Of a DNA stretch of 64,000 nucleotides, positions 1 to 64,000 are shown one piece after another (within the stretch, counting starts at the first letter, position 1; the number at the start of each line of letters is the position of its first letter). The notes below the pieces were generated by a model. The model saw only the letters and a list, made by a program, of their open reading frames with translations. It was not told the origin of the DNA and did not search any database. Where the stretch lies: assembly GCA_964415355.1 (NCBI GenBank), contig CAYPYS010000002.1, positions 74,475 through 138,474 of the forward strand. The letters run 5' to 3'. The translations under genes were made by a program, and so were the position numbers. The stretch is from an uncultured Planctomycetia bacterium (GTDB lineage Bacteria; Omnitrophota; Gorgyraeia; Gorgyraeales; Gorgyraeaceae).

Positions 1-585
1 TTTATCAAAGAAAGCGCCGGAACGCTCGTAATCAAAATCTTTTAACGACTCTATGCCCTGTTTCTCAGCCCCGTATTTTTTGATCTGCGCGTCGAATATC
101 TGCATTGTCGCTTCAGCGTCACCTAGGGCAGAATGGGCATTGCTGAGTTTCTTGCCGCAGTATAGCTGGTAAGCAGCTGTAAGGTCCCTTTTTTCGTGTA
201 TATGATAGATCTTCTGCGCGTCATATATGTTACGCTCGCGCCAATTAAAATTTAAACCCGCCTCAAAAAACTCGCGTTCCAGCACCGGCAGGTCAAACCT
301 CTCGATATTGAACCCGCCAATATCAGAATCACCTATAAATTCAAGCGCCTCTTTGGCTATATCCTTGAATCGCGGCGCGTGCTTAACGTCATCATCCGTT
401 ATATTGATAACGCGGCTGACTTCAGGCGGGATCGGCATGCCGGGATTGACGCGTTTTAGATAGTCCTGTCTTGAGCCATCAGGCATGAGCTTTATCATGC
501 CGATCTCGACTATTTTATCTTTTTCGATCCATACACCAGTCGTTTCAAGATCGAATACTACCAAAGGATGCCTTGGTTTAATCAT
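1..585 (-). CDS. DnaQ-like 3'-5' exonuclease (DNA polymerase III epsilon family); 3' end runs off the window
   Basis: Manual minus-strand translation gives MIKPRHPLVVFDLETTG (Exo I motif) ... HSALGDAEAT (Exo III H-x4-D). The ATG is rc of 583-585. The ORF is not in the six-frame track because it is incomplete. Confidence 0.6.
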   Translation of the reverse strand, partial: MIKPRHPLVVFDLETTGVWIEKDKIVEIGMIKLMPDGSRQDYLKRVNPGMPIPPEVSRVINITDDDVKHAPRFKDIAKEALEFIGDSDIGGFNIERFDLPVLEREFFEAGLNFNWRERNIYDAQKIYHIHEKRDLTAAYQLYCGKKLSNAHSALGDAEATMQIFDAQIKKYGAEKQGIESLKDFDYERSGAFFDK

Positions 586-590
586 AGTTA

Positions 591-752
591 TTATGTTGTC
601 GCGGCAGGGTCTTCTCGATTCGCAGTTTCTCCCGAATCCGGGTTGGCCTGCATGTTTTTCTTGTCCAGCTTGCGCTGTCTCTTCGCCTCTCTTTTCTTTT
701 TCCTTGCCAGTTCTTTCTGAAACTTTCTATATGAATAGTTATCCCTAGCCAA
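591..752 (-). CDS. Small Lys/Arg-rich ORF (53 aa), TTG start preceded by AAGGAGG
   Basis: Manual translation: M(TTG)ARDNYSYRKFQKELARKKKREAKRQRKLDKKN... The SD AAGGAGGA sits 4 nt upstream, directly upstream of the exonuclease gene. It could be a leader or small-protein gene. Weak call. Confidence 0.2.
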   Translation of the reverse strand: MARDNYSYRKFQKELARKKKREAKRQRKLDKKNMQANPDSGETANREDPAATT

Positions 753-779
753 TATGTCCTCCTTGTTTAATCTGGATAT

Positions 780-1286
780 TTAGGCGCGTTTTTTCCTGCG
801 CGCGAAAAACGATTTCTTTTTCTTGGCGGTTTTTTTCTTTTTTTCAACACGTTTTTTATTTTTATCGGAACGGGGCTCCTGAGGAAAATTTCTTTCTTTG
901 GGCCTGTTGTCCTGGTTTGCGTTAAACAGGTTGCCTTTTTTTCGCTCTGAAAAGCATTCCTTGCAGTATACCGGACGGCCTGCGCTGGGCTTGAACGGGA
1001 CTTCACATTCTTTACTGCAATCTGCGCAAATGACCCGGGTATAAGTCTTTTCCCTGTGACCGCTGCCATGTCTTGGCCTGTCATGGCGATTGGGGTGTTC
1101 GAAGCGGCGAGGAGGCTTTTGGGAATAATCTTTTTCAAAAGGCCTTTTTGAAGACTGACTTATCAGGATATCCAATTTTTTCTCAACGGCACTCATCTGC
1201 TGCTGAACTTTATTCATAAGGTCAGCTATGATCGGCCCATCCTGCGACGCAGATGATGATTTTTTGCGTTTAAAATATTTTTTCAC
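780..1286 (-). CDS. Hypothetical Lys-rich protein with a C-x2-C-x17-C-x2-C (DksA/TraR-type spacing) zinc finger
   Basis: ORF track, 168 aa. Motif CADCSKECEVPFKPSAGRPVYCKEC. Highly basic K/R-rich C-terminal tail. Confidence 0.5.
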   Translation of the reverse strand: MKKYFKRKKSSSASQDGPIIADLMNKVQQQMSAVEKKLDILISQSSKRPFEKDYSQKPPRRFEHPNRHDRPRHGSGHREKTYTRVICADCSKECEVPFKPSAGRPVYCKECFSERKKGNLFNANQDNRPKERNFPQEPRSDKNKKRVEKKKKTAKKKKSFFARRKKRA

Positions 1287-1363
1287 ATTGCCTCCAATGT
1301 TGATTTGCTGCGTTTTAGCTGCGTATATAGAATACTACCATGAGCTTGTTAAGTCAAGGCGGG

Positions 1364-1394
1364 ACATTTCAACAACGTTAAAGTGTAAAGTTAG
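1364..1394. repeat. R1 palindromic element, 5'-truncated copy
   Basis: acatttcaacaacgttaaagtgtaaagttag. The PfkB-kinase stop (1378-1380) lies inside. Confidence 0.8.
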
Positions 1395-2322
1395 ATAGAA
1401 AAGAATTTACCTGCTTTATGTCTTTTATGCCTTTGCTGGAGCCTGGCTTGGTGCAGATCAAGGCAGATACTGCTGAGGCAAACTCGAGACATGGTTTTAT
1501 GTCGCCAAATACTTTCCTCTCTCCTTTTGTGACTATTTTATGCAGAAGCCCCGCTGTGAAGGCGTCTCCTGCGCCGATCGTGTCAGCTATTTTAACTTTA
1601 AAAGCCGGGCATTTGACTAACTTGCCGCTGGAATCCATGTAAGCAGAGCCTTTGGCTCCGAGCGTCAACACAAATTTGCAGTCAGCCATTTTTTTAAGCT
1701 TCTTCAGGCCTTTTTTCTGATCTTTTTGGCCTGTCAGGAAACGTAAATCTACTTCGCTTATTTTAGCCAGGTCTACCAGTCTTAGTAGATTTAAAACCCT
1801 GCCTTTGACTATTTTTTTATCCTTTATAGCGTAAGGCCTAATGTTTGGGTCAAATGATATAAACACATTTCTTTTCTTGAGATGCTTAATGTATTTTAAG
1901 GCTTCTTCGTAGGTTTCCTTTTGATATGAAAAGCTTGAGCCAAAATGGAAGCATTTGCAGGTATTTAATATCTCTCTCGGGGCATTTTTTAGCGGGACAA
2001 TCGAATCCTTGGCAGCATTTTTATAAAAGACATATTTTGAATTACCTGATTTATCAATGCTTGCTATGGCGAGCGAGGTGTGGATACCAGGGTCTTCGAT
2101 TAGGCCTTTTGTATTAACCCCGCATGATCTTAAGGACCTGACCGCGAATTCTCCCAGGGGATCCTTGCCGATCTTTGACAGCATAGCTGTTTTAAGGCCT
2201 AATTTCGCGCTTATTAAAGCCGAATTAGTAATAGAGCCGCCTGCAGAAGCCGTGAATCTTAGCTTATTTTTATCCTGGATGAGGTCTATAGAGGTGCCGC
2301 CTAAGAAGAGAACATCTATCAT
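1378..2322 (-). CDS. PfkB-family carbohydrate kinase (ribokinase/fructokinase-like)
   Basis: 314 aa. N-terminal GG motif region and C-terminal DTIGAGDAF PfkB signature. Confidence 0.75.
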   Translation of the reverse strand: MIDVLFLGGTSIDLIQDKNKLRFTASAGGSITNSALISAKLGLKTAMLSKIGKDPLGEFAVRSLRSCGVNTKGLIEDPGIHTSLAIASIDKSGNSKYVFYKNAAKDSIVPLKNAPREILNTCKCFHFGSSFSYQKETYEEALKYIKHLKKRNVFISFDPNIRPYAIKDKKIVKGRVLNLLRLVDLAKISEVDLRFLTGQKDQKKGLKKLKKMADCKFVLTLGAKGSAYMDSSGKLVKCPAFKVKIADTIGAGDAFTAGLLHKIVTKGERKVFGDIKPCLEFASAVSALICTKPGSSKGIKDIKQVNSFLSNFTL

Positions 2323-2330
2323 ATAACTCG

Positions 2331-2369
2331 CTAACTTTACATTTCAACAACGTTAAAATGTAAAGTTAG
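2331..2369. repeat. R1 palindromic element
   Basis: ctaactttacatttcaacaacgttaaaatgtaaagttag. Confidence 0.9.
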
Positions 2370-2380
2370 CTTATTTTGTT

Positions 2381-2719
2381 CTATGTTAAGAAATCCAGAA
2401 GATGCCGGCTAAAAAGCAGGAATATCAGCATCACGAGGACAATGATAATGCCGTATAACATCAAAAAGAGATGAGAATGAACAGTGTTTTTTAATAAAGC
2501 ACTGTAGTTTTCTCTTCTTGTCTCGTCGTAACGTGATAACTTGATCCTTTCGTCTCTGGATAAGCCGGGAAAATATGGTTTCCAGTGACGGCATTCATGT
2601 TTTCCTTTGTACCAACGATCAGAGCGCAAGCATTCGATCAGTAAGTTGGTTCCTCTGCCGAATTTGTTATGGCCTTTAAAGTTGCAATTTGCGCAAGATG
2701 TTAATGAAAGCCGACCCAT
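2381..2719 (-). CDS. Hypothetical Cys/His-rich protein with a C-terminal transmembrane segment
   Basis: ORF track, 112 aa. CANCNFKGH...HECRHW, then a hydrophobic tail LFLMLYGIIIVLVMLIFLLF. Confidence 0.35.
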   Translation of the reverse strand: MGRLSLTSCANCNFKGHNKFGRGTNLLIECLRSDRWYKGKHECRHWKPYFPGLSRDERIKLSRYDETRRENYSALLKNTVHSHLFLMLYGIIIVLVMLIFLLFSRHLLDFLT

Positions 2720-2750
2720 ATAATTTTAGCTAATGTATCCCAGGGTTATG

Positions 2751-2918
2751 TTATTTCTTTTTTCCTACCAAAAAATACAGAATCATTCCTACCACAGGTA
2801 ATACTAAGACCAAAACGACCCATAATGCCTTTTTGCCGGCGCTCATGGAGCTTTTTACCGCGTCTACAATAGCAATGATGTCTAGCACTACAATTATCAA
2901 TCCTAATAATCCGCCCAT
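2751..2918 (-). CDS. Small membrane protein (55 aa), PLD-nuclease N-terminal-domain-like
   Basis: Manual translation: MGGLLGLIIVVLDIIAIVDAVKSSMSAGKKALWVVLVLVLPVVGMILYFLVGKKK. GGAGG lies 5 nt upstream of the ATG. More plausible than the overlapping 81-aa track ORF 2746-2991. Confidence 0.45.
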   Translation of the reverse strand: MGGLLGLIIVVLDIIAIVDAVKSSMSAGKKALWVVLVLVLPVVGMILYFLVGKKK

Positions 2919-2941
2919 TTCCGCCTCCTTTTTTGGCTTTA

Positions 2942-3490
2942 TTAACGGCCTTCGTTTTCGTGTACAAGCTCGGCCAAATTCTCAAGGTCAAATTTAAAGG
3001 TCTTGTATTTGCCGCCTTTTTGCATGCTCATTAGCTGTACCCATAACTTGTATTTTTTGCCATCAACTACCTTGTCCGGCGGGATATCGAATAGCATGAG
3101 TTCCCTGGTCAAGGTACCTTTTGCTTTTTTGGTCTCTTTTCCTGAGCCAAAGGTTATAAATCCCTTGTCTTTTTTACTTGTCGGGTATGGCTCCTCATCT
3201 ACTACACCCTGGACGAGTATGGTCTTTGATTCGATGCTCAGGCGCCCTAATCTAGGCCCTACTATTATCGCATTGTGGATCTTTGGCTTTGTCTTGTACA
3301 TCCTGCCCGTTATCTTGGCTTCCAGGATATTTCCTTTTAGGTATGCTTCTACGGCGACTGTTTGTTTTTTGAACTCTTTGGCTTCTCTTAGCATTAGTAT
3401 AGGCTCGTCCTGCGCTTGCAGCACTGTCACCAGGCACGGTACGGATGATATTATGACGATAACCGCTAATAATAATGATATTTTTTTCAT
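2942..3490 (-). CDS. Secreted hypothetical protein (signal peptide)
   Basis: 182 aa. MKKISLLLAVIVIISSVPCLVTVLQAQ signal peptide. No recognisable catalytic motif. Confidence 0.5.
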   Translation of the reverse strand: MKKISLLLAVIVIISSVPCLVTVLQAQDEPILMLREAKEFKKQTVAVEAYLKGNILEAKITGRMYKTKPKIHNAIIVGPRLGRLSIESKTILVQGVVDEEPYPTSKKDKGFITFGSGKETKKAKGTLTRELMLFDIPPDKVVDGKKYKLWVQLMSMQKGGKYKTFKFDLENLAELVHENEGR

Positions 3491-3500
3491 CGCGCCCCCT

Positions 3501-3701
3501 TTATTTTTTAGAATATTTTAATACGAAAAATAAGAATGCGGCAGCCCATACGAGCATGAGGATCGTGGATATGTTTATTATAAAGCATTGCCGGGTCGAA
3601 CAAGCCATTTTTAGAAACAATATATTTACCAGGACAAGAATGCCTAGCAAAGCAACTATAGTGACCCACAACGCCTTGAATATTCTGGTTTTATTTTTCA
3701 T
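3501..3701 (-). CDS. Small two-TM membrane protein
   Basis: 66 aa, two hydrophobic helices. Overlaps the upstream gene by 11 nt, suggesting operon coupling. Confidence 0.35.
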   Translation of the reverse strand: MKNKTRIFKALWVTIVALLGILVLVNILFLKMACSTRQCFIINISTILMLVWAAAFLFFVLKYSKK

Positions 3702-4419
3702 CTTCAGAGCTATTGAACAAGCTTTTTATTTCCTCAAAGGCCTTTTTAAACACATTTTTGCTTTCGCCTAATACATCAGAGGCGAGATCTTCGAATCCAT
3801 CAAAGTCCGAGAACGTGTTTAAAGCAGTGCTTATCACAGCCTTCGCTATTATTATCTTCATTATTGCGTCGGTATTTTTTATATTTTTATACCTTGCGTT
3901 TATGTTGATGTCAAACTCCGTGATGACGGGTTTTCCTCCGAAAGAGTAATCTTTATATATTACTTTGCCCATCTTAAGATGCAGGTTGTCTATTTGCAGG
4001 CTTCGAGGCCCGGAATCTTTTTCTTTTTGCTTTGTGGTTTCTTTTTTCTTTAAGCTTTTTATGTGATCCAGGTTTTTTCTGCCGCTTTTTTTCTTTACTA
4101 TGGTCAGTTCTTTGAGGTCTATCTTTATATTCTCCAGACGGATTTTTCTCTTTAAGATATCCGACAGATTATAATCAATATATATCTCGGGCAGTTCTGC
4201 CATTATCCTGTCGTCGAAGCCTTTCGGGTTTAAAATAAACATATCTTTGATGTCGATAAAATTCTTGGAAAAACTTGTTTTTAATTCGCCTATTTTTATC
4301 CTTAGTCCCGTCTTGTAGGATACGGCGCTTTCAATGGACGCCTTTATTATGGTATCCTTTAAGAGAAAAAGCACAAAGAGAGCGATTGCTAAAATTAGAA
4401 TAAAGCGTATTTTTTTCAT
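3691..4419 (-). CDS. Membrane-anchored hypothetical protein (N-terminal TM, AsmA/DUF748-like size and composition)
   Basis: 242 aa. N-terminal MKKIRFILILAIALFVLFLL anchor. Confidence 0.45.
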   Translation of the reverse strand: MKKIRFILILAIALFVLFLLKDTIIKASIESAVSYKTGLRIKIGELKTSFSKNFIDIKDMFILNPKGFDDRIMAELPEIYIDYNLSDILKRKIRLENIKIDLKELTIVKKKSGRKNLDHIKSLKKKETTKQKEKDSGPRSLQIDNLHLKMGKVIYKDYSFGGKPVITEFDININARYKNIKNTDAIMKIIIAKAVISTALNTFSDFDGFEDLASDVLGESKNVFKKAFEEIKSLFNSSEDEK

Positions 4420-4432
4420 TATCTGAGTTTTG

Positions 4433-4786
4433 TCAGAAAAGTCGTTTTTTTAAGAGTTTTACCCCTATTTCATATGCCGGGTCTTCCGCGTCATCTCTTG
4501 CGGTAAGCTCTTCGAACCACATTACCTTTGCCTTGGATGACAGGGATCCATTGCTATTAGGATCTTCTATTTCCAGTTCAACCGTATGCCCTTTCTGGAT
4601 CTTTTTGTCCACGGGGAACCTTAGGCCATTTCGGGAGATATTTTTTGTTATGCTTTCGCCTCGAGAATCTGACTCGGGATCGAAATATTTTAGCTTCAGC
4701 AGGGCGTCGTATCTCTTCGCGGATCTGCGATCGTCGACAAACCTTTCTTCTCGTTTTGTTTTAAATAACCTTGATGGTATTCTCAT
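4433..4786 (-). CDS. PilZ-domain protein (c-di-GMP receptor)
   Basis: RRSAKR (RxxxR) and NISRNG ([D/N]xSxxG) PilZ motifs. Confidence 0.7.
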   Translation of the reverse strand: MRIPSRLFKTKREERFVDDRRSAKRYDALLKLKYFDPESDSRGESITKNISRNGLRFPVDKKIQKGHTVELEIEDPNSNGSLSSKAKVMWFEELTARDDAEDPAYEIGVKLLKKRLF

Positions 4787-4799
4787 GTTTTACCTTGTT

Positions 4800-4838
4800 C
4801 TAACTTTACACTTTAACGTTGTTGAAATGTAAAGTTAG
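4800..4838. repeat. R1 palindromic element
   Basis: ctaactttacactttaacgttgttgaaatgtaaagttag. Lies between two PilZ genes and contains the stop of 4835-5173. Confidence 0.9.
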
Positions 4839-5173
4839 AGGTTATTGATGAGTCTGCTTATGTAAAGTAGTTGCCTATCCAGGAACTTTATGCCAGCTTC
4901 AAAATGTTCCTCGCTCTCTTTGCTCATAGGCTCATCCCAGATCCAGACTACCTTCCCCCTGCAGCGCGCTTTTATATCCGAGTTATACCTGAATATTTCC
5001 ATATCCAGCGTGGTTCCCGGAGATAGGCTTTTTAAAAGAGACATCCTGACCCCACCCGCGCTGATATTCTTTGTGGTTGTGCAGAATTCCCTATTGCTTC
5101 CAACGGGGCTATACCTTACTGCTAATTCTTTGTCCAGACGTTCGAAGATTCGGCTGTCTGTACTGATACGCAT
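4835..5173 (-). CDS. PilZ-domain protein
   Basis: RIFER (RxxxR) and NISAGG motifs. Stop codon lies inside the R1 repeat. Confidence 0.7.
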   Translation of the reverse strand: MRISTDSRIFERLDKELAVRYSPVGSNREFCTTTKNISAGGVRMSLLKSLSPGTTLDMEIFRYNSDIKARCRGKVVWIWDEPMSKESEEHFEAGIKFLDRQLLYISRLINNL

Positions 5174-5610
5174 GCACTCCCCCTTTCTTTGAACAGCTTT
5201 TCTACTTTGAATTTATTTATTGCCCTGAAAGAGAAAAAATATGCAAATGGAGATACAGTGGGATTGACCAATTGATCAATAAAGATATGCAGGGCCAGGC
5301 TCATGGTCGCGTATATCCATAAGATGTTTAGATCGAACCTGAAGATGAGCAGCCATGATATGAGCACTATTTCATATGAATGCAGGAAAATCACTATTTT
5401 GTCAAAATTCTTGTAACTGTCCCTGCACTCGACGTATATTTTTTTGAGATCGAAACCCAGGCCGCGTTCTCTGACATAATCTATATAGTGATCGATGTCT
5501 ATAAGCACGCCTGCCGAGAGAAACATAAAGAAACCGGGCACAGACTGAGTGGCTTTATAAAGTATGCTTCCCAGGGTCAGCGTGATTATGGAATGTCCAA
5601 TAACACTCAT
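5122..5610 (-). CDS. Integral membrane protein, possible YdjM/DUF457-type metal-dependent hydrolase
   Basis: 162 aa, His-rich TM helices (GHS..., LHIFID). 3' end overlaps the PilZ gene by 52 nt. Confidence 0.4.
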   Translation of the reverse strand: MSVIGHSIITLTLGSILYKATQSVPGFFMFLSAGVLIDIDHYIDYVRERGLGFDLKKIYVECRDSYKNFDKIVIFLHSYEIVLISWLLIFRFDLNILWIYATMSLALHIFIDQLVNPTVSPFAYFFSFRAINKFKVEKLFKERGSACVSVQTAESSNVWTKN

Positions 5611-6527
5611 TCTAGTTTTGTGCCGTCATAAGGACAATAGTTGGTCTTGCCCGAGTAGATTTTTCTGCAGACAGGACACATTACCTTAAGAGGCTGTTCT
5701 TTGTTGGGCTCAGACGCTAAATTTGTAATTTTTTGCTCTTCAGATCGAGAAGATGGTGTTGCTGGTTTTTGCTCAGGGTCATTGTCAGCTTTATTTATTA
5801 TTTCCGGTATCTCGTTTTTTAGCATTTTTATTCTCTGTGACGCGTAGGGGTGGGTGCGTAAAAATAAAATGCCCTTTCCGCCCTTATCTTTTTTTTCCAG
5901 TTTTTCAAGGAATGTTATCATGGCGTTGGGATCGTAACCGGCTTTGTACGCATATTTTACCCCAAGCCTGTCTGACAGGAGCTCGTCTTCCCTGGAATAA
6001 CCGAGCATGATCAGATTGTAGCTGATAGAGGCCGCTTGTCGCAATTCCCCTAGTCCTGCCTTTTGGGCGGCGATGTTCATTAATATGTCGTATCCGATTT
6101 TAGCCTGAAGTTTTTTAACTATATGACGCGCTGCGACGTGTCCGATTTCATGGCCTACCACGCAGGCGAGTTCGTTGTCAGTGGATTCTTCGATAAGACC
6201 TGAGTTTACGTAGATATAGCCGCCTGGTGTCGCAAAGGCATTGAGTTCCTCGTCTTCTATAACAGAAAAATTATACCTTAGATCTTTTCGGTCCGATACC
6301 TTGGCTAATTCAGAACCTATTTTATTTAGTCGTTTTATTTTTTTCTGGTCGTTGCTTATTTTGTACTGCGTTGATACTTTGGTGGCGACTGCTTTTCCTA
6401 AAGAGACCTCAGCGGGGGTGCCTATGAAGATAAACTCGTTCTGGCCGGTTGCGGGGTTATATATGGTGGCGCAGCCCGATAAAGCGAATGAAGTTGCCAA
6501 TAATAATATTAGACAACACTTTGACAT
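5607..6527 (-). CDS. M48-family Zn-metallopeptidase lipoprotein (BepA/YcaL-like) with a C-terminal zinc ribbon
   Basis: Lipobox LSGC. HEIGH in VVGHEIGHVAARH. C-terminal CPVCRKIYSGKTNYCPYDGTKLE. Confidence 0.8.
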   Translation of the reverse strand: MSKCCLILLLATSFALSGCATIYNPATGQNEFIFIGTPAEVSLGKAVATKVSTQYKISNDQKKIKRLNKIGSELAKVSDRKDLRYNFSVIEDEELNAFATPGGYIYVNSGLIEESTDNELACVVGHEIGHVAARHIVKKLQAKIGYDILMNIAAQKAGLGELRQAASISYNLIMLGYSREDELLSDRLGVKYAYKAGYDPNAMITFLEKLEKKDKGGKGILFLRTHPYASQRIKMLKNEIPEIINKADNDPEQKPATPSSRSEEQKITNLASEPNKEQPLKVMCPVCRKIYSGKTNYCPYDGTKLE

Positions 6528-6567
6528 ATTTGCAACACCTTTGATGGTAGGTTACAAATCCGCTTGC

Positions 6568-6606
6568 CTAACTTTACATTTCAACAACGTTAAAGTGTAA
6601 AGTTAG
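6568..6606. repeat. R1 palindromic element
   Basis: ctaactttacatttcaacaacgttaaagtgtaaagttag. Confidence 0.9.
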
Positions 6607-6608
6607 CT

Positions 6609-7061
6609 TTATGCTGTTAGCAATTTTTGAACTATTGAGGTGACTAGTTTTCCGTCAGCCTGCCCTTTTAACTCCTGCATGGTTAATTTCATTACCTTGC
6701 CAAAGTCGGATTTTGAACGTGCTCCTGTCTCGGCTATGATCTTTTTTATTATCTCTTCGACCTTGTCGTCTCCCAGCTGTTCAGGCAGATACGATTTAAG
6801 TATCTTGAGTTCCTTTGTCTCTTTTTCAGCCAGGTCAGCCCTGTCCCCTTTTTTAAAGCTTTCAATGGAATCATTTCGCTGCTTTGCCTGTTTTGATAGC
6901 ACCTTGATTACGTCCTGATCTTCAAGCGCGCCTACCTTTTTTTCGATAGCAAGGTTTTTCATCGAGGCGATCATCATGCGGAGCGTCGAGGTGCGGAGCT
7001 GGTCTTTATTTTTAATAGAATCCTTAAGGTCATTCGTTATTTTTTGTTCAAGTTTTCCCAT
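6609..7061 (-). CDS. GatB/YqeY-domain protein
   Basis: 150 aa. Typical YqeY length and charged helical composition (…LRMMIASMKN…). Confidence 0.65.
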   Translation of the reverse strand: MGKLEQKITNDLKDSIKNKDQLRTSTLRMMIASMKNLAIEKKVGALEDQDVIKVLSKQAKQRNDSIESFKKGDRADLAEKETKELKILKSYLPEQLGDDKVEEIIKKIIAETGARSKSDFGKVMKLTMQELKGQADGKLVTSIVQKLLTA

Positions 7062-7077
7062 TCAGGACCTCTCTTTT

Positions 7078-7488
7078 TTATTTATTAGCTTTTGAAGGCG
7101 CCTTTATCTTCAGGCTATCCAGCTCGCTCAGTTTTCCTACCTTTTTATACATCAGATCGCATAAAAACCTTAGAAAGGTATTTTTGTTGTCTTCTTCAAC
7201 ATCGCTAAATTCAATTCCGGCTCCGTAAGACGGACCTTTATTAGTACCGATCTCTTTTGACCACATCACTATACCGTTTAGATGGGCCGGATTCAGCGCG
7301 CCCGGGATAAATATTTTTAACATCAGCTTGTTGCCGTTTTCCAGCTTTTCTTCCGTTAAGAGCTGTAATCCCCCGGCGCTTACGTCTTTAGTTATCCCTG
7401 TTCTTTCAAGCTTAATATCCTTCTTTTGGACGATAAAATTTACTTTCAGGGAGATATCGAACCTTATAAATCTTCTTTTCTCTTTCAT
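7078..7488 (-). CDS. PilZ-domain protein
   Basis: RRFIR and DVSAGG motifs. Confidence 0.7.
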   Translation of the reverse strand: MKEKRRFIRFDISLKVNFIVQKKDIKLERTGITKDVSAGGLQLLTEEKLENGNKLMLKIFIPGALNPAHLNGIVMWSKEIGTNKGPSYGAGIEFSDVEEDNKNTFLRFLCDLMYKKVGKLSELDSLKIKAPSKANK

Positions 7489-7490
7489 GG

Positions 7491-7982
7491 TCAGCTCACT
7501 TCCTTTATTGTTAGTTTCGGGCGAGCAATAGATTTGTATATCACCCCAGCCTCTTTAAAAAGAGGCAAAAAACTTTTATCCGCATACTCGCCGCAGGTTA
7601 TAAAACTTTTCACCTTTGCGTTTACGATCATTTTGGCGCACAATATGCAAGGAGAATGAGTGCAATAAATAGTACTACCATCTATATTAATGCCATGAAG
7701 ACCTGCTTGTATTATAGCGTTCTGCTCTGCGTGTATCGCGCGGCATATTTCGTGCCTTTCGCCTGAAGGTATGCCTTTTTCATTTCTCAGGCAGCCGAGT
7801 TTCAGGCAATCTTTTACCCCTCTCGCGGCCCCGTTGTATCCCGTAGTGAGTATGTGCTTGTCCCTGACGATCACTGCGCCCACGTGATGCCTGCGGCATG
7901 TGGAACGCTCTGCGACCAGAAAAGACATCTTTAAAAAATATTCATCCCAATCAGGTCTTTGGATTCTTTTCGATCGCTTCAT
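7491..7982 (-). CDS. dCMP (deoxycytidylate) deaminase, ComEB-like
   Basis: HAEQNAI and PCILCAKMI zinc-binding motifs. N-terminal RPDWDEYF. Confidence 0.8.
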   Translation of the reverse strand: MKRSKRIQRPDWDEYFLKMSFLVAERSTCRRHHVGAVIVRDKHILTTGYNGAARGVKDCLKLGCLRNEKGIPSGERHEICRAIHAEQNAIIQAGLHGINIDGSTIYCTHSPCILCAKMIVNAKVKSFITCGEYADKSFLPLFKEAGVIYKSIARPKLTIKEVS

Positions 7983-8499
7983 CTATCTTTCTGCGGAATT
8001 CTTTCAGCCCGGAGTCGTTTACGATGATCACATCGGCCATGCCCAGGCATTTTCTAAGCTGCTGGTTATTTTTTTCTTCCTTGTTTTCTTTTTCTTCTTT
8101 TTTAATAAATTCTTCCAGGGTTTTTGCGTCTCCGGGCCTTTTTCTCTTCAAGCCTCTTTCGTGCCTTAATTTTACAGGCGCGTTTACCCCTATTAATACA
8201 AAATCATCCAGTTTTCTGAGCTCAGCTATCTCTTCCGGGTTTCTTATGGAGTCGACTACATGGTCTTCTTTTTTTAGCAGCTCTTCTTTTATTCTGACCG
8301 CTAAGCAGGAAGGCCCGAATTCTTCCCTGAGCTCATTTCCTAATCTTATAAGGTTTTCGCGCAGGGGTTCTATTTTTCTTTTTATCGCCTCATCTCTTAA
8401 TACATCTGAAAGAGAATGATAAAGAAACCCCTTGGATTTTATATAAAGAGCAGCTTCGCCTTTTCCCGAAGCATTAGGACCGGTGAGTCCTATGATCAT
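7951..8499 (-). CDS. P-loop nucleotide/nucleoside kinase (dephospho-CoA-kinase-like fold)
   Basis: Walker A GLTGPNASGKGE at the N-terminus, 182 aa. Overlaps the deaminase gene by 32 nt. Confidence 0.5.
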   Translation of the reverse strand: MIIGLTGPNASGKGEAALYIKSKGFLYHSLSDVLRDEAIKRKIEPLRENLIRLGNELREEFGPSCLAVRIKEELLKKEDHVVDSIRNPEEIAELRKLDDFVLIGVNAPVKLRHERGLKRKRPGDAKTLEEFIKKEEKENKEEKNNQQLRKCLGMADVIIVNDSGLKEFRRKIDEAIEKNPKT

Positions 8500-8500
8500 G

Positions 8501-8827
8501 CTATTTCACTGTTGAGCCTGGCGAAATGTCTTTGTCAGGAGAAAGGACTACTATTTTTTCGCTGTCAGAAGCCGCTAGCACCATGCCCTTACTTTCGACG
8601 CCACGAATCGTAGCAGGCTCTATGTTTTCGACCACAGCCACTAGTTTTTCCTTTAGATCTTCCGGCTTATAAGACTTTTTTATCCCTGCGACTACTTCTC
8701 TTTCTTCTGAGCCCAGGTCTATCTTTAGGATATAAAGCTTATCGGCATTAGGGTGGTCTTTTACCTCTTTTATTCTGGCTATTTTTATGTTCAGTTTCTT
8801 GAATTCCTCAAATGGAATCATGATCAT
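8501..8827 (-). CDS. tRNA-binding domain protein (CsaA/Trbp111/EMAP-like)
   Basis: KDHPNADKLYILKIDLG ... GMVLAASD. Start reassigned to MIMIPFEEF (ATG at 8827), giving an ATGA overlap with the upstream PilZ stop. Confidence 0.7.
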   Translation of the reverse strand: MIMIPFEEFKKLNIKIARIKEVKDHPNADKLYILKIDLGSEEREVVAGIKKSYKPEDLKEKLVAVVENIEPATIRGVESKGMVLAASDSEKIVVLSPDKDISPGSTVK

Positions 8828-9183
8828 GCCCTCGCCTTCTCTAGCTCGGAAAACATAAGACCGCATATGTATTCCAAGAAGTTGTTTTTTGCTTTCAGGT
8901 CTATTTCTTCGAATTTAATCCCAATGTCTATTTTACCAGCTTTTTCGCCAACTGTCCATACTACCTTGCCTATGGCAGAAATAGGCCTTAGTAGTGCTGG
9001 TATGAAGATTTCCATCTCAAGCCAATCCCCTTTTTTAATCTGCTTTGGTAATAATGCTCTTATGCCGCTGGGGCTTATGTTTTTAGTGACGGCTTTTTTT
9101 GGCGGCGTCTTCGAATCCTTGATCTTATAGGTAAAGTCCAAGGCTGCTTCTAATCTGATATACTTTCTTCTCTCTTTTATCAT
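8824..9183 (-). CDS. PilZ-domain protein
   Basis: RRKYIR and NISPSG motifs. Confidence 0.7.
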   Translation of the reverse strand: MIKERRKYIRLEAALDFTYKIKDSKTPPKKAVTKNISPSGIRALLPKQIKKGDWLEMEIFIPALLRPISAIGKVVWTVGEKAGKIDIGIKFEEIDLKAKNNFLEYICGLMFSELEKARA

Positions 9184-9311
9184 ATGCTATAGCCTCCATT
9201 GTCGAATATTGCGGTTTTACTGGGGAATTTTACAGATATGCAAGGTGGATTTCTTCGCGGGGATGGCACGCCTGTACCTGTGCCTAGCAAGGTTATTTCC
9301 ATATTTTCTGT

Positions 9312-9349
9312 TAAGTATACATTTTAACGTTGTTGAAATGTATACTTAG
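9312..9349. repeat. R1v (GTATACA-arm variant) palindromic element
   Basis: taagtatacattttaacgttgttgaaatgtatacttag. Contains the stop of 9346-9825. Confidence 0.85.
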
Positions 9350-9825
9350 TCTTTGACCACCTTTAGCTTGTTTAAATGCGTTAGTAATATGGCTTCTGAT
9401 TCAGGAGCTATCTTTATAAATTTTATCCCTACGTAAAACAGGCGCCTGCCTCGCTCATCCTGAGACTGCATGTCCTTTATCCACATAACCTGTCCTATAA
9501 ACTTCACGGGCTTTGAAAACCCGGGGACCTCTACCTCTAGATCAAGATGTTTCTTTTCATTAAGTTTTTCATAGGTCAGAAGACAGAGTCCTTTTTTTGA
9601 AAGATTTATAGTCTTGGATTCCTGGAAACGGGGCGCTTTGGGCAATAGATTGTATCCGATCTTAAGGTTCTCATCAAACCTGACATACATCCTTCTTTCC
9701 CTCAGCTCCCAGAATTTCCTGGCCAGGCCATGGGTAGTGCTTTTTTTAAGCCTTTTCTCCTCGTTTTTTAGCAGGATCAATATTATACATAAAAATATCA
9801 GTAAGGTTGAATAAAATAAATACAT
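9346..9825 (-). CDS. PilZ-domain protein with an N-terminal TM anchor
   Basis: N-terminal hydrophobic helix, RERRMYVR and INLSKKG motifs. Stop inside the R1v repeat. Confidence 0.65.
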   Translation of the reverse strand: MYLFYSTLLIFLCIILILLKNEEKRLKKSTTHGLARKFWELRERRMYVRFDENLKIGYNLLPKAPRFQESKTINLSKKGLCLLTYEKLNEKKHLDLEVEVPGFSKPVKFIGQVMWIKDMQSQDERGRRLFYVGIKFIKIAPESEAILLTHLNKLKVVKD

Positions 9826-9827
9826 CT

Positions 9828-10907
9828 CTATACCTCGACCAGTTCGTATTGACTCGACCCTAATTTTATTTTTTCACCGTAATTTATTTGTATCGAGGGA
9901 TCTATTTCAGGAAAGATTTCTTTGAATTTACCCATGCCTATCAGGTCAATGCTCGCTTTGTCTATTGCGACAGGGTCGAGCCCGCCTATTATTCCGATAT
10001 CTTGCGTGATAGGGGTTTCGTTTTTTGACATACAGTCACAATTCTTGGTTATATTATATAATAAGTTCATGTACGCTATCTTGGAATTCAGCGCCTTTTT
10101 TACCCCTAGGGCATATTCTACCATCTTTTCCTGGAATTTTGCAACATTTTCGTCATATTTTATCTCGATCGCGCCTGTCCGGCAGATCACAGTGCATTCT
10201 CCGCAGCCAATGCATCTTTCCTTTACCAATATGGCCTTTTTCTTTTTTATGCCTATGGCGTTGGCTGGACAGATATCCATGCATGAGCCGCAGCCGATGC
10301 ATTTATCGGCTGTTATCTCAGGGATGGTCTTGGAATGCTGCTGTAGCTTGCCGGCGCGGGAAGCGCAGCCCATGCCGAGGTTTTTAAGGGCTCCTGCGAA
10401 GCCTGTTTGCATGTGACCTGTTATGTGGGAAAGGCATGCAAGGGAGTCACTTTCGCATATCCCTTTCGCCAGCTTAACGTTTTCAAAATGATCGCCCTGG
10501 ATCGGCACATTCTTGGTGTCCCTGCCCAGAAGGCCGTCGCCTATTATTATAGGAATGCCCAGGCTTTGTAAGCTGAATCCATGTTTGTGCGCGACATTGA
10601 GATGACCGACAGCGTTTGATCTTTTTTCTCTATAGAGCGTATTTGTCTCAGCGACGAATAGATTTTCTGTTTTTTGTTCTTTGAGATACCTTATTAAATC
10701 CAGAAGCCAGTCAGGCTTGATGTAGCCTGAGGTCCCCTCTTCGCCGAAGGTCAGTTTTATCGCAAGAAAATCACCTTTATTGACGAGTCCCGGGGTTTCT
10801 ATTTGTTGCCAGACAGACAGGAGGGCCCTTCCTACCTCGTCTTTTGCTGACCAATCATTGATCCTTTTAAGATATACCTTTGTTTTTTCTGTCTTGGGCT
10901 TCTGCAA
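9828..10907 (-). CDS. DUF362-type protein with two 4Fe-4S ferredoxin motifs
   Basis: CIGCGSCMDICP and CIGCGECTVIC clusters. 359 aa. Confidence 0.55.
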   Translation of the reverse strand: MQKPKTEKTKVYLKRINDWSAKDEVGRALLSVWQQIETPGLVNKGDFLAIKLTFGEEGTSGYIKPDWLLDLIRYLKEQKTENLFVAETNTLYREKRSNAVGHLNVAHKHGFSLQSLGIPIIIGDGLLGRDTKNVPIQGDHFENVKLAKGICESDSLACLSHITGHMQTGFAGALKNLGMGCASRAGKLQQHSKTIPEITADKCIGCGSCMDICPANAIGIKKKKAILVKERCIGCGECTVICRTGAIEIKYDENVAKFQEKMVEYALGVKKALNSKIAYMNLLYNITKNCDCMSKNETPITQDIGIIGGLDPVAIDKASIDLIGMGKFKEIFPEIDPSIQINYGEKIKLGSSQYELVEV

Positions 10908-11982
10908 ATGCTATCCTCCTTGAGATCGGCGGATGGTTATACAGGATTATCTCGTAGAATTTACCGGGAGCTACATCCGAAAGATTTTGAGATGCTAATT
11001 TTTTCATGGTAGATATAAATCCGCCTTTATTTTTTGTGATATCCAGAGCAAACATATCCGCATCGCGCTCCAGCCTTCTTGAATACGAGTTCTGTATCGG
11101 TGTGGAGATTATGTTCAATGACGTGATAATGGCGTAGATCATCACCAGCGATTCGAAATCAAAAAGACGCGCGTAATTCAGGGTATTGTGCAACGTCAGG
11201 AAAAGGTAGTTTGAAATAAAAAACGTTAAAAGCGTCGCAATGCCACTGAATGCAATGGATTTTAATATGTGTTTTAATTTGTGATGCCCCAGCTCGTGAG
11301 CCATCACGACTTCTATTTCCTTGTCGTCAAAGTTTTTAAGCAGCGTGTCGCATAATACTATTCTTTTTTGTCTGCCCAGGCCCATAAGAGCCGCGTTAGC
11401 TTTTTTTGTATCCTTGCTTATGTTCAACTCGTACACACCCTCAGTTTTAAAGCCTACTCTTGACGATAGCCGCATGAGTTTTTGTTTCAAGTTTTCGTTT
11501 TTAATGGGAGAGTATTTATAGAATAGCGGGATTATGAAGATGGGGAAAAACTTGGCGATCAATATAGAAATGAAAAACCAGAGCACCGCGGTCAGCAGCC
11601 ACCAATGCAATGGCCAATACCTCAGGAATACGTATAGCGATACAACAAATGGTATGCTGAGAACAAAAGAAATCGCGTATTTTTTGACTTCTCTGTTTAA
11701 CCAGGTCTTAAATGTCTGATTTGAAAGGGAAAATTTATGCTCTAGCGTGAAACCTGCGTAGTGCGCGAGAGGCAAGGTTATGATCGTGTAAAATAGGCTT
11801 GTAATCGCGTAAAAAATAAGTAGGGCCAGATAACTATTAGAGGTAAAGGATTGCGCGATTAACCTTATGTATACAGGGATGCCAGAAAACACAAAGGCGA
11901 ACAACAGGATAGGGTGTAATAAAATATTTAATATGCCCAATATGTGTTTTTGCCTTGAATAGGCCTTTGCCTTATCTTGCAT
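10867..11982 (-). CDS. M48-family integral-membrane metallopeptidase (Ste24/HtpX-like)
   Basis: MAHELGHHKLKH HExxH within multi-TM protein, 371 aa. Confidence 0.7.
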   Translation of the reverse strand: MQDKAKAYSRQKHILGILNILLHPILLFAFVFSGIPVYIRLIAQSFTSNSYLALLIFYAITSLFYTIITLPLAHYAGFTLEHKFSLSNQTFKTWLNREVKKYAISFVLSIPFVVSLYVFLRYWPLHWWLLTAVLWFFISILIAKFFPIFIIPLFYKYSPIKNENLKQKLMRLSSRVGFKTEGVYELNISKDTKKANAALMGLGRQKRIVLCDTLLKNFDDKEIEVVMAHELGHHKLKHILKSIAFSGIATLLTFFISNYLFLTLHNTLNYARLFDFESLVMIYAIITSLNIISTPIQNSYSRRLERDADMFALDITKNKGGFISTMKKLASQNLSDVAPGKFYEIILYNHPPISRRIAFAEAQDRKNKGIS

Positions 11983-12512
11983 CAGCGTTTTTCCATGTAG
12001 ATATTTCTAATAGCGTTGAGGGCATCTATGTATTCCCTGGCCCTGTAGTCAGGATACGTCCAGTCTGTTGGTTGAAAGCCTGATTTTCTCCACATTAGCG
12101 TTACTTCGCCGTATATGCCGTCTCTCAGATAGAGTCTGTGGCAGTAATCTTTTGTTGTGGCAAGGACGAATTTCGAATCAGACAGGTATCCTGGATCTAT
12201 GTTTATGCGTCTCTTTACTCCGCCATTTTTCTTTACAGAGAGATCGTCCTCGAGAGAGTTTGTGGCGAGTTTTATCTGCGGCAGGCGTTCCGGTGATATG
12301 CGCTCTTTAAAAGAGATGAATTTTCTATTCAGCGGGTGCCCCATCTCTTCTTTGTAATAATCTGTATATTTAAATGGGATCAAGGAGCTCTTATAGTCAG
12401 TAGGCCCGAATTCTTTAATAAAAAACTCTTCGATATCGTCGAAGAGTTTTTTATTTTTTGCCAACATGCCTATGACTAATTTGACTTGCTGAGGAATCTT
12501 TGTTTTCCCCAT
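11982..12512 (-). CDS. Hypothetical protein (DUF4416-like)
   Basis: 176 aa. FIKEFGP...IDPGYL pattern. Family assignment from memory only. Confidence 0.4.
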   Translation of the reverse strand: MGKTKIPQQVKLVIGMLAKNKKLFDDIEEFFIKEFGPTDYKSSLIPFKYTDYYKEEMGHPLNRKFISFKERISPERLPQIKLATNSLEDDLSVKKNGGVKRRINIDPGYLSDSKFVLATTKDYCHRLYLRDGIYGEVTLMWRKSGFQPTDWTYPDYRAREYIDALNAIRNIYMEKR

Positions 12513-12519
12513 ATCGTGT

Positions 12520-13002
12520 TTATAATTTATAGCCTATTTTTCTTAACAGTTCTTTTCTCTTCCCGACTTCTTCTTCGCCTTCTATTCCTTTAGGCGCTGA
12601 ACCATCCACCACGCCCAGTATGCATTTGCCCTGCTCGGTCTCCGAGACAATGACCTCTATATTGTTTGCAGTGGCGCAATATATGGAACATACCTCGGGC
12701 ACGTTTTTTATCGCCCTGAGCACGTTTACGGGATAGGCGTCTTTCATGATGATTATAAATGAATGCCCTGCGCCGATATCCAGAGCGTTTTTCGCGGCTA
12801 TTTTTTTAAGATCATCATCGTTGCCTTCGCATCTTACCAGGCACGGACCCGATGCCTCACAAAACCCAACACCAAATTTTATATTAGGCACGGAATTTAC
12901 CATGGCCTCATATATATCTTCCGCTGTTTTAATGAAATGCGCCTGGCCTATGATCGCATTCGCGTTTTTTGGTACGTCTATTTTTACGACTTTTGTTTTC
13001 AT
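12520..13002 (-). CDS. Adenosine-specific-kinase-like (PF04008-like) protein
   Basis: 160 aa. IIGQAHFIKTAEDIYEA...IGAGHSFII pattern resembles the archaeal-type adenosine kinase family. Function not certain. Confidence 0.5.
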   Translation of the reverse strand: MKTKVVKIDVPKNANAIIGQAHFIKTAEDIYEAMVNSVPNIKFGVGFCEASGPCLVRCEGNDDDLKKIAAKNALDIGAGHSFIIIMKDAYPVNVLRAIKNVPEVCSIYCATANNIEVIVSETEQGKCILGVVDGSAPKGIEGEEEVGKRKELLRKIGYKL

Positions 13003-13011
13003 TTTTAAGGC

Positions 13012-13050
13012 CTAAGTTTACACTTTAACGTTGTTGAAATGTAAAGTTAG
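13012..13050. repeat. R1 palindromic element
   Basis: ctaagtttacactttaacgttgttgaaatgtaaagttag. Contains the stop of 13047-13448. Confidence 0.9.
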
Positions 13051-13448
13051 GAGAGTTTTATGTCGACTTCCTTGATCGTTCCAGGATTAGCGCTTCCTGA
13101 TTCTACGTAGGACTCCAGGGCCTTCCTGTCCTTTTCGGAAATGTCCGTAAAGAATATGGCGGTGTTATGGTGCGCCTTGTCAGTGTTTTTCAATATTACG
13201 GGTTCTGTCCTGACCACGACCCCCTTGCACCTTATTTTTTTAGCCTGCTTGGGCCTAGAGCTATTTTTCTGCGGCACCATAAGCACTACTTCTATCTTGG
13301 ACATCAGCGGAAGCAGCCTTGTCACCCTGCAGTATATCCCGCTTGAACTTACATCCACGGTCTCCGTGATTATGTCGAATGCCTTGTCGGCGATCTTGAG
13401 CGGGAGGCTGCCTTTTGCCCTGAGATGTTTTCTGCGCTCTTCTATCAT
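13047..13448 (-). CDS. PilZ-domain protein
   Basis: RRKHLR and VDVSSSG motifs. Stop inside R1. Confidence 0.65.
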   Translation of the reverse strand: MIEERRKHLRAKGSLPLKIADKAFDIITETVDVSSSGIYCRVTRLLPLMSKIEVVLMVPQKNSSRPKQAKKIRCKGVVVRTEPVILKNTDKAHHNTAIFFTDISEKDRKALESYVESGSANPGTIKEVDIKLS

Positions 13449-13455
13449 GATTTCT

Positions 13456-13890
13456 CTATGCCTTCTTCTCTTCTTTTTTAGCTTCTGCTTTTTTCTTGTC
13501 CTGGTCTGCCAGCTTCCAGCATCTTTTGCTGCAGTAATAGCCGTTGTTCCTGTAATACCAGGATTTTCTTTTCAGGTGTTTGTTGCATTTCATGCAGTTG
13601 GTCGGTTTTTCAATTACCTGAGGTTCTTTTGGTTCTTTCTTTTCTTTAGCAGGCGCCTTTGGCGTTTCTTTGGGGGTCTCCTGAGGGGTCTCCTTGGGAG
13701 CTTCTTTGGAAGTCTCTTTAGGCGCCTCTTTGGGCGTTTCTTTGGTGGTTTCTTTTGTTGGTTCTTCAGCCGGAGCCGGTTCTTTCTTTGCTTCTTCTTT
13801 CTTGGGCTCTGCCTTTGCCTCTTCAGGCGCCTTTACTTCTTCCTGTTTTTCTTCCTGAGGCTGCTTAGCTTCTTTTGCTTCGTCTGCCAT
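13456..13890 (-). CDS. Low-complexity K/E/P/T-rich protein with a C-terminal C-x2-C-x17-C-x2-C zinc finger
   Basis: Tandem KETPKEAPKET repeats. C-terminal CMKCNKHLKRKSWYYRNNGYYCSKRC. Confidence 0.5.
   Translation of the reverse strand: MADEAKEAKQPQEEKQEEVKAPEEAKAEPKKEEAKKEPAPAEEPTKETTKETPKEAPKETSKEAPKETPQETPKETPKAPAKEKKEPKEPQVIEKPTNCMKCNKHLKRKSWYYRNNGYYCSKRCWKLADQDKKKAEAKKEEKKA
13676..13762. repeat. ~12-nt tandem repeat (≈7 units) encoding KE(T/A)PKE tetrapeptide repeats
   Basis: Direct reading shows tcctgaggggtc / tccttgggagct / tctttggaagtc / tctttaggcgcc / tctttgggcgtt ... Confidence 0.5.
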
Positions 13891-14545
13891 GATTTATCCT
13901 CCGAATCGGGCATTTAGTGCACATAGGATTCTTTGAGCTGCAAAATTCTTTACCTAGTTCCACTATAAGGGCATGGAATTCGTTATACAGTTTTACGTCT
14001 TTAGGAAGGTTATCCTGAAAAAGTTGTTGCCATCCCTCGTATTCTGCTTCCTGGGCTGCAAAGCCATGCCTTGAAAATACCCTTTTCGTGTAGGCATCAA
14101 CAACAAATACAGGTTTTCCTCCCGCATACAGGAGTATGCTGTCGGCCGTCTCCGGTCCGATCCCTTTTATCCCAAGAAGCTCGCTTCTTAGCTTCCGGGT
14201 TTTCGTTTTGAGCATTCGGTCCAGGTTGCCTCTGTATTCAGCATTCAGAAAGCTCAAAAAATTCTTTACGCGATTAGATTTTATGTTGTAATATCCGGCC
14301 GGCTTTATCAGCTTTGCAAGTTTCTTTTCCGATATGCGCGTAAGCGGCCCTAACTTTAAGATCCTTTCCCTTTTTAGGTTTTTAATCGCTTTTTCGACAT
14401 TTTTCCAGGCTGTATTCTGAGTAAGGATAGCCCCTAAAATTATTTCTAATCTCGTGTCGCCCGGCCACCAATGTCTCGCCCCGAATTTTTCATAGAGCAG
14501 GTTATATATTTTTAAAAGCGATTTAGAGCAGCTGGTGTCTTTCAA
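13865..14545 (-). CDS. HhH-GPD base-excision glycosylase (endonuclease III-like)
   Basis: LGIKGIGPETADSILLYA HhH-GPD motif. Cys residues at the C-terminus. Confidence 0.7.
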   Translation of the reverse strand: MKDTSCSKSLLKIYNLLYEKFGARHWWPGDTRLEIILGAILTQNTAWKNVEKAIKNLKRERILKLGPLTRISEKKLAKLIKPAGYYNIKSNRVKNFLSFLNAEYRGNLDRMLKTKTRKLRSELLGIKGIGPETADSILLYAGGKPVFVVDAYTKRVFSRHGFAAQEAEYEGWQQLFQDNLPKDVKLYNEFHALIVELGKEFCSSKNPMCTKCPIRRINHGRRSKRS

Positions 14546-15402
14546 TGCTCTGAGCGTTCTTTTATTTTAGCAGCTATATCAGTCATCTCTTTGCAGTATC
14601 TGGAATTTATTGCAACAGGAGCTTTTACGCGTTTTTCCTTTTGAGTATGCTCCTTAAAGGCTGACATCGTAAGCATTGTTGAATTTTCATTCCCTGTTAT
14701 ATTCACGGACAGCGTAAGCCTGTGGTCTATTTTAGCGGTTGCATCTGACCATAACTCGCTTATTAAAGAGAGCTGGATAGGCTTATAGGCCAAGAGCGCG
14801 CCTATTCCCCTGTTTGATGAGGTGATTAAATAACCATTTTCTCTTAGGAGCAGGGATGCGTAGGAGAAAACTGTCCCAGGGTCTTTACCTATGGTTGTTT
14901 CTACGGTGTATCCTTTTTGGTAGACCGCGGATCGAGAGAACGAGTCGGGTATCTCCGTGGTCGTCTTTTCTTCCCCTCCAGGACCCAAATACGTCCAGCC
15001 CCCTGCCTTTCTTCTTGCTGCCGGTCTTCCTTTGCTTTTAGGGCCCAGATGCGTCCATTCTCCCGCTTCTTTTTTCTCGTATATTTTTTTTGGTTCTTCT
15101 TTGTAAATGATTATATCGTCGCCTTCCTGTATTTCCTTTCCCTGGCTTACATTCAGCACTTCTGCAGCAGATACATTTTTTAGCGCCTCGACGACATATG
15201 CATCGGCGATCTTTTCGAGGTCCCTGTGAACGATAAGCCCGTCACCCAGCTCTATCCCCTCGTCTGCGCCGGCTTTTATTATAAAAAATTCCTGTTCAGG
15301 GTCAACGCTCATGACTTCTGATTCGATCTCTGTTTCTGCAGAGAATGAATAAGAAACAGTGGAGGCTAAAAATAATAATAGAATCAATGAAATTTTTTTC
15401 AT
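14542..15402 (-). CDS. Secreted hypothetical protein
   Basis: 286 aa, signal peptide MKKISLILLLFLASTVSYSFSA. Duplicated GGWT(H/Y)LGP segments. Confidence 0.5.
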   Translation of the reverse strand: MKKISLILLLFLASTVSYSFSAETEIESEVMSVDPEQEFFIIKAGADEGIELGDGLIVHRDLEKIADAYVVEALKNVSAAEVLNVSQGKEIQEGDDIIIYKEEPKKIYEKKEAGEWTHLGPKSKGRPAARRKAGGWTYLGPGGEEKTTTEIPDSFSRSAVYQKGYTVETTIGKDPGTVFSYASLLLRENGYLITSSNRGIGALLAYKPIQLSLISELWSDATAKIDHRLTLSVNITGNENSTMLTMSAFKEHTQKEKRVKAPVAINSRYCKEMTDIAAKIKERSEH

Positions 15403-15448
15403 CAGGTGTCATTGTAATACAGAATCATATAGAACTCAAGCAAAATTT

Positions 15449-15487
15449 TCAACTTTACATTTCAACAACGTTAAAGTGTAAACTTAG
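15449..15487. repeat. R1 palindromic element
   Basis: tcaactttacatttcaacaacgttaaagtgtaaacttag. Confidence 0.85.
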
Positions 15488-15507
15488 AGAGGATTCGGAA
15501 GGGTTGC

Positions 15508-15939
15508 TTAGTGGATGGAGTACTTGCAGCCTTTGTCGAAAGCGTTTTTGAAGTCGTATCTGTTGTTAAAGTCTAATTTTGAATCTTGTTCTGTCTTCCC
15601 GAGGATGCCGGCGTTTATCATATTGAACACTATCTCGCCAAAATCATTAGTTGTCTTTATGCCCCAGTGCTCAAAGACTATCCTTGCCATGGGTCCAAAC
15701 TGCTCAAGGGCGTAGTCTTTTATCCCGTCAAGAAGTTCCTGCCCGCTTACATGCCCTTTTCTCTTAAGCTTTTTGCTGGTATGGGTCAGCGCGGACATGA
15801 CAAAGGAATACGATTCCGGGTCGTATCTCTTGTCTTTGGTCAGAACCTTCAGTAATGCATATATCTTATTTATGCTGAATTTGCTGCTTCTCTCGCCCAT
15901 AGTTCTACAAAGTATACCTGTCGATAGCTTATTTGTCAA
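15508..15939 (-). CDS. Hypothetical protein
   Basis: 143 aa ORF with good coding character. No motif recognised. Confidence 0.45.
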   Translation of the reverse strand: MTNKLSTGILCRTMGERSSKFSINKIYALLKVLTKDKRYDPESYSFVMSALTHTSKKLKRKGHVSGQELLDGIKDYALEQFGPMARIVFEHWGIKTTNDFGEIVFNMINAGILGKTEQDSKLDFNNRYDFKNAFDKGCKYSIH

Positions 15940-15951
15940 GGCGATGAGAAG

Positions 15952-16251
15952 TTAGATAGTTATAGGGGGGCCTAAGAATTTCGCGCCCACAGAAAACCTT
16001 TCAGAATACGGCTGGCTCGATGCCCAGACAACTTCCCCTACTGCTTTTATGTAGCTCTTGGTCTCCGGGTGCTGGACTTCGAATATCAGGTGGGTGCGAA
16101 TAGGAAAATACTCGTTCGAGATAAAGCCTATACCGTTTTGGCTTATATCCCGTCCTATCGAATTGCCGAATCTTTGGGAGCCTTTTCTCTGGTAGCGGAT
16201 AGCGCAGGATAGCGGGATCCTCATTGATTCTCTTTTGTCAATAGCTTTCAT
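15952..16251 (-). CDS. PilZ-domain protein
   Basis: RESMR and DISQNG motifs. Confidence 0.65.
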   Translation of the reverse strand: MKAIDKRESMRIPLSCAIRYQRKGSQRFGNSIGRDISQNGIGFISNEYFPIRTHLIFEVQHPETKSYIKAVGEVVWASSQPYSERFSVGAKFLGPPITI

Positions 16252-16282
16252 GACATCATTCTAACACATAACTTATTGCTTG

Positions 16283-16657
16283 TCAAGAAGTTATAGTCTG
16301 TTGCGCTGATTCCCCGAGGATCTTTTTTACTATTACGTCTATCCTTTCCGCGTCATCTTTCTTTAAATTAGTGAATTCTATGCCTGTGTCATATAGTTTA
16401 TTATTTTGCTGTTTTTTCTCTACTATCCACACTATGGCCCCGTCGCATTGAATGGCCGGCTTATTGTCTAATATATCAAGCTGTATCTCAACGGGTGCGA
16501 ATATCCCAAGGTCTTTAGGGAGCACAGTGCATATGCCTCCTATGCCTATGTTCTGTGTTTGCGAAGACAACATGTCTGACCTGTCTTTTCTTCTTACGGT
16601 TATTTTGCACGGGTATTCAGCTCTTGGAAACTTACGCTTGTTGATACCACTCCACAT
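16283..16657 (-). CDS. PilZ-domain protein
   Basis: RKFPR and NIGIGG motifs. Confidence 0.65.
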   Translation of the reverse strand: MWSGINKRKFPRAEYPCKITVRRKDRSDMLSSQTQNIGIGGICTVLPKDLGIFAPVEIQLDILDNKPAIQCDGAIVWIVEKKQQNNKLYDTGIEFTNLKKDDAERIDVIVKKILGESAQQTITS

Positions 16658-16728
16658 CTGATCCTCCTTTTGTTAGTAAATGATATTATAATCGAACTGG
16701 CCGGGTTATTCAAGGAAGAAATAAACCT

Positions 16729-16767
16729 CTAACTTTACACTTTAACGTTGTTGAAGTGTAAAGTTAA
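16729..16767. repeat. R1 palindromic element
   Basis: ctaactttacactttaacgttgttgaagtgtaaagttaa. Lies in the divergent region between a PilZ gene and ExeA. Confidence 0.9.
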
Positions 16768-16774
16768 TTTTTAA

Positions 16775-16803
16775 TTGCTACGTATTGGCAATGGTGCTAT
16801 AAT
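16775..16803 (+). promoter_or_regulatory. Putative sigma70-type promoter: -35 TTGCTA, 17-bp spacer, extended -10 TGcTATAAT. Predicts a (near-)leaderless ExeA mRNA.
   Basis: TTGCTA at 16775-16780. TGCTATAAT at 16795-16803. The ATG lies at 16812, only 8 nt after the -10. Confidence 0.4.
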
Positions 16804-16811
16804 TACGCTGT

Positions 16812-17624
16812 ATGTATCTCCATTATTATGACCTCAAAGAAAAGCCTTTTAGCGTAACAGCCGATCCTAATTTTCTCTATCTCAGCAAAAAGCACCAGGA
16901 AGCTATCTCTCACATGCAATATGGCATAAGCGAACGCATGGGTTTTTTGGAGATCTCCGGAGAGATAGGCACCGGGAAAACTACGGTATGCAAGGCCCTG
17001 CTGAATACCCTTGACGAGCACACGAAAACAGCGTTTATTCTAAATTCCAATCTTTCCGAGATACAGCTTATACAGGCCGTGGTCGAAGATCTTGGCATAC
17101 GCTTGAAGAATAAAAATAAGTTTACGATGATCAGCGAGCTGAACAGGTTTTTATTGGAACAGTTGAGTCATGACAATAATGTCGTGCTCATCATAGACGA
17201 GGCCCAGAACCTATCCCTCAGATTACTCGAGCAGGTCCGCTTATTGTCGAATCTCGAGACCGAAAAAGAGAAATTATTGCAGATAATCCTGGTCGGACAG
17301 CCTGAATTGCGGGAAAGGCTGGCATCGAAAAAACTTACGCAGCTGAGGCAGAGGATCGCTATAAGATATCACATGCTGCCACTGGACAAGGGTGAAGTCG
17401 AGGGGTATATGAGCCACAGGCTTAATATAGCCGGTTCTAACGGCAGGAGGTTTTTTGAGCAGGACGCAGTGGAAGAAGTGTTTAATTTTTCCAGAGGCAT
17501 TCCAAGGCTGATTAATATCATATGCGACAAGGCTCTCCTGGCGGGATTCGTATTCAAGAAAAAATCCATACGGGCGGACGCGATAAAGAAATGCGCCAAA
17601 GAGATAGAAGGCATTTTTGATTGA
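16812..17624 (+). CDS. ExeA/GspA-like AAA ATPase (type II secretion / pilus assembly-associated)
   Basis: GEIGTGKTTVCKAL Walker A, LIIDEAQNL Walker B, ExeA-like length. Confidence 0.7.
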   Translation: MYLHYYDLKEKPFSVTADPNFLYLSKKHQEAISHMQYGISERMGFLEISGEIGTGKTTVCKALLNTLDEHTKTAFILNSNLSEIQLIQAVVEDLGIRLKNKNKFTMISELNRFLLEQLSHDNNVVLIIDEAQNLSLRLLEQVRLLSNLETEKEKLLQIILVGQPELRERLASKKLTQLRQRIAIRYHMLPLDKGEVEGYMSHRLNIAGSNGRRFFEQDAVEEVFNFSRGIPRLINIICDKALLAGFVFKKKSIRADAIKKCAKEIEGIFD

Positions 17625-17636
17625 TAGAAGGATCTT

Positions 17637-18176
17637 ATGAGCATAATAAACGACGCCATTAAAAAAGCGAGAAAAGAATTTGAAATAAAAAGCGAAAGTA
17701 TTGTCGGGCCTGCTAATTTTGGTCAAGGCAAAGAAGTAGCTACGGCGGGACCTAAGGCTACAGAGGTAAAATGGATAATAGTGGTCGTTGTATCACTTGT
17801 GTTTATTATTGTATTATTGGGCTCTATGTTCCTGTACAGGTATATGTCAAGAATAAATGCAGCAGATATTGATCTTGCGCCAAATAAGGCCGCTATTAGC
17901 AAAACCGTTCCAAAGAAAGAAGTAACCAGGGCCCCCGCGAATGATAAACGCTACAAAAGAACCAAGCCAAAGCCAAGCCCGCTCAGCAAAAGAACCATTG
18001 GTATAATAGAATTAAACGGGATCGTCCATGGACCGGAAGGCAAATGGGCGATTATAAATGATAGGATAACCAGGGAAGGCGATTCTGTCCCGAACGGAAA
18101 ACTTTCTCATATAGCGGAACGTTTTGTGAAGATTAAGATGGATAATGGCGAAGAAATTACTCTGGAGCTGAGGTAG
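17637..18176 (+). CDS. Single-pass membrane protein, possible GspB/ExeB-like partner of ExeA
   Basis: 179 aa, TM helix WIIVVVVSLVFIIVLLGSMFL. 13 nt downstream of ExeA. Confidence 0.45.
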   Translation: MSIINDAIKKARKEFEIKSESIVGPANFGQGKEVATAGPKATEVKWIIVVVVSLVFIIVLLGSMFLYRYMSRINAADIDLAPNKAAISKTVPKKEVTRAPANDKRYKRTKPKPSPLSKRTIGIIELNGIVHGPEGKWAIINDRITREGDSVPNGKLSHIAERFVKIKMDNGEEITLELR

Positions 18177-18921
18177 CGCTTTCGGCTTCGTCTTTTTTTA
18201 TCCGAGTTTCTATCGCAGAGATTGCTTCTTTGGCAGATGCTTGTTCAGCTGTCTTTTTATTCGACCCCGACCCTATACCGTACCTCTTGCCTAATATAAG
18301 CGCTTCTACTATAAAATGCTTCTTATGGTCAGGCCCTATTTCTGAGATTATCTTATAAGACGGCGTGGTCTTGAATTTCCTGAGCACAGTCTGCTGGAGG
18401 ATGGATTTATAATCTTTTGAACCCTTGCCTTGTTTTACGAGCTGTATCTGCGGCTCAAATATATTTTTTATAAACTTAAAAGCTGATTTTAAATTGCTGT
18501 CCAGATATATGGCCCCTATGACAGCTTCTAAGGCGCAAAGAAGGTTGGATTCATGTTTCTTTCCGCCTGACGCCTCTTCTCCTTTGCCCAGAAGTAAAAA
18601 ATCACCTATTTTAAGCTCTCGCGCAATTCGGCCAAGGGTAGCGCCGCTGACCAACTGAGATTTATATCTTGTTAAAACGCCTTCGTCTTGGTCAGGACAA
18701 TCATCGTACAGGATCCTGCTTATAACGATACCGAGCACGGAGTCCCCGAGGAATTCCAGTCTTTCATTGTCTCCGGATTTCGATTCATATTTCTCGTTCG
18801 CGTAAGATTTATGAGTCAAGGCCTGATTCAGCACCCATTTATTTCTAAATCTATAACCTATCGATTTTTCAAAATATTTAAGCTTTTTTAATCGCGATTT
18901 GTCTATTTTTTTAAGATTCAT
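18157..18921 (-). CDS. rnc: Ribonuclease III
   Basis: ERLEFLGDSVLG RNase III signature, C-terminal dsRBD. Confidence 0.85.
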   Translation of the reverse strand: MNLKKIDKSRLKKLKYFEKSIGYRFRNKWVLNQALTHKSYANEKYESKSGDNERLEFLGDSVLGIVISRILYDDCPDQDEGVLTRYKSQLVSGATLGRIARELKIGDFLLLGKGEEASGGKKHESNLLCALEAVIGAIYLDSNLKSAFKFIKNIFEPQIQLVKQGKGSKDYKSILQQTVLRKFKTTPSYKIISEIGPDHKKHFIVEALILGKRYGIGSGSNKKTAEQASAKEAISAIETRIKKDEAESATSAPE

Positions 18922-18938
18922 GGATTTTGCGATGCAGA

Positions 18939-20039
18939 TTAGTTGAATAGCGACGCGATGGATTTTTTTATCAATGCCTTAGGGATGTTTTCCTTGATGA
19001 TAACCTTCCCTATTTTTATCGGCAAAACAAACCTGTTTTTCCCGCGTATGAACTTTTTATCGTGTTCCTGGGCGGAAAATATATCTTTCGTGTCCAGCTT
19101 TTTGCCTTTGATGCTCGTAGGCAGGCCTATTTTTTTTATCAAGTCAGATATTTTCTTACAAAGGTTTTTATCGATCAGGTCTAGGTTTCGAGATATAAAT
19201 AAAGCAGCTATGATGCCGAGGCTAACTGCTTGCCCGTGATTGTACGCTTTTGCATAATGGGCCCCTGCTTCTATCGCATGGCCTATAGTATGCCCTAGAT
19301 TAAGCACGACGCGGATGTTTTTATTATCAAATTCATCCTTTTCAACTACCCTCGCCTTTATCGCGCTGCACGTATAGACGATATATTCAAGGGTTTTTTT
19401 ATCGTACCTCAGCACTTTGTCGTGATTTTTTATCAAAAAATCGAACAATCCAGGAGATTTTATAATACCGTATTTAATGACCTCTGCCATGCCCGATATA
19501 AGGTCTTTTTTTGGAAGAGTGCTTAACAAGGAAACATCGCTAAAGACAAGACGGGGCTGATAAAAAGCCCCTGCTAGATTTTTACCTACCTCCAGGTCGA
19601 TCGCTACCTTCCCGCCTATCGCCGAGTCGACCTGCGCCAGTAAAGTCGTTGGCACCTGGATATAAGGTATACCTCTTTTATATATGCTCGCTACAAATCC
19701 AGCGAGATCGCCTGTTACTCCGCCGCCCAGCGCAACGATGAATATCCTGCGGGACGTGCCGTCGATTTTAGATATGTTATTCAGGAGCCTGATGCAGCAC
19801 TTTTCTGATTTGGCCTTTTCAGAGTCAGGTATTGTCTGAAAATTTACGCTGAATCCAGCCGAGGTCAGGGATTTTCTGACTGGATCTCCGAGTATCTTCT
19901 TAACAGAATGGTTAGTTATTACTACGGCGTTTGTGCCGATATCGATCTTTTTAAGAATGGCCCCGAGTTTCGCAATGCCTTTGCTGCAGACCAGGATGTC
20001 ATAGCTTTTCCTGCCAAGATTTACCCGTATTTTTTTCAT
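18939..20039 (-). CDS. aroB: 3-dehydroquinate synthase
   Basis: GGGVTGDLAGFVA... and the NLGHTIGHAIE metal site. Start reassigned to MKKIRVNLG (ATG 20039), giving an ATGA overlap with the upstream stop. Confidence 0.85.
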   Translation of the reverse strand: MKKIRVNLGRKSYDILVCSKGIAKLGAILKKIDIGTNAVVITNHSVKKILGDPVRKSLTSAGFSVNFQTIPDSEKAKSEKCCIRLLNNISKIDGTSRRIFIVALGGGVTGDLAGFVASIYKRGIPYIQVPTTLLAQVDSAIGGKVAIDLEVGKNLAGAFYQPRLVFSDVSLLSTLPKKDLISGMAEVIKYGIIKSPGLFDFLIKNHDKVLRYDKKTLEYIVYTCSAIKARVVEKDEFDNKNIRVVLNLGHTIGHAIEAGAHYAKAYNHGQAVSLGIIAALFISRNLDLIDKNLCKKISDLIKKIGLPTSIKGKKLDTKDIFSAQEHDKKFIRGKNRFVLPIKIGKVIIKENIPKALIKKSIASLFN

Positions 20040-20650
20040 ATCGTTACACCTAAAAGCGTCGCGAAGTACATTACTAATGGCCAAATAACGCTCCCTATTA
20101 ACCCTATGTAAAGCAGGCCAAATATAATAATGAAACCATAAGGTTCTAATTTTGCGTATCGAATGCCAAGGTCTCTTGGCAGCATTCCCATAAGCACTCT
20201 GGACCCGTCCAAAGGCGGGATCGGCAATATGTTAAATATTGCCAGCACGAGATTTATTATTATAGCCGTGGTAAGGACCTCTGTTAAGAGGATATTTCCT
20301 CCGCTTAAAGTAATAAATTTCAATATAAAAGACAGCAGGATCGCGAAAAATATATTTGCCGTGGGGCCGGCCAGGCCGACCCATACCATATCTTTTTTTG
20401 GGTTTCCCAGGCTATTGAAATCTACAGGCACTGGTTTTGCCCAGCCGAATATAACCGGGGACCGCGTAGCTAGTAGTAAAAGAGGAAGGAATATAGTCCC
20501 TATCGGATCGATATGTGCCAGGGGGTTAAACGTGAGACGGCCCGCGTTTTTAGCTGTCCAGTCCCCTAGTTTCCACGCGGTCCAACCGTGCGCGTATTCA
20601 TGGATTATCACAGCAAAGAAAAAAACGGAAAGGATTAATATAAACTGCAT
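20036..20650 (-). CDS. Site-2 protease family (M50) membrane metalloprotease
   Basis: HEYAHG HExxH in TM1, multi-TM, LDG motif. Confidence 0.75.
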   Translation of the reverse strand: MQFILILSVFFFAVIIHEYAHGWTAWKLGDWTAKNAGRLTFNPLAHIDPIGTIFLPLLLLATRSPVIFGWAKPVPVDFNSLGNPKKDMVWVGLAGPTANIFFAILLSFILKFITLSGGNILLTEVLTTAIIINLVLAIFNILPIPPLDGSRVLMGMLPRDLGIRYAKLEPYGFIIIFGLLYIGLIGSVIWPLVMYFATLLGVTI

Positions 20651-21372
20651 TATTTATTTTTATCAGAAAATATAAGGTTGCCCGTGGAAAGAGCAGGCTT
20701 GGAGACCCTTTCTAATTTTATTCTTTCTGATCCTTTTCTTTTTATCTTGGGCGCAGTCTCTTTTTTTGACACTATCGCAAGGTCTTCTTTTTCTTTTACT
20801 TCCTCTATTGCCGCTGCCGCTATTTCTTCTTTTTTCTCGATTCTGTCGATTTGCACGGTTTTCTCGATCTCGTCTTTTTCAACAAAGCTAAGGGCTATCT
20901 GGCTGGAATGCACCCATCCGCTGGCTCCCTGAGGAGGTTCGATTTTATACCACCCTCCTTCTTCCTCGGATATCACGCGCAGCGACTCAGGCTTTGAGAC
21001 CTGCCCCAGTATGGAATGTTTTGTGCCTGGGCCTGCCCTGAGATTTACTCGTGTCGCGTTGACCTCACCTATCTTTCCTCCCTTTTCACGATCCAGGTCA
21101 ACGTAATCGTTTTTTATGTATACGTGCGCTTTTCTGGGCAGATCGATTTTATACCAGCTGTAACGCTTTCCTGTCAGTTTGACAGGATCGCCCTTTTTTA
21201 ATTTGCACAATACTTCATAATTGATATTATCCCCTGCCCGTACATTAGAGGTGCTATTTTTTATAAAGCCTATCTTGGACAGTTTTTCTTCCGTGTCTGT
21301 GCCTGCGTGGGATGCCCCGCAGAAGAAACAAGAAAGTAGCAATATTAGGACACCTGTCTTTACAAGTCTCAT
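20650..21372 (-). CDS. Secreted protein with tandem bacterial SH3 (SH3b) domains
   Basis: Signal peptide MRLVKTGVLILLLSCFFCGASHA. Two ...VR/LRAG....W(Y/Y)KI SH3b-like segments. The track start at 21414 is an artefact of R2 translation; AAGGAG lies 8 nt upstream of ATG 21372. Confidence 0.6.
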   Translation of the reverse strand: MRLVKTGVLILLLSCFFCGASHAGTDTEEKLSKIGFIKNSTSNVRAGDNINYEVLCKLKKGDPVKLTGKRYSWYKIDLPRKAHVYIKNDYVDLDREKGGKIGEVNATRVNLRAGPGTKHSILGQVSKPESLRVISEEEGGWYKIEPPQGASGWVHSSQIALSFVEKDEIEKTVQIDRIEKKEEIAAAAIEEVKEKEDLAIVSKKETAPKIKRKGSERIKLERVSKPALSTGNLIFSDKNK

Positions 21373-21387
21373 AGTTAACTCCTTCTT

Positions 21388-21413
21388 GGATTCCCGCTTT
21401 CGCGGGAATGACA
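21388..21413. repeat. R2 GC-rich hairpin element (GNRA tetraloop on the minus-strand transcript)
   Basis: ggattcccgctttcgcgggaatgaca, 3 nt upstream of the SD of the SH3b gene. Confidence 0.85.
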
Positions 21414-21430
21414 ATTTTGAAGTATATATT

Positions 21431-21489
21431 CCAACAACGTTAAAGCCTGCCCCGCGTGACTTAAGGAAGTAAAGCGGGGTGTAAAGTTA
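21431..21489. repeat. R1 element interrupted by a 35-bp GC-hairpin insertion (21446-21480)
   Basis: ccaacaacgttaaag + [cctgccccgcgtgacttaaggaagtaaagcggggt] + gtaaagtta. Contains the stop of 21487-21768. Confidence 0.75.
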
Positions 21490-21768
21490 TTTTTTCTTTT
21501 CTTCTTTTTTGTCTGCCTTAGGAGCGGCTTCTTTCGGAGCAGTTGCCTGTGCTTCAGAGCCGGCTGCCTGAGCTTCTTCCGGTTTTTCTTCCGCTTTTTC
21601 CTTCTTGATCTTTGTCCTTACTATTTTCAGCTTTGGCATACCGAAGACGGAATCGTCCTCTTTCAATATGCCTTTTTCTTTTAAGGTAAAGAACTTTTCA
21701 AACCTTTTTAATACGCTCCTGTGTTTTTTTCCTGCCTTTGAAGTTTTCAAACTAGGATGCTGTGACAT
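21487..21768 (-). CDS. Small basic hypothetical protein
   Basis: 93 aa, K/E-rich. Stop inside a disrupted R1 copy. Confidence 0.4.
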   Translation of the reverse strand: MSQHPSLKTSKAGKKHRSVLKRFEKFFTLKEKGILKEDDSVFGMPKLKIVRTKIKKEKAEEKPEEAQAAGSEAQATAPKEAAPKADKKEEKKK

Positions 21769-21778
21769 TATTACCTCC

Positions 21779-22306
21779 TTATAATGTGCTTACGAAACAA
21801 TCGTCGTAGCGTTTTTTTAGTTTATCGCACAATTCCTGAGCGATTTTTTCGTTATCAAAAAAACCTATGTAGACCTGGTAGTAACTCCCTGACTTTTTCA
21901 TGCTAGCTTTATAGCCAAGCTTCTTTAGTGTCGCAATTTCCTGTTTTGCCGAGCTGCTCTTTTTAAAAGAAGCCAGGCGAAGAACGTATTTATCAGCCTG
22001 GGTTTTCTCTGCTTTGCTTGTTTCGATTTTTTTTATGCTTGTTATTTTTTCCTCGAGCGCAGTCTTTCGTTGCCTGTTTATCTTGACATCGACCTCTCTT
22101 CTCCCCTTTTCGACCCCGAGAGAGAATGCGGCGATGCAGGACATTATGAAAACTATCGAGATGATTACTATATTTTCAAAAGAATAAGTTGTTTTATTTT
22201 TTATGCGAGAAAGAAAAGGCGCTGTTTTTTTTCTTATTTTTTTATCAGCTGCCGGAGCTTGCTCAAAGAGATCTCTTTCTCCCGTATTTTGTGATCTTAA
22301 ATTCAT
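21779..22306 (-). CDS. SPOR-domain membrane protein (septal peptidoglycan binding)
   Basis: TM helix, then C-terminal YVLRLASF...YYQVYIGFFDNEKIAQELCDKL SPOR-like fold. Confidence 0.6.
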   Translation of the reverse strand: MNLRSQNTGERDLFEQAPAADKKIRKKTAPFLSRIKNKTTYSFENIVIISIVFIMSCIAAFSLGVEKGRREVDVKINRQRKTALEEKITSIKKIETSKAEKTQADKYVLRLASFKKSSSAKQEIATLKKLGYKASMKKSGSYYQVYIGFFDNEKIAQELCDKLKKRYDDCFVSTL

Positions 22307-22309
22307 GGC

Positions 22310-22573
22310 TTATTTTGTTTTTATGTATTTTTCGACGGCCTTTATTATGTCTTTTTGATTCGTATAAGAATATGCGTTAGTCGTGGTTGTCTTATGATTT
22401 ATCAGCGCCCCTTCTTTGACCAATTTGTTCAGGGATTTCTGCACGGATTCCAAGTCGCAGCCTATCCATACGGATATACCTTTGGCGGTATCGATAGAGT
22501 GAGGGTTTTCATTGAAGAATGTCAATATTTTTTTACTTATCTCGTTTTTGAAGAGACGTTTGATATTTTTCAT
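22310..22573 (-). CDS. Hypothetical protein (possible winged-helix)
   Basis: 87 aa ORF 4 nt upstream of the SPOR gene. Confidence 0.35.
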   Translation of the reverse strand: MKNIKRLFKNEISKKILTFFNENPHSIDTAKGISVWIGCDLESVQKSLNKLVKEGALINHKTTTTNAYSYTNQKDIIKAVEKYIKTK

Positions 22574-22578
22574 TTTCC

Positions 22579-24048
22579 TCAGACTAAATTTTTAAGTCCC
22601 GGTTTCTTTATAATAGAAATAAAGGCATTTACTACATCGGGATCGAATTGCGCCCCTTTGTTTTTTTCTATTTCTTTCAAGGCCTGCGATATGGTTATAT
22701 TGCCATCTTTGTAAGGCCTGGAAGAGACCATTGCCTCAAAGGCATCGGCAACAGCCATTATCCTTGCGCCCAAGGGTATTTCCTCTCCTTTTAGGCCTTT
22801 TGGGTATCCTGAGCCATCGTATCTTTCATGATGATGCATTATTATCGGTAAGGAGGGCTTTAAGAATTCAAGGGGTTTTAATATCTTGATGCTTTCGAGA
22901 TGTTGTCGTTTTATGATTTTATATTCTTCTCGCGATAGACGGCCGCGTTTTTTTAATATTTCGTCGGGTATGCTGAATTTTCCAGTATCAGGCAGGAGCG
23001 CAGCGTATCGCAAGTTCCTGGTCTCTTCTCTTGGGAGTCTCATCTCCTCGGCTATAGCAAGGACTATTTTGACAAAAGCCTCAGAGTGAGTGTATGTATT
23101 TGGCGATTTTGCATCTAAAAGCGCCGCGAGCGATTTAATGCTGCCGTATGCCATCTTGTCCTGCTCCTCGTATAGCTGGGCATTCTTTATGGCTATCACT
23201 GCCTGTTCAGCAAGTGTCAGAAGGATTTCCATGTCAAATTTAGTAAAAGGCGTATTTTTTATCTTATTTTTAGCGCATATGATACCTACTACATCTTCCT
23301 CCACGAGGGGAACGCATACTGTATTCCGCGACATAAAGGTCTTCCCTGTCTTTGCCACCTTTCCTTCCATGCCAGTGCCTACTTTTATCTTTTTGAGCCT
23401 CGCATCTTTTTTGTTGGCGTGGTTTCTTAGATCAGTGGCTGCCCTTGTAACGAGGTTTTTCCCTGAATCATCGAGAAGCATTATGGAGCAGTACCTGGCC
23501 CGCATTACCTGAGAGGTCAATCGCGCGATCCTTTCTATTAATTCAGTCAAATCGAGAGTAGAGCTTATAAGCCTGTGTATGGTGTGGATCGTAGATAAGG
23601 CGATCGCTCTTGGTCTGATGGTATCGTATAATTTGACAAGCTCCTGTTCTTTTTGAAATTCTTTTAAAGCCACATCTATGATCGATTTAAACAGGATCAC
23701 GTCTTTTTTGTTTAAGTCAAAGTTCAAGTGCAGTATTGCCACGTATCCGTATAGATTTTCGCTTTGCATTATCGGCAGGAAGACGCAGGTCTTGCCGCAA
23801 GAGCATTGTAAGGGTCGCACCTTGTCCAGGCGTTGCGACTTAAGTTTTTTTAGAGACCTTGTGATCCCCGCGCAGCCCTTTTTATTTTTACCGATAGGCT
23901 TAAGGTTTGAATCAAAGAACAGGCACCGCACGCGCTTTTTTATGATTTCTGAAATAGCGCCTTTAAGCAATAAAATGGAGGCTGATCTACTGAACTCCAG
24001 CAAGAATCGGTGTTTTTCGTTGTTGTTAGACTTTTTCATAGGGGTCAA
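22579..24048 (-). CDS. GAF-domain + HD-GYP c-di-GMP phosphodiesterase
   Basis: HHHERYDGSGYP HD-GYP signature. Upstream GAF-like region. Confidence 0.75.
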   Translation of the reverse strand: MTPMKKSNNNEKHRFLLEFSRSASILLLKGAISEIIKKRVRCLFFDSNLKPIGKNKKGCAGITRSLKKLKSQRLDKVRPLQCSCGKTCVFLPIMQSENLYGYVAILHLNFDLNKKDVILFKSIIDVALKEFQKEQELVKLYDTIRPRAIALSTIHTIHRLISSTLDLTELIERIARLTSQVMRARYCSIMLLDDSGKNLVTRAATDLRNHANKKDARLKKIKVGTGMEGKVAKTGKTFMSRNTVCVPLVEEDVVGIICAKNKIKNTPFTKFDMEILLTLAEQAVIAIKNAQLYEEQDKMAYGSIKSLAALLDAKSPNTYTHSEAFVKIVLAIAEEMRLPREETRNLRYAALLPDTGKFSIPDEILKKRGRLSREEYKIIKRQHLESIKILKPLEFLKPSLPIIMHHHERYDGSGYPKGLKGEEIPLGARIMAVADAFEAMVSSRPYKDGNITISQALKEIEKNKGAQFDPDVVNAFISIIKKPGLKNLV

Positions 24049-25180
24049 ATAATTTTTTATATTCGTCTAGGGCATATCTATCTGTCATGCCCGCTATGTA
24101 GTCGCATATCGCTCTATGAGAGCCGTATTTTTCAATATTTTTCTGATCAGAAGGCGGAAGCTGCTCAGGTTTTTCAAGGTAGACATTAAAAAGATCTATT
24201 ATGAACCTTCTGGCCTTGTCAGACATGCGGCTAACCCTGAAATTTTTATATAGATTTTCCATTAGGAACCGACGCAGCTGCATTCTTTTTTCTTGCATGC
24301 CGCTGGAAAAGACGATCAATCTATCCTGATCCTTTCTTACGTCTTTCACGTTCTTTATGCGAGACGCTTTTATCTTTTTTTCAGATGTCTCGACCAGGTC
24401 CTTTATCTGCCTGTCTATCAATATCCTTATTATCTGGTACTTTCGTATCTTGCCGTCCAGGTTACTACGCCGTTTTTTTACGCTGGAAACCGCCATTTTC
24501 CAAAGATCTAGTTTTGATAACTCTTTTTCGTCTATAAGTCCCGATGTCAATCCGTCGTCGATATCATGATTATCGTATGCTATTTCGTCAGAGATGTCAA
24601 CCACCTGCGTCTCCAGGGTGGGTGATGTTTCCGGTTCGAGCTCTATAAATCTTTCTGACTTGTCAAACATAGTGGTGTGCTTGTTTACCCCTTCCCTTAC
24701 TTCCCAGGTCAGGTTTAAGCCTGGAAAATCAGGGTATCTTCGCTCTAATTCGTCTATGACCCTCAGGCCTTGCAGATTATGGTCAAAACCTCCCCTGTCT
24801 TTCATCAGCGCCCCTAGGGCATCTTCACCAGCGTGGCCGAATGGCGGGTGGCCGATATCGTGAGAGAGGGCAATGGCTTCGACAAGATCCTCGTTTAGCA
24901 TCAGTTCCCTGGCGATTGATTTTGCCAGCTGACTGACCTCCAATGTGTGAGTAAGCCTTGTTCTGTAATAGTCTCCTTCATGATTTACGAAGACCTGCGT
25001 TTTGTATTCTAGCTTTCTAAAGGCCGTACAGTGTATGATCCTGTCCCTGTCTCTTTGATAGTGAGACCTATGCCTTGGTTCTTTTTCAGGGTATTTTCTT
25101 CCCCTCGTATCCATGCTTAACATCGCATAAGGGGCCAGAAATTTTTTTTCCCTGTTTTCTATATCTTTTCGTGTAAGCAT
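24026..25180 (-). CDS. dgt: dGTP triphosphohydrolase (Dgt-like HD-domain dNTPase)
   Basis: HD motif LSHDIGHPPFGH, Dgt-like length. Start reassigned to MLTRKDIENR (ATG 25180). The track N-terminus MSFPRKRES is R2-derived. Confidence 0.8.
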   Translation of the reverse strand: MLTRKDIENREKKFLAPYAMLSMDTRGRKYPEKEPRHRSHYQRDRDRIIHCTAFRKLEYKTQVFVNHEGDYYRTRLTHTLEVSQLAKSIARELMLNEDLVEAIALSHDIGHPPFGHAGEDALGALMKDRGGFDHNLQGLRVIDELERRYPDFPGLNLTWEVREGVNKHTTMFDKSERFIELEPETSPTLETQVVDISDEIAYDNHDIDDGLTSGLIDEKELSKLDLWKMAVSSVKKRRSNLDGKIRKYQIIRILIDRQIKDLVETSEKKIKASRIKNVKDVRKDQDRLIVFSSGMQEKRMQLRRFLMENLYKNFRVSRMSDKARRFIIDLFNVYLEKPEQLPPSDQKNIEKYGSHRAICDYIAGMTDRYALDEYKKLFDPYEKV

Positions 25181-25189
25181 CGGAAATCT

Positions 25190-25215
25190 GGATTCCCGCT
25201 TTCGCGGGAATGACA
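25190..25215. repeat. R2 hairpin element
   Basis: ggattcccgctttcgcgggaatgaca, in the dgt 5' leader. Confidence 0.85.
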
Positions 25216-25219
25216 CATG

Positions 25220-25258
25220 TTAACTTTACACTTTAACGTTGTTGAAGTGTAAAGTTAG
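25220..25258. repeat. R1 palindromic element (adjacent to R2)
   Basis: ttaactttacactttaacgttgttgaagtgtaaagttag. Contains the stop of the HIT gene. Confidence 0.9.
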
Positions 25259-25716
25259 GTAAGCAGTTTGCGTAATTCTTTTAGCGATTGCGGCACGACT
25301 TTCGTCTGTCCTATGACAGGCATAAAGTTCGTGTCGCCAGACCACCTGGGAACGATATGTATATGGACATGCCCTCTGTAGCCGGCTCCGCCTACCTTAC
25401 CCGTGTTTATACCTATGTTAAAGCCATGTGGTTTTAATTTTTTTTCAAGCAGGCGCTGCATTTCTTTTACCAAAACCATCATATCCAGAAGCTCGTTGTC
25501 TCTCAATCCTGTCAGGTCTTTTATGTGCCTGTAGGGCGAGACCATCACATGACCATTATTATATGGGTATATGTTCAATATGGCAAACGAGAATTTAGAT
25601 TTTTTGATGATATATCCATGGCTGTCTCTCTTATTTTTCTTGATACAGAATATGCAGCCTTTGTTTTTCTTTTTCTTTACAAATTTACTTCTCCATGGTG
25701 CCCACAATCTGTCCAT
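25255..25716 (-). CDS. HIT-family (histidine triad) nucleotide hydrolase
   Basis: HVHIHIVPR triad. Stop inside R1. Confidence 0.8.
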   Translation of the reverse strand: MDRLWAPWRSKFVKKKKNKGCIFCIKKNKRDSHGYIIKKSKFSFAILNIYPYNNGHVMVSPYRHIKDLTGLRDNELLDMMVLVKEMQRLLEKKLKPHGFNIGINTGKVGGAGYRGHVHIHIVPRWSGDTNFMPVIGQTKVVPQSLKELRKLLT

Positions 25717-25725
25717 ACTCTCTCC

Positions 25726-26214
25726 TCAAAGCCTGTGTATGACCGCTTTTATCTTTCCTTTGGTAATCTCTATGATGCCATATGATTTATATGGCGAAAA
25801 TATACTATCTGTGGCGCTTCCCGGATTGAAGAATAAAATGCTGCCCACGTATTCATTCATAGGCATATGGGAATGCCCGAACACAATGACATCCGGTTTA
25901 TACTTAGAAAGACCTTCTTTTAGGACGTCTATTAGATTTTTAGGATTGCCGTAGCCATGCATAAGACAGATCTTTTTGCCGCATAGATCCAGTATTTTTT
26001 TATCCTGCAGCGCGGCTTGCGTTTTTGGCAGGTCCATGTTCCCGCGAACCGCTTCTACCTTTGCTATTTTTTTTAGCTGTTCGATCACACTTAGGTCTAC
26101 AAGGTCACCCGCGTGCAATATTAATTCACAATCTTTAAAGGCCTCCAAGAGCCTGGCCGGCAATTTATGCTCGCTGTCTCTTATATGAGTGTCAGAAATT
26201 ACACCTATTTTCAT
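25726..26214 (-). CDS. YfcE/MJ0936-type metallophosphoesterase
   Basis: GDLVD, GHSH and D..H metal-ligand pattern. 162 aa. Confidence 0.75.
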   Translation of the reverse strand: MKIGVISDTHIRDSEHKLPARLLEAFKDCELILHAGDLVDLSVIEQLKKIAKVEAVRGNMDLPKTQAALQDKKILDLCGKKICLMHGYGNPKNLIDVLKEGLSKYKPDVIVFGHSHMPMNEYVGSILFFNPGSATDSIFSPYKSYGIIEITKGKIKAVIHRL

Positions 26215-26217
26215 AAG

Positions 26218-27834
26218 TTATCCTATATGTGGTTTTCCGTATAACTCCATTAAGACATTAAGGCTTTCCATGTCCCAGACCCAGAACTTAGCTTCTTTTG
26301 CCAATAGATACGCATTTTCATTTATGCCGCCAAGAGAAATCAATATATTTCTGTTTGTTCTATCTTTGGGTTTTTTCTTTCTTATTTTTTTTACCATTTC
26401 TCTGACGTCATTTTCGCTCACGCATTCTTTTTTAATCGTGCAAAGCCATTTTAGCCTGTTGTTAGCGGCCAGGATATCGGTCGCGTCACAAAAATCACTC
26501 TCTATTTTTTCTACGTTATCAAAAGAAGAAAATTTATGTCTTTTCCCGTTTAATTGTATTACGTCGTTTCTGAACAGCCTGAAGAGCTCCACGATCCTGG
26601 AAGATAGTTCTTTTTCGAATTCCTGCATGAATACATCGAGCTGATTTCTTACTTCTTTTCTAAAAGACTTTTTTTCTAAATCCTCATCTATGCTAAAAGA
26701 CATGATTCTTTTTAGGTATACAGACTTAAGCCAGAAACAAAAGAGTTTGTCCTTAAATCTGTAAAGTGAGCCATTGCGCGCGATTATATCCGTCTCTATC
26801 AGTTTATTCAGCAATCTGGATACGTGGCGGGCCTGCATCTTGACCGCCTTGACCATGTCCTGCTGCTTTTTATTTTCTGAGGAAAGGGCTATCAGCACCG
26901 CCGCCGTCTTCGATAATAACTTGCCGTCGGAGATCCTGAACAGGAAGTTCGAGAAATATTGATTTATGATCCCGGTTTTTTTAAACAGTGCCTCCGTAAA
27001 AGCGTTTTCTATCAAATTGGCGTATTCGTCAGGCGGGATCTTTTTTGAGAAGATAGATTTATCTATCTCTTCCGCTATTACCTGCATATAAAAAGGTTTA
27101 TTGCCGGAAAAAGATCCTGCGAAATCAAGATATGCCGCCGGAAAAGCCGTTGCCTTTATGTTGTCCTGAATAAATAACCTGCTTGAGTTGATATCAAGGT
27201 TTGGCACGAATATTTTTTCAAAATTCCCGAATAATAAGGATAGCTGTTCATTTATAATGCGCTGCGATATCGTGCTTCTGGAGCTAAGAAGGATGTACAT
27301 CGTGTCTTTTTGTATCATGATCTTTTTGGCAAGCGTGCTGAAGATGTGTTTTAATGTGAAATTATCCAGATTCTGGAATTCATCCAGGATGAACACGCAG
27401 CGTCTTTTTGTTTCCTCATATATAGCGGCCGGGATGTCCAGCATAAAAGAATAGGCCTCGTCGAATCTGCCTTTTTCGATATCACGTAATACCCTTTCGC
27501 AGGTTTGTGCTGTTTTGGGGTAGACCCTCTTGACGTCTTCGATCAGGAGCACGGTGTCCACGGTTGACAGAAAAGGGTATGTGCTTATGAGTTGAAAAAG
27601 AGCGGATTTTATAAACCTCTTTGCACAGAACTCAAACGGCTCTATCTTAACCTCGAGATATATCGGTATGATGTGTTCCTTTTTTATCTCGTTCGAAGAT
27701 AATAAATCTTTTATAAGAGAAGTCTTTCCGATCCATTGTTCTCCGATAATGGCTATGTTTTGCCTGTATCCTTCCGTGAAAGAATTAACCCGGCGAACCA
27801 GGGTATTTACTATGTCTGATCTTAGATGAGTCAT
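26218..27834 (-). CDS. AAA+ ATPase (Arch_ATPase/COG1672-like) with extended C-terminal region
   Basis: Walker A GEQWIGKTS and Walker B FILDEFQ. 538 aa. Confidence 0.55.
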   Translation of the reverse strand: MTHLRSDIVNTLVRRVNSFTEGYRQNIAIIGEQWIGKTSLIKDLLSSNEIKKEHIIPIYLEVKIEPFEFCAKRFIKSALFQLISTYPFLSTVDTVLLIEDVKRVYPKTAQTCERVLRDIEKGRFDEAYSFMLDIPAAIYEETKRRCVFILDEFQNLDNFTLKHIFSTLAKKIMIQKDTMYILLSSRSTISQRIINEQLSLLFGNFEKIFVPNLDINSSRLFIQDNIKATAFPAAYLDFAGSFSGNKPFYMQVIAEEIDKSIFSKKIPPDEYANLIENAFTEALFKKTGIINQYFSNFLFRISDGKLLSKTAAVLIALSSENKKQQDMVKAVKMQARHVSRLLNKLIETDIIARNGSLYRFKDKLFCFWLKSVYLKRIMSFSIDEDLEKKSFRKEVRNQLDVFMQEFEKELSSRIVELFRLFRNDVIQLNGKRHKFSSFDNVEKIESDFCDATDILAANNRLKWLCTIKKECVSENDVREMVKKIRKKKPKDRTNRNILISLGGINENAYLLAKEAKFWVWDMESLNVLMELYGKPHIG

Positions 27835-27840
27835 AATGTG

Positions 27841-28140
27841 TTATTCTCTGTCAAATCCTATAAACTCGCAGGCCTTGGTATCGGCAAATAATATCGTTAG
27901 GTTTTTTTTAAGAGCGAGGGTCAGGCCCATGAGATTGAAGCAGTTTTTTCCGATGATTTCTTTTTTTATGGTATAGCAATGTTCCGGGTTAACGGGTTTG
28001 TATTCTAGCTGGAAGTCCGAAGAACGATTTATCCTTATTCTTATTTCTTCTCCGCAGTCAGAGCACTTGACTGATGCATAAAACGCTTTTTTAGGGTGAT
28101 TACTTATCATGTTTTTTAATATTTTTGTTATGACTTTCAT
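27841..28140 (-). CDS. Small Cys-containing hypothetical protein
   Basis: 99 aa, CSDCGEE...C...C pattern. 6 nt upstream of the ATPase gene. Confidence 0.35.
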   Translation of the reverse strand: MKVITKILKNMISNHPKKAFYASVKCSDCGEEIRIRINRSSDFQLEYKPVNPEHCYTIKKEIIGKNCFNLMGLTLALKKNLTILFADTKACEFIGFDRE

Positions 28141-28158
28141 TTTTTAATCTTGCTAGCT

Positions 28159-28232
28159 TGGAGCGGGTGATGGGAATCGAACCCACGCTGCGAGCTTGGG
28201 AAGCTCGTGTTCTACCATTGAACTACACCCGC
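28159..28232 (-). tRNA. tRNA-Gly (anticodon CCC)
   Basis: Minus-strand GCGGGTGTAGTTCAATGGTAGAACACGAGCTTCCCAAGCTCGCAGCGTGGGTTCGATTCCCATCACCCGCTCCA. Cloverleaf with a TTCCCAA anticodon loop. Encoded CCA. Confidence 0.8.
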
Positions 28233-28242
28233 TATTTACTAT

Positions 28243-29148
28243 TTAAGCGAGAGTCAGCTCTTTGAGTCTGCTACACCTCGCTTCTATGTCTTTATTATCA
28301 AGCTTTAGAAACCTATTTACGCTAAACTCCTCTACGGTAAAAGACGCCATCACTGAACCGTGTAGTAATGCCTTGCGGAGTGACCGGGAATCTGTTTTGT
28401 CCTTATTCGCCAGGTAACCCATGAATCCCCCTGCGAATGTGTCACCGGCTCCTGTAGGATCGCAGACTCTGTTCAGAGGGTATGCCGGCATTATGAGCGA
28501 TACACCGTCTTTATCGAAGAGAATGGCGCCGTATTCGCCTCTTTTTATTATCGCAGACTTCGGGCCCAGCGATAATAGATATTTACCGGCCTTAACTATG
28601 TTCGTCTCTCCGGAGATAAGCTTTGCCTCTGATTCGTTTAAAAAGACAATCGAGGTTTCCTTCATCAGTTTTTCCAGCGATGTTTTTTTGTTTTGGATCC
28701 AATAATTCATGGAATCACAGCCTATGAACTGTTTATTTTTGAAATTTTTAAGGATAAATAATTGCAGGTCAGGGTCTATATTGGCAAGGAAGATAAATTC
28801 GCTATTCATGTATTCCTTGGGTATATTCGGTTTGAAATCAGCAAATACATTCAATTGTGTTTCTATGGTTTTAGCGCAATTCAGGTCGTCTACGTAAGAA
28901 CCTGTCCAGCGAAAGGTCTTGCCCTCTTTTGTTTCCAGGCCGTTTATGTCTACCCCAAAAGACTTTATGAGATCCTTGTGCTTGCCGGGAAAATCTTTTC
29001 CTACAGTGGCTACGAGGTTGACATTCGCGAAAAAGCTTGCGCTGATCGAAAAATATGTCGCTGAACCGCCCAGGATTTCCTCGGATCTTCCTTCCGGAGT
29101 CGTTACTGTGTCCAGAGCCACTGAACCTATTACCAGTATTCGCCCCAT
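28243..29148 (-). CDS. PfkB-family kinase
   Basis: DPTGAGDTFAGGF signature, 301 aa. Immediately upstream of thiC-thiE on the same strand. Confidence 0.7.
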   Translation of the reverse strand: MGRILVIGSVALDTVTTPEGRSEEILGGSATYFSISASFFANVNLVATVGKDFPGKHKDLIKSFGVDINGLETKEGKTFRWTGSYVDDLNCAKTIETQLNVFADFKPNIPKEYMNSEFIFLANIDPDLQLFILKNFKNKQFIGCDSMNYWIQNKKTSLEKLMKETSIVFLNESEAKLISGETNIVKAGKYLLSLGPKSAIIKRGEYGAILFDKDGVSLIMPAYPLNRVCDPTGAGDTFAGGFMGYLANKDKTDSRSLRKALLHGSVMASFTVEEFSVNRFLKLDNKDIEARCSRLKELTLA

Positions 29149-29149
29149 T

Positions 29150-30424
29150 TTAAAAGTGCCTTTCCATGGTTTTTATCGAGCAGAAATCGCTGCACATAGT
29201 ACAGACGTCTTTATTTTTTGGTAAAGCTGATTTCCTGTAATTTAAAGCTTTTAAAGGGTCCATTGATTTCTTTATTTGACCTTTCCAGTTTCTGGTGGAC
29301 CTGTGCTTTGATATCTCGCTGTTCCATTTTAAAGCCCCTGGCAGTCGTTTGGCGATATCAGCGGCGTGCGCAGCGATCCTGGAGGCTATAACACCTTCCT
29401 TTATATCATTTTCGTCGGGTATTCGCAGGTGTTCCGAGGGCGTGACGTAACATAGGAAGTCTGCTCCGTGAAAGGCAGCCAGGGCCCCGCCTATTGCGCC
29501 GACTATATGGTCGTATCCAGGGGCGACATCTGTTACGAGAGGACCTAATACATAAAACGGCGCATTGTCGCACATCTTCTTTTGTATGACGACGTTTGAT
29601 TGTATTTCATCCAGCGGGATATGTCCCGGCCCTTCTATTATTACTTGCACGTTATTTTCTCTCGCCTTTTTCGCCAGCTCCCCGAGCAATATCAGTTCTT
29701 GTATTTGAGGCCTGTCTGTGGAGTCCATGAGCGCGCCGGGTCTCATCCCGTCTCCCAGGCTCAGGACTATGTCGTATTTTTTTGCTATTTTAAGGATATC
29801 GTCATAATGTTCATAGAAAGGATTTTCTTTTTTATTCAACAACATCCATTCGGCTATAAAAGAACCCCCTCTTGAGACTATAGGCATGAGCCTTTTTTTT
29901 CTTTTTAATCGGGAGAGGGTGTTTTGCGTGACCCCGCAATGTAGAGTGAAAAAATCCACACCGTCTGCGGCCTGCCCTTCAAGTGTCTCCATGATGTCGG
30001 CTTTGGTCATGCGGGATATATGTCCTTTTGTCCTGCATGCCTTGACAGCAGTTTGATACACAGGCACTGTGCCTACAGGGACTCGCGAATTCTTTAAAAT
30101 AGCCCGGCGTATCTTTTTTATGTTTCCGCCAGTGCTCAGGTCCATTACGGTGTCAGCGCCATATTGTACCGCTATTTTTAATTTTTTTAATTCAGCGCCT
30201 AACCCCGCCTTGTCTTTCGATGTGCCCAGGTTCGCGTTTACCTTGGTGCGCAGGCCTGTTCCTACCGCGCACGGCTTTATCTTTCTTTTGGAGTTTTTGA
30301 TTATTACCGCACTCCCGTTTCTGACGCGTTTTTTTAAGATATCCGCAGAAACGCCTTCCTGTTTGGCCGCGTGTTTCATCTCAGGAGATATTTTATTGTG
30401 CTTCGCGTATTCTATTTGTGTCAT
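29150..30424 (-). CDS. thiC: Phosphomethylpyrimidine synthase
   Basis: 424 aa, strongly ThiC-like throughout (…VYQTAV…, C-terminal CxxC…C cluster). Confidence 0.9.
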   Translation of the reverse strand: MTQIEYAKHNKISPEMKHAAKQEGVSADILKKRVRNGSAVIIKNSKRKIKPCAVGTGLRTKVNANLGTSKDKAGLGAELKKLKIAVQYGADTVMDLSTGGNIKKIRRAILKNSRVPVGTVPVYQTAVKACRTKGHISRMTKADIMETLEGQAADGVDFFTLHCGVTQNTLSRLKRKKRLMPIVSRGGSFIAEWMLLNKKENPFYEHYDDILKIAKKYDIVLSLGDGMRPGALMDSTDRPQIQELILLGELAKKARENNVQVIIEGPGHIPLDEIQSNVVIQKKMCDNAPFYVLGPLVTDVAPGYDHIVGAIGGALAAFHGADFLCYVTPSEHLRIPDENDIKEGVIASRIAAHAADIAKRLPGALKWNSEISKHRSTRNWKGQIKKSMDPLKALNYRKSALPKNKDVCTMCSDFCSIKTMERHF

Positions 30425-31062
30425 GATAGGTCTTTTATCTTTTTAATTATTTTTTTTGTCGCTTCAAACGGGTCGTCAGAAGAGAGGATAGCCCTTGCGA
30501 CAGCGATTCTTTTAGCACCAGCCGCGATGACTCCTCTTATGTTAGATTCGTCGATACCGCCTATGGCTACAAACGGGATTTTGAGTCTTTGGAACGCGGT
30601 TCTGATCAGATCCAGGCCGACAGGCATGTAGTCAGGCTTTGTCGGCGTCGGGTAAACAGGTCCTACGCTTATATAATCCACGTCTTTTTTTACGCCTTCA
30701 TCTATCTGTGATTCTGAATGAGTCGAAAGGCCTATTATTTTATCTTTACCCAAGATCTTTCTTGCTGCATCTACGGGCATATCGTCCTGTCCCAGATGTA
30801 CGCCATCCGAGTCTAGCGCAAGCGCAGCCTCAACCCTGTCATCTATTATAAAGAGCGCGTCTTTTTCTTTTACTAGAGGTTTTATCCTCTTGCCTGTCTC
30901 CAGGAATTCTTCATCGGTAGCAGTTTTGTCCCTGAGCTGTATTATATCCGCTCCCGCATCCAACGACCTTGATATGACTGATATTATCTCTTTGTCCTTT
31001 AACGCTCTTCTATCCGTTACGAGATATATGCCCGTTTTTTTTAATAATTCTTTTCTCGACAT
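30421..31062 (-). CDS. thiE: Thiamine-phosphate synthase
   Basis: IYLVTD...IIQLRDK...GVHLGQDD...IGLSTH ThiE motifs. ATGA overlap with thiC. Confidence 0.85.
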   Translation of the reverse strand: MSRKELLKKTGIYLVTDRRALKDKEIISVISRSLDAGADIIQLRDKTATDEEFLETGKRIKPLVKEKDALFIIDDRVEAALALDSDGVHLGQDDMPVDAARKILGKDKIIGLSTHSESQIDEGVKKDVDYISVGPVYPTPTKPDYMPVGLDLIRTAFQRLKIPFVAIGGIDESNIRGVIAAGAKRIAVARAILSSDDPFEATKKIIKKIKDLS

Positions 31063-31447
31063 CGTATGTATCGAATCTCAGTTCCCTGTATTTATGGCTC
31101 GTTTTTGCGTCGAGTATCTTGCAGCATTCCTCGAGCACCCTTAGGGATTCTTTGACGCGTTCGAGATTAGACATCAAGATATCATTGAGGCCGCTCCCCT
31201 TGGGTTTTTTGAAATCCTTGTATTTTTCAGTATCTTCTTCTGTATTGCGGGCTCCCAACAGCTTTTTGAAAGTCAGGTTTTTAGAATCGAGCAAGGCCTC
31301 GGTAGTCTTATGTCTTATAAGTTTCAAGGATCTTGTGATACGTCGATCCCTTATGTCAGAGAACCTCGTTATGTCTTCGCAGGCCCTCAGACCTTCCCTG
31401 GCTCGGTTTAAATTAGCGTCTATAATCCGGAATAAATGAGTATTCAT
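31010..31447 (-). CDS. Hypothetical helical protein overlapping the thiE start
   Basis: 145 aa ORF. Overlaps thiE by 53 nt. No motif assigned. Confidence 0.35.
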   Translation of the reverse strand: MNTHLFRIIDANLNRAREGLRACEDITRFSDIRDRRITRSLKLIRHKTTEALLDSKNLTFKKLLGARNTEEDTEKYKDFKKPKGSGLNDILMSNLERVKESLRVLEECCKILDAKTSHKYRELRFDTYDVEKRIIKKNGHISRNG

Positions 31448-31450
31448 ATG

Positions 31451-31489
31451 CCTAAGTTTACACTTTAACGTTGTTGAAATGTAAAGTTA
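31451..31489. repeat. R1 palindromic element
   Basis: ctaagtttacactttaacgttgttgaaatgtaaagttaa. Confidence 0.9.
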
Positions 31490-31497
31490 ACGCGTGA

Positions 31498-31995
31498 TCA
31501 AGAAGATTTTATTTTTTTAATAAGGCCTCTGGTCGAAAATCCTTTGACATAGCGGAGGCTTTTTACTTTTCCTCCGCGGGATATGACAAAATCAGACCCT
31601 ACAATATCTTTTATCTTCCAGTCCCCGCCTTTTACCAGGACGTCGGGTTTTATCCTTTTTATTAAATCAATAGGCGTTAAGTCGTTGAATATGACGACGA
31701 AATCCACGAACGAGAGCGCCGAAAGTACCTTGGCCCTGTTCCCCTGGGAAACAACAGGCCTTTTTTTGCCTTTCAATTTCCTTACAGACTTATCGCTGTT
31801 TAATCCGATTATTAAAATATCCCCTGATGATTTTGCCTTCGACAGATATTCTACGTGCCCTGCGTGCAGGATATCAAAGCAACCATTCGTGAATACAATG
31901 GTTTTGTTTTTGGCCTTAAGTTTTTTTAGCGCCTTTGTCAATCCAGGCAGGGTCTTTATCTTATTACAATGCATCTTCCACGATTTCGCATACAA
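31498..31995 (-). CDS. D-glycero-beta-D-manno-heptose-1-phosphate adenylyltransferase (RfaE domain II / HldE C-terminal-like)
   Basis: [17 protein letters not shown] cytidylyltransferase HxGH motif, 165 aa. Confidence 0.75.
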
Positions 31996-32533
31996 TGTGA
32001 GCTATGGTAATGTGAGCTTCTTGTATCCGAGGGGTATTGTTAGAAGGTACGTTTATGGAAATATCTGCCATTCGAGAAAGCTCTCCCTTGTATTCTCCGG
32101 CTAAAACAGCGGTTTTCAGCTCCAAGGACCTAGCTTTTTTTATAGCCCTTATGACATTTTTTGACTTGCCGCTGGTTGATATCCCTATAGCCATGTCGCC
32201 TTTTTTCCCTAGGGCCTCTATTTGTCTTTCGAAGATAGAGTCGAAGCCATAATCGTTGCCAAGGGCAGTCAATGTAGATATGTTGCTTGTGAGCGCGATA
32301 CACGGAAGCGCGGCCCTTTCCTTGCGAAATCTGCCTACCAGCTCAGCTGTTATGTGCAGGCTGTCAGAGGCGCTGCCGCCATTTCCGAATACCAGGATTT
32401 TGTTTCCGGATTTCACTGTTGAAATAACTAGATTGGAAAGCGTTTTAATCGCCTCGATCTGGTTTTTGGAAAGGGATTCTTTCACTTTTATGTCTTCTTT
32501 TATTAAATTTTTTATTTTTTCATGTATGTCCAT
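31964..32533 (-). CDS. gmhA: Phosphoheptose isomerase (SIS domain)
   Basis: SIS-domain GNGGSASD...ISTSGKS pattern, 189 aa. Confidence 0.8.
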
Positions 32534-32537
32534 ATGT

Positions 32538-32576
32538 TACCCGCTTTCTAACTTTACACTTTAACGTTGTTGAAAT
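32538..32576. repeat. R1 palindromic element
   Basis: ctaactttacactttaacgttgttgaaatgtaaagttag. Confidence 0.9.
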
Positions 32577-32588
32577 GTAAAGTTAGGA

Positions 32589-33635
32589 TTATCCGAAAAA
32601 GATCTTTGCGATATCATAAAGTTCCATATCAACGGTTTTAAGTTTACTGACAGCCGCTTCCAGGGGCACGTCTATTACTTTATTGCCCTGCAGCGCAGCC
32701 ATTTTTCCGTATTGTTTTTTGAGAACAAGCTCCATTGTCTTGATGCCAAACCTTGTGCCGAGCACTCTATCGAACGCCGTAGGGGTCCCGCCTCTTTGTA
32801 TGTGCCCGAGAACAGTCACTCTTGTCTCGAAACCGGTTCTTTTTTCTATCTCTTCGCCGAGAAGGTGGCCTATGCCTCCGAGGCGCACATGGCCGAACGC
32901 GTCTAGTTTTTCCTCTTGCTTGACCAGCGCGCCTTTTTTAAATTTCGCGCCCTCTGCCACTACTACTATACTGAAGCTTTTTCCGCGGGCGTGACGTTTT
33001 TTCAGGATGCTGCATACCTCGTCCATGTCTATTGGCACCTCTGGTATTAAGATCACGTCAGCACCTCCCGCCATGCCTGATTCTATGGCGATCCAGCCGG
33101 CGTGTCTCCCCATTACCTCTACGACCATGATCCTGTTGTGCGACTCAGCAGTCGTGTGGACCCTGTCTATTGCCTCAGTGGCAATATTGATAGCTGTGTC
33201 AAATCCGAATGTAACATCAGTGCAGGATATGTCATTGTCAATGGTCTTTGGCGCGCCTACTATATTTAACCCTTCCTTGCATAGTTTGGCTGCTACTCCC
33301 AACGTATCTTCTCCTCCAATGGCTATCAAGGCTTCCAGGCCCATCTTTTTAAAGTTTTCTTTTGCTTTTTCTTTGTCCCCGTCTTTTTTATAGGGGTTTG
33401 TCCTGGATGTCCCTAGTATCGTGCCTCCTTTGGGTAAAATGCCTGAGACCGCATCGAGATCCAGGTCCATAGTATTTTTTTCAATCAATCCTTTCCAGCC
33501 ATTTTTAATACCCGTTACTTTATAACCTTCTTTAAGAGCATACCGCACGATCGCTCTTATTACCGGGTTTAAGCCCGGACAATCTCCTCCGCCAGTCAAT
33601 ACGCCGACTTTTTTCATTCCTTGCTCCTCCTTCAT
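32589..33635 (-). CDS. pfkA: 6-phosphofructokinase
   Basis: GVLTGGGDCPGLN, IGGEDTL, MGRHAGW PFK-A signatures. Confidence 0.85.
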   Translation of the reverse strand: MKEEQGMKKVGVLTGGGDCPGLNPVIRAIVRYALKEGYKVTGIKNGWKGLIEKNTMDLDLDAVSGILPKGGTILGTSRTNPYKKDGDKEKAKENFKKMGLEALIAIGGEDTLGVAAKLCKEGLNIVGAPKTIDNDISCTDVTFGFDTAINIATEAIDRVHTTAESHNRIMVVEVMGRHAGWIAIESGMAGGADVILIPEVPIDMDEVCSILKKRHARGKSFSIVVVAEGAKFKKGALVKQEEKLDAFGHVRLGGIGHLLGEEIEKRTGFETRVTVLGHIQRGGTPTAFDRVLGTRFGIKTMELVLKKQYGKMAALQGNKVIDVPLEAAVSKLKTVDMELYDIAKIFFG

Positions 33636-34243
33636 TTACCGTATTCGATTTCGCCTTTGAAACCGCCAGGTTCGGGTTGTTTCGTTATATCTTTCTTTTT
33701 TTCAGCTTTTTTGCTTCTCTCCGTTACTTTTACTACGTGGATTTTCACCGCAACGGTTTCTTCTATGCCTAACATTTCCTGCAAGCGGTATTTTATCGCG
33801 TTTTGTATTTTTTCAGTGATCTCAGGTATATTAGCATCTGAATACAAGACTGCCTTTGAAACGACCTCGATGCCTGCCCTGCCCGCAGATATATTCGATC
33901 TCATGTCTTTTATTTCTGCCATATTTTGCGTCAATTTTTTTATGTAATCTTCTATTGCACCGAGCGATATAGTTACCTGGCCATCCGGATTTTCAAAGGC
34001 AATGGTCTTGCGCCTCCGGAGTTTTCCTATGGAAAGCTGGGCAATGGATATATTTATAAGGATCAGAAACAGGCCTGCCAGGGCCATGGCCAGCCTTGCG
34101 TTGTTTGTTTGCGAAAAATAGCTGATAATATTGATTATTGAATCAAGAGACTCTGTCCGGAGAGAGAGCGCGACAAGAAAACCCCCTATTATCGAGAATA
34201 TCAGGGTATAAATAAAAATAGCTACTATGCCGAAGATCTTCAT
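33632..34243 (-). CDS. Membrane-anchored Asp23/Gls24-like (alkaline-shock family) protein
   Basis: N-terminal TM helices, then an Asp23-like region. Position after accBC mirrors accB-accC-yqhY synteny. Confidence 0.45.
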   Translation of the reverse strand: MKIFGIVAIFIYTLIFSIIGGFLVALSLRTESLDSIINIISYFSQTNNARLAMALAGLFLILINISIAQLSIGKLRRRKTIAFENPDGQVTISLGAIEDYIKKLTQNMAEIKDMRSNISAGRAGIEVVSKAVLYSDANIPEITEKIQNAIKYRLQEMLGIEETVAVKIHVVKVTERSKKAEKKKDITKQPEPGGFKGEIEYGK

Positions 34244-34259
34244 ATATGGGCCTCCGTCT

Positions 34260-35606
34260 TTATTCGCTCCCGGACATTTTATCCACGTAATCAGTCGTGA
34301 AGTCTCCTCGCAGGAAGAGCATGTCGTTCATGACGTGTTTGTGGAAAGGTATGGTTGTTTTTATCGGCTCTATTAGGAGCTCGTCTAGAGAGCGCCTCAT
34401 GATCTTGATCGCCTCTTGCCTGTTCCTGCCATAAGAAATAAGCTTCGCTATCATAGAGTCGTAATAAGGCGGTATCGAATAACCGGAATATGCGTGCGAG
34501 TCTACTCTTATGCCAGGCCCGCCCGGCGCAATGAACATGTCTATCTTGCCGGGATTTGGCATGAAATCTTTTTCTGTGTTCTCAGCGTTTATTCTACACT
34601 CAATGGCAGCGCCTTTTATCTTTATGTCGTCTTGCTTGTAGGAAAGTTTTTTTCCGGACGCGATCTTTATCTGTTCTTTTACAAGGTCTATTCCTGTCAC
34701 CATCTCTGTCACAGGGTGCTCTACCTGAATGCGCGTATTTACTTCCAGGAAGTAGAAATGGTTATACCTGTCGAGAAGAAATTCTACTGTGCCGGCATTT
34801 ACATAATTGCATGCCTTGCCCACTTTTACTGCCATCTCGCCCACTTTCTTTCTTAATTTTGAATCTATGGCAGACGACGGAGACTCTTCTATTAATTTTT
34901 GATGCCGTCTTTGTATGGTGCAGTCTCTTTCGCCAAGATGAATTATATGGCCTGACCTATCCGCCAGCAGCTGCACTTCTATATGCCTGGGCCTTTCTAT
35001 GTATTTTTCAATATACACGTTTGAATTTCCAAAAGCTGCTTCTGCCTCTTGCTGCGCTGTCATGAATGAGCTTACGAGCCGCACGTCATTATGGCAGACT
35101 CTCATTCCTTTGCCGCCGCCACCCGCAGAAGCCTTGATTATTACGGGGTATTTTAATTTTTTTGCGACCTTGAGGGCTTCTTCCTTGGTCTTTATTATGT
35201 TGTTGCTTCCCGGGATCACAGGTATGCCTATCTTTTGCATCATTTGACGGGCAGTCATCTTGTCGCCCAAAAGCCTCATAGTCTCCGGCGTAGGCCCTAT
35301 AAAAGTAATGTCGCAGGATTCGCATATTTCCGCGAAGTGGGCATTTTCTGCCTGGAAGCCGTAGCCGGGATGTATAGCGTCTACGTCGGTGATCTCGGCC
35401 GCGCTGATTATAGCCGGTATGTTCAGATAACTTTCAGAGGGGCGGCTGGACCCTATGCAGACAGCTTCATCTGCTAATCTCGCGTGCAGGGATTGCGCGT
35501 CAGATTCCGAATACACGGCGACTGTCTTAACGCCCATCTCTTTACATGCGCGTATTATCCTGACAGCAACCTCTCCTCGATTCGCGATTAATATCTTAGA
35601 AAACAT
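34260..35606 (-). CDS. accC: Acetyl-CoA carboxylase biotin carboxylase subunit
   Basis: MFSKILIANRGEVAVRIIRAC ... ATP-grasp motifs, 448 aa. Confidence 0.9.
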   Translation of the reverse strand: MFSKILIANRGEVAVRIIRACKEMGVKTVAVYSESDAQSLHARLADEAVCIGSSRPSESYLNIPAIISAAEITDVDAIHPGYGFQAENAHFAEICESCDITFIGPTPETMRLLGDKMTARQMMQKIGIPVIPGSNNIIKTKEEALKVAKKLKYPVIIKASAGGGGKGMRVCHNDVRLVSSFMTAQQEAEAAFGNSNVYIEKYIERPRHIEVQLLADRSGHIIHLGERDCTIQRRHQKLIEESPSSAIDSKLRKKVGEMAVKVGKACNYVNAGTVEFLLDRYNHFYFLEVNTRIQVEHPVTEMVTGIDLVKEQIKIASGKKLSYKQDDIKIKGAAIECRINAENTEKDFMPNPGKIDMFIAPGGPGIRVDSHAYSGYSIPPYYDSMIAKLISYGRNRQEAIKIMRRSLDELLIEPIKTTIPFHKHVMNDMLFLRGDFTTDYVDKMSGSE

Positions 35607-35611
35607 AAAGG

Positions 35612-36070
35612 TTATAACGGTTCTAACATGAACAGCGCTTGGCCGTACTCTACGGGATTGGCATTTTCTACCAGGATCTCGACTACCTTACCTTTAACCT
35701 CGGATTTTATCTCGTTCATAAGCTTCATTGCTTCGACTATACATACTACCTGGCCGACTTCCACTATCTGTCCGATTTCCGCATATGGTTTTGAGTCCGG
35801 CGAAGGCGTTCTATAAAAAGTACCCACCATGGGAGCTTTTATCGATATCAAGGTTTTTTCAGGGCCTTGTTCTTTTTTTGCCGGACCTGCGTGATCCGTC
35901 CTTATTATTTGGGCTGTCCTTTGCGTATCAGGCCCTTCAGTTATGGCCTCGAAGTTCCCTGAGGCTGATTTCCTTATCCTTATTTTGGTGCCTTCTCGTT
36001 CGACCTCCAGCTCCATAAGATTGTTTTCGTTCATCAGATTAATAAGCTCTTTTATCTCTTTTAGATTCAT
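35612..36070 (-). CDS. accB: Biotin carboxyl carrier protein
   Basis: C-terminal biotinyl domain EAMKLMNEI. Confidence 0.85.
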   Translation of the reverse strand: MNLKEIKELINLMNENNLMELEVEREGTKIRIRKSASGNFEAITEGPDTQRTAQIIRTDHAGPAKKEQGPEKTLISIKAPMVGTFYRTPSPDSKPYAEIGQIVEVGQVVCIVEAMKLMNEIKSEVKGKVVEILVENANPVEYGQALFMLEPL

Positions 36071-36089
36071 ATTCCGCTCCTTATCTTAG

Positions 36090-36650
36090 CTATGCGCGTT
36101 CGACGTATTCTTTGGTCCTGGTGTCTATGCGCACCATGTCCCCTGTGTTTATAAACAGAGGGACTGATATGGTCATCCCGGTCTCTGTGGTTGCGGGTTT
36201 TGTGCCTGCCCTGGAGGTATCCCCTCTTATTCCGGGTTCAGTGGAGGTTATTTTCATATTTATAAAGATAGGCGGCTCTAGCGATATGATCCTGTGTTTG
36301 TATACCAAGGCCATTACCTCTAAATTTTCTTTGAGATAGTCGACTACTTCTCCGAGTTGATCGCTGTGCAGGCCTACCTGATCAAAGGTATCCTGGTACA
36401 TGAACTCATATATGTCCCCTGACGAATATAGATATTGCAGCTGCCTTTTTTCTATAAAGGCTACTTCGAGCTTATCGTTTGGCCTGAATGTCCTGTCTAT
36501 GGTGGTACTTAGTTTAAGATTTTTTAATTTTGTGCGGACGAACGCCCCGCCTTTTCCGGGCTTTACGTGCTTATGGTCTACGATATTATAGACCTCGCCG
36601 TTCAATTCTACGTAAGAACCTTTTTTTAATTGATTGATCGCTACTTGCAT
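36090..36650 (-). CDS. efp: Elongation factor P
   Basis: KPGKGGAFVRTKLKNL loop, 186 aa. Confidence 0.9.
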   Translation of the reverse strand: MQVAINQLKKGSYVELNGEVYNIVDHKHVKPGKGGAFVRTKLKNLKLSTTIDRTFRPNDKLEVAFIEKRQLQYLYSSGDIYEFMYQDTFDQVGLHSDQLGEVVDYLKENLEVMALVYKHRIISLEPPIFINMKITSTEPGIRGDTSRAGTKPATTETGMTISVPLFINTGDMVRIDTRTKEYVERA

Positions 36651-36651
36651 A

Positions 36652-37716
36652 TTATTTTTTACTGGAGTTTGTCAGTGTCTCGCAGCCGGTTTTTGTAACA
36701 AGCACGTCATCCTCTATCCTTACGCCGCCGTAGCCAGGGATGTAAACACCGGGCTCTACGGTAAATACCATATTTTTTTCCAGCACGACGTCGCTATTTC
36801 TTGAAATAGCCGGTTTCTCGTGGATCTCCAGGCCTATGCCGTGACCGAGGTTGTGGATGAAATATTTTCCCAGCCCCTTATCTAATATATATTGCCGCGA
36901 TATATAATCTATATATTTAGCCTTTATGCCAGGCCTTATGTTTTCAATCGCCTTTTTCTGGGCGTCCAGCACAATGTTATAAATGCGCCGATACTTCCGC
37001 TCAATTCTACCTAAGAAAGCAGTCCTTGTCAAGTCAGAATTATATCCGCAATTCATTGCGCCTAAATCGATTACGACCATCTCTCCTTTTCTGATGATTT
37101 TGGTTGATGCGGTGGCGTGCGGCATGCATGCTCGTCTGCCAGAAGCCACTATAATCTCAAAGTCCGCTTTTTTAAATCCGCTCTTAGCGATATATGCATA
37201 TATACCATTCTTTACTTTTTCTTCACTGCTTGAGGGTCTAAGTGTTTTTACGACATGGTCCATTATTTTGCATCCTATTTTACAGGCTGTCTTTATATGC
37301 CCGACTTCTTTATTGTCCTTGATCATCCTGAGGGACTCTACTGCGTCCTTGACCGGCACCAGTCTTTTATTTCTCAGTTCTTTTTTTAAGGCAGCGTATT
37401 CGGAATAAGAAATATTTTTCGATTCAAATCCTACGCGCCTGGAATTGGTTTTTTTACATATGTCTTTGATGCTGGAAGCCGCCTCGCTGTATTTTACGAT
37501 TTTTAACGCGCACGTTTTTAGAGATTTTGCGTATTCTTCCTTGTATCTAGAGTCAGTAATGAGAAGGTTTTTTTCGGGAGACACAAAGAGGGTCGCGTCG
37601 TCCCCCTTGGCCCCGGTGAGATAAAAAATATTTTGCTTCTTTTTTATAATAAGGGCATCCAGGGATCTGGATGCCAGTATTTTTAATAATTTTTTTTGCC
37701 TGGGGATACAGTGCAT
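36652..37716 (-). CDS. M24-family Xaa-Pro aminopeptidase/dipeptidase
   Basis: HNLGHGIGLEIHE and pita-bread metal ligands. Adjacent to efp, as in many Firmicutes-like operons. Confidence 0.8.
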   Translation of the reverse strand: MHCIPRQKKLLKILASRSLDALIIKKKQNIFYLTGAKGDDATLFVSPEKNLLITDSRYKEEYAKSLKTCALKIVKYSEAASSIKDICKKTNSRRVGFESKNISYSEYAALKKELRNKRLVPVKDAVESLRMIKDNKEVGHIKTACKIGCKIMDHVVKTLRPSSSEEKVKNGIYAYIAKSGFKKADFEIIVASGRRACMPHATASTKIIRKGEMVVIDLGAMNCGYNSDLTRTAFLGRIERKYRRIYNIVLDAQKKAIENIRPGIKAKYIDYISRQYILDKGLGKYFIHNLGHGIGLEIHEKPAISRNSDVVLEKNMVFTVEPGVYIPGYGGVRIEDDVLVTKTGCETLTNSSKK

Positions 37717-38159
37717 CAGGATTTACGCTTAGCCAGTTTTATCGCAGACTCGAGCCCGTAGATATAACTGTCTATGCCAAAGCCGGATATCTGGCCTTTT
37801 GCCACAGACGCGATCAGTGATGTATGCCTGAAGTCTTCTCGCGAATAGATGTTCGACAGGTGCACTTCAACCGTCGCTATTCCGGTAGCGGAAATAGCGT
37901 CACGTATGGCAACGCTTGTGTGTGTATATGCGGCGGGATTTATGAGCAAGGCAGTGTATTTACCTTTGGATTTTCCTATTCTTTCCACGATCTCGCCTTC
38001 GTAGTTAGATTGAAAAATGTCCAGGCTGACACCTTTCTTTTTTGCCAGCTTTTTGAGCTTTTTATTTATTTCTTCCATCGTAGTCTTGCCGTAGACCTTT
38101 GGCTCTCTTTTGCCTAAAAGATTTATATTTGGTCCGTGGATCACTAATATCTTGCTCAT
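37716..38159 (-). CDS. aroQ: Type II 3-dehydroquinate dehydratase
   Basis: [21 protein letters not shown]-terminus. 147 aa. Confidence 0.85.
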
Positions 38160-38171
38160 AACACCCTCCTG

Positions 38172-38210
38172 ATAACTTTACATTTCAACAACGTTAAAGT
38201 GTAAAGTTAG
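38172..38210. repeat. R1 palindromic element
   Basis: ataactttacatttcaacaacgttaaagtgtaaagttag. Contains the stop of the Trm112-like ORF. Confidence 0.9.
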
Positions 38211-38359
38211 GTTTCGGATTCTTCGATTAGCATAACGGGTATACCGTCTTTGATCGGATATTTTCTTTTGCACTTTGTGCAATGTAGTTTATTGTCTTTT
38301 AGCTCGACGCTTGCCTTGCACGCCGGGCAAGCCAGCATATTAAGAAGGTCTTTATCCAT
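38207..38359 (-). CDS. Trm112/YcaR-like small zinc-ribbon protein (50 aa)
   Basis: Manual translation: MDKDLLNMLACPACKASVELKDNKLHCTKCKRKYPIKDGIPVMLIEESET. TAA stop lies inside the R1 arm. Too short for the ORF track. Confidence 0.5.
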   Translation of the reverse strand: MDKDLLNMLACPACKASVELKDNKLHCTKCKRKYPIKDGIPVMLIEESET

Positions 38360-39329
38360 TGGCGCCGCTCTCTTCCCGTCGTATTTTTACAGGGCATATC
38401 AAATGCAGGACCCCGCCTATTATGCTATAAAATATAATAAGCCCTAGCCACAGCATAGAAATAGCAAAAGCCCTTTCGGCCCCTATGTCTGATTTTAGGA
38501 AATATATAAATGCCCCTTCGCGCACGCCTAGGCCATTGAGCGACGGGAGCATGCTTACAGACCAGATAATGGGTACGATCAGAAACAGTTTCAGTAACGG
38601 CATGTATCCCCCTACCGATAAGATAAAGAAATAAATTCCCACTATATTGCAGGCTTGCATGAAGGCTGAAAATAAAACTATCTTTATTAAAAAAGCCGGC
38701 TTGTCTCTGTATGTATTGATAGCGCTGTATAATTTTAATATCTTGCTTTTCAGTTTATCCAGAATACCATCTTTTTTAATAACAGTATCCTTGGAAATAT
38801 TATTTTTTTTAAAAAATAGCATGGTTACAAGAAAAATGCCGCATAAAAAGACAAAGGAAAGCGCATAGATGATTTTTTCGTTTACCAGGGCCCTCCCTAT
38901 AAAAATAAGCCCTATCATGGCGATCAAAATAATAGCGATAAAACCCAAGAGTCTATCTGATACTACAGCGGCGTATGAGGCGACATTGTTATTTGTCTTC
39001 TTGCCGGCATAATAAGCCTTGGCCACGTCTCCCCCGATAGCTGTCGGAAGAAAATTATTAAAGAAGAAACCTATAAATGTCAGATAAATAAAATCTTTAA
39101 GGGGTAGAAATATTTTCTGTGCCGACATCAGAAGTTTTAATCGATAAGCCAATACTGCTACAAGCGGTATGTGCAAGGAAAGAGCCACCATAAAAAACAG
39201 TTTATTGGAATTTTTTAATATATCAATTATCTTGTTGATGTCGTTTCGCATTGTCCATAAAAGGGCGGAAAGCAACCCAAAGCTGATGATAAATTTTGCC
39301 GCGAATAATAACTTGTTTTTATTTACCAT
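38352..39329 (-). CDS. Flippase-like (UPF0104 / lysylphosphatidylglycerol-synthase TM-region-like) membrane protein
   Basis: Multi-TM. Start reassigned to MVNKNKLLFAAK (ATG 39329), 4-nt coupling with the upstream stop. The track's basic N-terminal extension overlaps the upstream gene. Confidence 0.55.
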   Translation of the reverse strand: MVNKNKLLFAAKFIISFGLLSALLWTMRNDINKIIDILKNSNKLFFMVALSLHIPLVAVLAYRLKLLMSAQKIFLPLKDFIYLTFIGFFFNNFLPTAIGGDVAKAYYAGKKTNNNVASYAAVVSDRLLGFIAIILIAMIGLIFIGRALVNEKIIYALSFVFLCGIFLVTMLFFKKNNISKDTVIKKDGILDKLKSKILKLYSAINTYRDKPAFLIKIVLFSAFMQACNIVGIYFFILSVGGYMPLLKLFLIVPIIWSVSMLPSLNGLGVREGAFIYFLKSDIGAERAFAISMLWLGLIIFYSIIGGVLHLICPVKIRREESGANG

Positions 39330-40126
39330 ATGATCATCCCTGCGTAACCTACGACGGAGGCGTAGTCGCCTGATATGTCGCCGCTTGTCCGGTACTTTAC
39401 GAGCCCGGCTTTTTTCGCCCCCAGATTTTTGCACGCGCTTATGAGCGTGCACGTAGGCCCTATGCCGCACATTGAGATATTGTTTTCTTTCACGGCTTCA
39501 AAGAGCTTTTTTTCATCCAATGACAATACAGCATCTATTACAAGCTTGTCTTTTTCTTCCGCAGCCTCTCTTGGTTCGTAGTGGGTAAGGTCTGTACTCG
39601 CTACAAAAAGCGCGTCTCTCCCTATTTTTTTAAAACCCTCCGCTATCTCCTTTCCTAGTGCTTGATATTTGCTTATATCGTCAAAGGAGATGGTTATGGG
39701 AACTATCTTAATATCCTTTTTTAAATACTGCAGAAACGGCACCTCCACCTCAATGGAATGCTCGCTGAGATGGGACAGGGCGTCTTCTTTTAGGTTTTCG
39801 CTTTCTTTTAATATGGATTCTGCTATTTCTGTGTCGATCTTGGCCTCGCCCAGAGGCGTCATCCAGCTGCCTTTTGTCATTATAGCGAAAGGCTTTCCCG
39901 TGCCGGTATGGTTAGTTCCCAGCAGTATTGCAGTTTTCTTTAGGTTGACTTTTGACACAGTGGCTCCCGCTACTTGTCCCGAATACACATAACCCGCGTG
40001 AGGCATGATAATGCCTTTTGCTTCCTGTTTTTCTGATGATGCATCAACGAGACCGGAAAGCATTTTATTTAAGGCAGGTTCGGTCTGCGGATAAAACTGT
40101 CCGGCGACAACAGGTTTTCTGATCAT
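39323..40126 (-). CDS. Memo-like protein (AmmeMemoRadiSam system protein B)
   Basis: MIRKPVVAGQFYP N-terminus and HAGYVYSG motif. Confidence 0.7.
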   Translation of the reverse strand: MIRKPVVAGQFYPQTEPALNKMLSGLVDASSEKQEAKGIIMPHAGYVYSGQVAGATVSKVNLKKTAILLGTNHTGTGKPFAIMTKGSWMTPLGEAKIDTEIAESILKESENLKEDALSHLSEHSIEVEVPFLQYLKKDIKIVPITISFDDISKYQALGKEIAEGFKKIGRDALFVASTDLTHYEPREAAEEKDKLVIDAVLSLDEKKLFEAVKENNISMCGIGPTCTLISACKNLGAKKAGLVKYRTSGDISGDYASVVGYAGMIIW

Positions 40127-40127
40127 A

Positions 40128-42761
40128 TTACCGCACTCCCTCTAATGCTACCATTGTGCAGTTTTCGAGAGCCAGCATGTCTTTCGCCACTCTTTTTATG
40201 TCTTCTTTTGTGACAGCGTCTATGTTTTTGTAATAATCCTCGTAATTATTATAGCCTAAACCGTATAACTCATCCATTGTTATCGTGAATATGAAGCTTA
40301 AGTTAGTCTGCATGGAAATCTGACGCATTGCTTTCAGGTGGTTCTTGGACATTAGCAGTTCTTCGTCTGTCACGCCCTTTTTAATGAAGGATCTTATTTC
40401 CTTGAATATTATATCTTCTACTTTGCCTAGGTTTTCTTTTGAGGTGAGGACGTATATAGCGATATAGCCCGGGTCTATGCCTAATACCTGAAAGGCCCCC
40501 TGCGCATAAGAAAGACCGCTCTCTCCTCTTATCTTTTCAAATAAAATCCCGGATTCACTGGAAAAAATATCTATCAAGACGTCGACTGTGTACCGGTTTT
40601 TGTCGTAAATATCGATGCCGTGAAAACCCAGCATTAATAAGGACTGTTCTTTTTTTACTCCTACATTTTTCTCTCTTCGTTTTTCTATTGCAGGTTCTTC
40701 TATCGGAACAGGGGAAGCCATTTCTCTCGAGCCTATATTTGAAAAATATTTTTCTGCCAGCGCTTCTACCATGTCAGTATCGCAGTCTCCCGCGACTCCC
40801 AGTGCCATATTCTCCGGGGATAGCATGTTCGCATGGAACGCGACCGCGTCTTTTCTCTCGAGGCCATCAATGCTTTCGCGCGTCCCTATCGCCAGAAGTC
40901 CATAGGGATGCTTTGTAAAAAGCAGATCTTTTAATAACCTGTGTCCGTGATTGAATATTTTATTGTCTTGCATTTCTATAGCAGACAGTATCTCTTTTTT
41001 TTCTCTCTTTAGTTCGTTTTCCGAAAAAACAGGATTTAGGCATAGGTCCGATAAAAGCTTTAGTCCGTCTTCAAGATGTTCGCTTAGACAGTTCACCGTG
41101 AGGCCCAGGCTGTTGTTTCCGGAATAAGTATCGACTGTCATGCCTTTGGATTCATAAAGCTCCGCGATTTCTTCTCTTGACATATCCTTTGAACCGTCCA
41201 ATAGCATAAGACTGGTCAATTGCGAAATGCCGTTATTTTTTTCATCTTCGAACCTGACACCGCCTTTAAACAAAAGAGAAATAGACGCTATCGGGAGAGA
41301 GTGATTTTCCGATATAAGGACGCTTAGTTTGTTTCCAAGGGTTATCTTTTTTACTGAGCGCTCTTGTTTTTTATCAAGAGACGCGCGCGAAACAGGACTC
41401 AGGGATTTGCCTGTCCGGCTTATCACCGTGACTGTCATATTGTCTCTATTTAGATATTTGCTTGCCACATATTGCACTTCATCCAGGGCCACTGATTTTA
41501 TCCGCTCTATATAAAGCTCGAAGAACTCTGGATTGCCGGCCAGGAGTTGCCCTATTGCCCTGTCATTTGCTTTTGACTCAATAGTTTCTTTTGAGTATGT
41601 GTATCCAGCGATAAAATTATTTTTCGCCTTAGACAAGTCTTTATCTGTCATGCCATTTTCTTTGACAAGTTCGATATGATGCAATATTTTTTCAATAGCC
41701 GCCGCGACATTTTCTTCCCTCAATACGCTTGATACAATAAAAAGTCCCGGATCTTTAGGCGTATAGTTATAGGCTGATATGGATAAGACCAGTTCATCTT
41801 TTATGCGCAGCTCTTCATTCAGGATAGAACTTTCTCCCTGTCCTAGAATAAAAGACAGAAGATCGAGCGCATACAGATCTTTGTTTAAAAGCTCAGAAGA
41901 GTGAAAAGATATATTCAGGTAAGCCCCCTCTATGCCGTCTATTTTTTCTTCAATAAAACGACTTCCTGACTGAGGTGGTTCTGTGACTGTAGCGGATGAA
42001 ATGGCACCCCCGCGGCCTAATTCCCCGAAAGCGTTTTTTATGTCCTTAAACATGGAATTTGCATCTATGTCCCCCACCACAGCTATTACGATCTTTTCTG
42101 GAACATAGTTGTTTTCAAAAAATGCCACGAGGTCTTTTCTTTCTAATTTTTTGAATTTTTCTTTATAGCCTATAATCGGTATCAGATACGGGTGTCTGGT
42201 ATAAGCGTTTGAAAATGTAAGCCTGGAGATCTTTCGACCAGGATTGTCTTTGCTTAAATCCATCTCCCTTTCTATTACCTGTTTTTCTTTCTTGATCTCC
42301 TCTGCGTCGAATGCAGGATTGCTTAACATTTCTTTTAATATATCCAATCCTATGTGCGCGTGTTCTTTTAGAATGGTTATCCTGAAACCGGTGTAGTCGT
42401 ACGAAGTAAACCCGTCTATATTGCCGCCATATTTATGCAATATATCTTCTATGGCGCCGGGTGGGTATTTTTGCGTGCCCTTGAAAAGGATGTGTTCTAT
42501 CAGGTGACTGATACCGCTTCCGAGATATTCTCCTTCGTAGGCAGAACCGACGTCTATAAAAGCAGAAAAGACCACTATGGGGTTCCTGTGGTCTTCCTCG
42601 ACTATTACTTTAAGGCCGTTATCCAGCGTCCTGACTTCTTGGGCTTTTAGCTCAATTGCCAGAAAAGAGCCAAAAATAAAAAAAGCCAAGACATATATAA
42701 AGGTAAATTTTATGATCTTGGGCATTTGATTTAATGTTATTTGCCCCGCGCGTTGCAACAT
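40128..42761 (-). CDS. Secreted tandem M16 (pitrilysin/insulinase-family) zinc peptidase
   Basis: HxxEH in SHLIEHILFKGT. 877 aa with two M16 modules. A GC hairpin overlaps codons 1-12, so the true start may be MPKIIKF at 42725. Confidence 0.75.
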   Translation of the reverse strand: MLQRAGQITLNQMPKIIKFTFIYVLAFFIFGSFLAIELKAQEVRTLDNGLKVIVEEDHRNPIVVFSAFIDVGSAYEGEYLGSGISHLIEHILFKGTQKYPPGAIEDILHKYGGNIDGFTSYDYTGFRITILKEHAHIGLDILKEMLSNPAFDAEEIKKEKQVIEREMDLSKDNPGRKISRLTFSNAYTRHPYLIPIIGYKEKFKKLERKDLVAFFENNYVPEKIVIAVVGDIDANSMFKDIKNAFGELGRGGAISSATVTEPPQSGSRFIEEKIDGIEGAYLNISFHSSELLNKDLYALDLLSFILGQGESSILNEELRIKDELVLSISAYNYTPKDPGLFIVSSVLREENVAAAIEKILHHIELVKENGMTDKDLSKAKNNFIAGYTYSKETIESKANDRAIGQLLAGNPEFFELYIERIKSVALDEVQYVASKYLNRDNMTVTVISRTGKSLSPVSRASLDKKQERSVKKITLGNKLSVLISENHSLPIASISLLFKGGVRFEDEKNNGISQLTSLMLLDGSKDMSREEIAELYESKGMTVDTYSGNNSLGLTVNCLSEHLEDGLKLLSDLCLNPVFSENELKREKKEILSAIEMQDNKIFNHGHRLLKDLLFTKHPYGLLAIGTRESIDGLERKDAVAFHANMLSPENMALGVAGDCDTDMVEALAEKYFSNIGSREMASPVPIEEPAIEKRREKNVGVKKEQSLLMLGFHGIDIYDKNRYTVDVLIDIFSSESGILFEKIRGESGLSYAQGAFQVLGIDPGYIAIYVLTSKENLGKVEDIIFKEIRSFIKKGVTDEELLMSKNHLKAMRQISMQTNLSFIFTITMDELYGLGYNNYEDYYKNIDAVTKEDIKRVAKDMLALENCTMVALEGVR

Positions 42762-42795
42762 ATGATAGAATGCGCGGGGTTCTTAATATTTTAAG

Positions 42796-42981
42796 CTATC
42801 TGCTCGGGCTTAATTTAGACCTGAATCTTTTTCTCTTTTTTTCGCTGGGTTTTTCGTAGTGCTTCCTGGCCTTTAACTGCTTTAAGAGGCCTTCGCGCTC
42901 TATTTTCTTTTTGAAGCGTCTCAGCGCCTTTTCTAGTGATTCGCCGGGTCCGATTTCTATTCTCGACATCTTGTTATTCAC
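42796..42981 (-). CDS. rpsU: 30S ribosomal protein S21
   Basis: MSRIEIGPGESLEKALRRFKKKIEREGLL bS21 pattern. Confidence 0.8.
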   Translation of the reverse strand: MNNKMSRIEIGPGESLEKALRRFKKKIEREGLLKQLKARKHYEKPSEKKRKRFRSKLSPSR

Positions 42982-43046
42982 CCCTTCTATATAGTTTTAT
43001 ATTTAATATATAGCGCATTGTATACGAAATACCGTATATTGTCAAG

Positions 43047-43085
43047 CTAACTTTACATTTCAACAACGTTAAAGTGTAAAGTTAG
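43047..43085. repeat. R1 palindromic element
   Basis: ctaactttacatttcaacaacgttaaagtgtaaagttag. Confidence 0.9.
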
Positions 43086-43109
43086 CAAAGATAGCCCCTC
43101 GCGTTTGTT

Positions 43110-44234
43110 TCACGCGTCAAGGAGCTTTAGTATTTTATCTATATCTACGTATTTTTCCACCAGTTCTTCAGCGGTTTTTGTCTTATCCTTATCCTCAGGC
43201 CCTATTTTCACAGCTAGATCGTGTACTTCCGCGGCAGTCGCATATGTGTGTTTCTGGCTCATCATGACAGGTATCTTCGCGTTTTCAATCAGCGTCATTA
43301 TTTTCTTGTCCGGCACAATGCCGCCGGTCAGGATTATACCTGCCAGTGATATGCTTTTTTTGGGTTTTTTCAAGAGATGGGCGCTTAAGAGGGTCATTAG
43401 CAGGTCTTCCCTGTCTCCGGGCGTTATTAAAAGTGAGCCGTTTTCTATGTAATTGAGCGCGTCGTGTGGTTTCATGGCGCCCACCAATATCTTCTGGACC
43501 TTGTTACGCATGCCTGTTTTTTTTGATATCAGTTTTATGTCTGTCTCATTCAGTATGTTATGTATAAAGGGCATGGAAAGCGACTGCGTATATGGGATGA
43601 CCCCCAGGACATCTATGCCCCTTTTTTTGAGACCTATATTGACTATTTCTTTTATTTTGTCATATTTGGACGGGAGTACTTTATTGACTATTACGCCTAT
43701 GACATCGACGCCTTCTTTTTTAAATAGTGCCATATTCAGCACTATCTCGTCAATAGGCCTGCCTATGCCTCCGGCTGTTACTAATATGACTTTGGTGTTG
43801 AGCAGCTTCGCCACTCTGGCATTGGAAAGGTCAAAGACAGACCCGACGCCGGCATGCCCTGTCCCCTCTATTACCACGAGTTCTTTTTGCTTTGACACGC
43901 GCTCAAACGAGCTTAGTATGTCCTTGGTTAATTTTTCATTATTCCCCTGCCTTATGTATTGTTCGGTAAAACCCTTTTCGATGGCAATGGGGCTCATGTC
44001 TTTTAGCTGAGAGCTAGTGCCGCAGACTTTTTCAATGAGCACAGAGTCTTCGTCGGCCTTATAGCCATTTTCGACGATATATCTTTGGCCGACAGGCTTT
44101 ATAAAGCCTATGTCTTTAAAATATTTTCTGAAGACGTGTATGAGACCCAGGGATACGGTTGTCTTTCCATCATTTTGCCTAGTGGCAGCTATGAATATTT
44201 TGCGGGGTTTTGCGGGGCTCACTTTTTCTCCCAT
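43110..44234 (-). CDS. AAA_26 (CobQ/BioD-like NTP-binding) + DRTGG domain protein (phosphotransacetylase N-terminal-like)
   Basis: N-terminal P-loop ATRQNDGKTT. C-terminal GDREDLLMT DRTGG-like motif. Confidence 0.6.
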   Translation of the reverse strand: MGEKVSPAKPRKIFIAATRQNDGKTTVSLGLIHVFRKYFKDIGFIKPVGQRYIVENGYKADEDSVLIEKVCGTSSQLKDMSPIAIEKGFTEQYIRQGNNEKLTKDILSSFERVSKQKELVVIEGTGHAGVGSVFDLSNARVAKLLNTKVILVTAGGIGRPIDEIVLNMALFKKEGVDVIGVIVNKVLPSKYDKIKEIVNIGLKKRGIDVLGVIPYTQSLSMPFIHNILNETDIKLISKKTGMRNKVQKILVGAMKPHDALNYIENGSLLITPGDREDLLMTLLSAHLLKKPKKSISLAGIILTGGIVPDKKIMTLIENAKIPVMMSQKHTYATAAEVHDLAVKIGPEDKDKTKTAEELVEKYVDIDKILKLLDA

Positions 44235-45505
44235 CTCAAAAGTTCTATTACGCTTGCCAGGGTTCGCCCGTCGTCTATTTCCTTTCTTACGCGATTTTCT
44301 GTTTCCAATACGCTCATGGCCCTGTTGGCTATCTCTATGGCCTTTTTAGCCGGTATTACCAGCACGCCGTCATCGTCTCCCACTATATAATCTCCGCTAA
44401 AAATCCTGGTGCCGCACACATTTATAGGCACATCGATTTCGCCGAATCCTTTTGGTTCGCCGGCGCAGGGAGAGGTCAGCTTGGCAAAGGCCGGAAAATT
44501 CAGACGTCTTATTTCCTGCACGTCTCTGATCGCGCCGTCGATCACGACGCCCTGTATTTTCTTTTGTATGGCTCCATGAGTCGCGAGTTCTCCCCATGTA
44601 GCGGGACCGACTCCGCCGGCGTCGATTACAATGATCTGCCCGGCTTTGGCGGTATCTATGGCCTCCACTGTCTTTGCCCAATCACCGGGATACGTCCTTA
44701 CTGTAAGTGCTTTTCCGAATATTTTTATTCCAGGGGTGATGACTTGCAGGCCTTTTAAGTCTCCTGTTCTGTGCATCGCGTCGGATAGATTGGCCGTAGA
44801 GACTTTACTCAAAATATTTTCTATATCTTTTTCCGTTACTCTTTTAAAGAGATCGGTTTTTATCTTTTTTAGTTTGGATATAGATTCTTTGATGCGGGAT
44901 GCGGCTTTTTTAGCGTCTTTGGCTTTATTGATAGCACCGCCCACGATGATTATGCTTGCGCCGGATTTGATAGCATCAGGGGCGGTCTCGGAATTTATGC
45001 CTCCCGCGATCGCTATAGGCGTATTTATGGCTTTTGAGATCTTTTTTAATTGGCTAAAAGGGTTTTTTGCCCGCATCTGGTCATCTATCGAACAATGTAT
45101 GCCAATGTAGTCAGGTCCGAATTTTTCTACTTCTTTTGCTCTTTTTTCCGCGTCTTTTATTGATATCAGGTCTATCTGGATCTTAGCGCCGTAGTTATGA
45201 GCAGCTTCCACACATTCTTTTATAGTCGAGTCGCTCGCAGCCCCGAGAACACAGACCACATTGGCTCCTGCCTTTGCGGCGATTTCAACTTCGACGCGGC
45301 CCGCGTCCATTATCTTCATATCCGCCACTATTGTTTTGCGCGGAAATCTTTCGCGCAATTTTCTCACAGCAGCCAGTCCCTCGCTTTTTATAAGAGGTGT
45401 GCCAGCTTCCAGCCAGTCCGCCCCTCCCTTGACAGCTTCCTCAGCGCATCTCAAAGCGCGGCTAAGATTGACAAAATCCAAAGCAACCTGCAATACCGGT
45501 TTCAT
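44219..45505 (-). CDS. Fusion protein: 3-hexulose-6-phosphate synthase-like (OMPDC fold) N-domain + RraA-like C-domain
   Basis: KPVLQVALD...GTPL...VADMKIMDAG (HPS-like). C-terminal LSDAMHRTG...VIDAGG...WGELATH...IDGAIRD...FPAFA (RraA family). Confidence 0.6.
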   Translation of the reverse strand: MKPVLQVALDFVNLSRALRCAEEAVKGGADWLEAGTPLIKSEGLAAVRKLRERFPRKTIVADMKIMDAGRVEVEIAAKAGANVVCVLGAASDSTIKECVEAAHNYGAKIQIDLISIKDAEKRAKEVEKFGPDYIGIHCSIDDQMRAKNPFSQLKKISKAINTPIAIAGGINSETAPDAIKSGASIIIVGGAINKAKDAKKAASRIKESISKLKKIKTDLFKRVTEKDIENILSKVSTANLSDAMHRTGDLKGLQVITPGIKIFGKALTVRTYPGDWAKTVEAIDTAKAGQIIVIDAGGVGPATWGELATHGAIQKKIQGVVIDGAIRDVQEIRRLNFPAFAKLTSPCAGEPKGFGEIDVPINVCGTRIFSGDYIVGDDDGVLVIPAKKAIEIANRAMSVLETENRVRKEIDDGRTLASVIELLRWEKK

Positions 45506-45513
45506 ATTTCTCC

Positions 45514-45552
45514 CTAACTTTACATTTCAACAACGTTAAAGTGTAAAGTTAG
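45514..45552. repeat. R1 palindromic element
   Basis: ctaactttacatttcaacaacgttaaagtgtaaagttag. Contains the stop of the yjbQ-like gene. Confidence 0.9.
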
Positions 45553-45968
45553 TCCCCTGTTATTTGCACGACTAGTTCTCGCGAGCGTGGCCGATTGTCA
45601 AAATCTATGAATATGATCTGCTGCCAGGTGCCGAGCTGCATGCTTTTGCCCACAAAAGGTATTGTCAGGCTTGGCCCAAGAAGAGACGCCCTTACGTGAG
45701 CATATCCATTGCCGTCATGCCATCTTAGATTATGCTGGTATTCTCCGTTTTTCGGAGCTATTTTTTCAAAAAAATCCTTTAGATCTTGTACCAGTCCCGG
45801 TTCGTATTCTACGGTTGTAACGCTTCCTGTTGAACCGGAAACAAAGACAGTGACAATGCCATTTTTTATATCAGCCTTAGAGACCAGGCTTGATATTTTG
45901 TCGGTTATGTCAATTATATCCGTGTCACCCTTTGAGTTGAGTTTTATTTTCTTATTTATTGTGCCCAT
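45549..45968 (-). CDS. YjbQ-family (UPF0047; secondary thiamine-phosphate synthase) protein
   Basis: 139 aa. GNGYAHVRA motif. Confidence 0.7.
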   Translation of the reverse strand: MGTINKKIKLNSKGDTDIIDITDKISSLVSKADIKNGIVTVFVSGSTGSVTTVEYEPGLVQDLKDFFEKIAPKNGEYQHNLRWHDGNGYAHVRASLLGPSLTIPFVGKSMQLGTWQQIIFIDFDNRPRSRELVVQITGD

Positions 45969-45986
45969 GCCTCTGATGTCCTCGCT

Positions 45987-46023
45987 TAAGTATACATTTT
46001 AACAATGTTGAAATGTATACTTA
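45987..46023. repeat. R1v variant palindromic element
   Basis: taagtatacattttaacaatgttgaaatgtatactta. Confidence 0.85.
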
Positions 46024-46815
46024 TTTTTTTCTATAGGCGTCTATATATGAGTCGCAGTAGAGTTGCTTTTCCATGACGAGTTCTGCAGTTATCGCGGCTT
46101 CCATCAGGTCCTTGTCTTCAGAGTCCATAATCGCCGCGTCAAGGCCAACGCTTATCGCCATTGATAAAAATGTACGGTTTATAAGCGATTTATACTTTGG
46201 CAATGCACCTTGAGATACATTTGATAGCCCTAAAATCGTTTTTGGCGCAGGATCCGCGAGCATCTTCGATTCTCTTATTGTTCTCAGCACCTCTTTTCCG
46301 TGGCCTTGCGCTACATTGACAGGCAGGATCACAGAGTCGATATATAGGTCTTGTGTGTTAAAGCCGAATTCCACGCATGAGGCCACGATTTTCATGGCCA
46401 ATTCCAAGCGGCCGTCAGCGTCCTTTGGTATGCCCGACTTGTCCATGGTCAGGCCTATCATGGAGGCGTTGTATTTTTTTGCAAGAGGAAAAAGTGCTTT
46501 TATTTTATCTTCATTCGCGTTTACGGAATTTATTATTGCTTTTGACTTGCATGCAGCTAGACCTGTCTCCATCACGTCCTGCTTGGTCGTGTCTATGGCG
46601 AGAGTTATGTCAGTGACTTCAGCGATCGTTTTTACGAGCCATTCCATCGTGGCTTTCGGGTCATCCGAAGCAGGACCCACGTTTACGTCCAGCGCGTTCG
46701 CGCCGCACTGGATCTGTTTCTTCGCAAGTCCCTGTATGACAGACTTGTCTTTTTTCTTTATTGCTTCCGCAACGTCTTTAAACATCCCGTTGATGCGCTC
46801 ACCTATTACGTACAT
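46021..46815 (-). CDS. acsE: Methyltetrahydrofolate:corrinoid/iron-sulfur protein methyltransferase (pterin-binding MeTr)
   Basis: MYVIGERINGMF N-terminus. Pterin-binding TIM-barrel pattern. Confidence 0.65.
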   Translation of the reverse strand: MYVIGERINGMFKDVAEAIKKKDKSVIQGLAKKQIQCGANALDVNVGPASDDPKATMEWLVKTIAEVTDITLAIDTTKQDVMETGLAACKSKAIINSVNANEDKIKALFPLAKKYNASMIGLTMDKSGIPKDADGRLELAMKIVASCVEFGFNTQDLYIDSVILPVNVAQGHGKEVLRTIRESKMLADPAPKTILGLSNVSQGALPKYKSLINRTFLSMAISVGLDAAIMDSEDKDLMEAAITAELVMEKQLYCDSYIDAYRKK

Positions 46816-46834
46816 ACATTCACCTCACAATGTA

Positions 46835-47794
46835 TTAAGCTTTACAGAGATTTTTTATTATTTTCTTAGTCTCTTCCACTGCTTTTGGATGATTCATTAC
46901 TAATATGTCAGCGCCCGCGTTCAAATACGCGGCAGCTGTTGCTGTCTCTAACAATGCTCCCCTATCCTTTGCCGGTCCCCATTCTTTGGCAGCCTCATCC
47001 CCTGTCTTTGCTTCTTTTGTGCGCCAGACCTCTTGTCCTACAAAATTTATAAGCGGCATCGAAAGCATCTTGTCGCCCGAAAGGCCTGCGAGCCTGGTCC
47101 TTTCCATTATAGAGTATGTGTATTCCAGGCCATAACCCAGCGCGCCTGTCGCATGATGTATTACGATTTTATCCTGCGGAAACTGCATGTCGCATATGAG
47201 TATATTGAGTTGCTTGGCAATGTTTATGTCTATCGGCGCCTCGGAAATAATACAATGCCCTCCGCTTAGACAGGCGGCTGTCAGTGTCTTGTAGTTTTCC
47301 TGAGTCGCTATCCCGAACAGGCAATTTTCGCCTTTCGCAACATTAGTACAGTGCACCATTACTTCGTTGTCTTTTTCAGGAGAAGAGCTTCCCAAAATTA
47401 TAAGAGGCACCCCAGCTGCCTTAAGTATTTTTTCCACAGTTTTGCCTGCTTCTTCGGGAGAGGCATTTTTGGAGTCAGGGTGAATACTTGCAAGCCTAAG
47501 GCAGATCATGTCAGCGGAAAATTTTTCAACGCACATCTTTGCCCATTCAGCAGGTTCTTTTAAGGCATTGCCGAATTCCGCCTTTAGCGTCTCGGGCCAT
47601 GATTCAGGCTCTATGTCCCAGACTTCCATAGCGACAACAGGTAGATTCGGACACTTGTCCTCGTCTTTTATGAAATAGATACCCGTCTCTCCGCCTATTT
47701 TGATTGTGCTGCTTCGCGTGCCGCCTTTATCTTTTGTTGCGCCTATTTCGACCTCGAAAATCTTATCCTGCCATTTTTCGATTACCTTTTCCAT
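46835..47794 (-). CDS. Acetyl-CoA decarbonylase/synthase delta subunit-like (corrinoid Fe-S protein small subunit, CdhD/AcsD)
   Basis: 319 aa TIM-barrel-like. Flanked by acsE and cooC on the same strand. Confidence 0.55.
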   Translation of the reverse strand: MEKVIEKWQDKIFEVEIGATKDKGGTRSSTIKIGGETGIYFIKDEDKCPNLPVVAMEVWDIEPESWPETLKAEFGNALKEPAEWAKMCVEKFSADMICLRLASIHPDSKNASPEEAGKTVEKILKAAGVPLIILGSSSPEKDNEVMVHCTNVAKGENCLFGIATQENYKTLTAACLSGGHCIISEAPIDINIAKQLNILICDMQFPQDKIVIHHATGALGYGLEYTYSIMERTRLAGLSGDKMLSMPLINFVGQEVWRTKEAKTGDEAAKEWGPAKDRGALLETATAAAYLNAGADILVMNHPKAVEETKKIIKNLCKA

Positions 47795-48513
47795 TTTTCC
47801 TCCACGATAGAGCTTAATTCACATGTCCCTGTTTCCAGCAGCTTATTGCCATCCTCGCTATTTTTTTGTATATCTTCCCTGAAAGGCATATAGCCTAATA
47901 AATTTAAACCCGCATCTTTGATTATCTTCAGTTTCTCGCTTTCTAATGCGCCTCTGGATTTGTTGATCAATAAAGTTATGTCTTTTACTTTTAAGCCAGC
48001 CTTACCGGCAGTGTTAAACGTATTGATAGCTGACTGGATTCCAACCATTGTAGTGTCGCTGACCAAGAGAAGCGAGTCGATCGCGCCTGCCGTGCGCCTG
48101 CTTAAGTGCTCCATGCCCGCTTCATTATCTATCACGACAAACCTGTAATTCTTGCTAAGTTTCAAGAGATATTCTCTTAGGATATTGTTTACCGCGCAGT
48201 AGCAGCCAGGTCCCTCGGGTCTACCCATGACCAGAAGATCAACTCCGCTGCCCTCCACTATTATCTCTTCCAATTTAAGATTAAAAAAATCTGTCTTGGA
48301 AAGACTTGCCGAAGATAGATTTTTTGCCTTTTCGCGTATGTCAGAAATGGTCTCTTCGTATTCAAAGCCCAGCAGCGTGTTGAGATTTGAGTTTGGATCA
48401 GCGTCAATGGCCAAAACCGGCCCGTCTTTTTTCCTGAGGGCCTGGATCAGAAGCGCGCTGATCGTAGATTTTCCAACTCCGCCTTTTCCGGCAACCGCTA
48501 TTATATGCGCCAT
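47782..48513 (-). CDS. cooC: CooC-family Ni-insertion accessory ATPase (CODH/ACS maturation)
   Basis: AVAGKGGVGKST deviant Walker A (MinD/ParA). CooC-like length. Confidence 0.7.
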   Translation of the reverse strand: MAHIIAVAGKGGVGKSTISALLIQALRKKDGPVLAIDADPNSNLNTLLGFEYEETISDIREKAKNLSSASLSKTDFFNLKLEEIIVEGSGVDLLVMGRPEGPGCYCAVNNILREYLLKLSKNYRFVVIDNEAGMEHLSRRTAGAIDSLLLVSDTTMVGIQSAINTFNTAGKAGLKVKDITLLINKSRGALESEKLKIIKDAGLNLLGYMPFREDIQKNSEDGNKLLETGTCELSSIVEEKWKR

Positions 48514-48525
48514 CTATCGCTTCGC

Positions 48526-48564
48526 CTAACTTTACACTTTAACGTTGTTGAAATGTAAAGTTAG
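48526..48564. repeat. R1 palindromic element (intra-operonic, between RACo and cooC)
   Basis: ctaactttacactttaacgttgttgaaatgtaaagttag. Contains the RACo stop. Confidence 0.9.
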
Positions 48565-50531
48565 AGGAGTTTTTTTACAGACGGGAATGCTTCTATGTCT
48601 GTGTGCGGTAAAAACAGGGCCGCACTGTAATTATTCATAAAATGTGGATTTGTGCTCAGATCGAGATATGTCATTTTATCCGCTATGAGGTTTGCCTTTT
48701 TCATCGCCTCGCTTGATAAGACACACATCTTTGCTCCTGTCACAGAGGTATTGCCCAAAAATTCGAATTTTTTCTCAGGCAGATCCGGCAGAAGCCCGAT
48801 ATTTATAGCTGACCTGATGTTTAAGGCCGCGCCCAGGCCGCCGGCGATGAATACATGCTTTAAATCCGATTTTTTGAAGCCGGATTCTTTTAACAACACC
48901 TCGATGCCGGTATAAATAGCGCCCTTAGAATGGATCACATTTTTAATATCATTCTCATCGATCGTTATATCTTTGCCCGTGGCCGATTTCTTTTTATCTA
49001 CGAGTACGATCTTTTTTATGCCGTCAGCATCTATTACTTTAAAAATTTTATTTTCTTTTATTTTCCCTGAACGGTCTATGACTTTATTTTCCATAAATAC
49101 GCTCAACGCGTCTATTATGCCTGAGCCGCATATGCCTTTCGGAGGCTTATTGCCTATAGTCCTTATGGCAAGCTTATTATTTTTTACAGAGACACCTTGT
49201 ATGGCCCCGGCCATCGCCCTTATACCTGAGCTCAGGCCTCCTCCTTCGAAGCATGGCCCTGCAGAAGTCGAACAGGTGACGTAGTAGTCTTTATTGCCCA
49301 AGACCACTTCACCATTTGTCCCCATATCTATGAAGAGAGAGATATCTTTTGAATTATCCATGCCTGAAGCCAGTACTCCTCCGACAATATCGCTTCCGAC
49401 ATAGCTCCCGACGCAAGGGAGGCAGGATAACAGCCCCCTCGGGTTTATTTTTATCCCGGCCTCTGCTGCTCTTATAACCGGCATAAAATTTACAGCAGGG
49501 ATATAGGGTTCTTTTCTTATGTATCCCGGGTCTATTTTTAGAAGAAGGTGCATCATCGTGGTGTTGCCGGCACACATGACTGCCGTAATATCGTCCAGGG
49601 TCAGGTCCTGTTCTTTCGAGAGACTGTATATAAGGACATTTATCGTATCTATGACGACATGATGAAGTTTCTCCAGCCCGCTTTCTTTCTCTGCGTATAC
49701 GATCCTCGATATGATGTCCTCTCCAAAGTCTACCTGCGGGTTGTAGCTCGCCCTGGCGCCAAGCACTTTTTGTGATTTTAGATTTACAAGATACGCGACA
49801 ATGGTGGTTGTCCCTATATCCAGCGCTATGCCGAAGTTTTTGGCAGACCTATTGCCCGGCTCTATCAAAACGATTTCCGTTGTATTGTTCCTGCTCCCAA
49901 GCGTTGCTGTGATCTGCCAATCGCTTTCTCTTAAAAGGTGGGGTAGTTTTTTTATATTGGCCAATCCCATCTGCATAACAGGGATATCCCCGTTCTTTCT
50001 TATCTCTCTGAAGAGCCTTTCCATGTCGCTGCAGTTATCGTCTATCGAAGGCGGCGAGAGATTCAGGAATAATTTTGTAGACAGAGGCCCGTGCTTGAAT
50101 ATCTTTGTTTCTGCCCCCAGGTGCTCTTCTTCTATTTTTTCCGCAGGGGTGTAGAGCCCTGCAAGCCTCTTTGCCTTTGCTTCTTCTGTCAAGACCTCTA
50201 TGTCTCCCAGTCTGGACTCCTCCGGCACGAGGACAGTCATGTCAGACTCAGGCGTGGTCCTGCAGGCCAAAACATAGCCTTTTTTGCGTTCTTTTTCAGA
50301 AATCCTTCCGCTGTGCTCGGTTATGAATTTGCCTTTTTTAATAATAACCTTGCATCTGCCGCAGACCCCTTCTCCCCCACAGCTATTATATATATGTATG
50401 CCAGATTTAATAGCAGCGGTCAGGAGGTCTGTGCCTTTATCTACAGAAACAGTCCTCTTTTCAGGCAAAAATGTTACGACAACGTTTTCCATAATAGACT
50501 TAATTTTAACATGGCAGGCTATAAGGGTCAA
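48561..50531 (-). CDS. Reductive activator of corrinoid Fe-S protein (RACo-like): N-terminal 2Fe-2S ferredoxin + ASKHA ATPase domain
   Basis: CGGEGVCGRCKV plant-type ferredoxin motif. ~620 aa ASKHA-like C-domain. The start may be M14 (ATG 50492) instead of TTG 50531. Confidence 0.55.
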   Translation of the reverse strand: MTLIACHVKIKSIMENVVVTFLPEKRTVSVDKGTDLLTAAIKSGIHIYNSCGGEGVCGRCKVIIKKGKFITEHSGRISEKERKKGYVLACRTTPESDMTVLVPEESRLGDIEVLTEEAKAKRLAGLYTPAEKIEEEHLGAETKIFKHGPLSTKLFLNLSPPSIDDNCSDMERLFREIRKNGDIPVMQMGLANIKKLPHLLRESDWQITATLGSRNNTTEIVLIEPGNRSAKNFGIALDIGTTTIVAYLVNLKSQKVLGARASYNPQVDFGEDIISRIVYAEKESGLEKLHHVVIDTINVLIYSLSKEQDLTLDDITAVMCAGNTTMMHLLLKIDPGYIRKEPYIPAVNFMPVIRAAEAGIKINPRGLLSCLPCVGSYVGSDIVGGVLASGMDNSKDISLFIDMGTNGEVVLGNKDYYVTCSTSAGPCFEGGGLSSGIRAMAGAIQGVSVKNNKLAIRTIGNKPPKGICGSGIIDALSVFMENKVIDRSGKIKENKIFKVIDADGIKKIVLVDKKKSATGKDITIDENDIKNVIHSKGAIYTGIEVLLKESGFKKSDLKHVFIAGGLGAALNIRSAINIGLLPDLPEKKFEFLGNTSVTGAKMCVLSSEAMKKANLIADKMTYLDLSTNPHFMNNYSAALFLPHTDIEAFPSVKKLL

Positions 50532-50533
50532 GC

Positions 50534-50546
50534 CTAACTTTACACA
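50534..50546. repeat. R1 left-arm fragment
   Basis: ctaactttacaca, followed directly by an inverted R2. Confidence 0.6.
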
Positions 50547-50553
50547 CTAATAG

Positions 50554-50578
50554 TGTCATTCCCGCAAAAGCGGGAATC
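50554..50578. repeat. R2 hairpin element, inverted orientation, AAAA loop
   Basis: tgtcattcccgcaaaagcgggaatc. Confidence 0.8.
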
Positions 50579-50597
50579 TATAAAATACTCAATCCAT

Positions 50598-50623
50598 GGA
50601 TCCCCGTTTTCACGGGGATGACA
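50598..50623. repeat. R2 hairpin element, divergent copy
   Basis: ggatccccgttttcacggggatgaca (arms co-varied: CCCCG/CGGGG). Confidence 0.75.
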
Positions 50624-50661
50624 TAGAGAAAAACCCTGTCGAGATGGGTCTCAACAGGGTT
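50622..50661 (-). terminator. Intrinsic terminator for the lipoprotein gene
   Basis: Minus-strand stem AACCCTG...CAGGGTT followed by UUUUUCUCU, 30 nt downstream of the stop at 50691. Confidence 0.55.
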
Positions 50662-50690
50662 TATGGGCGATGGACAAATGCCTTGAAAAA

Positions 50691-50993
50691 CTATTTTTGG
50701 ATTACCTTAAGCTCAGTGCCGCATGTAGGACAATATTGAACACCAGAACCAAAGCTCTGGCCGCAATCAGGGCAGAATTTTGTCATCATCGCATCTCCTG
50801 CTAATGCGCCTCCTGCCGCGCCTACTGCGCCGCCTATAAGCGCGCCTTCAGCAGTGCGTCCTGACTGGTGCCCTATAATAGCGCCTGCGCCTGCCCCGAC
50901 AAGCGTGCCTATGCCGGCGCCTTTTTGTGTTCCTGTGCAACCAATGACGAATACCATCAACATTATGATGACTAACAAGCTATATTTTTTCAT
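50691..50993 (-). CDS. Lipoprotein with Gly-zipper segment and a C-terminal zinc ribbon
   Basis: Lipobox VIGC. GAGIGTLVGAGAGAIIG Gly-zipper. C-terminal CPDCGQSFGSGVQYCPTCGTEL. Confidence 0.5.
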   Translation of the reverse strand: MKKYSLLVIIMLMVFVIGCTGTQKGAGIGTLVGAGAGAIIGHQSGRTAEGALIGGAVGAAGGALAGDAMMTKFCPDCGQSFGSGVQYCPTCGTELKVIQK

Positions 50994-51042
50994 AGTAACA
51001 CCTCCTAGTTAAATTATAGCATTTTTTGCCTATAAAACAAGG

Positions 51043-51588
51043 CTATTTGATCAGCCTTACGCGGTTTGGCGGCCAATAAATCAAAAAGGCCTTCCCTATC
51101 AAGTATTTTTTTGGCAAGAATCCCCAATATCGACTATCTCGGCTAGAGATGCTGTTGTCTCCTAAAACATAATAGGCATCTTCAGGGACTTCTATTGTTT
51201 GATCATCCGCGCCAAAATCCCCTCTGTTGTAATAATAACGCTCTCTTATGACTGAGTCTTTATCGACAGCCTTATCGTTTATTAAGATAGCGCCATTACG
51301 GATATTCACCGTGTCTCCCGGCATACCTACCAGCCTTTTGATAAAATCCTTTTTCTCGTCCTCGGGGGACTTGAATACGATTACGTCTCCCTGCCGGGGT
51401 TCCTTGAACTTGTAAATAAATTTGCTTACGAGGATCCTGTCTCCCTCAATTAGTGTCGGTCGCATCGAACCAGTCGGTATCTTAAAGGCCTGGACGACAA
51501 AGGTCCTTATGATAAGCGCGAGCACGATCGCTACTATTATAGGTTCGACCCATTCTTTCAAAAAGTATCTCAATTTGCTATTCATCAT
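51043..51588 (-). CDS. lepB: Signal peptidase I
   Basis: PTGSMRPTL (catalytic Ser) and GDNSISSRDSRYWG box E. Confidence 0.8.
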   Translation of the reverse strand: MMNSKLRYFLKEWVEPIIVAIVLALIIRTFVVQAFKIPTGSMRPTLIEGDRILVSKFIYKFKEPRQGDVIVFKSPEDEKKDFIKRLVGMPGDTVNIRNGAILINDKAVDKDSVIRERYYYNRGDFGADDQTIEVPEDAYYVLGDNSISSRDSRYWGFLPKKYLIGKAFLIYWPPNRVRLIK

Positions 51589-51594
51589 ATTTTC

Positions 51595-51633
51595 TTAACT
51601 TTACATTTCAACAACGTTGAAGTGTAAAGTTAG
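51595..51633. repeat. R1 palindromic element
   Basis: ttaactttacatttcaacaacgttgaagtgtaaagttag. Contains the lepA stop. Confidence 0.9.
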
Positions 51634-53423
51634 ATTTTTAAGGCGGCGAGAAATGCCTCTTGCGGGATCTGGATCTTCCCAAATTGCTTGAGTCGTTTTT
51701 TGCCAGCCTTCTGTTTTTCCCAGAGTTTACGTTTTCTAGTAATGTCTCCGCCGTAACATTTACTTGTTACGTTTTTAGATAAAGGCGAGACTCTTGACCT
51801 CGCCAGGATCTTTGAGCCGATAGCGGCCTGTATTATTACCTCATAAAGCTGCCTGGGTATTAATTCTTTTAGTTTTTCTGCCAGCGCCCTGCCTTTAAAG
51901 TCTGCCTTTTCCCTGTGCACGATAGAAGAAAGCGCTTCGCATGGCTGTCCATTTATCAATATGTCTAATTTTACCAGGTCACCGGGGATGTATTCTGTTA
52001 TCTCATAGTCAATGGAGCCATAGCCCCTGGTCATTGATTTTATCTTATCATAAAAATCAACTATAATCTCGGATAGTGGCATTTCAAAGATTAGCTTTAT
52101 TTTATCCTTGGACACGTATTCAGTTGATTTATATTCGCCTCTTTTTGTCTTACAAAAATCTATTGTCGCGCTCAGGCTGTCCTGAGGCACCATTATAAAC
52201 ACTGTAGAGAATGGCTCTGATATCTCGAGTATATTTTGAGGGTCAGGAAGTTTGCTCGGGTTATCGACTTCGATCTCTTTTCCTTTTTTATCTTTTACCT
52301 TGTGCACTACGCTTGGCGTTGTAAGGACAAGATCCAGGTCGTATTCTCTTTCGAGCCTTTCCTGTACTATCTCCATATGAAGAAGTCCGAGAAATCCGCA
52401 TCTGTAACCAAATCCGAGCGACTGTGAAGTTTCGACCTCGAACTCAAAGGATGCATCGCTTAATTTTAATTTCGCGACAGAGCTTTTTAATGCCTCGAAG
52501 TCTTTTGCATTCACAGGATATATGCCGCAGAAGACCATGGATTTCATGGGCCTGTAGCCGGGGAGGGCTTTGTCAGCCGGTCTCTTTGTCTCTGTGACAG
52601 TGTCTCCGTTAGTCACGTCCTTGGCTTCTTTTATCTGACAGGCTATGTAGCCTACTTCGCCTGCGCAAAGTGATTCTATTTTCTTCATCTTAGGGGTGAA
52701 GATGCCGACTTCCTGCACTTCATATTTTTTGCCCGACGACATCATGGTAACATGCACTCCCTTTTTTATCATGCCATTCACGACCCTTATGTAGACGATA
52801 ACACCCTTGTAAGTATTATATAGAGAATCGAATATAAGGGCCTGTAGAGGTTTTTTGTGATCCCCTTTTGGGCTAGGGACATCAGTTATTATTCTTTCTA
52901 GTATACCTTCTGTCCCTGTTCCTTCTTTGGCGCTGGCCATTATAATGCTATTTTTATCTATTTTTAATATATTCTCTATTTCCTCTTTTACTTTTTCAGG
53001 GTCAGCGTTCTGTAGATCTATTTTATTTATTACGGGGATTATGGTGAGTTTTTTTTCCAGGGCCTGTTGTAGATTCGCTACTGTCTGTGCCTCTACGCCT
53101 TGTGCGGCATCGACCAGGAGAATAGCGCCTTCGCAGGCCGATAGAGATTTTGATACTTCATAGCTGAAATCCACATGACCGGGCGTGTCTATGAGATTTA
53201 ATTCGTAGATCTGGCCGTTTTTGGCCTTATAAGCCATTCTTACTGCGCTTGCTTTGATAGTGATGCCGCGTTCTCGCTCGAGGTCCATGTCGTCCAGAAG
53301 CTGTTCTCTGAACTGCCGCTTGTCGACCGTGTGGGTAAACTGTAGCAATCTGTCGGCTAGCGTAGATTTTCCGTGATCGATGTGAGCGATGATACAAAAA
53401 TTTCTTGTCTTCGATATGTCCAT
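51630..53423 (-). CDS. lepA: Elongation factor 4 (LepA)
   Basis: NFCIIAHIDHGKSTLADRLL GTPase G1. 597 aa LepA architecture. Confidence 0.9.
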   Translation of the reverse strand: MDISKTRNFCIIAHIDHGKSTLADRLLQFTHTVDKRQFREQLLDDMDLERERGITIKASAVRMAYKAKNGQIYELNLIDTPGHVDFSYEVSKSLSACEGAILLVDAAQGVEAQTVANLQQALEKKLTIIPVINKIDLQNADPEKVKEEIENILKIDKNSIIMASAKEGTGTEGILERIITDVPSPKGDHKKPLQALIFDSLYNTYKGVIVYIRVVNGMIKKGVHVTMMSSGKKYEVQEVGIFTPKMKKIESLCAGEVGYIACQIKEAKDVTNGDTVTETKRPADKALPGYRPMKSMVFCGIYPVNAKDFEALKSSVAKLKLSDASFEFEVETSQSLGFGYRCGFLGLLHMEIVQERLEREYDLDLVLTTPSVVHKVKDKKGKEIEVDNPSKLPDPQNILEISEPFSTVFIMVPQDSLSATIDFCKTKRGEYKSTEYVSKDKIKLIFEMPLSEIIVDFYDKIKSMTRGYGSIDYEITEYIPGDLVKLDILINGQPCEALSSIVHREKADFKGRALAEKLKELIPRQLYEVIIQAAIGSKILARSRVSPLSKNVTSKCYGGDITRKRKLWEKQKAGKKRLKQFGKIQIPQEAFLAALKI

Positions 53424-53431
53424 ATTCCGCG

Positions 53432-53470
53432 CTAACTTTACATTTTAACGTTGTTGAAATGTAAAGTTAG
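53432..53470. repeat. R1 palindromic element
   Basis: ctaactttacattttaacgttgttgaaatgtaaagttag. Contains the phosphohexomutase stop. Confidence 0.9.
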
Positions 53471-54873
53471 ATGTTTTGGGCGATTTTCTTTCCGAAGTCG
53501 AGATAGTCTTTGGCTAGTTTATCGCTAGATGCCTCTGCGTAAATTCTTAATATCGGTTCTGTGCCCGAAAGCCTCAAGATAAGCCAGCTGTCGTCCTCTA
53601 AAATAAACTTATACCCATCATACGACTTTAATTCTTTTATAGGTTTTTCAAGGATCTTTTTCGGAGCGTTGTTTTTCAGAAATTCCATGAGTTTTTTCTT
53701 TTTGGCGTCGGGATACTCCATGTCTATTCTCGCGTAACAGAATCTGCCGTATTCTTTTTCAATATCTTTTAGTATATCCAAAATGCCTTTTTTTCTATGG
53801 GCCATCATCTCGATAAGGAGTATTCCCAGGAGCATGCCGTCTCTCTCAGGCATATAGTTTTTTACGCCTATGCCGCCTGATTCCTCGCCGCCTATAAGCA
53901 CGTCCTCGTCCAGCATGAGCCTGCATATGTATTTAAAGCCCACGGGCGTCTCGTGCAGCTTGAGCTTGTATTTTTTGACAATTCTTTCTATAAGCGTTGT
54001 ATTCGATACAGTCTTGACTACGGAACCCGTCCATTTCTTGTCTTCAATAAAATGGAGCAGGAGCAAAGACATTACTTGTCCGGCGCCCAGGAATTTTCCC
54101 CCTGGCACGACTGCCCCGATCCTGTCCGCGTCCCCGTCATTTACTATCGCGATGTCAAATTTTTCGTTTTTCATCCTCTCGAACACTGCTTCGAGGTTTT
54201 TAGGTATAGGTTCCGGGTTTATCCCCCCGAAGAGAGGGTCTCGGCCTGCCCTCATCTGCGCAATCTGGATCTTAGTGTCCTTTAGTATTTCTTTTATGTA
54301 TCCGTCGCCTACGCCATACATGCAGTCTACGAGGACATTTAGCTTCGCGTTTTTCAGAAGATCCATGTCTATGTATGACGTTATGAATTTCATATAGCTT
54401 GATTTGAAATCTGTCATCTTGACGGCACCTGAAGAAACAGCTGCAGCTATAGGGAGACTTTTTATCTGATTCTTGCCAAGTAACGACTCGACTGATTTTG
54501 TGATCCCTTTATCAGCAGATCCTGCGTAAGAAGCCTTTATTTTAATACCATTATATGAGGGAGGGTTATGGCTGGCAGTTATCATTATCCCGCCCTGTAG
54601 CTTTTTGTTCTTTATCTCTAAGCTTACAAGGGGCGTTGGCACTGCTTTATCCGAAAGCAATACCTTTATGCTGTTTGCCGCCAGGACCTCGGCGACTATC
54701 TCAGCGTATTTCTCGGATAAAAACCTCCAATCATAACCAATGGCAAGCGTGGATCCCTTCTTCTCTTTATTAAAATGGTCCGCGATCGCCTGCGAAACCA
54801 TGCGCACGTTTTCAAATGTAAAATCATCTGATATTATCGCCCTCCAACCGTCGGTGCCAAACTTTATGCTCAT
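53467..54873 (-). CDS. Phosphoglucomutase/phosphomannomutase-family phosphohexomutase
   Basis: ITASHNPPSYNG active-site loop. GDADR metal loop. Confidence 0.8.
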   Translation of the reverse strand: MSIKFGTDGWRAIISDDFTFENVRMVSQAIADHFNKEKKGSTLAIGYDWRFLSEKYAEIVAEVLAANSIKVLLSDKAVPTPLVSLEIKNKKLQGGIMITASHNPPSYNGIKIKASYAGSADKGITKSVESLLGKNQIKSLPIAAAVSSGAVKMTDFKSSYMKFITSYIDMDLLKNAKLNVLVDCMYGVGDGYIKEILKDTKIQIAQMRAGRDPLFGGINPEPIPKNLEAVFERMKNEKFDIAIVNDGDADRIGAVVPGGKFLGAGQVMSLLLLHFIEDKKWTGSVVKTVSNTTLIERIVKKYKLKLHETPVGFKYICRLMLDEDVLIGGEESGGIGVKNYMPERDGMLLGILLIEMMAHRKKGILDILKDIEKEYGRFCYARIDMEYPDAKKKKLMEFLKNNAPKKILEKPIKELKSYDGYKFILEDDSWLILRLSGTEPILRIYAEASSDKLAKDYLDFGKKIAQNI

Positions 54874-54892
54874 TTCTCTATCGCCCTTTCTT

Positions 54893-54932
54893 CTTAAGTT
54901 TACATTTCAACAACGTTAAAGTGTAAACTTAA
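54893..54932. repeat. R1 palindromic element with a compensated G/C arm swap
   Basis: cttaagtttacatttcaacaacgttaaagtgtaaacttaa. Contains the rpe stop. Confidence 0.85.
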
Positions 54933-55612
54933 CGGAGTTTTTTTACAGCGTCTTTTGGGTCACTTGCTCCAAAAAAGTAAGAACCTGCTACGATTATGTT
55001 CGCGCCTGCATCTATGACTGTTTTTACGTTTTTATCGTTTATTCCGCCGTCTATTTCGATATCGCCTGAATAAACTTTTCTAGCTTCTTTTATTTTTGGC
55101 ACAACGCTTTCAATAAACTTCTGGCCGCCAAATCCCGGGTGAACCGACATAATCAGTATCATGCTGACTTCATTCAGTATATTTTTTATGCAAAACGGCG
55201 AATCAGGGTTCAGTGATATTCCTGCCTTCTTTCCCAGGGTCTTTATTTGCTCAAGGACTTTCTTTATTTTGCTCTCATCGACTTCTTTTACTGTTCTTGA
55301 GGCGCCTTTTTTCGTATCTAGTCCGTATGCTTCGGCGTGTATGGTTATGATATCGCTTCCAGCGTCGGAAAACTCTTTTACGAATTTATGTGGCTCCTCG
55401 ATCATCAAGTGTACATCCAGCGGAAGCCGGGTGACCTTTCGTACGGCAGCAACTACAACAGGGCCTATAGTGATGTTTGGGACGAAATGGCCATCCATTA
55501 CGTCGACATGCACCATGTCTGCTCCGGCGTCTTCTATCTTTTTGACTTCTTCTCCGAGTCTCGAGAAATCAGCCGAAAGTATGCTAGGGGCTACAAGTAT
55601 ATCTTTTTTCAT
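54929..55612 (-). CDS. rpe: Ribulose-phosphate 3-epimerase
   Basis: APSILSADF...HVDVMDGHFVPN pattern. Confidence 0.85.
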   Translation of the reverse strand: MKKDILVAPSILSADFSRLGEEVKKIEDAGADMVHVDVMDGHFVPNITIGPVVVAAVRKVTRLPLDVHLMIEEPHKFVKEFSDAGSDIITIHAEAYGLDTKKGASRTVKEVDESKIKKVLEQIKTLGKKAGISLNPDSPFCIKNILNEVSMILIMSVHPGFGGQKFIESVVPKIKEARKVYSGDIEIDGGINDKNVKTVIDAGANIIVAGSYFFGASDPKDAVKKLR

Positions 55613-55625
55613 TGAGCTCTCCTAT

Positions 55626-55651
55626 GGATTCCCGCGTTCGCGGGAATGACA
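55626..55651. repeat. R2 hairpin element
   Basis: ggattcccgcgttcgcgggaatgaca, directly upstream of the rpe SD (AGGAGA). Confidence 0.85.
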
Positions 55652-56923
55652 TCAAATTAGAATCAGTTCTTTCTGGATCTCTTTTGTTTCTTCTTCTTTT
55701 AAAGGCCCGATAAACGCAAGGTTAAGATTTTTATTGGTAAATATATCGCCTGCAACGCGTTGCAAATCATCGCTGGATACAGAGCTTATTTTTTTAATAA
55801 TCTCATCTTTATCCGGCAGTTTGCCTTCCAGGACCGTGCGTTCGCCTAACCACGCCATGTAATTCGAAGTATCCTCCAAAGAAAGCAAAAACTGGACGTT
55901 AAAAAATTCCTTCGCCCTTTTTAATTCTTTTGCAGGCACCAGTTCTCTTCTTATTTTTTCAAATTCTTTGAGGATCAGCCTGATCGTCTCCTTAGCTTTT
56001 TTATGCTCGGTTCCGACGTTTACTATGAATGCGCCCGTGTCTTTGTATCTTTTTATCTCTGTCCCGATCTCGTAGGCCAGCCCTCTTTTTTCCCGTATGT
56101 TTTCAAATAATCTCGAAGACATGTTTGCGCCTAAAATAATATGAAGGAGGCTTAATATGTATCTGTCCTTATGCGTTCTCTCAAAAGCGCGAAGCCCCAT
56201 GCACATCCGTGTCTGCTTGGTATCTCTGTATAAAGGTTTTATCTGCGGTTTGTCCTGAATATTTTCGGCTTTTACAAAAGACATGTTTTTATTTTCTGGA
56301 GCATATTTGAAAATATTTTTTATTTTTTTGCCTATGTCCTCATGTCCAAGGTTCCCGCATAGGACCACTGTCATATTTTTTTGAACATAATTTGTTTTTT
56401 TATGGCTTACGATGTCTTGCTTGGACATAGAGCTTATGGACTTAATGTCTCCCGCGATAGGATATCCCAGAGGTTGATCCGGCCACATTAATTCATTTAT
56501 TAAATCGTGTACATAGTGATTCGGAAGGTCATGATACATCTTTATTTCTTCTATTATAACAGTGCGTTCTGTCTCTACGTCTTTCTGGGCTAGTGTGGCG
56601 TGCAGGACCATATCGCATAGAACGTCTATGGCTACCCCTATGTGCTTTCCGCTTACCTTAGACAGATAACAGGTGACTTCTTCAGAGGTAAAGCCATTCA
56701 GAGAGCCACCCCGGCCTTCTATCTCCTCTTTTATTTTGCGGGTATTCCTGGCAGGGGTTCCCTTGAAAATCAAGTGCTCTAAAAAATGGGATATGCCGGA
56801 TACGCGTTTCGCCTCATTTCTAGAGCCAGTATCTATCCAGACGCCTACCGTAGCAGATTCCATGTGGGGCATGTGATTTAGAATTATGCGAAGTCCGTTA
56901 TTGAGATTTATGATCTTATGCAT
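55652..56923 (-). CDS. M16-family zinc peptidase (single module)
   Basis: HFLEHLIFKGT HxxEH. 423 aa. Confidence 0.7.
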   Translation of the reverse strand: MHKIINLNNGLRIILNHMPHMESATVGVWIDTGSRNEAKRVSGISHFLEHLIFKGTPARNTRKIKEEIEGRGGSLNGFTSEEVTCYLSKVSGKHIGVAIDVLCDMVLHATLAQKDVETERTVIIEEIKMYHDLPNHYVHDLINELMWPDQPLGYPIAGDIKSISSMSKQDIVSHKKTNYVQKNMTVVLCGNLGHEDIGKKIKNIFKYAPENKNMSFVKAENIQDKPQIKPLYRDTKQTRMCMGLRAFERTHKDRYILSLLHIILGANMSSRLFENIREKRGLAYEIGTEIKRYKDTGAFIVNVGTEHKKAKETIRLILKEFEKIRRELVPAKELKRAKEFFNVQFLLSLEDTSNYMAWLGERTVLEGKLPDKDEIIKKISSVSSDDLQRVAGDIFTNKNLNLAFIGPLKEEETKEIQKELILI

Positions 56924-57347
56924 GCGAGTCCATATACGTTTGTAAGATTAATTGAGCCGCGATCTTATCGATCGATTTCTTGCGTTTTTTCCTCGAGAGG
57001 TCAGCTTCCAGGAGCACGCGTTCCCCTTGCCGAGACGTAAGTCTTTCGTCCACGGTCACCACTTCAATTGCCGCTTTTTTTCTTAACAGCGCGGCGAATT
57101 CTTCAGCTGATTTCGCAGCAGGGCCTTTGGTCCCATTTATATTATAAGGCATCCCGATAATAATTTTTACAACGTCATATTGTTCTGTCAAAGATTTTAT
57201 TTTGCCTAAAACGGATTCGGTGCTCTTTTTTTCTATTGTTTCAAGGCCTTGAGCAGTTATATTCAATGGGTCGCTGATCGCAACGCCAATACGCTTTTCT
57301 CCTATATCAAAAGCGAGTATTCTCGGCATATCAGAAGCGCTTAACAA
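56916..57347 (-). CDS. ruvX: Holliday-junction resolvase-like YqgF/RuvX
   Basis: RILAFDIGEKRIGVAISD N-terminus. Confidence 0.8.
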   Translation of the reverse strand: MLSASDMPRILAFDIGEKRIGVAISDPLNITAQGLETIEKKSTESVLGKIKSLTEQYDVVKIIIGMPYNINGTKGPAAKSAEEFAALLRKKAAIEVVTVDERLTSRQGERVLLEADLSRKKRKKSIDKIAAQLILQTYMDSHA

Positions 57348-58380
57348 GCCTTTTTACTTCCTGGGCTTTATTTTTATTACAGACGAGCGTGCCGGATTTA
57401 GTCTGCACTATTATTAAATCCTTTGCGCCTATCACGCCTATCTTATGATCGCGCTCCCCTATTACAGTGCAATTTTTGACATCTATAAATGCGCTATTGG
57501 AAAGAATGATATTTCCGTCCTTGTCCTTGTCGTATATCTCTTCAACGCTTGACCATGAGCCTATGTCCACCCAGTCGAAGTTTCCTCTTACGCAGAATAT
57601 CTTTTGTGATCTATGCTTGGTTATTGGCTCCATTACGCCGTAATCTATAGACATGGGCTTGATCCTGGAATATTCGTGCGCCAGCTTTATAGCGTAACCT
57701 TTTTTTCTTTCGAGCTTGACCACGTCTTTCAGGCCATAATATAAGCTCGGCATATGTCGCTTTAGCGCCGCCAAGACAGAATCTGTTTTCCAGACAAATA
57801 TACCGCTATTCCAGAGATAATTTTTATGCTTGTAAAATCTTTCCGCCTTTTCTTTATTCGGTTTTTCAATAAACCTTTTCACCGCATAGTGCCCCATGAC
57901 CTTCCGCCCTATTCTGATATAGCCGTATCCTATAGAGGAATATTTCGGTTTTATCCCTATTGTCACAAGGCTGTGATTTACATTGGCTACTTTTTCAGCG
58001 GACACAAGGTCATGGTAAAAGAGCCTCGAGTCTTTGATTATGTGGTCCGCTGGCAGTATTGCCATCGTAGTCTCGCCGAGTCTTTTTTCTAAAGTCAGCG
58101 CTGCAAGACATATCGCCGCCGCAGTGTCTTTTCCCTCGGGCTCCAGGATGATATTCTTCTTGTCCAGGGTGGCTACATACGGTTTTAAAGTCGGGTATTG
58201 ATTTTTAGTAGTCACTAAAAGTATATTTTCTGTGGGAAGATATTGTTTCAACCTTTTTATGGTCTCCTGGATCATTGCATTTCTTGTGCCAAATGAAAGC
58301 GTATGCTTTGCCCTGCCTCTCGTGCTTTTGGGCCATAGCCTTTCGCCTTTTCCACCAGCCATTATTACCGCATGTATCAT
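57331..58380 (-). CDS. Mannose-1-phosphate guanylyltransferase-like sugar-phosphate nucleotidyltransferase
   Basis: AVIMAGGKGERLWP N-terminal NTP-transferase motif. 349 aa. Confidence 0.7.
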   Translation of the reverse strand: MIHAVIMAGGKGERLWPKSTRGRAKHTLSFGTRNAMIQETIKRLKQYLPTENILLVTTKNQYPTLKPYVATLDKKNIILEPEGKDTAAAICLAALTLEKRLGETTMAILPADHIIKDSRLFYHDLVSAEKVANVNHSLVTIGIKPKYSSIGYGYIRIGRKVMGHYAVKRFIEKPNKEKAERFYKHKNYLWNSGIFVWKTDSVLAALKRHMPSLYYGLKDVVKLERKKGYAIKLAHEYSRIKPMSIDYGVMEPITKHRSQKIFCVRGNFDWVDIGSWSSVEEIYDKDKDGNIILSNSAFIDVKNCTVIGERDHKIGVIGAKDLIIVQTKSGTLVCNKNKAQEVKRLVKRF

Positions 58381-58392
58381 TTATTCCTCCGC

Positions 58393-58431
58393 CTAACTTT
58401 ACACTTTAACGTTGTTGAAATGTAAAGTTAG
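58393..58431. repeat. R1 palindromic element
   Basis: ctaactttacactttaacgttgttgaaatgtaaagttag. Contains the trpA stop. Confidence 0.9.
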
Positions 58432-59213
58432 CTTTTTAATGATCTTACAAATCTGCCGACTTTTTTAACTAAATCTCCCTTGCCGATGTTCTTTTCGACG
58501 ATTTTTATAATAGCGCTCCCGACGATAACGCCGTCAGCCAATCTTGATATTGACTTTACCTGTTCAGGCTTGGAAATACCAAAGCCTACGCATAAAGGCC
58601 TCTTTGTCATCTTTTTTATTTTTTTCAGGCTGTTCGTGATCTCCTTGGGCAATTCTTTCCTGGCTCCGGTGGTGCCGGTCAGCGAGACATAATAAATAAA
58701 TCCTGTGCTGGCTTTAGATATCATCTTTATTCTTTCTTTGGAACTAGTAGGGGCCAGAAGGTGTATTATTGAAAAGTCATTCTTCTTTCCCGCGCGGCGT
58801 AGTTCTCCTGATTCTTCGGGAGGAAGGTCAGGGATGACGATGCCATCTACGCCAGAAGACTTTGCTTTCTTAACGAATTTCTCTAATCCGCGATGATATA
58901 CAAGATTATAATACGTCAAGAAAACTATGGGGATGGGGGTTTTTGTTCTGATGCTTTTTACAAGATCGCATACTAGATCCATGTTTATTTTATTCTTTAG
59001 CGCGCGTTCCGATGAGCGTTGTATAGTCGGTCCGTCTGCGAGAGGGTCTGAAAACGGCACGCCTAACTCGATGATGTCAGCGCCCTGCTTTTCTAATTCG
59101 AATATAAGTTTTCTTGTAACAGAAAGATTCGGATCCCCTGCCATTATAAAAGCGACAAACGCCTTCTTGCGTTTTTTCTTCAGTTCTTTAAATTTTTTAT
59201 CTATACGGTTCAT
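58428..59213 (-). CDS. trpA: Tryptophan synthase alpha chain
   Basis: IELGVPFSDPLADGPTIQ signature. Confidence 0.85.
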   Translation of the reverse strand: MNRIDKKFKELKKKRKKAFVAFIMAGDPNLSVTRKLIFELEKQGADIIELGVPFSDPLADGPTIQRSSERALKNKINMDLVCDLVKSIRTKTPIPIVFLTYYNLVYHRGLEKFVKKAKSSGVDGIVIPDLPPEESGELRRAGKKNDFSIIHLLAPTSSKERIKMISKASTGFIYYVSLTGTTGARKELPKEITNSLKKIKKMTKRPLCVGFGISKPEQVKSISRLADGVIVGSAIIKIVEKNIGKGDLVKKVGRFVRSLKS

Positions 59214-59224
59214 AAATCACTGTC

Positions 59225-59263
59225 CTAACTTTACATTTCAACAACGTTAAAGTGTAAAGTTAG
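59225..59263. repeat. R1 palindromic element (between trpB and trpA)
   Basis: ctaactttacatttcaacaacgttaaagtgtaaagttag. Contains the trpB stop. Confidence 0.9.
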
Positions 59264-60435
59264 GCGTACACGTCTTTTATTATATCTATGTCTTTATCGC
59301 CCCTGCCGGAAAGACATACGACAATAATCTTATTTTTGGTTAGTTTCGGCGCGAGTCTCTTTACCGCGTAGTAAATCGCGTGACTCGGTTCCAGCGCCGG
59401 TATAATCCCCTCTGCTTCGCATAAGATCTTAAATCCCTCGAGTGCTTCTTTGTCTGTCACGGATACATATTTTGCCCTGCCGGTTTCTTTGTAATAAGAG
59501 TGTTCAGGGCCTACGCCTGGATAATCTAATCCGGCAGAGATCGAATGAGCAACTGTTATTTGACCATCTTTACTTTGCAATAGATAGCTTTTGCTCCCAT
59601 GTAATACGCCTGGCTTTCCTTTGCAGAGAGCTGCGCCATGTTTTCCGCTGTCCAGGCCTAGCCCGCCCGCCTCCACGCCTATAAATTTAACCTTTGTATT
59701 GAAAAATGAATGAAATATCCCTATTGAGTTGCTTCCTCCTCCGACGCACGCAACCAAATAATCCGGAAGTTTCTTTTCATATTTTAAAATTTGCCTCTTT
59801 GACTCTTTGCCTATTATAGCTTGAAAATCCCTGACCATTGCAGGATATGGGTGCGGACCTACGACAGATCCGATTATGTAATGAGTTGTCCTTACGTTTG
59901 TGACCCAGTCTCTTATTGCTTCATTGGTAGCGTCTTTTAAAGTCTTGCTGCCAGAGTGCACAGGGATAACTCTTGCACCCAGGAGTTTCATTTTAAATAC
60001 ATTGAGCTTTTGCCGCTCTATATCCTCTACGCCCATATAAACGTCGCATGGAAGACCGAATACAGCTGCAGCGGTAGCGGTTGCGACTCCGTGCTGGCCT
60101 GCCCCTGTCTCTGCTATTATGCGTGACTTGCCCATCTTTACAGCGAGGAGCGCCTGGCCGAGCGTATTGTTTATTTTGTGCGCGCCTGTGTGGAGCAGGT
60201 CCTCTCTCTTTAGATATATCCTTGCACCATATTTCTTAGAGAGATTTTTGGCAAAGTAGAGCGTTGTTGGTCTGCCTGCGTAAACGCTCAGCAAGCTATT
60301 CAGCTCTCGTTTGAATTTAGTATCCCGGAGAGCTTTTTTATATTCTTTCTCGAGCTCTTGAAGCGCTACCATAAGCGTTTCAGGCACAAACTTTCCACCA
60401 AAACCCTGAAATTTACCCCTTTTATCAGGCAGCAT
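59260..60435 (-). CDS. trpB: Tryptophan synthase beta chain
   Basis: [14 protein letters not shown]-lysine motif. 391 aa. Confidence 0.9.
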
Positions 60436-60504
60436 ATATTTCCCCCATATATAGCTTATAAATTATATAGTAAAAAAGGCAGGGTGTCAATAGTAAGGCT
60501 GAAA

Positions 60505-60542
60505 TAAGTATACATTTCAACATTGTTGAAATGTATACTTAA
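60505..60542. repeat. R1v variant palindromic element
   Basis: taagtatacatttcaacattgttgaaatgtatacttaa. Confidence 0.85.
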
Positions 60543-62503
60543 GGTTCGATTATTGTCTCGCACTTTGGGATTGAGTTTAGGAATTGGCGGCCGTAAGATT
60601 TATTTATAATGCGGCTGTCCAGAATAGCTATTATACCTGTGTCGCTCTTGCTTCTAATGAGCCTGCCGAAGCCCTGCTTGAATCTTAGTACTGCTTCTGG
60701 CAGGCTGTATTCCAGAAAAGCGTCGCCGCCTCTTTTTTGGATCTCCTCTATCCGCGCTTCTATTACAGGTGAATCCGGAACAGCAAACGGGAGTTTAGTA
60801 ATGATTACGTTCGAAAGCGCGTTGCCCTGAACATCTATGCCTTGCCAGAAGCTATCTACGCCAAAGAGAATCGAACCCAGATTGTTTTTGAATTTAGCCA
60901 GCATCTTGCTTCTGCCCAGGCCAGCACCTTGCTTAAGCAGGCTAAAGCCTTTATCAGAGAGATAGCCTTCCAGTTCTTCGTAAACAATATTCATTAGGCC
61001 ATAACTTGTAAATAAAACAAATGCGTTGCCGTTTGTAAATTCAATATATCTTTTTATCCTTTCTGAGACCGCAGAGGCATAGCTGGTAATACTGTCAGGC
61101 CTGGGCATATTTTTAGCTATATACATTCTGACCTGATTTTTATAATCAAAAGGCGAGCCGAGCTTTAATTCTTGAGAGTCTTTTGCCCCCACCCTCTCTT
61201 TAAAGTATTCAAATGAACTGCTGTCGACAGAGAGAGTCGCGCTTGTAAGTATTGTTGGTTTGCGTGATGAAAAAACAAGATTTTTTAAAATATTGCCTAT
61301 GTTTATAGGGGCCGCGTTTATAGAGACTTTGTTCGTCCGCCTGTTCCTGGAGGACTCTATCCAGTATACGTAATTATCAAAAGTCTGGTTGAGTATAACG
61401 TCTAAAGAAGCGCTCAGGGCGTTGATTTTTCTTATATATGTGGCGGTTTCAATCTCGTCTTCCTTGTTTCTGGCATTCTTCCTGGCTTTTGCCAGTGATT
61501 CGCCAAGTTTTTGGAGAGGCGTCAGTAGAGAGTTGTCTATAAAATTCGGGTGCCTTATTCGTAGCGATTCTGATGTCCCATTAAGTTTTTTGCCTTCAAG
61601 ATATTCTTTCGCGCCTTTAAAAAAAGAGTCTGATCTTTTGCGCACTACCTCTACCCATTCCATGCTTTCCTGGTCACCCGTAGTCAGTAAGAAACCTTTT
61701 TGCTTTTTTATATTAAACAAGAGATCCATGAGATATTTTACGCTGATGTTGCTGGCGCTTGCCCCAAGGTGTTCTGTAGCAACGTTCTCTATGCTATGCG
61801 CTTCGTCAAACACCAGTATGTCATATTCGGGGAGTATGCCTTTCTGGTCTTCCTGCATTGCCAGGTTGGAAAAGAATAAGTGATGATTTACGATCAATAG
61901 CCGCGCGTCCTGCATCTTTTCTCTCGCTTTTTGGAAAAAGCATTGTTTTTTATACGGGCAGGCCTTTCCCATGCACGATTCGGTATTCGCTGAGACCATG
62001 TCCCAGACCTTTGGATCCGGTTCTTCGTCCAGATCGTAGAGTGAGCCATCCTCTGTCCTGTACGACCACGCCACTATCTTTGCGAACTGCTGCATTTCGT
62101 ATTCGTCCGCGAACAGGTCTTGCTGTTTAAAGTTAGACCTGCGCAGCCTTCTCAGGCATAGATAATTGCGCCGGCCTTTTACAAGGACAGCCTTGAAATC
62201 TTTTTCCAGGACCTTTTCTAAAAAAGGTATGTCTTTTTGGATGATCTGTTCTTGGAGATTTATGGTGTTCGTGGATATTAGAGCGACTGAGTTGTTTTCG
62301 AGGGCGTATCGGGCGACTGGCACCAGGTAAGAAAAACTTTTGCCAACCCCCGTCCCTGCCTCAACCGCAAGTGTATGCGAATTTAATATAGCCTTCTGAA
62401 CGGCCTTCGCCATTTTTACCTGCTCTTCGCGAGCTTCGTAATTAGGCATTTTTTTGGCGATAGGACCGGATTGGCCAAATACAGTATCTATGTAGTTATT
62501 CAT
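60539..62503 (-). CDS. DinG/Rad3-like ATP-dependent DNA helicase
   Basis: GTGVGKS Walker A, VFDEAHSIEN DEAH box. 654 aa. Confidence 0.75.
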   Translation of the reverse strand: MNNYIDTVFGQSGPIAKKMPNYEAREEQVKMAKAVQKAILNSHTLAVEAGTGVGKSFSYLVPVARYALENNSVALISTNTINLQEQIIQKDIPFLEKVLEKDFKAVLVKGRRNYLCLRRLRRSNFKQQDLFADEYEMQQFAKIVAWSYRTEDGSLYDLDEEPDPKVWDMVSANTESCMGKACPYKKQCFFQKAREKMQDARLLIVNHHLFFSNLAMQEDQKGILPEYDILVFDEAHSIENVATEHLGASASNISVKYLMDLLFNIKKQKGFLLTTGDQESMEWVEVVRKRSDSFFKGAKEYLEGKKLNGTSESLRIRHPNFIDNSLLTPLQKLGESLAKARKNARNKEDEIETATYIRKINALSASLDVILNQTFDNYVYWIESSRNRRTNKVSINAAPINIGNILKNLVFSSRKPTILTSATLSVDSSSFEYFKERVGAKDSQELKLGSPFDYKNQVRMYIAKNMPRPDSITSYASAVSERIKRYIEFTNGNAFVLFTSYGLMNIVYEELEGYLSDKGFSLLKQGAGLGRSKMLAKFKNNLGSILFGVDSFWQGIDVQGNALSNVIITKLPFAVPDSPVIEARIEEIQKRGGDAFLEYSLPEAVLRFKQGFGRLIRSKSDTGIIAILDSRIINKSYGRQFLNSIPKCETIIEP

Positions 62504-63114
62504 TTTTTAAAAAGACTTATTTTTTTCTCTTCACCCTTTCGCAATCGCTTTAAGTTAGACTTATGTTTGTATACGATAATAACGCACAGGATGCTCATGA
62601 ATACGATTATTTCCGTTGGTTCGCCGAATATTAACGTGAATATCGGGATTGCAACAGAGGCTAAAATCGAGGCGACCGACACATACCCTGTCAGGAAGAA
62701 CGCTATTGCCCATGCCAGGAAACCGAGCCAGAATATCTTAGGTATGAGCCCTATGACGACGCCTGCGCTTGTAGCGACACCTTTACCGCCTTTAAATTTC
62801 AGAAATACCGGCCAGTTATGACCGGTTATCGCGGCCATGCCGCACAGGACCTGATATAATTCAGGCCTCGTTACCGGCGTTATATACAGGAATGAATTTG
62901 CGATTAAAGTCGTTGCCATATATCCTTTGAATATATCTATGGCCAGTACGATGATCGCCGGCACCCTGCCTATTACCCTGGAAGCATTTGTAGCACCTAC
63001 GTTCCCGCTTCCATATTGTCGTATATCGACGCCCTTAAGTAATCGCGCGAATATGTAGGCCGTGGGCACTGATCCAATTAAATAAGCAACTATTACTCCT
63101 AAAAATAATACCAT
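62500..63114 (-). CDS. plsY: Glycerol-3-phosphate acyltransferase PlsY
   Basis: GSGNVGATN motif, multi-TM, 204 aa. Confidence 0.85.
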   Translation of the reverse strand: MVLFLGVIVAYLIGSVPTAYIFARLLKGVDIRQYGSGNVGATNASRVIGRVPAIIVLAIDIFKGYMATTLIANSFLYITPVTRPELYQVLCGMAAITGHNWPVFLKFKGGKGVATSAGVVIGLIPKIFWLGFLAWAIAFFLTGYVSVASILASVAIPIFTLIFGEPTEIIVFMSILCVIIVYKHKSNLKRLRKGEEKKISLFKK

Positions 63115-63125
63115 GAGTTCCTTTT

Positions 63126-63151
63126 GGATTCTCGCTTTCGCGGGGATGACA
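63126..63151. repeat. R2 hairpin element, divergent copy
   Basis: ggattctcgctttcgcggggatgaca, directly upstream of the plsY SD. Confidence 0.75.
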
Positions 63152-63155
63152 GCGC

Positions 63156-63196
63156 CTTAAGTATACATTTTAACATTGTTGAAATGTATACTTAAG
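63156..63196. repeat. R1v variant palindromic element (adjacent to R2)
   Basis: cttaagtatacattttaacattgttgaaatgtatacttaag. Confidence 0.85.
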
Positions 63197-63205
63197 AAAA
63201 GTGAT

Positions 63206-63763
63206 TTAAGATTTTTGGAGTTCACTTAGCTGTTTCGAGCCGCGCCATATATAGTCTATGCCGGAAAGCGCAGTAAAAAATACAGCCGGATAAATAAGGA
63301 ATTTATTGTATTTAAAAATTGCAAGAATTGCCAATATGGATATCATCTGGAAAAAAGTAGTTATTTTTCCGAGAAAGCTCGGTTTTATAGCTATATTTCC
63401 TTTTAAAAAATAGATCACCAAAGAACCGAGTACGATTATAATATCTCTGGTTATGACTGTAAGGACTGCCCACGCAGGAATGCGGATATCAGCGGGTATA
63501 TTGCCAATAACCGAAAGAGTAATGAATGCACTCGATATCAGAAGCTTGTCGGCAATTGGGTCCAAGATGATACCTAATTCAGTCACTTCTCCGCGACTTC
63601 GAGCAATGCCTCCGTCGATAGCATCTGCGAATGCGGCTATTGCAAAAAGAGCCAAGGCTGCGAACCTCAGAAAGGTCCGTCCCTCGCCATAATACAAAAG
63701 ACTGGCTATAAAAAATGGTATTAAAAGTATGCGAAAGATTGTAATTTTATTAGCTAGATTCAT
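63206..63763 (-). CDS. pgsA: CDP-diacylglycerol--glycerol-3-phosphate 3-phosphatidyltransferase (CDP-alcohol phosphatidyltransferase family)
   Basis: DAIDGGIARSRGEVTELGIILDPIADK CDP-OH motif. Confidence 0.8.
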   Translation of the reverse strand: MNLANKITIFRILLIPFFIASLLYYGEGRTFLRFAALALFAIAAFADAIDGGIARSRGEVTELGIILDPIADKLLISSAFITLSVIGNIPADIRIPAWAVLTVITRDIIIVLGSLVIYFLKGNIAIKPSFLGKITTFFQMISILAILAIFKYNKFLIYPAVFFTALSGIDYIWRGSKQLSELQKS

Positions 63764-63771
63764 AGCATTCT

Positions 63772-63810
63772 CTAACTTTACACTTTAACATTGTTGAAAT
63801 GTAAAGTTAG
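63772..63810. repeat. R1 palindromic element
   Basis: ctaactttacactttaacattgttgaaatgtaaagttag. Contains the stop of the partial terminal CDS. Confidence 0.9.
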
Positions 63811-64000
63811 GATGGGCTCCAGGCCTCTTTTAGGTATTTTGGTATTGCGGATGCCTCTTTTGGTCCCACTAGCACTTTCCAGCCAGAGGCGTCTTCGAGT
63901 TTTCCGCTTAAAACTGACACGTAACCAGGTATTATGATCTTTTTGTGTGAGACGGCTTTTTCAGCTTCAAACTTTTTCATGGAATCTGAAATAGATTCCG
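63808..64000 (-). CDS. Partial CDS (C-terminal 64 aa of an unidentified protein; 5' end beyond the window)
   Basis: Manual translation …MKKFEAEKAVSHKKIIIPGYVSVLSGKLEDASGWKVLVGPKEASAIPKYLKEAWSPS*. Stop TAA provided by the R1 arm. Confidence 0.3.

Follow-up and report, generated by a model that had tools for sequence, protein, structure and literature searches.

The 39-nt palindrome R1 is very probably a REP family that, with its cognate RAYT, makes up a "REPtron" in a clade of Candidatus Omnitrophota, because a RAYT gene is bracketed by R1 copies in relatives. The window, by which we mean the whole stretch analyzed, comprises 64,000 nt of contig CAYPYS010000002.1 (GCA_964415355.1) from an uncultured Candidatus Omnitrophota bacterium. 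The sequence-only reading had counted 26 copies of this AT-rich element in the 64 kb. We recovered this number, at a density of one per 2.46 kb: 23 copies are full length, one is truncated, one is split, and one is a solo arm. A Hamming scan of the window gave 24 sites, to which an nhmmer profile added the split copy (21420-21489) and the solo arm (50534-50545). The chance expectation is zero copies, and a pattern search of the window allowing up to three mismatches returned 18 sites compared to none in 100 shuffles. Both orientations are present, as reverse complements of each other (~11 versus ~12 copies). An assembly artifact is unlikely, since nine contigs from other samples are 99.7 to 99.96% identical across the elements; the sole gap opening among these contigs, that of L057, may or may not coincide with an R1 copy.

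Within R1, the TAA...TTA bases are invariant while the outermost bases vary, the ends reading CTAAC/GTTAG or CTTAAG, and stop codons are found in all three frames of both strands. Many copies share an identical sequence, mismatches included, and a AGTATACA subfamily accounts for 4 of 24 copies in the window. Single arms are confined to broken copies: of the occurrences of the 8-mer ACTTTACA, 34 fall inside R1 and 4 elsewhere, two of these four being remnants. The unit is 41 nt in one relative (the element size range being given as 33 to 41 nt) and begins with CT in both lineages. In the relative CAYULJ01, it is sharply delimited by CTTAAG on both sides in 85 to 92% of copies.

R1 pairs end to end as an 18-bp stem with a 3-nt loop. 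The 11-bp outer stem proposed from the sequence was correct, while the inner region described as partly paired is in fact part of the same continuous stem. Both orientations contain a single G.U pair and a single C.A mismatch, and the predicted RNA minimum free energies are -15.0 and -13.3 kcal/mol (z-scores of -5.8 and -5.2) for the two orientations. When 54 distinct copies, drawn from the window and a relative, were compared, 95.5% of stem cells were paired, and compensatory double changes accounted for 52 cells versus 25.3 ± 4.3 in shuffles (0 of 500 reached 52). Pair 5/35 is GC in 33 of these copies and CG in 17, and pair 8/32 is UA in 41, CG in 11, and AU in 2. The hairpin is maintained via compensatory changes at four stem positions. 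No U-tract follows the window copies on the sense strand, in agreement with the view that R1 is not a classical intrinsic terminator; a canonical GC-rich terminator with a U-tract is present in the window at 50662-50631.

Every copy lies between genes or overlaps a stop codon only. Between minus-strand genes, R1 is found in 23 of 31 spacers that exceed 25 nt, compared to 0 of 47 shorter junctions, and in 14 copies the stop of the upstream gene is R1's own TAA. R1 supplies the stop of PilZ genes 4835-5173 (copy at 4800-4838), 9346-9825 (9311-9349, AGTATACA subfamily, at a junction that is empty in L073 and L074), and 13047-13448 (13012-13050, absent from L073 and present in CAYULJ01 with compensated arm changes). 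It also supplies that of the HIT gene 25255-25716 (25220-25258, followed by an R2 repeat), of a 50-amino-acid ORF at 38207-38359 (38172-38210), and of the YjbQ gene (45514-45552; L063 has no copy and a gap of 2 nt). The truncated copy, at 1364-1394, retains 31 nt of the element, and the upstream gene (1378-2322) stops at its inner TAA. Pfam confirmed that the copy at 4800-4838 separates adjacent PilZ genes (4835-5173 and 4433-4786), and the genome is rich in such genes.

Other copies fit closely between stops and starts. The copy at 2331-2369 is 11 nt past the stop of 2381-2719 and 8 nt ahead of the PfkB gene (1378-2322), that at 31452-31490 is 7 nt past a stop and 4 nt ahead of the next ATG, and that at 63772-63810 is 8 nt ahead of the start of a CDP-alcohol phosphatidyltransferase gene. 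Those at 6568-6606 and 32548-32586 each lie 2 nt past a stop, of the YqeY and PFK genes, respectively; CAYULJ01 also has a copy at the YqeY junction, at another offset. Two copies mark operon ends: 15449-15487, 20 nt past the stop, where relatives have a different ~300-nt element, and 43047-43085, directly upstream of a promoter-like site (TTGACA-17-TACAAT). A copy in a divergent intergenic region (16729-16767) is conserved in L079, a metagenome contig with 86.6% identity to the window. An RNase III gene is located at 18157-18921. The split copy at 21420-21489 is degenerate, with a 34-nt hairpin inserted after the outer arm, and the solo arm CTAACTTTACAC at 50534-50545 adjoins two R2 repeats. 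Three further AGTATACA copies are found at 45986-46024 (the orthologous L063 copy being split at its center by a ~160-nt insert), at 60504-60542 (where the helicase gene stops, ahead of the trpB promoter and at a synteny breakpoint), and at 63157-63195 (followed by an R2 repeat, with the orthologous CAYULJ01 copy flipped).

R1 copies have been gained, lost, and flipped in place among relatives. The family is also present in relatives at 78 to 87% DNA identity and was found in several Omnitrophota genomes and metagenomes, with none found in viral contigs, marking it as lineage specific. The relative L063, whose Pgm protein is 93% identical, is missing R1 at the trpB-trpA, trpA-manC, rpe-pgm, and yjbQ-pyrF junctions. 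The trpB-trpA copy (59225-59263) sits between genes that Pfam confirmed as trpB (59260-60435) and trpA (58428-59213), as had been read from the sequence, and these genes overlap (ATGA) in L063 and L072. The trpA-manC copy (58393-58431) is present in CAYULJ01, and the rpe-pgm copy (54894-54932) is a clean 35-nt presence/absence difference at TTAA. The window and L063 share the copy at 48526-48564, identical at 39 of 39 positions and lying between the Pfam-confirmed RACo (48561-50531) and CooC-like (47782-48513) genes, and that between lepA and lepB (51595-51633), which is inverted in place. Between pgm and lepA (53432-53470), the spacer in relatives holds a hairpin of another kind or a different repeat, or is missing altogether. 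A second compared region showed further presence/absence differences, and R1 is much scarcer in a sister lineage. At the six sites compared, the net insertion measured 35, 35, 36, 38, 41, and ~50 nt, values that yield no single clean cut-and-paste rule.

As the sequence-only reading had noted, the window itself has no transposase or RAYT: none of the 70 ORFs scanned matched a transposase family, with nine ORFs having no Pfam match of any kind. An IS200/IS605-type tyrosine transposase was found in relatives. In CAYULJ01, a metagenome-assembled genome (MAG), L041:1560-2351 encodes a 263-amino-acid protein with the motifs NHIHLLL and YIHHNPV. It matches Pfam Y1_Tnp at 35.6 bits (cutoff of 23), and it hits a single NCBIfam model, "REP-associated tyrosine transposase" (E = 1e-17, 64 bits versus an equivalog cutoff of 80). 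The best PDB fold match of its AlphaFold model (pLDDT of 86) is 4er8_A, E. coli TnpAREP with a REP hairpin (E = 1.5e-6, TM of 0.76 on the target, 158 of 165 residues aligned), which outranks the IS200, IS608, and ISDra2 transposases. One R1 copy lies 18 nt ahead of the ATG of this gene, and the last five codons and the stop are within a second. RAYT is bracketed by R1 on both sides in CAYULJ01 and in a JGI contig, which supports the suggestion of a REP/MITE-like, genome-wide element.

This arrangement recurs. A 75% identical RAYT (L141) is bracketed alike, by two R1 copies in inverted orientation, and three lineages carry the gene at one shared locus downstream of thrC. Gene and repeat vary together: a RAYT with 51% identity has a diverged R1 variant on its flanks, and one with 48% identity, at a different locus, has a 39-nt palindrome unrelated to R1. 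RAYT is flanked by the lineage's own palindrome in four lineages. Homologues with 78% identity (L142 and L143) come from sample series SUTE22-1 and SCRA20-1, which also hold contigs 99.7 to 99.96% identical to the window. R1 ahead of these genes matches the window copy at 9311 at 38 of 39 positions, and rayT in L141 and L142 has flanking copies of the AGTATACA subfamily, which is the less common type in the window. The tie of the L142/L143 RAYT to the window's own genome, through the sample series and the R1 subtype, is circumstantial.

We propose that a domesticated HUH/tyrosine transposase (RAYT = TnpAREP) was most likely responsible for spreading R1. By analogy with characterized RAYTs, this enzyme would bind folded, single-stranded R1, cut it at the element ends, and rejoin it elsewhere; this cleavage and transfer activity, the cleavage sites, and the single-stranded route are predictions. 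R1 would survive only where harmless, here in short spacers at gene 3' ends, and with stops in all frames it could overlie a stop codon or take its place. Since the hairpins are transcribed within operons, they probably alter mRNA ends or processing as a side effect, with no selection for such an effect evident here.

Were R1 instead a MITE moved by an IS630/Tc1-mariner-type DDE transposase, inserting at TA (NTAN) with TA duplication, the RAYT would be coincidental, and we consider this very unlikely. R1 does consist of two inverted arms with an invariant TAA...TTA inside variable outermost bases, three empty/filled comparisons fit a 35- to 36-nt insertion at TTAA or CTAA, and longer elements (59, ~100, and ~200 nt) share R1 ends. 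However, other empty/filled pairs gave 38 and 41 nt, and R1, at 33 to 41 nt, is under the usual MITE size. The compensated arm variants at four positions point to base pairing as opposed to a fixed double-stranded end, and the CTTAAG...CTTAAG unit of CAYULJ01 is too specific for a target preference when about half of the copies supply a stop codon. The association of RAYT with its own lineage's palindrome in four lineages also argues against coincidence. Pfam found no DDE transposase on the window ORFs, and the relatives' ORFs were screened by an HUH/Tyr motif that is blind to DDE; this absence carries little weight, as IS copies are lost from MAGs. A regular-expression arm scan of the window and some of the loci (~0.5 Mb in all), the other loci being scanned with different patterns, found no long element with R1 ends, which likewise weighs little.

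We give similarly small credence to R1 being an intercistronic RNA hairpin selected by the host, for 3' end protection, RNase III cutting, or attenuation, and not one dispersed by a transposase. Both orientations give a stable hairpin, and copies inside operons fall after a stop codon and before the following ribosome-binding site, in a window that encodes RNase III (18157-18921). Several junctions keep some hairpin across lineages despite a change of family, and orthologous copies keep perfect pairing at ~80% flank identity. Against this, R1 showed no orientation bias relative to transcription even with the G.U versus C.A asymmetry (CAYULJ01, 15 versus 8; window, 6 versus 10), and no U-tract follows. 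Close relatives without R1 at the same junctions have overlapping genes or 2- to 20-nt spacers, R1 is much scarcer in the sister lineage, and identical copies that include their mismatches point to copying as opposed to convergent selection. The candidate roles named in the sequence-only reading (mRNA stabilizer, punctuation, uptake signal, or binding site) are thus hypothetical or disfavored. That R1 is a DNA-level signal, either an inverted pair of uptake sequences or a site for a dimeric nucleoid or partition protein, is extremely unlikely: the copies are dense and in both orientations, the genome is PilZ rich, and the outer arms (GTTTACAC / GTGTAAAC) presumably bear a loose resemblance to parS half-sites, but uptake sequences are common as single copies inside genes and no solo half-sites of that kind were found outside broken copies, compensated changes in both arms are not predicted by a protein half-site, and copies come and go among close relatives.

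The REP-RAYT reading can be placed against known systems. Like an intrinsic terminator, R1 is a stem-loop downstream of genes, but its stem is AT-rich, lacks a U-tract, and lies inside operons a few bases ahead of the next start. Like Correia (NEMIS, Neisseria), RUP, and Nezha, it is an inverted-repeat element beside genes with TA/TTAA targets and a cotranscribed hairpin, and Correia hairpins are RNase III substrates. Correia and IS630-type MITEs, however, are 100 to 150 nt or longer, with internal sequence and a DDE origin, whereas no parent of R1 was found. With IS200/IS605 and their non-autonomous derivatives (PATEs), the R1 partner shares a related Y1 HUH fold, hairpin ends recognized as single-stranded DNA (a prediction for R1), and plausibly seamless gain and loss. 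In contrast to IS200/IS605, R1 is gene-less with one hairpin rather than two subterminal ones, its RAYT keeps one position downstream of thrC in three lineages, and IS608/ISDra2 TnpA is a weaker fold match than TnpAREP.

Among REP/RAYT systems, we compared E. coli REP/BIME with YafM, Pseudomonas REPINs, and Stenotrophomonas SMAG, the "REPtrons" of Proteobacteria. R1 differs from these in its Omnitrophota host (no paper linking RAYT to Omnitrophota was found in the literature searched), its density of ~1 per 2.5 kb, its AT-rich sequence, the lack of a GTAG or CGTC head, and its single copies rather than BIME/REPIN doublets. R1 is also almost fully symmetric and therefore has hardly any orientation; one RAYT group uses perfect palindromes (PMC8266576). 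The Omnitrophota RAYT differs as well, at 263 to 300 amino acids with an extra C-terminal helix-turn-helix and a score under the NCBIfam equivalog cutoff. As in Proteobacteria, R1 is a short palindrome (20 to 50 nt) with hundreds of intergenic copies, its hairpin is kept by complementary mutations, and its ends can provide the stop codon of the flanking ORF, as REP ends often do (PMC3733652). Its HUH/Tyr transposase gene is at a fixed locus with inverted R1 copies on both sides, and the best fold match of the encoded protein is E. coli TnpAREP (4er8).

The R1 repeats, 39-nt palindromes found between the genes of this window, are very probably the repetitive extragenic palindromes (REPs) of an Omnitrophota REPtron, as the defining marks of a system of REPs and their HUH/tyrosine transposase (RAYT) are present. 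Searching the window with the 39-mer CTAACTTTACAYTTYAACGTTGTTGAARTGTAAAGTTAG gave 18 sites at three or fewer mismatches, compared to none in 100 shuffles. A looser threshold raised this to 24 sites, including a truncated copy at 1364-1394, and an nhmmer-type profile search of the window added a split copy with a 34-nt insert beyond the outer arm (21420-21489) and a solo arm (50534-50545). These make up the 26 copies counted in the sequence-only reading, against a chance expectation of 0 in 64 kb. All of the copies are in spacers or overlap nothing but a stop codon, and all are single; even the nearest neighbours, at 45514 and 45986, are separated by 434 nt. Across the elements, nine contigs of other samples agree with the window at 99.7-99.96% identity, and thus the copies are not assembly artefacts. 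When these nine were compared at strain level for R1 insertion polymorphism, we found a single gap opening (contig L057), which may lie inside or outside an R1 element.

R1 pairs end to end: its 39 nt fold into a stem of 18 bp closed by a 3-nt loop, and either orientation contains a single G.U pair plus a single C.A mismatch. The predicted RNA minimum free energies were -13 to -20 kcal/mol (z-scores -5 to -9), with values by orientation of -15.0 and -13.3 kcal/mol (z -5.8 and -5.2). When 54 distinct copies, some of the window and some of a relative, were compared, we found that 95.5% of stem cells were paired and that four stem positions carried compensated variants: 5/35 (GC 33, CG 17), 7/33 (UA 46, AU 6), 8/32 (UA 41, CG 11, AU 2), and 12/28 (CG 33, UA 9). 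Double changes occurred in 52 cells, compared to 25 +/- 4 in shuffles (0 of 500 were as high), and pairing dropped to 20-48% in slid registers; the arms of the stem covary. The ends are symmetric: those of the window copies are CTAAC...GTTAG, and those of CAYULJ01, a related metagenome-assembled genome (MAG) rich in R1, are CTTAAG...CTTAAG. Some variants keep the outer 11-nt arms but have an additional hairpin of 26-34 nt following the left one (window 21420-21489 and eight CAYULJ01 loci, e.g., L004 2634-2692), and there are further elements of about 100 nt with R1 ends.

To follow R1 between relatives, we compared the window junction by junction with L063, a contig of a lineage whose Pgm protein is 93% identical to that of the window. 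L063 is without R1 at trpB-trpA, where the genes overlap (ATGA) as they do in the outgroup contig L072, and also at trpA-manC, yjbQ-pyrF, and rpe-pgm. The last is a clean 35-nt difference, with CCG-TTAA-GAAG in L063 and CCG-TTAA-[31 nt]-TTAA-GAAG in the window. Other copies are common to both: the one at RACo-cooC is identical at 39 of 39 positions, the one at lepA-lepB is in the opposite orientation in L063, and the one between the pterin-binding gene and yjbQ is split at its exact centre in L063, where about 160 nt are inserted. R1 is therefore gained, lost, and flipped in place between relatives. In a second region, the copies at 13012 and 9311 are missing from the related contig L073, and the former is present in CAYULJ01. 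At two junctions with R1 in both the window and CAYULJ01, the distances of the two elements to the native stop codon are unequal, by 2 and 5 nt, which suggests that these copies arrived independently. Orthologous copies show compensated arm differences, and their centres and ends match the consensus of their own genome. The L063/L073 lineage is far poorer in R1, with two full and two modified copies in 21 kb and none in 8.9 kb, compared to 13 copies in the window stretch homologous to those 21 kb. Synteny also breaks exactly at R1 copies (60504-60542 and 59225-59263). At the first of these, CAYULJ01 matches the window on the helicase side only (higher coordinates) and L063 on the trpB side only (lower coordinates); such copies may be recombination points.

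The net sizes at empty and filled pairs were 35, 35, 36, 38, 41, and about 50 nt, with those of 35-36 nt lying at TTAA or CTAA. Because the ends are palindromic and divergence is about 15%, a duplication of TA, of TTAA, or none at all would fit. The three 35-36-nt indels would also agree with R1 being a MITE of an IS630/Tc1-like DDE transposase that duplicates TA, but we consider this improbable. The net sizes of 38, 41, and about 50 nt do not fit, R1 is too small, and the compensated arms and sharp CTTAAG ends would be left unexplained. In addition, no parent insertion sequence (IS) with R1 ends and a DDE transposase was seen in an arm scan of about 0.5 Mb or by Pfam among the window ORFs, an absence weakened by the fact that MAGs under-represent IS copies. 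A search of the window and the comparison loci (about 0.5 Mb) for a longer, autonomous form bounded by R1 ends gave none: the solo arms there were all parts of R1 copies split by 26-160-nt inserts. Integron attC sites, with ends GTTAGGC and CTAAC, were likewise dropped: the flanks are syntenic housekeeping genes, and the element alone is gained or lost.

Other repeats lie near R1. A second hairpin family, R2 (consensus GTCATTCCCGCGAAAGCGGGAATCC), has six copies in the window, at 21388-21412, 25190-25214, 50555-50579, 50598-50622, 55626-55650, and 63126-63150, four of which adjoin an R1 copy or remnant. The R2 copy between the M16 peptidase gene and rpe is a 29-nt presence/absence difference relative to L063, and the more distant contig L071 has an R2-like GTCATTGCGAGG... 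repeat. An element of about 160 nt with terminal hairpins GCATGGAATTTTTAAATTCCATGC and AACAAGTTACGAGCGAAGCGAGTAACTTGTT is inserted at the exact R1 centre in two genomes. Its copies are at L063 18809-18970, L014 6965-7125, and L021 4179-4341, the last within the signal-peptide region of an ORF, and an Rfam search of the insert region at E <= 1 gave no match. A 251-aa metallo-beta-lactamase-fold gene is reduced to a 40-aa stub (MEITLLGTGTGV...) at window 9180-9302; this gene, which has a Pfam match to anti-Pycsar Apyc1, is intact at the same position in L073 and L074.

We then related R1 to the genes around it. The element contains stop codons in all three frames (positions 2, 15, and 31) and, because it is a palindrome, in three frames of the other strand. 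In 14 of 24 window copies, the upstream gene stops at the TAA of positions 2-4, and in one more it stops at an inner TAA. For the 105 CAYULJ01 copies, with both strands counted, there are 56 cases of an ORF stopping at the terminal TAA. The start codon of the next gene is mostly 4-20 nt past the element. R1 occupies 23 of the 31 window spacers longer than 25 nt that separate minus-strand genes and none of the 47 shorter junctions. Pfam bears out the names that the sequence-only reading gave to genes around copies inside operons (trpB/trpA, RACo/CooC-like, and adjacent PilZ genes), and its statement that the window has no transposase holds among the 70 ORFs scanned. Small single-domain PilZ genes number at least eight within 13 kb (4433-16657), and the sole Rfam match in the window at the gathering threshold is a tRNA (28162-28232, minus strand).

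The two forms of R1 are reverse complements of each other, as had been noted from the sequence, and are nearly equal in frequency (11 versus 12) even though the minus strand carries at least 69 of the 78 called ORFs. This strand bias is extreme across the whole window, with an AT skew near -0.2 and a steady drop in cumulative GC skew. No U-tract follows R1 on the sense strand, and no copy is among the intrinsic-terminator calls on that (minus) strand, where a canonical terminator is called at 50662-50631. R1 does not have the GC-rich stem and subsequent U-tract on the transcribed strand that characterize an intrinsic terminator. Constraint at the RNA level was examined with a wobble/orientation test in which the direction of flanking genes was taken from AT skew, ORF-based calls having been dropped since spurious antisense ORFs made them too noisy. 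Copies showed no significant preference for one orientation relative to transcription, even at pairs that are G.U one way round and C.A the other (CAYULJ01, 15 versus 8; window, 6 versus 10), and this speaks against a strand-specific RNA function being under selection. A hairpin kept by host selection for its action in RNA would suit the location of R1 inside operons, but its random orientation, the identity of its copies, and the relatives that have no element make this explanation quite unlikely. An uptake or protein-binding signal is more improbable still given the arm covariation and the lack of solo half-sites: DUS/USS are short motifs common singly and also inside genes, whereas an arm scan and the profile search gave no single arms outside broken R1 copies or remnants.

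Scanning one genome per species, we found the R1 core in Candidatus Omnitrophota MAGs. The main carrier is CAYULJ01 (labelled "uncultured Planctomycetia"), whose fetched loci (332 kb) contain 110 copies; its dominant form is CTTAAGTTTACACTTTAACATTGTTGAAGTGTAAACTTAAG. Homologues of two window proteins were from Omnitrophota in every named case. Four R1-bearing lineages have 78-87% DNA identity to the window, and in the metagenome JACKQG01 the window-type element is on many short contigs, frequently at their ends. The viral contigs searched had no copy. R1 is also absent in relatives whose Pgm protein is 77-81% identical, and other palindromic repeat families fill the same junctions. In the distant contigs L070, L071, and L072, palindromic or inverted-repeat families such as TTCTCGACT...TCGAGCGAA units and GGGTACACCCTACTTTGAAAGTG... 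units are at trpB-trpA, trpA-manC, rpe-pgm, pgm-lepA, and lepA-lepB. Hairpin repeats invading gene junctions seem to be general across Omnitrophota.

The sequence-only reading had proposed looking beyond the window for an IS200/IS605-type transposase, and such a gene, rayT, was found in relatives with R1 on its flanks. We screened every ORF of at least 90 aa in the fetched sequences for an HUH motif with Y..[NQ] behind it, and the single match was a 263-aa protein of CAYULJ01 (L041:1560-2351) with the motifs NHIHLLL and YIHHNPVRAGLV. It matched Pfam Y1_Tnp at 35.6 bits (cut-off, 23), with weak C-terminal helix-turn-helix (HTH) matches. Its only NCBIfam match was "REP-associated tyrosine transposase" (64 bits, E = 1e-17), below the 80-bit equivalog cut-off. 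Since PDB searches by sequence alone (single sequence or profile) gave no significant match for the catalytic domain, we turned to its fold. An AlphaFold model built from 35 homologues (pLDDT 86) had as its top PDB match 4er8_A, the complex of E. coli TnpAREP and a REP hairpin, which aligned over 158 of 165 residues (E = 1.5e-6; TM for the target, 0.76), with the IS200, IS608, and ISDra2 transposases below it (TM 0.55-0.67). Residues N75, H76, H78, S133, Y135, and N139 are invariant in the 35 homologues. Homologues number more than 1,000, and nearly all of the named ones are from Omnitrophota.

The rayT gene is bracketed by the palindrome of its own lineage. In L041, the upstream R1 ends 18 nt 5' of the rayT ATG, and a second R1 takes in the stop codon and the five codons before it (LKFTL). 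The layout is the same for a 75% identical homologue on contig L141, where the two R1 copies are mutual reverse complements at the asymmetric positions; the inverted orientation is thus clear in L141 and partial in L041. A 51% identical rayT (L144) has a diverged variant, AACAACTTGACA...TGTCAAGTTGTT, on both sides in an orientation unreadable from the sequence, with one tandem pair of the variant upstream. At another locus, in a further Omnitrophota genome (L145), a 48% identical homologue is flanked by an unrelated 39-nt palindrome; this homologue and a GIY-YIG gene (5720-6637 and 9148-9441) lie within an ATP synthase operon. The 78% identical homologue P0243 is on two short contigs (L142 and L143) of the SUTE22-1 and SCRA20-1 series, which also include contigs 99.7-99.96% identical to the window. 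Its gene is preceded by CTAAGTATACATTTCAACAACGTTAAAATGTATACTTAG, a 38/39 match to the window copy at 9311; both contigs end at the rayT 3' end, so the R1 flank is seen on the one visible side. The assignment of this rayT, which is outside the window, to the window's own genome is circumstantial. A RAYT gene is expected to be single-copy and vertically inherited; L041, L142, and L144 share a thrC-rayT neighbourhood (protein identity 51-78%, on contig fragments). Between the upstream R1 and the RAYT start is an A8G8 run (AAAAAAAAGGGGGGGG) at L041 1542-1559 and L141 about 318-338, with AAAAAAAAGGAGG at that spot in L142; this homopolymer could make RAYT expression variable.

Taken together, we believe that R1 is mobilized as a REP. 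RAYT would move it via a folded single-stranded intermediate and may cut at the ends of the unit, by analogy with E. coli TnpAREP, for which the cleavage dinucleotide is CT (PMC8266576); the R1 unit starts with CT in both lineages. The stop-rich ends could allow copies that land on stop codons to survive, and transcribed hairpins might affect mRNA ends or processing by RNase III, a gene for which is in the window (18157-18921). A broader hypothesis, doubtful as a whole, is that R1 and its RAYT are jointly a distinct REPtron class, a device for stop-codon placement, a functional punctuation of the genome, and a driver of rearrangement. Here, a RAYT with an added C-terminal HTH would recognize a head-less, fully symmetric 39-41-nt hairpin and target it to stop codons, at or directly over them, with R1 supplying three-frame stops on both strands. 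R1, which fills 23 of the 31 longer spacers, would then serve as standard intergenic "punctuation" in a compact genome and would separate or stabilize cistrons, e.g., via RNase III. If this were true, R1 flipping and its coincidence with synteny breaks would drive genome rearrangement in Omnitrophota. In practical terms, R1 breaks assemblies (many metagenome contigs end in it), can mislead the annotation of stop codons and operons, and marks rearrangement points.

To our knowledge, REP-RAYT systems have been studied almost exclusively in Proteobacteria, and our literature search gave no paper in which Omnitrophota are connected with RAYT or repeats of this kind. For E. coli TnpAREP, a GTAG head is required. 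REPs are palindromes of 20-50 nt that number in the hundreds and whose copying mechanism is still unresolved; in one group of RAYTs, the palindromes are perfect (PMC8266576). The head is a conserved tetranucleotide on one side of the palindrome, mostly GTAG, or CGTC (PMC8266576, PMC3733652), and REP ends are a frequent source of the stop codon of the flanking ORF (PMC3733652). Like REPs, R1 is a short stem-loop palindrome within this size range, high in copy number and extragenic, and rayT is flanked by the palindrome of its own lineage in relatives. Unlike classic REPs, R1 has neither a GTAG nor a CGTC head, a defining feature, and is AT-rich and nearly symmetric; its copies are single, in contrast to BIME/REPIN doublets, and its density of about 1 per 2.5 kb is three times that of REPs in E. 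coli. The Omnitrophota RAYT differs from the classic one in being longer, in its C-terminal HTH, and in its NCBIfam score under the cut-off. The REP-RAYT partnership thus occurs in an uncultured small-genome phylum in a stripped-down form, with one symmetric AT-rich hairpin and a longer RAYT with a DNA-binding tail, and offers a contrasting natural test case for how RAYT recognizes and places its substrate. R1 is REP-like in its working and has the key association with RAYT, yet it is a variant and not a textbook member of the family.

Follow-up and report, generated by a model that had tools for sequence, protein, structure and literature searches.

A TA-bounded palindromic repeat that supplies stop codons in an Omnitrophota chromosome is probably a mobile REP/MITE-like element

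Rickettsia palindromic elements (RPEs) insert in frame within genes and are translated. The attC site of integrons is an imperfect palindrome just 3' of an ORF, with …YAAC and GTTR… ends that may overlap the stop codon, and E. coli REPs lying within about 15 nt of a stop reportedly lower translation of the upstream gene (Liang, Rudd & Deutscher 2015). REPs of the GTAG and CGTC types are 20–40-nt imperfect palindromes that form species-specific families of hundreds of copies, lie mostly downstream of ORFs, probably as transcribed hairpins with G·T pairs, and have termini (those of GTAG REPs) that often give flanking ORFs their stop codon (Di Nocera et al. 2013, PMC3733652). The pneumococcal IS630-type MITE RUP, which has an identifiable parent IS (IS630-Spn1), and the 155-bp Correia element of Neisseria both carry stop codons in all six frames (PMC2229807). 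IS630/Tc1 elements generate a TA duplication on insertion, with CTAG the favoured target of IS630 (PMC2170065, with the Tenzen references therein). The use of REP termini as stop codons and the presence of six-frame stops in MITEs are thus already published.

Here we describe R1, which we regard as a new REP/MITE-like family with behaviour of a known kind. It shares the above features with REPs, including high copy number, with 26 copies or remnants counted per 64 kb. With IS630/Tc1-mariner-type MITEs (RUP; Correia/NEMIS) it has in common terminal inverted repeats, an intergenic location and, for RUP and Correia, the six-frame stops, but those elements are about 100–160 bp long and R1 is about 33 bp, two ends with a 3-nt gap and no known parent IS. 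TA duplication, documented along with CTAG preference for IS630/ISY100, is represented in R1 by one clean pair and by consistency elsewhere. Like RPEs, R1 appears to be a palindromic selfish repeat interacting with ORFs in a compact genome, but it closes reading frames rather than extending them. As with E. coli REPs near stops, a stable hairpin falls within the ribosome footprint of the stop, although in R1 the stop codon is within the stem itself.

The window, meaning the whole 64-kb stretch analysed, comes from an uncultured Omnitrophota bacterium (the nearest homologues of its LepA and ThiC are labelled Candidatus Omnitrophota) and is a compact chromosome segment of roughly 82 genes with housekeeping functions throughout. 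R1 is a 39-nt quasi-palindrome with the consensus N-TA-A(C/G)TTTACA…TGTAAA(G/C)T-TA-N, found in both orientations (about 13:11). Matches within 3 mismatches numbered 20, against 0 expected; looser searches brought the tally to 22 copies of the full 39 nt, one more of full length but slightly degenerate (15449), and three that are truncated or interrupted (1356, 21428 and 50534). One subfamily, R1b, reads TTAAGTATACA…TGTATACTTAA. The same R1 sequence is present in independent JGI, ENA and NCBI assemblies and is therefore no assembly artefact. In the window R1 is strictly extragenic, never inside an ORF. The copies are given below in window coordinates, without strand; filled and empty refer to the same site in related genomes.

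1356..1394, truncated R1, far (left) arm gone; inner TAA 1378-1380 stops a 314-aa PfkB-family gene in frame 3
2331..2369, R1, 8 nt ahead of where gene 1378-2322 starts, uncoupled to any called stop
4800..4838, R1, terminal TAA 4835-4837 is the stop of a PilZ gene; next gene starts 13 nt past the other arm
6568..6606, R1, starts 2 nt past the TAA stop at 6609
9311..9349, R1b-type, terminal TAA 9346 is a PilZ gene stop
13012..13050, R1, terminal TAA 13047 is a PilZ gene stop
15449..15487, R1, slightly degenerate (TCAAC… end), 21 nt downstream of stop 15508
16729..16767, R1, at no stop codon, in the divergent spacer between minus-strand gene 16283-16657 and plus-strand gene 16812-17624
21428..21490, R1 split by a 34-nt GC-rich hairpin (CCCCGC…GCGGGG); though interrupted, its terminal TAA 21487 is still the stop of a 93-aa gene
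25220..25258, R1, terminal TAA 25255 is the stop of a HIT-family gene; R2 hairpin next; also filled in sister species L098
31452..31490, R1, 8 nt past TGA stop 31498
32548..32586, R1, 2 nt past the PFK TAA stop 32589; empty in L098 and L100
38172..38210, R1, terminal TAA 38207 is the stop of a conserved 50-aa Trm112-like gene; empty in L098
43047..43085, R1, 25 nt past a TGA stop and flush against the rpsU promoter's -35 hexamer (CTTGACA); empty in L093, copy 4 nt off in L090
45514..45552, R1, terminal TAA 45549 is the YjbQ stop; empty in L090 and L093, where it reads GAA TAG
45986..46024, R1b, terminal TAA 46021 is the stop of a pterin-binding (AcsE-like) gene
48526..48564, R1, terminal TAA 48561 is the RACo stop
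50534..50544, lone R1 arm (CTAACTTTACA), adjoining an inverted R2 hairpin pair and a TTGACC/TAAAAT promoter
51595..51633, R1, terminal TAA 51630 is the LepA stop; empty in L090, opposite-orientation copy in L093, remnant with internal deletion in L103
53432..53470, R1, terminal TAA 53467 is the phosphoglucomutase (PGM) stop; junction free of R1 in L090, L093 and L103
54894..54932, R1 with G/C-swapped arms, terminal TAA 54929 is the ribulose-phosphate epimerase stop
58393..58431, R1, terminal TAA 58428 is the TrpA stop; filled in L090 too
59225..59263, R1, terminal TAA 59260 is the stop of a 391-aa gene
60504..60542, R1b, terminal TAA 60539 is the DEAD_2 helicase stop; a sigma-70 promoter (12/12 match) starts 13 nt past it
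63157..63195, R1b, 11 nt past stop 63206; R2 hairpin next
63772..63810, R1, terminal TAA 63807-63809 ends a frame that stays open for 63 codons or more up to the window edge

In total, R1 supplies 16 terminal-arm TAA stops, all to minus-strand genes, and one inner TAA, so that about one in five (about 20%) of the genes in the window end within it. Stop coordinates were checked against the ORFs and independent gene calls, and the stops proved genuine, lying inside the element rather than upstream of it. The sequence-only reading had listed 15 such stops; 13 of these (4835 to 59260 above, other than 46021) were exact, 63808 should be 63807, and 1378 had been assigned to a terminal arm when it is the inner TAA (CTT TAA). 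The list also lacked 46021 and 60539, both in R1b copies. Random juxtaposition falls far short of explaining the coupling: of the 16 fully contained in-element stops (17 with the gene that runs past the window edge), 15 share a single frame (binomial p about 8e-7 relative to equal use of the frames). None of the copies in the window overlaps a TGA stop, every coupled stop being TAA; near TGA genes, R1 lies 8–25 nt downstream of the stop.

The R1 consensus does hold a stop in every frame of either strand (positions 2, 15 or 24, and 31), as had been proposed, but this property alone is not beyond chance: six-frame stops occur in 21% of random palindromes with the arm composition of R1 and in 7.5% of R1 shuffles. 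They are lost in R1b copies of the same window and in related families of other genera, which argues against a universal translation stop maintained by selection. The likeness to a designed all-frame stop cassette likewise lacks support, since only the terminal TAA is universal and the remaining frames come into play no more than occasionally, when small indels intervene; at the 31452 site in L098, for example, a 20-nt deletion joins the ORF to R1, and the stop falls at R1 position 31, adding 10 aa. Nor is there support for selection for genome compaction, also suggested earlier. The median spacer is 53.5 nt with R1 and 2 nt without, so intergenic DNA here comes mainly from R1, which is no space saver.

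The element proper, A(C/G)TTTACA–core–TGTAAA(G/C)T, measures about 33 nt and has TA on each side; it is effectively two roughly 16-nt inverted ends and a 3-nt spacer. TA occupies positions 2-3 and 37-38 in 40 of 42 copies. Bases 1 and 39, at the outer edges, fail to pair with each other in 13 of 29 distinct sequences and thus behave as target flanks, and positions 5/35 and 7/33 covary through compensatory arm changes.

R1 is also present in sister species at 82–86% nucleotide identity, at lower density than in the window, and is polymorphic for presence or absence. The cleanest empty/filled pair is the junction between the ribulose-phosphate epimerase and PGM genes (54894..54932 in the window), which in L093 is empty, CTCCGTTAAGAAG, and in the window is filled, CTCCG-TTAA-[31 nt]-TTAA-GAAG, with identical flanks and a net insertion of 35 nt with duplication of TA (or TTAA). 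The suggestion of insertion precisely at or over stop codons is supported: several of these junctions lack R1 in sister genomes, and when they are filled the upstream protein still finishes at the same codon (LepA …LKI*, PGM …NI*), with TAG turned to TAA at filled sites (YjbQ, GAA-TAG when empty and GAC-TAA when filled). Other junctions reconstruct as N-TA-N targets whose original stop codon was TAG or TAA, except that at 38172 and 60504 the pre-insertion 'stop' reconstructs as TAT. At the rpsU promoter, independent insertions used slightly different TA sites. Only one pair is perfectly clean; at PGM|LepA, PFK|SIS and LepA|S26 the spacer beyond R1 differs between species as well, so that extra indels or substitutions must be invoked.

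We think it probable that R1 is a miniature, non-autonomous, REP-/MITE-like palindromic repeat that inserts into TA, and its coupling to stops is most likely a side effect of the insertion of tiny selfish DNA, not a purpose-built stop signal. R1 would have spread within one genus-level Candidatus Omnitrophota lineage, with siblings in other genera, by entering and duplicating TA dinucleotides, mostly in CTAG, TTAA or CTAA contexts. Where the target TA belongs to a TAA or TAG stop, insertion would rebuild TAA at the same codon, on either strand and with the protein unchanged; TAA would always be regenerated because the element proper begins with A and ends with T. Gene spacing in the window is mostly 0–20 nt, and the TA of the stop would usually be the sole site, or one of two, to tolerate 35 extra bases. 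Other landings would damage an ORF or the next ribosome-binding site, so that surviving copies would accumulate on stop codons. If insertion is uniform across TA sites within the stop and spacer, stop coupling is expected at 11.8 of 21 junctions, compared with 15 of 21 observed. Internal stops in other frames would be a by-product of an AT-rich palindrome, and would limit damage once small indels fuse an ORF to R1.

The chemistry may be of the TA-duplicating (DDE, IS630/Tc1-like) kind and R1 may still be mobile. A transposase with ends matching R1 was not found in the window or at syntenic loci. To our knowledge, no MITE is as short as this ~33-nt element, and with 3 nt between them its two ends could not form a mariner-like synapse as duplex DNA. 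Movement as single-stranded hairpin DNA by a Y1 (RAYT or IS200-IS605-like) transposase, with the terminal TAAC/GTTA as a cleavage tag rather than a TA target duplication, would make R1 a REP-type element. Its 39-nt size, its imperfect palindrome with conserved mismatches and its extragenic, mostly ORF-downstream location with stop-supplying termini match published REPs, and GTAG REPs are reported from the PVC superphylum (PMC3733652). We nonetheless consider this improbable, as R1 has no unpaired GTAG or CGTC tag, its ends being identical, paired and TA-bounded (CTAAC…GTTAG); its stem is 16–18 bp, compared with 5–13 in REPs; its copies are singletons, the closest pair 472 nt apart, rather than head-to-head or tail-to-tail dimers or clusters; and no orientation bias is seen despite uniform GC skew and gene direction. 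The terminal direct repeat at the clean empty site would not be expected of REP/IS200-type insertion, and no Y1 transposase (RAYT) is among the called genes. More improbable still is a double-stranded DNA site, be it a dimeric-protein operator, a DNA-uptake sequence or an attC-like recombination site. A pair of identical half-sites would likewise account for the symmetric, highly conserved arms and their compensatory changes, three copies have a strong -35 hexamer 0–13 nt downstream, and the CTAAC…GTTAG ends resemble the RYYYAAC/GTTRRRY core sites of attC, which R1 also recalls in its place directly 3' of ORFs. However, a promoter would not fit in the tight gaps between co-directional ORFs that hold most copies, half-site symmetry is disturbed at two conserved asymmetric positions (C·A and T·G), and R1 is strictly extragenic, unlike uptake sequences. 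The surrounding genes are syntenic housekeeping operons, not cassettes, with no integrase; orientation is mixed, 39 nt is below the attC range, extrahelical bases are lacking and bases past GTTAG are not conserved.

The near-consensus state of most copies and the junctions shared across several genera could, as a point against mobility, reflect selection for a host function. R1 might then be retained as useful RNA punctuation, a transcribed 16–18-bp hairpin within operons that reaches from the stop codon to a few nt before the next ribosome-binding site, whatever its manner of spread. It could block 3'→5' exonucleases, offer RNase III a place to process the transcript (the window encodes this enzyme at 18157-18921) or couple termination to re-initiation, the terminating ribosome melting the 5' arm and freeing the region ahead of the next start. 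In its favour, the RNA of either orientation forms a stable fold (-13 to -18 kcal/mol, z -5 to -7), G·U is accepted at 12/28 and 15/25, changes between copies restore pairing, and the layout is regular, with the stop in one arm and the next start 2–20 nt past the other, often after GGAG. R1-family elements also fill the RACo|CooC junction (the 48526 site) in 7 of 11 Omnitrophota lineages examined and lie upstream of the rpsU promoter in 3, and the effect that E. coli REPs are said to have on upstream-gene translation provides a parallel. The transcribed hairpin may have some effect, but we consider its retention for this reason unlikely. Sister species freely leave orthologous junctions empty, without a replacement structure, orientation is random and subfamilies swap at one site. 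Orthologous copies carry 3–6 differences per 39 nt, about the background rate (15–18% genome-wide), and some copies lie between divergent genes in a promoter region (16729) or immediately ahead of promoters. At 30–40% junction occupancy, chance alone would give about the observed sharing between genera, and the sense strand has no U-tract, so R1 is not an intrinsic terminator.

The wider distribution is consistent with a TA-inserting mobile repeat. About 0.99 Mb of more distant Omnitrophota loci contain no R1 with its own core, only sibling families that share its arms. These families of other genera keep the 10-nt ends and differ in their cores, as expected for termini recognized by a transposase. 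Turnover is indicated by a nested insertion (21428) and by remnants with internal deletions (L103 and 1356), as is usual for decaying mobile DNA. Against this reading, flank preference varies by lineage, C/T…G/A in the window compared with A/G…C/T in L018 and L011.

Twenty-six copies of R1, a 39-nt repeat, lie in the 64-kb window, every one of them extragenic or overlapping a stop codon only. The 33-mer proposed in the sequence-only reading matched the window 20 times at ≤3 mismatches (0 expected), and looser searches brought the set to 22 complete 39-nt copies, one more at 15449 that is full-length but slightly degenerate, and three that are truncated or interrupted (1356, 21428 and 50534). 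All copies are single, with a closest spacing of 472 nt, and their orientation is mixed (~13:11 on the plus strand) despite uniform gene direction and GC skew. The consensus, CTAACTTTACA-C-TT-T-AAC-GTT-GTT-G-AA-A-TGTAAAGTTAG, is an 18-bp quasi-palindrome around a 3-nt centre, with non-Watson-Crick pairs at two positions (12/28 and 15/25), and its RNA folds in both orientations, with energies between -13 and -18 kcal/mol and z between -5 and -7. A subfamily, R1b, carries compensatory arm changes (TTAAGTATACA…TGTATACTTAA; copies at 9311, 45986, 60504 and 63157).

In a set of 42 copies taken from the window and its sister species, TA occupies positions 2-3 and 37-38 in 40, position 4 is an invariant A and position 36 an invariant T, pair 5/35 alternates between C-G and G-C, and pair 7/33 between T-A and A-T; the terminal inverted repeats, with arms of 10–16 nt, are invariant or compensatory throughout. 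The outermost bases, 1 and 39, are unpaired in 13 of 29 distinct sequences and therefore behave as flanking (target) nucleotides, giving a unit of N-TA-[33 nt]-TA-N. A longer mobile unit was considered on the basis of a 15-nt exact match (CTGTAAAAAAACTCC) preceding the copies at 48564 and 54932, but this match is a coincidence, as it codes conserved C-termini (…SVKKLL and …AVKKLR) present in distant orthologues without R1. R1 had no Rfam match in the window at the gathering threshold, at which the sole match was a single tRNA gene (28162-28232, minus strand, 72.5 bits) amid an otherwise protein-coding run; none of the viral contigs searched contained R1, and we found no literature on palindromic repeats in Omnitrophota beyond mentions of CRISPR. 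Within Omnitrophota, R1 constitutes a new family of small interspersed palindromic repeats.

The terminal-arm TAA of R1, at the outer end of the element, is the stop codon of 16 genes, each identified from ORFs and independent gene calls:

Gene ends at an R1 terminal-arm TAA, and one at an inner TAA
4835, minus strand, gene end
9346, minus strand, gene end
13047, minus strand, gene end
21487, minus strand, gene end
25255, minus strand, gene end
38207, minus strand, end of a conserved 50-aa Trm112-like protein
45549, minus strand, gene end
46021, minus strand, gene end
48561, minus strand, gene end
51630, minus strand, gene end
53467, minus strand, gene end
54929, minus strand, gene end
58428, minus strand, gene end
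59260, minus strand, gene end
60539, minus strand, gene end
63807, minus strand, end of a frame that runs open to the window end
1378, minus strand, gene end at the inner TAA of a truncated R1 copy, not at the terminal arm

The sequence-only reading had seen this correctly and slightly understated it: of its 15 stop coordinates 13 were exact, one was off by one base and one had been given the wrong TAA, and two further genes were missed. Genes ending inside R1 make up ~20% of roughly 82 genes and one third of all TAA-terminated genes, and no TGA or TAG stop in the window is overlapped by R1. Fully contained in-element stops number 16 (17 counting the gene that runs off the window), and 15 of the 16 share one frame, which is incompatible with random phase (p ~8e-7). 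Among 19 copies in sister species, ~10 end a long ORF via the terminal TAA, 3 or 4 via the inner TAA (for example, RACo in L090, +KFTL) and 2 via the distal TAA; the CTP-transferase-like gene of L098 uses the distal TAA, with ten added residues after a 20-nt deletion. Stop-codon provision, the most striking property of R1, is a known behaviour of small palindromic repeats.

R1 had also been proposed as a universal translation stop on the strength of its stops in all six frames. The consensus does contain stops in three of three frames on both strands (at positions 2, 15 or 24, and 31). This property also arises in 7.5% of R1 shuffles and 21% of random palindromes matched to R1 in arm composition, and it is lost in R1b copies of the window, which have one frame without an internal stop, and in related families of other genera, which have one or two; only the terminal TAA is universal across R1, R1b and the related families. 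Being common by chance and not conserved, the six-frame property is not special and argues against selection for a universal stop. RUP, CIR and the 155-bp Correia element likewise carry stops in all six frames (PMC2229807).

Syntenic contigs, reached via LepA and ThiC homologues with 90–95% identity, came from sister species, at least three in number, whose nucleotide identity to the window is 82–86% (loci L090, from MAG CAYULJ01, L093, L098/L099, L100 and L103), and allowed junctions between neighbouring genes to be compared with and without R1:

Gene junctions in the window and in sister species
RPE/PGM: window …CTCCG-TTAA-GTTTACA…GTAAAC-TTAA-GAAGAAAGGG; L093 empty, …CTCCGTTAAGAAGAAAGGG
YjbQ/HPS: window GAC TA-[R1]-TA G; L090 and L093 empty, GAA TAG
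PGM/LepA: window ATC TAA, within R1; L090 ATC TAA without R1
LepA/S26: window …LKI* with R1; L090 without R1, genes overlapping (ATGA); L093 R1 reversed relative to the window; L103 (2876-2895) an internally deleted R1 remnant, CTAACTTTACATACTTAAG, that still provides the LepA TAA
Upstream of the rpsU promoter: window R1 adjoins the -35; L090 R1 in a different TA, 4 nt off; L093 empty

At RPE/PGM both flanks are identical between the window and L093, with a net insertion of 35 nt bordered by a TA (or TTAA) direct repeat. This is the one clean pair; six further junctions are compatible with TA insertion yet carry extra changes. At least six R1 junctions of the window are empty in L090, L093, L098 or L100, so its gain and loss take place over the time in which species diverge. 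Insertion over stop codons, as the sequence-only reading had suggested, is borne out at these junctions, where R1 lands on a pre-existing stop and leaves the upstream protein essentially unchanged, with TAG becoming TAA. The L103 remnant indicates that the element-derived stop codon outlives the element. The opposite orientations at LepA/S26 in the window and L093 may stem from separate insertions, from gene conversion between copies or from a core that inverted in situ. Strain-level polymorphism was uninformative, as eight same-population contigs were 99.8–100% identical with zero indels.

R1 is densest in the genome of the window (0.41 per kb, compared with 0.11–0.23 per kb in sister species), and its sequence does not occur in 0.99 Mb of loci from more distant Omnitrophota. 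Distant genomes (LepA ~76% identical) instead contain sibling families with the same 10-nt ends, TAAGTTTACA…TGTAAACTTA, and genome-specific cores, which also give a TAA stop to RACo, S26 peptidase and other genes. Orthologous retention across genera was rejected as proof of function, since 30–40% of junctions are occupied and sharing is thus at about chance level.

Target choice and gene spacing suggest why R1 so often supplies stops. The element proper begins with A and ends with T, so insertion into the TA of a TAA or TAG would, on either strand, rebuild TAA at the same codon. A TGA contains no TA to insert into. Spacers are short at the 54 junctions without R1 (median 2 nt; 38 are ≤10 nt or overlapping), and spacers at R1 junctions cluster at 41–55 nt, equivalent to 35 nt added to a spacer of 6–20 nt. 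With pre-insertion spacers reconstructed and insertion taken as uniform over the TA dinucleotides of stop and spacer, 11.8 stop-coupled copies are predicted among 21 junctions, conditional on these being occupied, and 15 were observed. TA targeting, with purifying selection acting on so compact a genome, would explain most of the stop coupling without dedicated stop-codon recognition. The other explanation offered earlier, selection for genome compaction, runs against the finding that R1 is the main contributor to intergenic length, spacers being longer where it is present.

By our analysis R1 would fit a MITE of the IS630/Tc1-mariner type, on account of its apparent TA duplication, its preference for CTAG/TTAA-like contexts, its conserved ends around interiors that vary, a case of nested insertion (21428) and remnants in decay; such elements duplicate TA, and IS630 favours CTAG (PMC2170065). 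Against this assignment, extra changes accompany every empty/filled pair but one, two of the reconstructed insertion targets would read TAT, and flank preferences differ in other genera. No transposase or integrase, including the Y1 transposase RAYT, was found among the genes called in the window or the syntenic loci, and no full-length IS with R1 ends and a DDE transposase, or arm pairs at IS-like spacing, in any fetched locus. We know of no characterised MITE resembling a ~33-nt element with ends 3 nt apart. REPs share with R1 a short palindromic unit (20–40 bp, versus 39 nt), many extragenic copies and a documented tendency to provide stop codons (PMC3733652), but they are defined by an unpaired GTAG/CGTC at one end (PMC3733652) whereas R1 ends are symmetrical and paired (N-TAAC…GTTA-N) and carry neither tag, and they frequently form head-to-head or tail-to-tail dimers and clusters whereas R1 copies are single. 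An attC-like site was rejected given the ~13:11 orientation, the syntenic housekeeping operons, the short length and the lack of a called integrase. A Rho-independent terminator was likewise rejected: the R1 stem is 28% GC, coding-strand copies have no U-tract, and a terminator scan of 44–64 kb flagged no R1 on the coding (minus) strand, its flagged cases being antisense only. A textbook intrinsic terminator, AAACCCTGT…ACAGGGTTT with a U-tract, lies at 50631-50662 (minus strand), 3' of a glycine-zipper gene. Canonical terminators are thus in use in this organism, and R1 does not belong to them.

A transcribed R1 hairpin could serve the host as a stabiliser, an RNase III site or a means of termination–reinitiation coupling, roles compatible with a selfish origin. 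As the reason for the observed pattern, however, host function sits poorly with the free presence and absence of R1 between sister species, its random orientation, and orthologous copies that diverge like background. We regard it as improbable that R1 and its sibling families are a phylum-wide, domesticated operon punctuation in Omnitrophota or, in a weaker form, the smallest TA-duplicating mobile element known (~33 bp). Such punctuation could consist of shared ends (TA-A(C/G)TTTACA), lineage-specific cores and a stop codon at the hairpin base; it could determine how stable mRNA segments are, how RNase III processes them or how termination is coupled to reinitiation between adjacent genes, and could be kept across genera at set junctions such as RACo/CooC and upstream of rpsU. 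If the weaker form were true, a ~33-bp element would have rewritten ~20% of a genome's stop codons from TAG to TAA.

R1 supplies most of the intergenic DNA of an otherwise extremely compact genome from an uncultured phylum, and the stop codon of about one-fifth of its genes. This bears on gene calling and MAG assembly in Omnitrophota, as a near-identical 39-nt repeat every 2.5 kb can break contigs, and also on stop-codon usage statistics and on strain and species markers. TA-targeted insertion and tight gene spacing offer a simple mechanistic reason for small palindromic repeats so often 'providing' stops. Since stop provision in general has already been described for REPs and MITEs, R1 extends known biology and does not change it.

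The window has a GC content of ~42–45%, with GC skew below zero in 15 of 16 windows and cumulative skew declining throughout, and almost all of its ORFs are on the minus strand. The large ORFs encode LepA, ThiC, biotin carboxylase, phosphoglucomutase, M16 peptidases, the corrinoid activator RACo and a DEAD_2 helicase, and independent gene calls on identical metagenome contigs added EF-P, PFK, TrpA, RuvX, RNase III, S21 and numerous PilZ proteins. A phage origin, hinted at by the one-strand layout, was rejected, as phage records gave no nucleotide match and the proteins are cellular housekeeping enzymes. The closest named homologues of LepA and ThiC are from Candidatus Omnitrophota, and the window therefore comes from an uncultured Omnitrophota chromosome; its sequence was recovered at 99.8–100% identity in several JGI and ENA metagenomes. 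R1 also has an exact match in MAG CAYULJ01 (GCA_964445715.1; loci L005-L009 and L090), titled 'uncultured Planctomycetia bacterium', the LepA of which is 95% identical to that of the window. With nearest named relatives in Candidatus Omnitrophota, this Planctomycetia label looks wrong or outdated.

Several local features accompany the repeats. Strong sigma-70-type promoters begin 0–13 nt past the distal arm of a whole or half R1 copy, and the R1-then-promoter layout upstream of rpsU is also found in L090 and in L018, from another Omnitrophota lineage:

Promoters beside R1
60462-60490, minus strand, 12/12 match to TTGACA-17-TATAAT, precedes a 391-aa gene (59260-60435)
50503-50531, minus strand, precedes RACo
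~43015-43046, minus strand, precedes rpsU

The only two plus-strand genes in 64 kb (16812-18176) encode a 270-aa AAA_22/SLFN-like ATPase and a protein of 179 aa without a Pfam match; they may be an inserted island, and the divergent spacer beside them holds an R1 copy (16729). Small single-domain PilZ proteins are unusually dense (at least nine in ~17 kb, from Pfam on called genes; for example, in 4433-5044, 7078-7488, 8824-9825, 13047-13448 and 15952-16657), and several end in R1. A periodic 12/24-nt repeat of TCTTTGGGGGTCTC-like units (13643-13752), within a 144-aa minus-strand ORF (13456-13890), implies a predicted low-complexity, repetitive protein segment.

A second repeat, R2 (TGTCATTCCCGCGAAAGCGGGAATCCA), folds into a GC-rich stem of 8 bp closed by a GAAA loop (-13.6 kcal/mol), matches the window five times against 0.04 expected, and usually lies just downstream of an R1 copy:

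R2 copies
21387-21413
25189-25215
50558-50577 and 50597-50623, inverted pair
55625-55651
63125-63151

The orthologous R2 copy in L098 has a compensatory stem change (ATTTCCGC…GCGGAAAT), and the form ATTCCC-N8-GGGAAT is reminiscent of Neisseria dRS3 repeats. A GC-rich 34-nt hairpin, CCTGCCCCGCGTGACTTAAGGAAGTAAAGCGGGG, is nested within an R1 copy (21446-21479), and other, unrelated palindromes occupy R1-type junctions in sister genomes, namely in L100 (~1070-1140), L090 (~13330-13400) and the RACo/CooC spacers of L010 and L014. Gene-end spacers thus appear to be hotspots for several hairpin families.

Follow-up and report, generated by a model that had tools for sequence, protein, structure and literature searches.

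To our knowledge, characterised stand-alone PilZ receptors are encoded singly, usually beside the system that they target, and not in an eight-gene array. Non-binding PilZ proteins typically lack the ligand motifs RxxxR and [D/N]xSxxG, and the absence of these motifs defines the type IV pilus class of PilZ proteins. Bdellovibrio bacteriovorus encodes 15 PilZ proteins in 3.8 Mb, with many small receptors relative to its c-di-GMP enzymes (PMC3271064). In Leptospira interrogans, seven tandem PAS-GGDEF paralogues (LIC_11125-11131) vary between serovars, and the PilZ genes are scattered (PMC12943098). Among the Omnitrophota, which have been proposed to be predators or host-dependent cells, small pilZ homologues are found in a conserved position downstream of giant genes (preprint 10.1101/2023.11.21.568195).

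The window analysed here, a 64-kb stretch of DNA, comes from a Candidatus Omnitrophota genome. Eight minus-strand ORFs of 99-159 aa lie within 12.2 kb of it, and a first-pass annotation had described them as eight stand-alone PilZ paralogues in 12 kb. This description held, as all eight motif-bearing ORFs align to the Pfam PF07238 HMM above its gathering score of 22.5 (33.6-51.8 bits, E 5e-8 to 1e-13) and all are single-domain proteins without a second Pfam domain. From the first gene of the array to the last, they are:

16283..16657, minus strand: PilZ-16283, 124 aa, RKFPR and the variant NIGIGG (Ser to Gly), Pfam 51.4 bits
15952..16251, minus strand: PilZ-15952, 99 aa, RESMR and DISQNG, Pfam 35.5 bits
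13047..13448, minus strand: PilZ-13047, 133 aa, RKHLR and DVSSSG, with a loop insertion, Pfam 33.6 bits
9346..9825, minus strand: PilZ-9346, 159 aa, membrane-anchored by an N-terminal TM helix, RMYVR and NLSKKG, Pfam 35.2 bits
8824..9183, minus strand: PilZ-8824, 119 aa, RKYIR and NISPSG, Pfam 51.3 bits, of the 7078/8824/9346 subfamily
7078..7488, minus strand: PilZ-7078, 136 aa, RRFIR and DVSAGG, Pfam 51.8 bits
4835..5173, minus strand: PilZ-4835, 112 aa, RIFER and NISAGG, Pfam 36.4 bits
4433..4786, minus strand: PilZ-4433, 117 aa, RSAKR and NISRNG, Pfam 41.5 bits

An HMM built from the eight proteins found no further PilZ among the 494 stop-to-stop ORFs of the window. PilZ genes account for 8 of ~23 genes in the 12.2 kb and for none of the ~47 in the rest of the window (Fisher p = 5e-5); under a Poisson model with the PilZ density of the PilZ-rich Bdellovibrio, 15 in 3.8 Mb, the array has a probability of 7e-16. 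The local density, already flagged as unusual, is thus exceptional. The genes occur, as had been noted, singly or in tandem pairs among housekeeping genes, in three adjacent pairs (4433/4835, 8824/9346 and 15952/16283) and two singles. The surrounding housekeeping stretch is long and nearly all of its genes are co-directional, with 14 of 22 same-strand junctions overlapping or no longer than 16 bp, an operon-like spacing. The same locus was present in five independent metagenome assemblies, and the array is therefore not a misassembly. Neither a riboswitch nor a gene for a GGDEF or EAL protein was found in the window.

We conclude that this region is probably a collinear array of eight distinct stand-alone PilZ c-di-GMP receptors, conserved across the Omnitrophota genomes recovered. 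All 80 related loci were fetched with PilZ-7078 as anchor, for which 106 homologues were found, every one with a named source coming from Omnitrophota/Omnitrophica. We refer to the 33 species-level loci in other species as tier 1 and to the more distant Omnitrophota genomes as tier 2. Gene order was collinear in all 33 tier-1 loci, and the complete eight-gene set occurred in the same order in five other species. Identity between paralogues was only 16-34%, versus about 46-77% to their own positional orthologues in the 33 tier-1 loci. Orthogroup HMMs also recognised PilZ-16283, PilZ-13047, PilZ-9346 and PilZ-7078 in tier-2 loci, again in collinear order and by margins of 19-111 bits. The synteny comparison in relatives thus bears out the first-pass view of divergent paralogues and an old expansion, as an orthologue group exists for each paralogue and four groups reach the distant tier; by the same comparison, the expansion is not peculiar to this genome, the array being collinear and conserved across the lineage.

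The individual genes conform to this picture. PilZ-16283 orthologues were recognised in both tiers. PilZ-15952, recognised in tier 1 only, had nine orthologues (46-64% identity) with invariant motifs and a dN/dS of 0.06. PilZ-13047, the most divergent paralogue, had 22 tier-1 orthologues (58-72% identity), and in 19 tier-2 loci a counterpart was recognised by a margin of 54-92 bits. PilZ-4835 had 26 orthologues (54-76% identity) with 100% invariant motifs and a dN/dS of 0.05, and its tandem partner PilZ-4433 had 23 (38-61% identity). One tier-1 subclade lacks PilZ-8824. In profile comparisons (hhalign), scores were 122-136 within the 7078/8824/9346 group (PilZ-8824 scoring 136 against 7078 and 122 against 9346) and 85 for PilZ-4433 with PilZ-4835, its best match, whereas 13047 and 16283 were isolated. 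The eight genes are ancient paralogues, an old set with a conserved order and not a recent burst of duplication. Values of dN/dS (0.05-0.17 for PilZ genes and 0.03-0.13 for neighbours) indicate that purifying selection acts on each PilZ gene as strongly as on the enzymes encoded next to it; median tier-1 identities were 55-67% and 43-80%, respectively.

Several non-PilZ genes accompany the array:

16812..17624, plus strand: ExeA/GspA/MshM-type AAA ATPase (Pfam AAA_22), the most constant non-PilZ neighbour
17637..18176, plus strand: protein of 179 aa with a single TM segment, downstream of the ExeA-type ATPase
13456..13890, minus strand: K/E/P-rich protein with a C-terminal CxxC-x18-CxxxC zinc finger, recognised from the sequence, with only a weak LIM match
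11982..12512, minus strand: DUF4416 protein (Pfam PF14385, 206 bits), conserved in the array in both tiers
6609..7061, minus strand: GatB/YqeY-domain protein (Pfam YqeY, precomputed), 16 bp downstream of PilZ-7078

One alternative is that the PilZ proteins and these constant neighbours form a single coordinated system, in which PilZ proteins regulate the adjacent products, for example a type II secretion or type IV pilus-like machine for interaction with a host or prey. PilZ-16283 is transcribed divergently from the ExeA-type ATPase gene, and a PilZ gene starts within 600 bp of such an ATPase gene, on the opposite strand, in 21 of 24 loci. The ATPase scored 317.3 bits against TIGR03015, a PEP-CTERM-locus subfamily, with a cut-off of 324.5 (full-length alignment, 1-266 of 269). 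The 179-aa protein, which has no Pfam or NCBIfam match, adjoins it in both tiers. The zinc-finger gene, which in this genome lies 7 bp from the downstream PilZ-13047, is found within the array in both tiers, and in tier 2 a PilZ gene ends ~3 bp before it; the DUF4416 gene is next to PilZ-9346, which it overlaps, or PilZ-7078 in nearly all tier-2 loci; and YqeY is near PilZ-7078 in both tiers. These five are the non-PilZ genes retained across tiers, and pilZ genes together with T2SS-like loci have been described around Omnitrophota giant genes (preprint 10.1101/2023.11.21.568195). However, gene-by-gene adjacency mostly differs between tiers, and only the ExeA pairing is supported by the neighbourhood. 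The tier-1 loci have DUF4416 at a distance of four genes from PilZ-9346, and the K/E-rich gene after EndoIII. In both tiers the intervening genes are unrelated housekeeping enzymes, and the 64-kb window contains no secretion or pilus structural genes. We therefore regard a coordinated system as possible but rather unlikely. The ATPase, K/E-rich, DUF4416 and YqeY genes are retained about equally with the PilZ genes, so that the conserved gene order may come from a backbone that is stable in general and not from selection that keeps the PilZ genes together.

The ligand site bears on a second alternative, that some or all of these proteins are ligand-independent adaptors, like the pilus PilZ proteins of Xanthomonas and Pseudomonas, or bind other nucleotides. 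Both motifs had been reported in each protein. RxxxR is indeed present in all eight, and no aligned orthologue with residues there has lost either arginine in any of the eight groups; [D/N]xSxxG is complete in seven, as the PilZ-16283 family has NxGxxG instead, with Gly in place of Ser in all 32 aligned members. Wherever an orthogroup has a residue at the position of the second-motif Gly, that Gly is 100% conserved, and there is essentially no variation within orthogroups at the ligand-binding arginines, D/N and Gly. Outside the binding motifs, 17 columns are invariant in the PilZ-7078 alignment (A1) and 16 in that of PilZ-16283 (A2), the latter with invariant MWxGI..RxFPR and TxNIGxGG.

For two of the eight proteins, AlphaFold models showed a six-stranded beta-barrel followed by a C-terminal helix, as in solved PilZ domains. 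The PilZ-7078 model (pLDDT 78, helix at 99-128) had PilZ domains as all of its top 36 PDB matches, and so did that of PilZ-16283 (pLDDT 88.8) for its top 31; among these top matches, both models paired only with c-di-GMP-binding PilZ structures. HMM matches and motifs mark all eight proteins as canonical PilZ domains, and for two of them the predicted fold agrees. None has the N-terminal YcgR/PilZN domain of a YcgR-type two-domain receptor, and all are single-domain; the name 'YcgR' in some JGI records of homologues is generic.

In favour of ligand independence are the replacement of the motif Ser throughout the PilZ-16283 family, its weak profile matches to Xanthomonas pilus PilZ chains (E 0.03-0.05 only), and some JGI records that label family members 'Tfp pilus assembly protein PilZ'. 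Nevertheless, RxxxR is invariant in all eight groups, which does not fit the type IV pilus type (PA2960 / XAC1133), seven groups keep the full second motif, and the PilZ-16283 model is closest to c-di-GMP-bound structures, with pilus PilZ chains absent among its best structural matches. We consider this alternative improbable for the array; PilZ-16283, lacking the motif Ser in 32 of 32 members, may therefore bind c-di-GMP weakly or not at all.

The first-pass annotation had also offered a 'sponge' array. On this third alternative, the eight co-expressed small binders would mainly soak up free c-di-GMP and set its threshold, without signalling to individual targets. The single-domain architecture, the intact motifs and a co-directional, operon-like layout that could give joint expression fit such a sponge. 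But a sponge needs the ligand site only, and this leaves unexplained the conserved surfaces that bind no ligand: across long evolutionary distances, the orthogroups also keep 16-17 invariant positions, a TM anchor or a specific C-terminal helix, and the paralogues, at 16-34% identity, are still separate and show no homogenisation. A sponge role is accordingly disfavoured, and we give it little credence.

The same annotation had described the PilZ genes as mostly flanked by R1, a 39-nt palindrome that folds into a hairpin (z = -3.9 to -6.0). The copies in the array are:

4800..4841, strandless: R1 copy between PilZ-4433 and PilZ-4835
6568-6609, 9311-9352, 13012-13053, 15449-15490 and 16729-16770, strandless: other R1 copies

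R1 does abut six of the eight PilZ genes, but it is not specific to them: the window holds 19 copies, those in the array occupy all six gaps of at least 40 bp, and R1 shows no excess at PilZ junctions (4/13) over other junctions (2/10). R1 is an intergenic palindrome found genome-wide, with no tie to the PilZ genes. That the array expanded in tandem recently and in this genome alone, perhaps through R1, can practically be dismissed: three pairs are adjacent and R1 abuts most of the genes, yet the orthologue of every paralogue occupies the same slot in other species, R1 is absent from other species save for one copy in the closest relative and is spread over the whole window here, and the adjacent pair 15952/16283 are not sisters (hhalign 35).

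A GAF/HD-GYP phosphodiesterase had also been noted near the array:

22579..24048, minus strand: GAF + degenerate HD-GYP protein (Pfam HD_5, 156 bits, and GAF), 6 kb from the array

The two domains are present, but the HD dyad reads PD. In the alignment with PmGH of Persephonella marina (4MCW), a GAF-HD-GYP c-di-GMP phosphodiesterase with which it shares 317 aligned residues (E 5e-39) and the HHExxDGxGYP motif (here HHERYDGSGYP), LLPDTGK stands against MHDIGK, with His changed to Pro. It further differs in having 'pNtytH' for the 'pEtqnH' of PmGH and an additional Cys-rich N-terminal region of ~160 aa. Because the HD His is missing, and other metal ligands are gone from the positional orthologues in two related loci (L054 and L055), phosphodiesterase activity of this protein is doubtful.

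Returning to eight distinct receptors, we infer from their motifs that the array proteins bind c-di-GMP, each using the N-terminal RxxxR together with the [D/N]xSxxG strand; for c-di-GMP synthesis in this organism we rely on a statement about other Omnitrophota (preprint 10.1101/2023.11.21.568195). Each PilZ protein would then serve as a small adaptor whose own conserved surface engages a different partner. PilZ-9346 would work at the membrane through its TM helix (hydropathy 2.66), an anchor that the first pass had recognised and that is kept in 37 of 39 orthologues from both tiers. PilZ-7078 and PilZ-8824 would work through a conserved, Cys-containing C-terminal helix, near-invariant in PilZ-7078 (IEEDNKNTFLKFLCDLMY), and PilZ-16283 is probably linked to the divergently transcribed GspA/MshM-type ATPase. 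The earlier suggestion of control over many separate processes fits the TM anchor, the conserved C-terminal helices and the 16-17 invariant non-ligand columns. The clustering is most likely due to old local duplications (7078/8824/9346 and 4433/4835) and retention in a slowly rearranging backbone. Short or overlapping junctions suggest that receptor and housekeeping genes share transcripts, and the receptors would hence be constitutively present.

The PilZ proteins of the array are canonical, and we did not find the arrangement of the locus described in the literature. Like MapZ/PA4608 (1YWU, 5Y4R) and PA0012 (8U0I), both among the PDB matches, they combine a single PilZ barrel, RxxxR, the [D/N]xSxxG strand (complete in seven of the eight) and a C-terminal helix, although identity to known stand-alone receptors is only 12-20% and the Omnitrophota groups have extensions of their own, namely the TM anchor, the EEDNKNTFLKFLC helix and the MWxGI N-terminus. 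The best structural match was the PilZ domain of the two-domain protein MotI/DgrA (5VX6). Myxococcus xanthus has a paralogous PilZ family, TIGR02266, which PilZ-7078 and PilZ-16283 match below the cut-off of 68.7 (50 and 28 bits). We did not find clustering reported for the Bdellovibrio or Myxococcus repertoires, both from PilZ-rich genomes of predatory or social bacteria, whereas the array packs eight genes into 12 kb, in an order conserved across species. In the giant-gene locus of Omnitrophota, one or more pilZ genes follow the giant gene, and sugar transporters belong to the locus as well (10.1101/2023.11.21.568195). We found no giant gene, the longest ORF being at most 877 aa in the window and 1,334 aa in the related loci, and the array is therefore a separate locus. 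The Leptospira array likewise gathers multiple copies of c-di-GMP signalling genes locally, but there the genes encode cyclases and are strictly tandem and variable, whereas the Omnitrophota genes encode receptors, are interleaved with housekeeping genes and are stable across species.

All eight ORFs that the first-pass annotation had called stand-alone PilZ genes, named here by their lower coordinates in the window (PilZ-4433, 4835, 7078, 8824, 9346, 13047, 15952 and 16283), were found at those coordinates. They lie on the minus strand, encode 99–159 aa and score 33.6–51.8 bits with the Pfam PilZ HMM (gathering score 22.5), the alignment on which the annotation had staked its assignment. Its statement that every ORF carries both c-di-GMP-binding motifs holds for RxxxR (8/8), and for [D/N]xSxxG in 7/8, PilZ-16283 reading NIGIGG instead. 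Seven proteins thus have every PilZ feature tested and one has a variant second motif. An HMM built from the eight found no further PilZ among the 494 ORFs of the 64-kb window, giving a density of 8 of ~23 genes in 12.2 kb versus 0 of ~47 elsewhere in the window (Fisher p = 5e-5). At the density of Bdellovibrio, whose 15 PilZ proteins in 3.8 Mb have been called unusually many (PMC3271064), the chance of finding eight in 12 kb is ~7e-16. The same locus is present in five metagenome assemblies that are independent of one another, which excludes misassembly. The clustering is therefore confirmed in coordinates, HMM scores and density. We rejected a YcgR-type identity, as the eight proteins have no N-terminal domain, and the ligand-independent pilus type, as RxxxR is present. 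A Xanthomonas-type pilus PilZ was likewise discarded for PilZ-16283, since sequence matches were marginal and the predicted structure resembles canonical binders. The eight proteins are ordinary PilZ domains, and their organisation alone is unusual.

Wherever the positions are occupied, both Arg and the Gly are 100% conserved in all orthogroups, and the D/N of the second motif is conserved across orthogroups in all sequences but one. AlphaFold models of PilZ-7078 (pLDDT 78) and PilZ-16283 (pLDDT 89) each show a barrel of six strands and a long helix at the C-terminus. Their best PDB matches (top 36 and top 31, respectively) are all PilZ-domain structures, mostly c-di-GMP complexes (MotI/DgrA, MrkH, YcgR, Alg44, PA0012, MapZ, BcsA). 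We infer that the eight proteins bind c-di-GMP, PilZ-16283 being the least certain binder because the Ser-to-Gly change is invariant in its family. Relative to the closest relative, dN/dS was 0.05–0.17 for the PilZ genes and 0.03–0.13 for flanking housekeeping genes.

Of the 106 database homologues of PilZ-7078, all those with a named source belong to Candidatus Omnitrophota/Omnitrophica; homologues of PilZ-16283 follow the same pattern, one coming from Ca. Gorgyraea atricola. Scanning species-representative genomes with the PilZ-7078 alignment yielded 80 loci, all from Omnitrophota MAGs or SAGs (labelled 'Planctomycetia' in some third-party assemblies), and all their ORFs were mapped onto the window genes. 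Tier 1 comprises 33 species-level loci plus the closest relative, and tier 2 comprises 46 loci with 35–47% identity to PilZ-7078. In the comparison of synteny with relatives that the annotation had proposed, all tier-1 loci are collinear and keep the window gene order.

Gene order in tier-1 loci
First part: ExeA (-), divergent; then PilZ-16283, PilZ-15952, TIGR04138-family gene, lipoprotein, EndoIII, K/E-rich gene
Middle: PilZ-13047, (AdoKin), DUF4416, M48, DUF362, PilZ-9346, PilZ-8824, tRNA-binding gene, kinase-like gene
Last part: dCMP deaminase, PilZ-7078, YqeY, M48, membrane protein, PilZ-4835, PilZ-4433, AsmA-like gene

The full set of eight is also present in five other tier-1 species, and PilZ-8824 and YqeY are absent from one subclade. 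Median tier-1 identity of the PilZ proteins (55–67%) falls within the range of neighbouring genes (43–80%). In tier 2, PilZ-16283, 13047, 9346 and 7078 were recognised by orthogroup-specific HMMs with large margins and in unchanged order. As these four orthogroups occur in the same order in both tiers, the PilZ duplications must be older than the divergence of these lineages. The view of the paralogues as divergent products of an old expansion is strongly borne out, each protein being 46–77% identical to its own tier-1 counterpart versus 16–34% between paralogues. The description as a local expansion fares less well, as the array is a fixed feature of the lineage, collinear in tier 1 and, for four orthogroups, in tier 2, rather than a local burst. 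In the closest relative, seven PilZ genes are intact and the eighth, the PilZ-7078 orthologue, is broken into two ORFs with 92% and 87% identity (L044:10001-10323 region), through either a frameshift or misassembly.

Profile–profile comparison grouped PilZ-7078, 8824 and 9346 in a tight subfamily (scores 122–136) and PilZ-4433 and 4835 in a looser pair (85), and left PilZ-13047 and PilZ-16283 isolated; the neighbours PilZ-15952 and PilZ-16283 are not sisters (35). Ancient local duplication would thus account for only part of the array. Tier-2 loci carry an extra member of the 7078/8824/9346 subfamily, placed immediately upstream of their K/E-rich gene. A candidate PilZ-15952 orthologue in this tier was rejected, as it scored 61 with the PilZ-15952 profile versus 117–119 with the subfamily. 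Another tier-2 PilZ gene encodes a STAS-PilZ fusion with no counterpart in the tier-1 array. This conserved fusion (~240 aa) lies near the array end (L069:14278-15012, L079:13593-14303 and ~30 other tier-2 loci) and precedes genes for a pentapeptide-repeat/ion-channel protein and for a GAF-ANTAR regulator. The idea of a more compact ancestral array was abandoned, since tier-2 arrays span 3–12 kb and are likewise interleaved with housekeeping genes.

Regarding function, the annotation had offered either control of many separate processes or a c-di-GMP 'sponge'. Every orthogroup conserves far more than the ligand site. PilZ-7078 retains an NP.H loop and the helix IEEDNKNTFLKFLCDLMY, amounting to 17 invariant columns beyond its binding motifs, and PilZ-16283 retains MWxGI at its extreme N-terminus and a DTGxEF strand. 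The single N-terminal TM anchor noted at first is that of PilZ-9346, and its helix is kept in 37 of 39 orthologues. Such orthogroup-specific conservation is consistent with distinct adaptors, each with its own partners, and agrees poorly with a pure sponge, which weakens the latter proposal.

Same-strand junctions in the array are tight (14 of 22 overlap or are separated by at most 16 bp), which suggests that the PilZ genes are co-transcribed with housekeeping genes. The genes between them encode unrelated enzymes in both tiers and differ from tier to tier. The non-PilZ genes that persist are those of an ExeA/GspA/MshM-type ATPase and its 179-aa partner, a K/E-rich zinc-finger protein, DUF4416 and YqeY.

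Features of the window discussed below
13456-13890, -: K/E/P/A-rich protein; 12-nt tandem repeats encoding units such as TPKE and APKE
15508-15939, -: member of the TIGR04138 'Minf_1886' family, 150 bits
16812-18176, +: ExeA/GspA/MshM-type ATPase and 179-aa protein; no other plus-strand genes nearby
22579-24048, -: GAF + HD-GYP protein, aligning full-length to PmGH, the Persephonella marina GAF-HD-GYP phosphodiesterase (4MCW)
2331-2372, 4800-4841, 6568-6609, 13012-13053, 16729-16770, 25220-25261 and 59228-59260, among others: copies of the palindromic repeat R1
21387-21445 and 25189-25247: second repeat family, TGGATTCCCGCTTTCGCGGGAATGACA

The ATPase scores 317 bits with TIGR03015, a PEP-CTERM-locus ATPase family (cut-off 324.5). 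It forms a divergent pair with a PilZ gene in 21 of 24 observable loci, 16 of them with confident PilZ-16283 orthologues. This is the sole adjacency that holds throughout and the one gene-neighbourhood lead. The 179-aa partner has a single TM and no family match, and the two genes are co-conserved beside the array. The K/E/P/A-rich protein has a CxxC-x18-CxxxC zinc finger at its C-terminus (YCSKRC, similar to FCS/TRASH types), and its gene lies inside the array in both tiers, ~3 bp after a PilZ gene in tier 2. The TIGR04138-family gene, which immediately follows PilZ-15952 in tier-1 loci, belongs to a conserved hypothetical family labelled Planctomycetes/Verrucomicrobia in NCBIfam. Outside the array the window holds ordinary housekeeping genes, among them 20 of the large ORFs there; none of its ORFs contains a GGDEF or EAL motif, and Rfam finds a single tRNA (28162-28232) and no riboswitch or other known RNA in the window. 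Small pilZ genes following giant genes have been described in Omnitrophota (preprint 10.1101/2023.11.21.568195). The largest ORF is 877 aa in the window and none exceeds 1,334 aa in any related locus, so that locus is a different one.

The protein annotated as a GAF/HD-GYP phosphodiesterase has the GAF/HD-GYP architecture; its role as a phosphodiesterase is weakened. It reads LLPDTGK versus MHDIGK in PmGH, with Pro replacing His in the HD dyad, and its positional orthologues (L054:982-2550, L055:928-2472) keep HD and have lost the first His and a later Asp among the ligands. The GYP motif is retained in all three. Judged by these residues, 'degenerate HD-GYP' is the better description of the protein: its enzyme activity is doubtful, and its lineage possibly acts as a sensor. 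Its Cys-rich N-terminal region (~160 aa) has no family match. Genuine HD-GYP genes are confined to a subset of the related loci, and short BLAST matches suggesting them inside tier-2 arrays came from the GAF part alone of GAF-ANTAR proteins.

R1 is a real 39-nt near-perfect palindrome, CTAACTTTACAYTTYAACRWYGTTRAARTGTAAAGTTAG, folding into a 15–18-bp A/U-rich hairpin, with no Rfam match at gathering thresholds. It occurs in 19 copies across the window, where none is expected by chance, and is restricted to this organism save for one copy in the closest relative. It occupies most larger intergenic gaps of the window, including 6 of 6 array gaps of at least 40 bp, and shows no preference for PilZ junctions over others. 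An association with PilZ genes, suggested at first by the flanking copies, was therefore dismissed; as a genome-wide, REP-like element, R1 has no bearing on how the array arose. The TGGATTCCCGCTTTCGCGGGAATGACA repeat overlaps the 5' ends of two ORFs, giving both an identical, artificial-looking N-terminus (MSFPRKRES); the true starts of these genes, an SH3-domain gene and a dGTPase gene, probably lie downstream of it.

Omnitrophota are very small, uncultured bacteria that probably depend on a host or live as predators, and to our knowledge their signalling is essentially unstudied. We read the locus as a collinear series of stand-alone, specialised c-di-GMP receptors in a housekeeping backbone, conserved across recovered Omnitrophota. 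That at least 80 species-level genomes retain it, conserved like core enzymes, suggests that c-di-GMP sensing is central and ancient across the recovered genomes. A bolder reading, which we consider improbable, is an ancestral receptor hub of Omnitrophota: five to eight specialised adaptors would form a fixed set built into a super-operon of housekeeping genes, with at least one member (PilZ-16283, with its Ser-to-Gly change) dedicated to the divergently encoded GspA/MshM-type ATPase. In these host-dependent nanobacteria, c-di-GMP would then act as a gate on a machine of secretion or pilus type and on several core processes. If true, this would be a receptor organisation without described counterpart. 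The locus offers reagents for testing, namely eight receptor families (one membrane-anchored, one with a variant motif) and a candidate receptor–ATPase pair, and the array can serve as a lineage synteny marker. It reveals no new mechanism, its relevance lying in c-di-GMP signalling and Omnitrophota biology.

PilZ-rich genomes are already known from Bdellovibrio and, for the TIGR02266 family, from Myxococcus, and tandem arrays have been described in Leptospira, where they consist of c-di-GMP cyclases (PMC12943098). We found no description of a conserved multi-gene PilZ array in the searchable literature, outside which most subscription-journal papers lie. What is known is the PilZ family itself; what may be new is its arrangement here.
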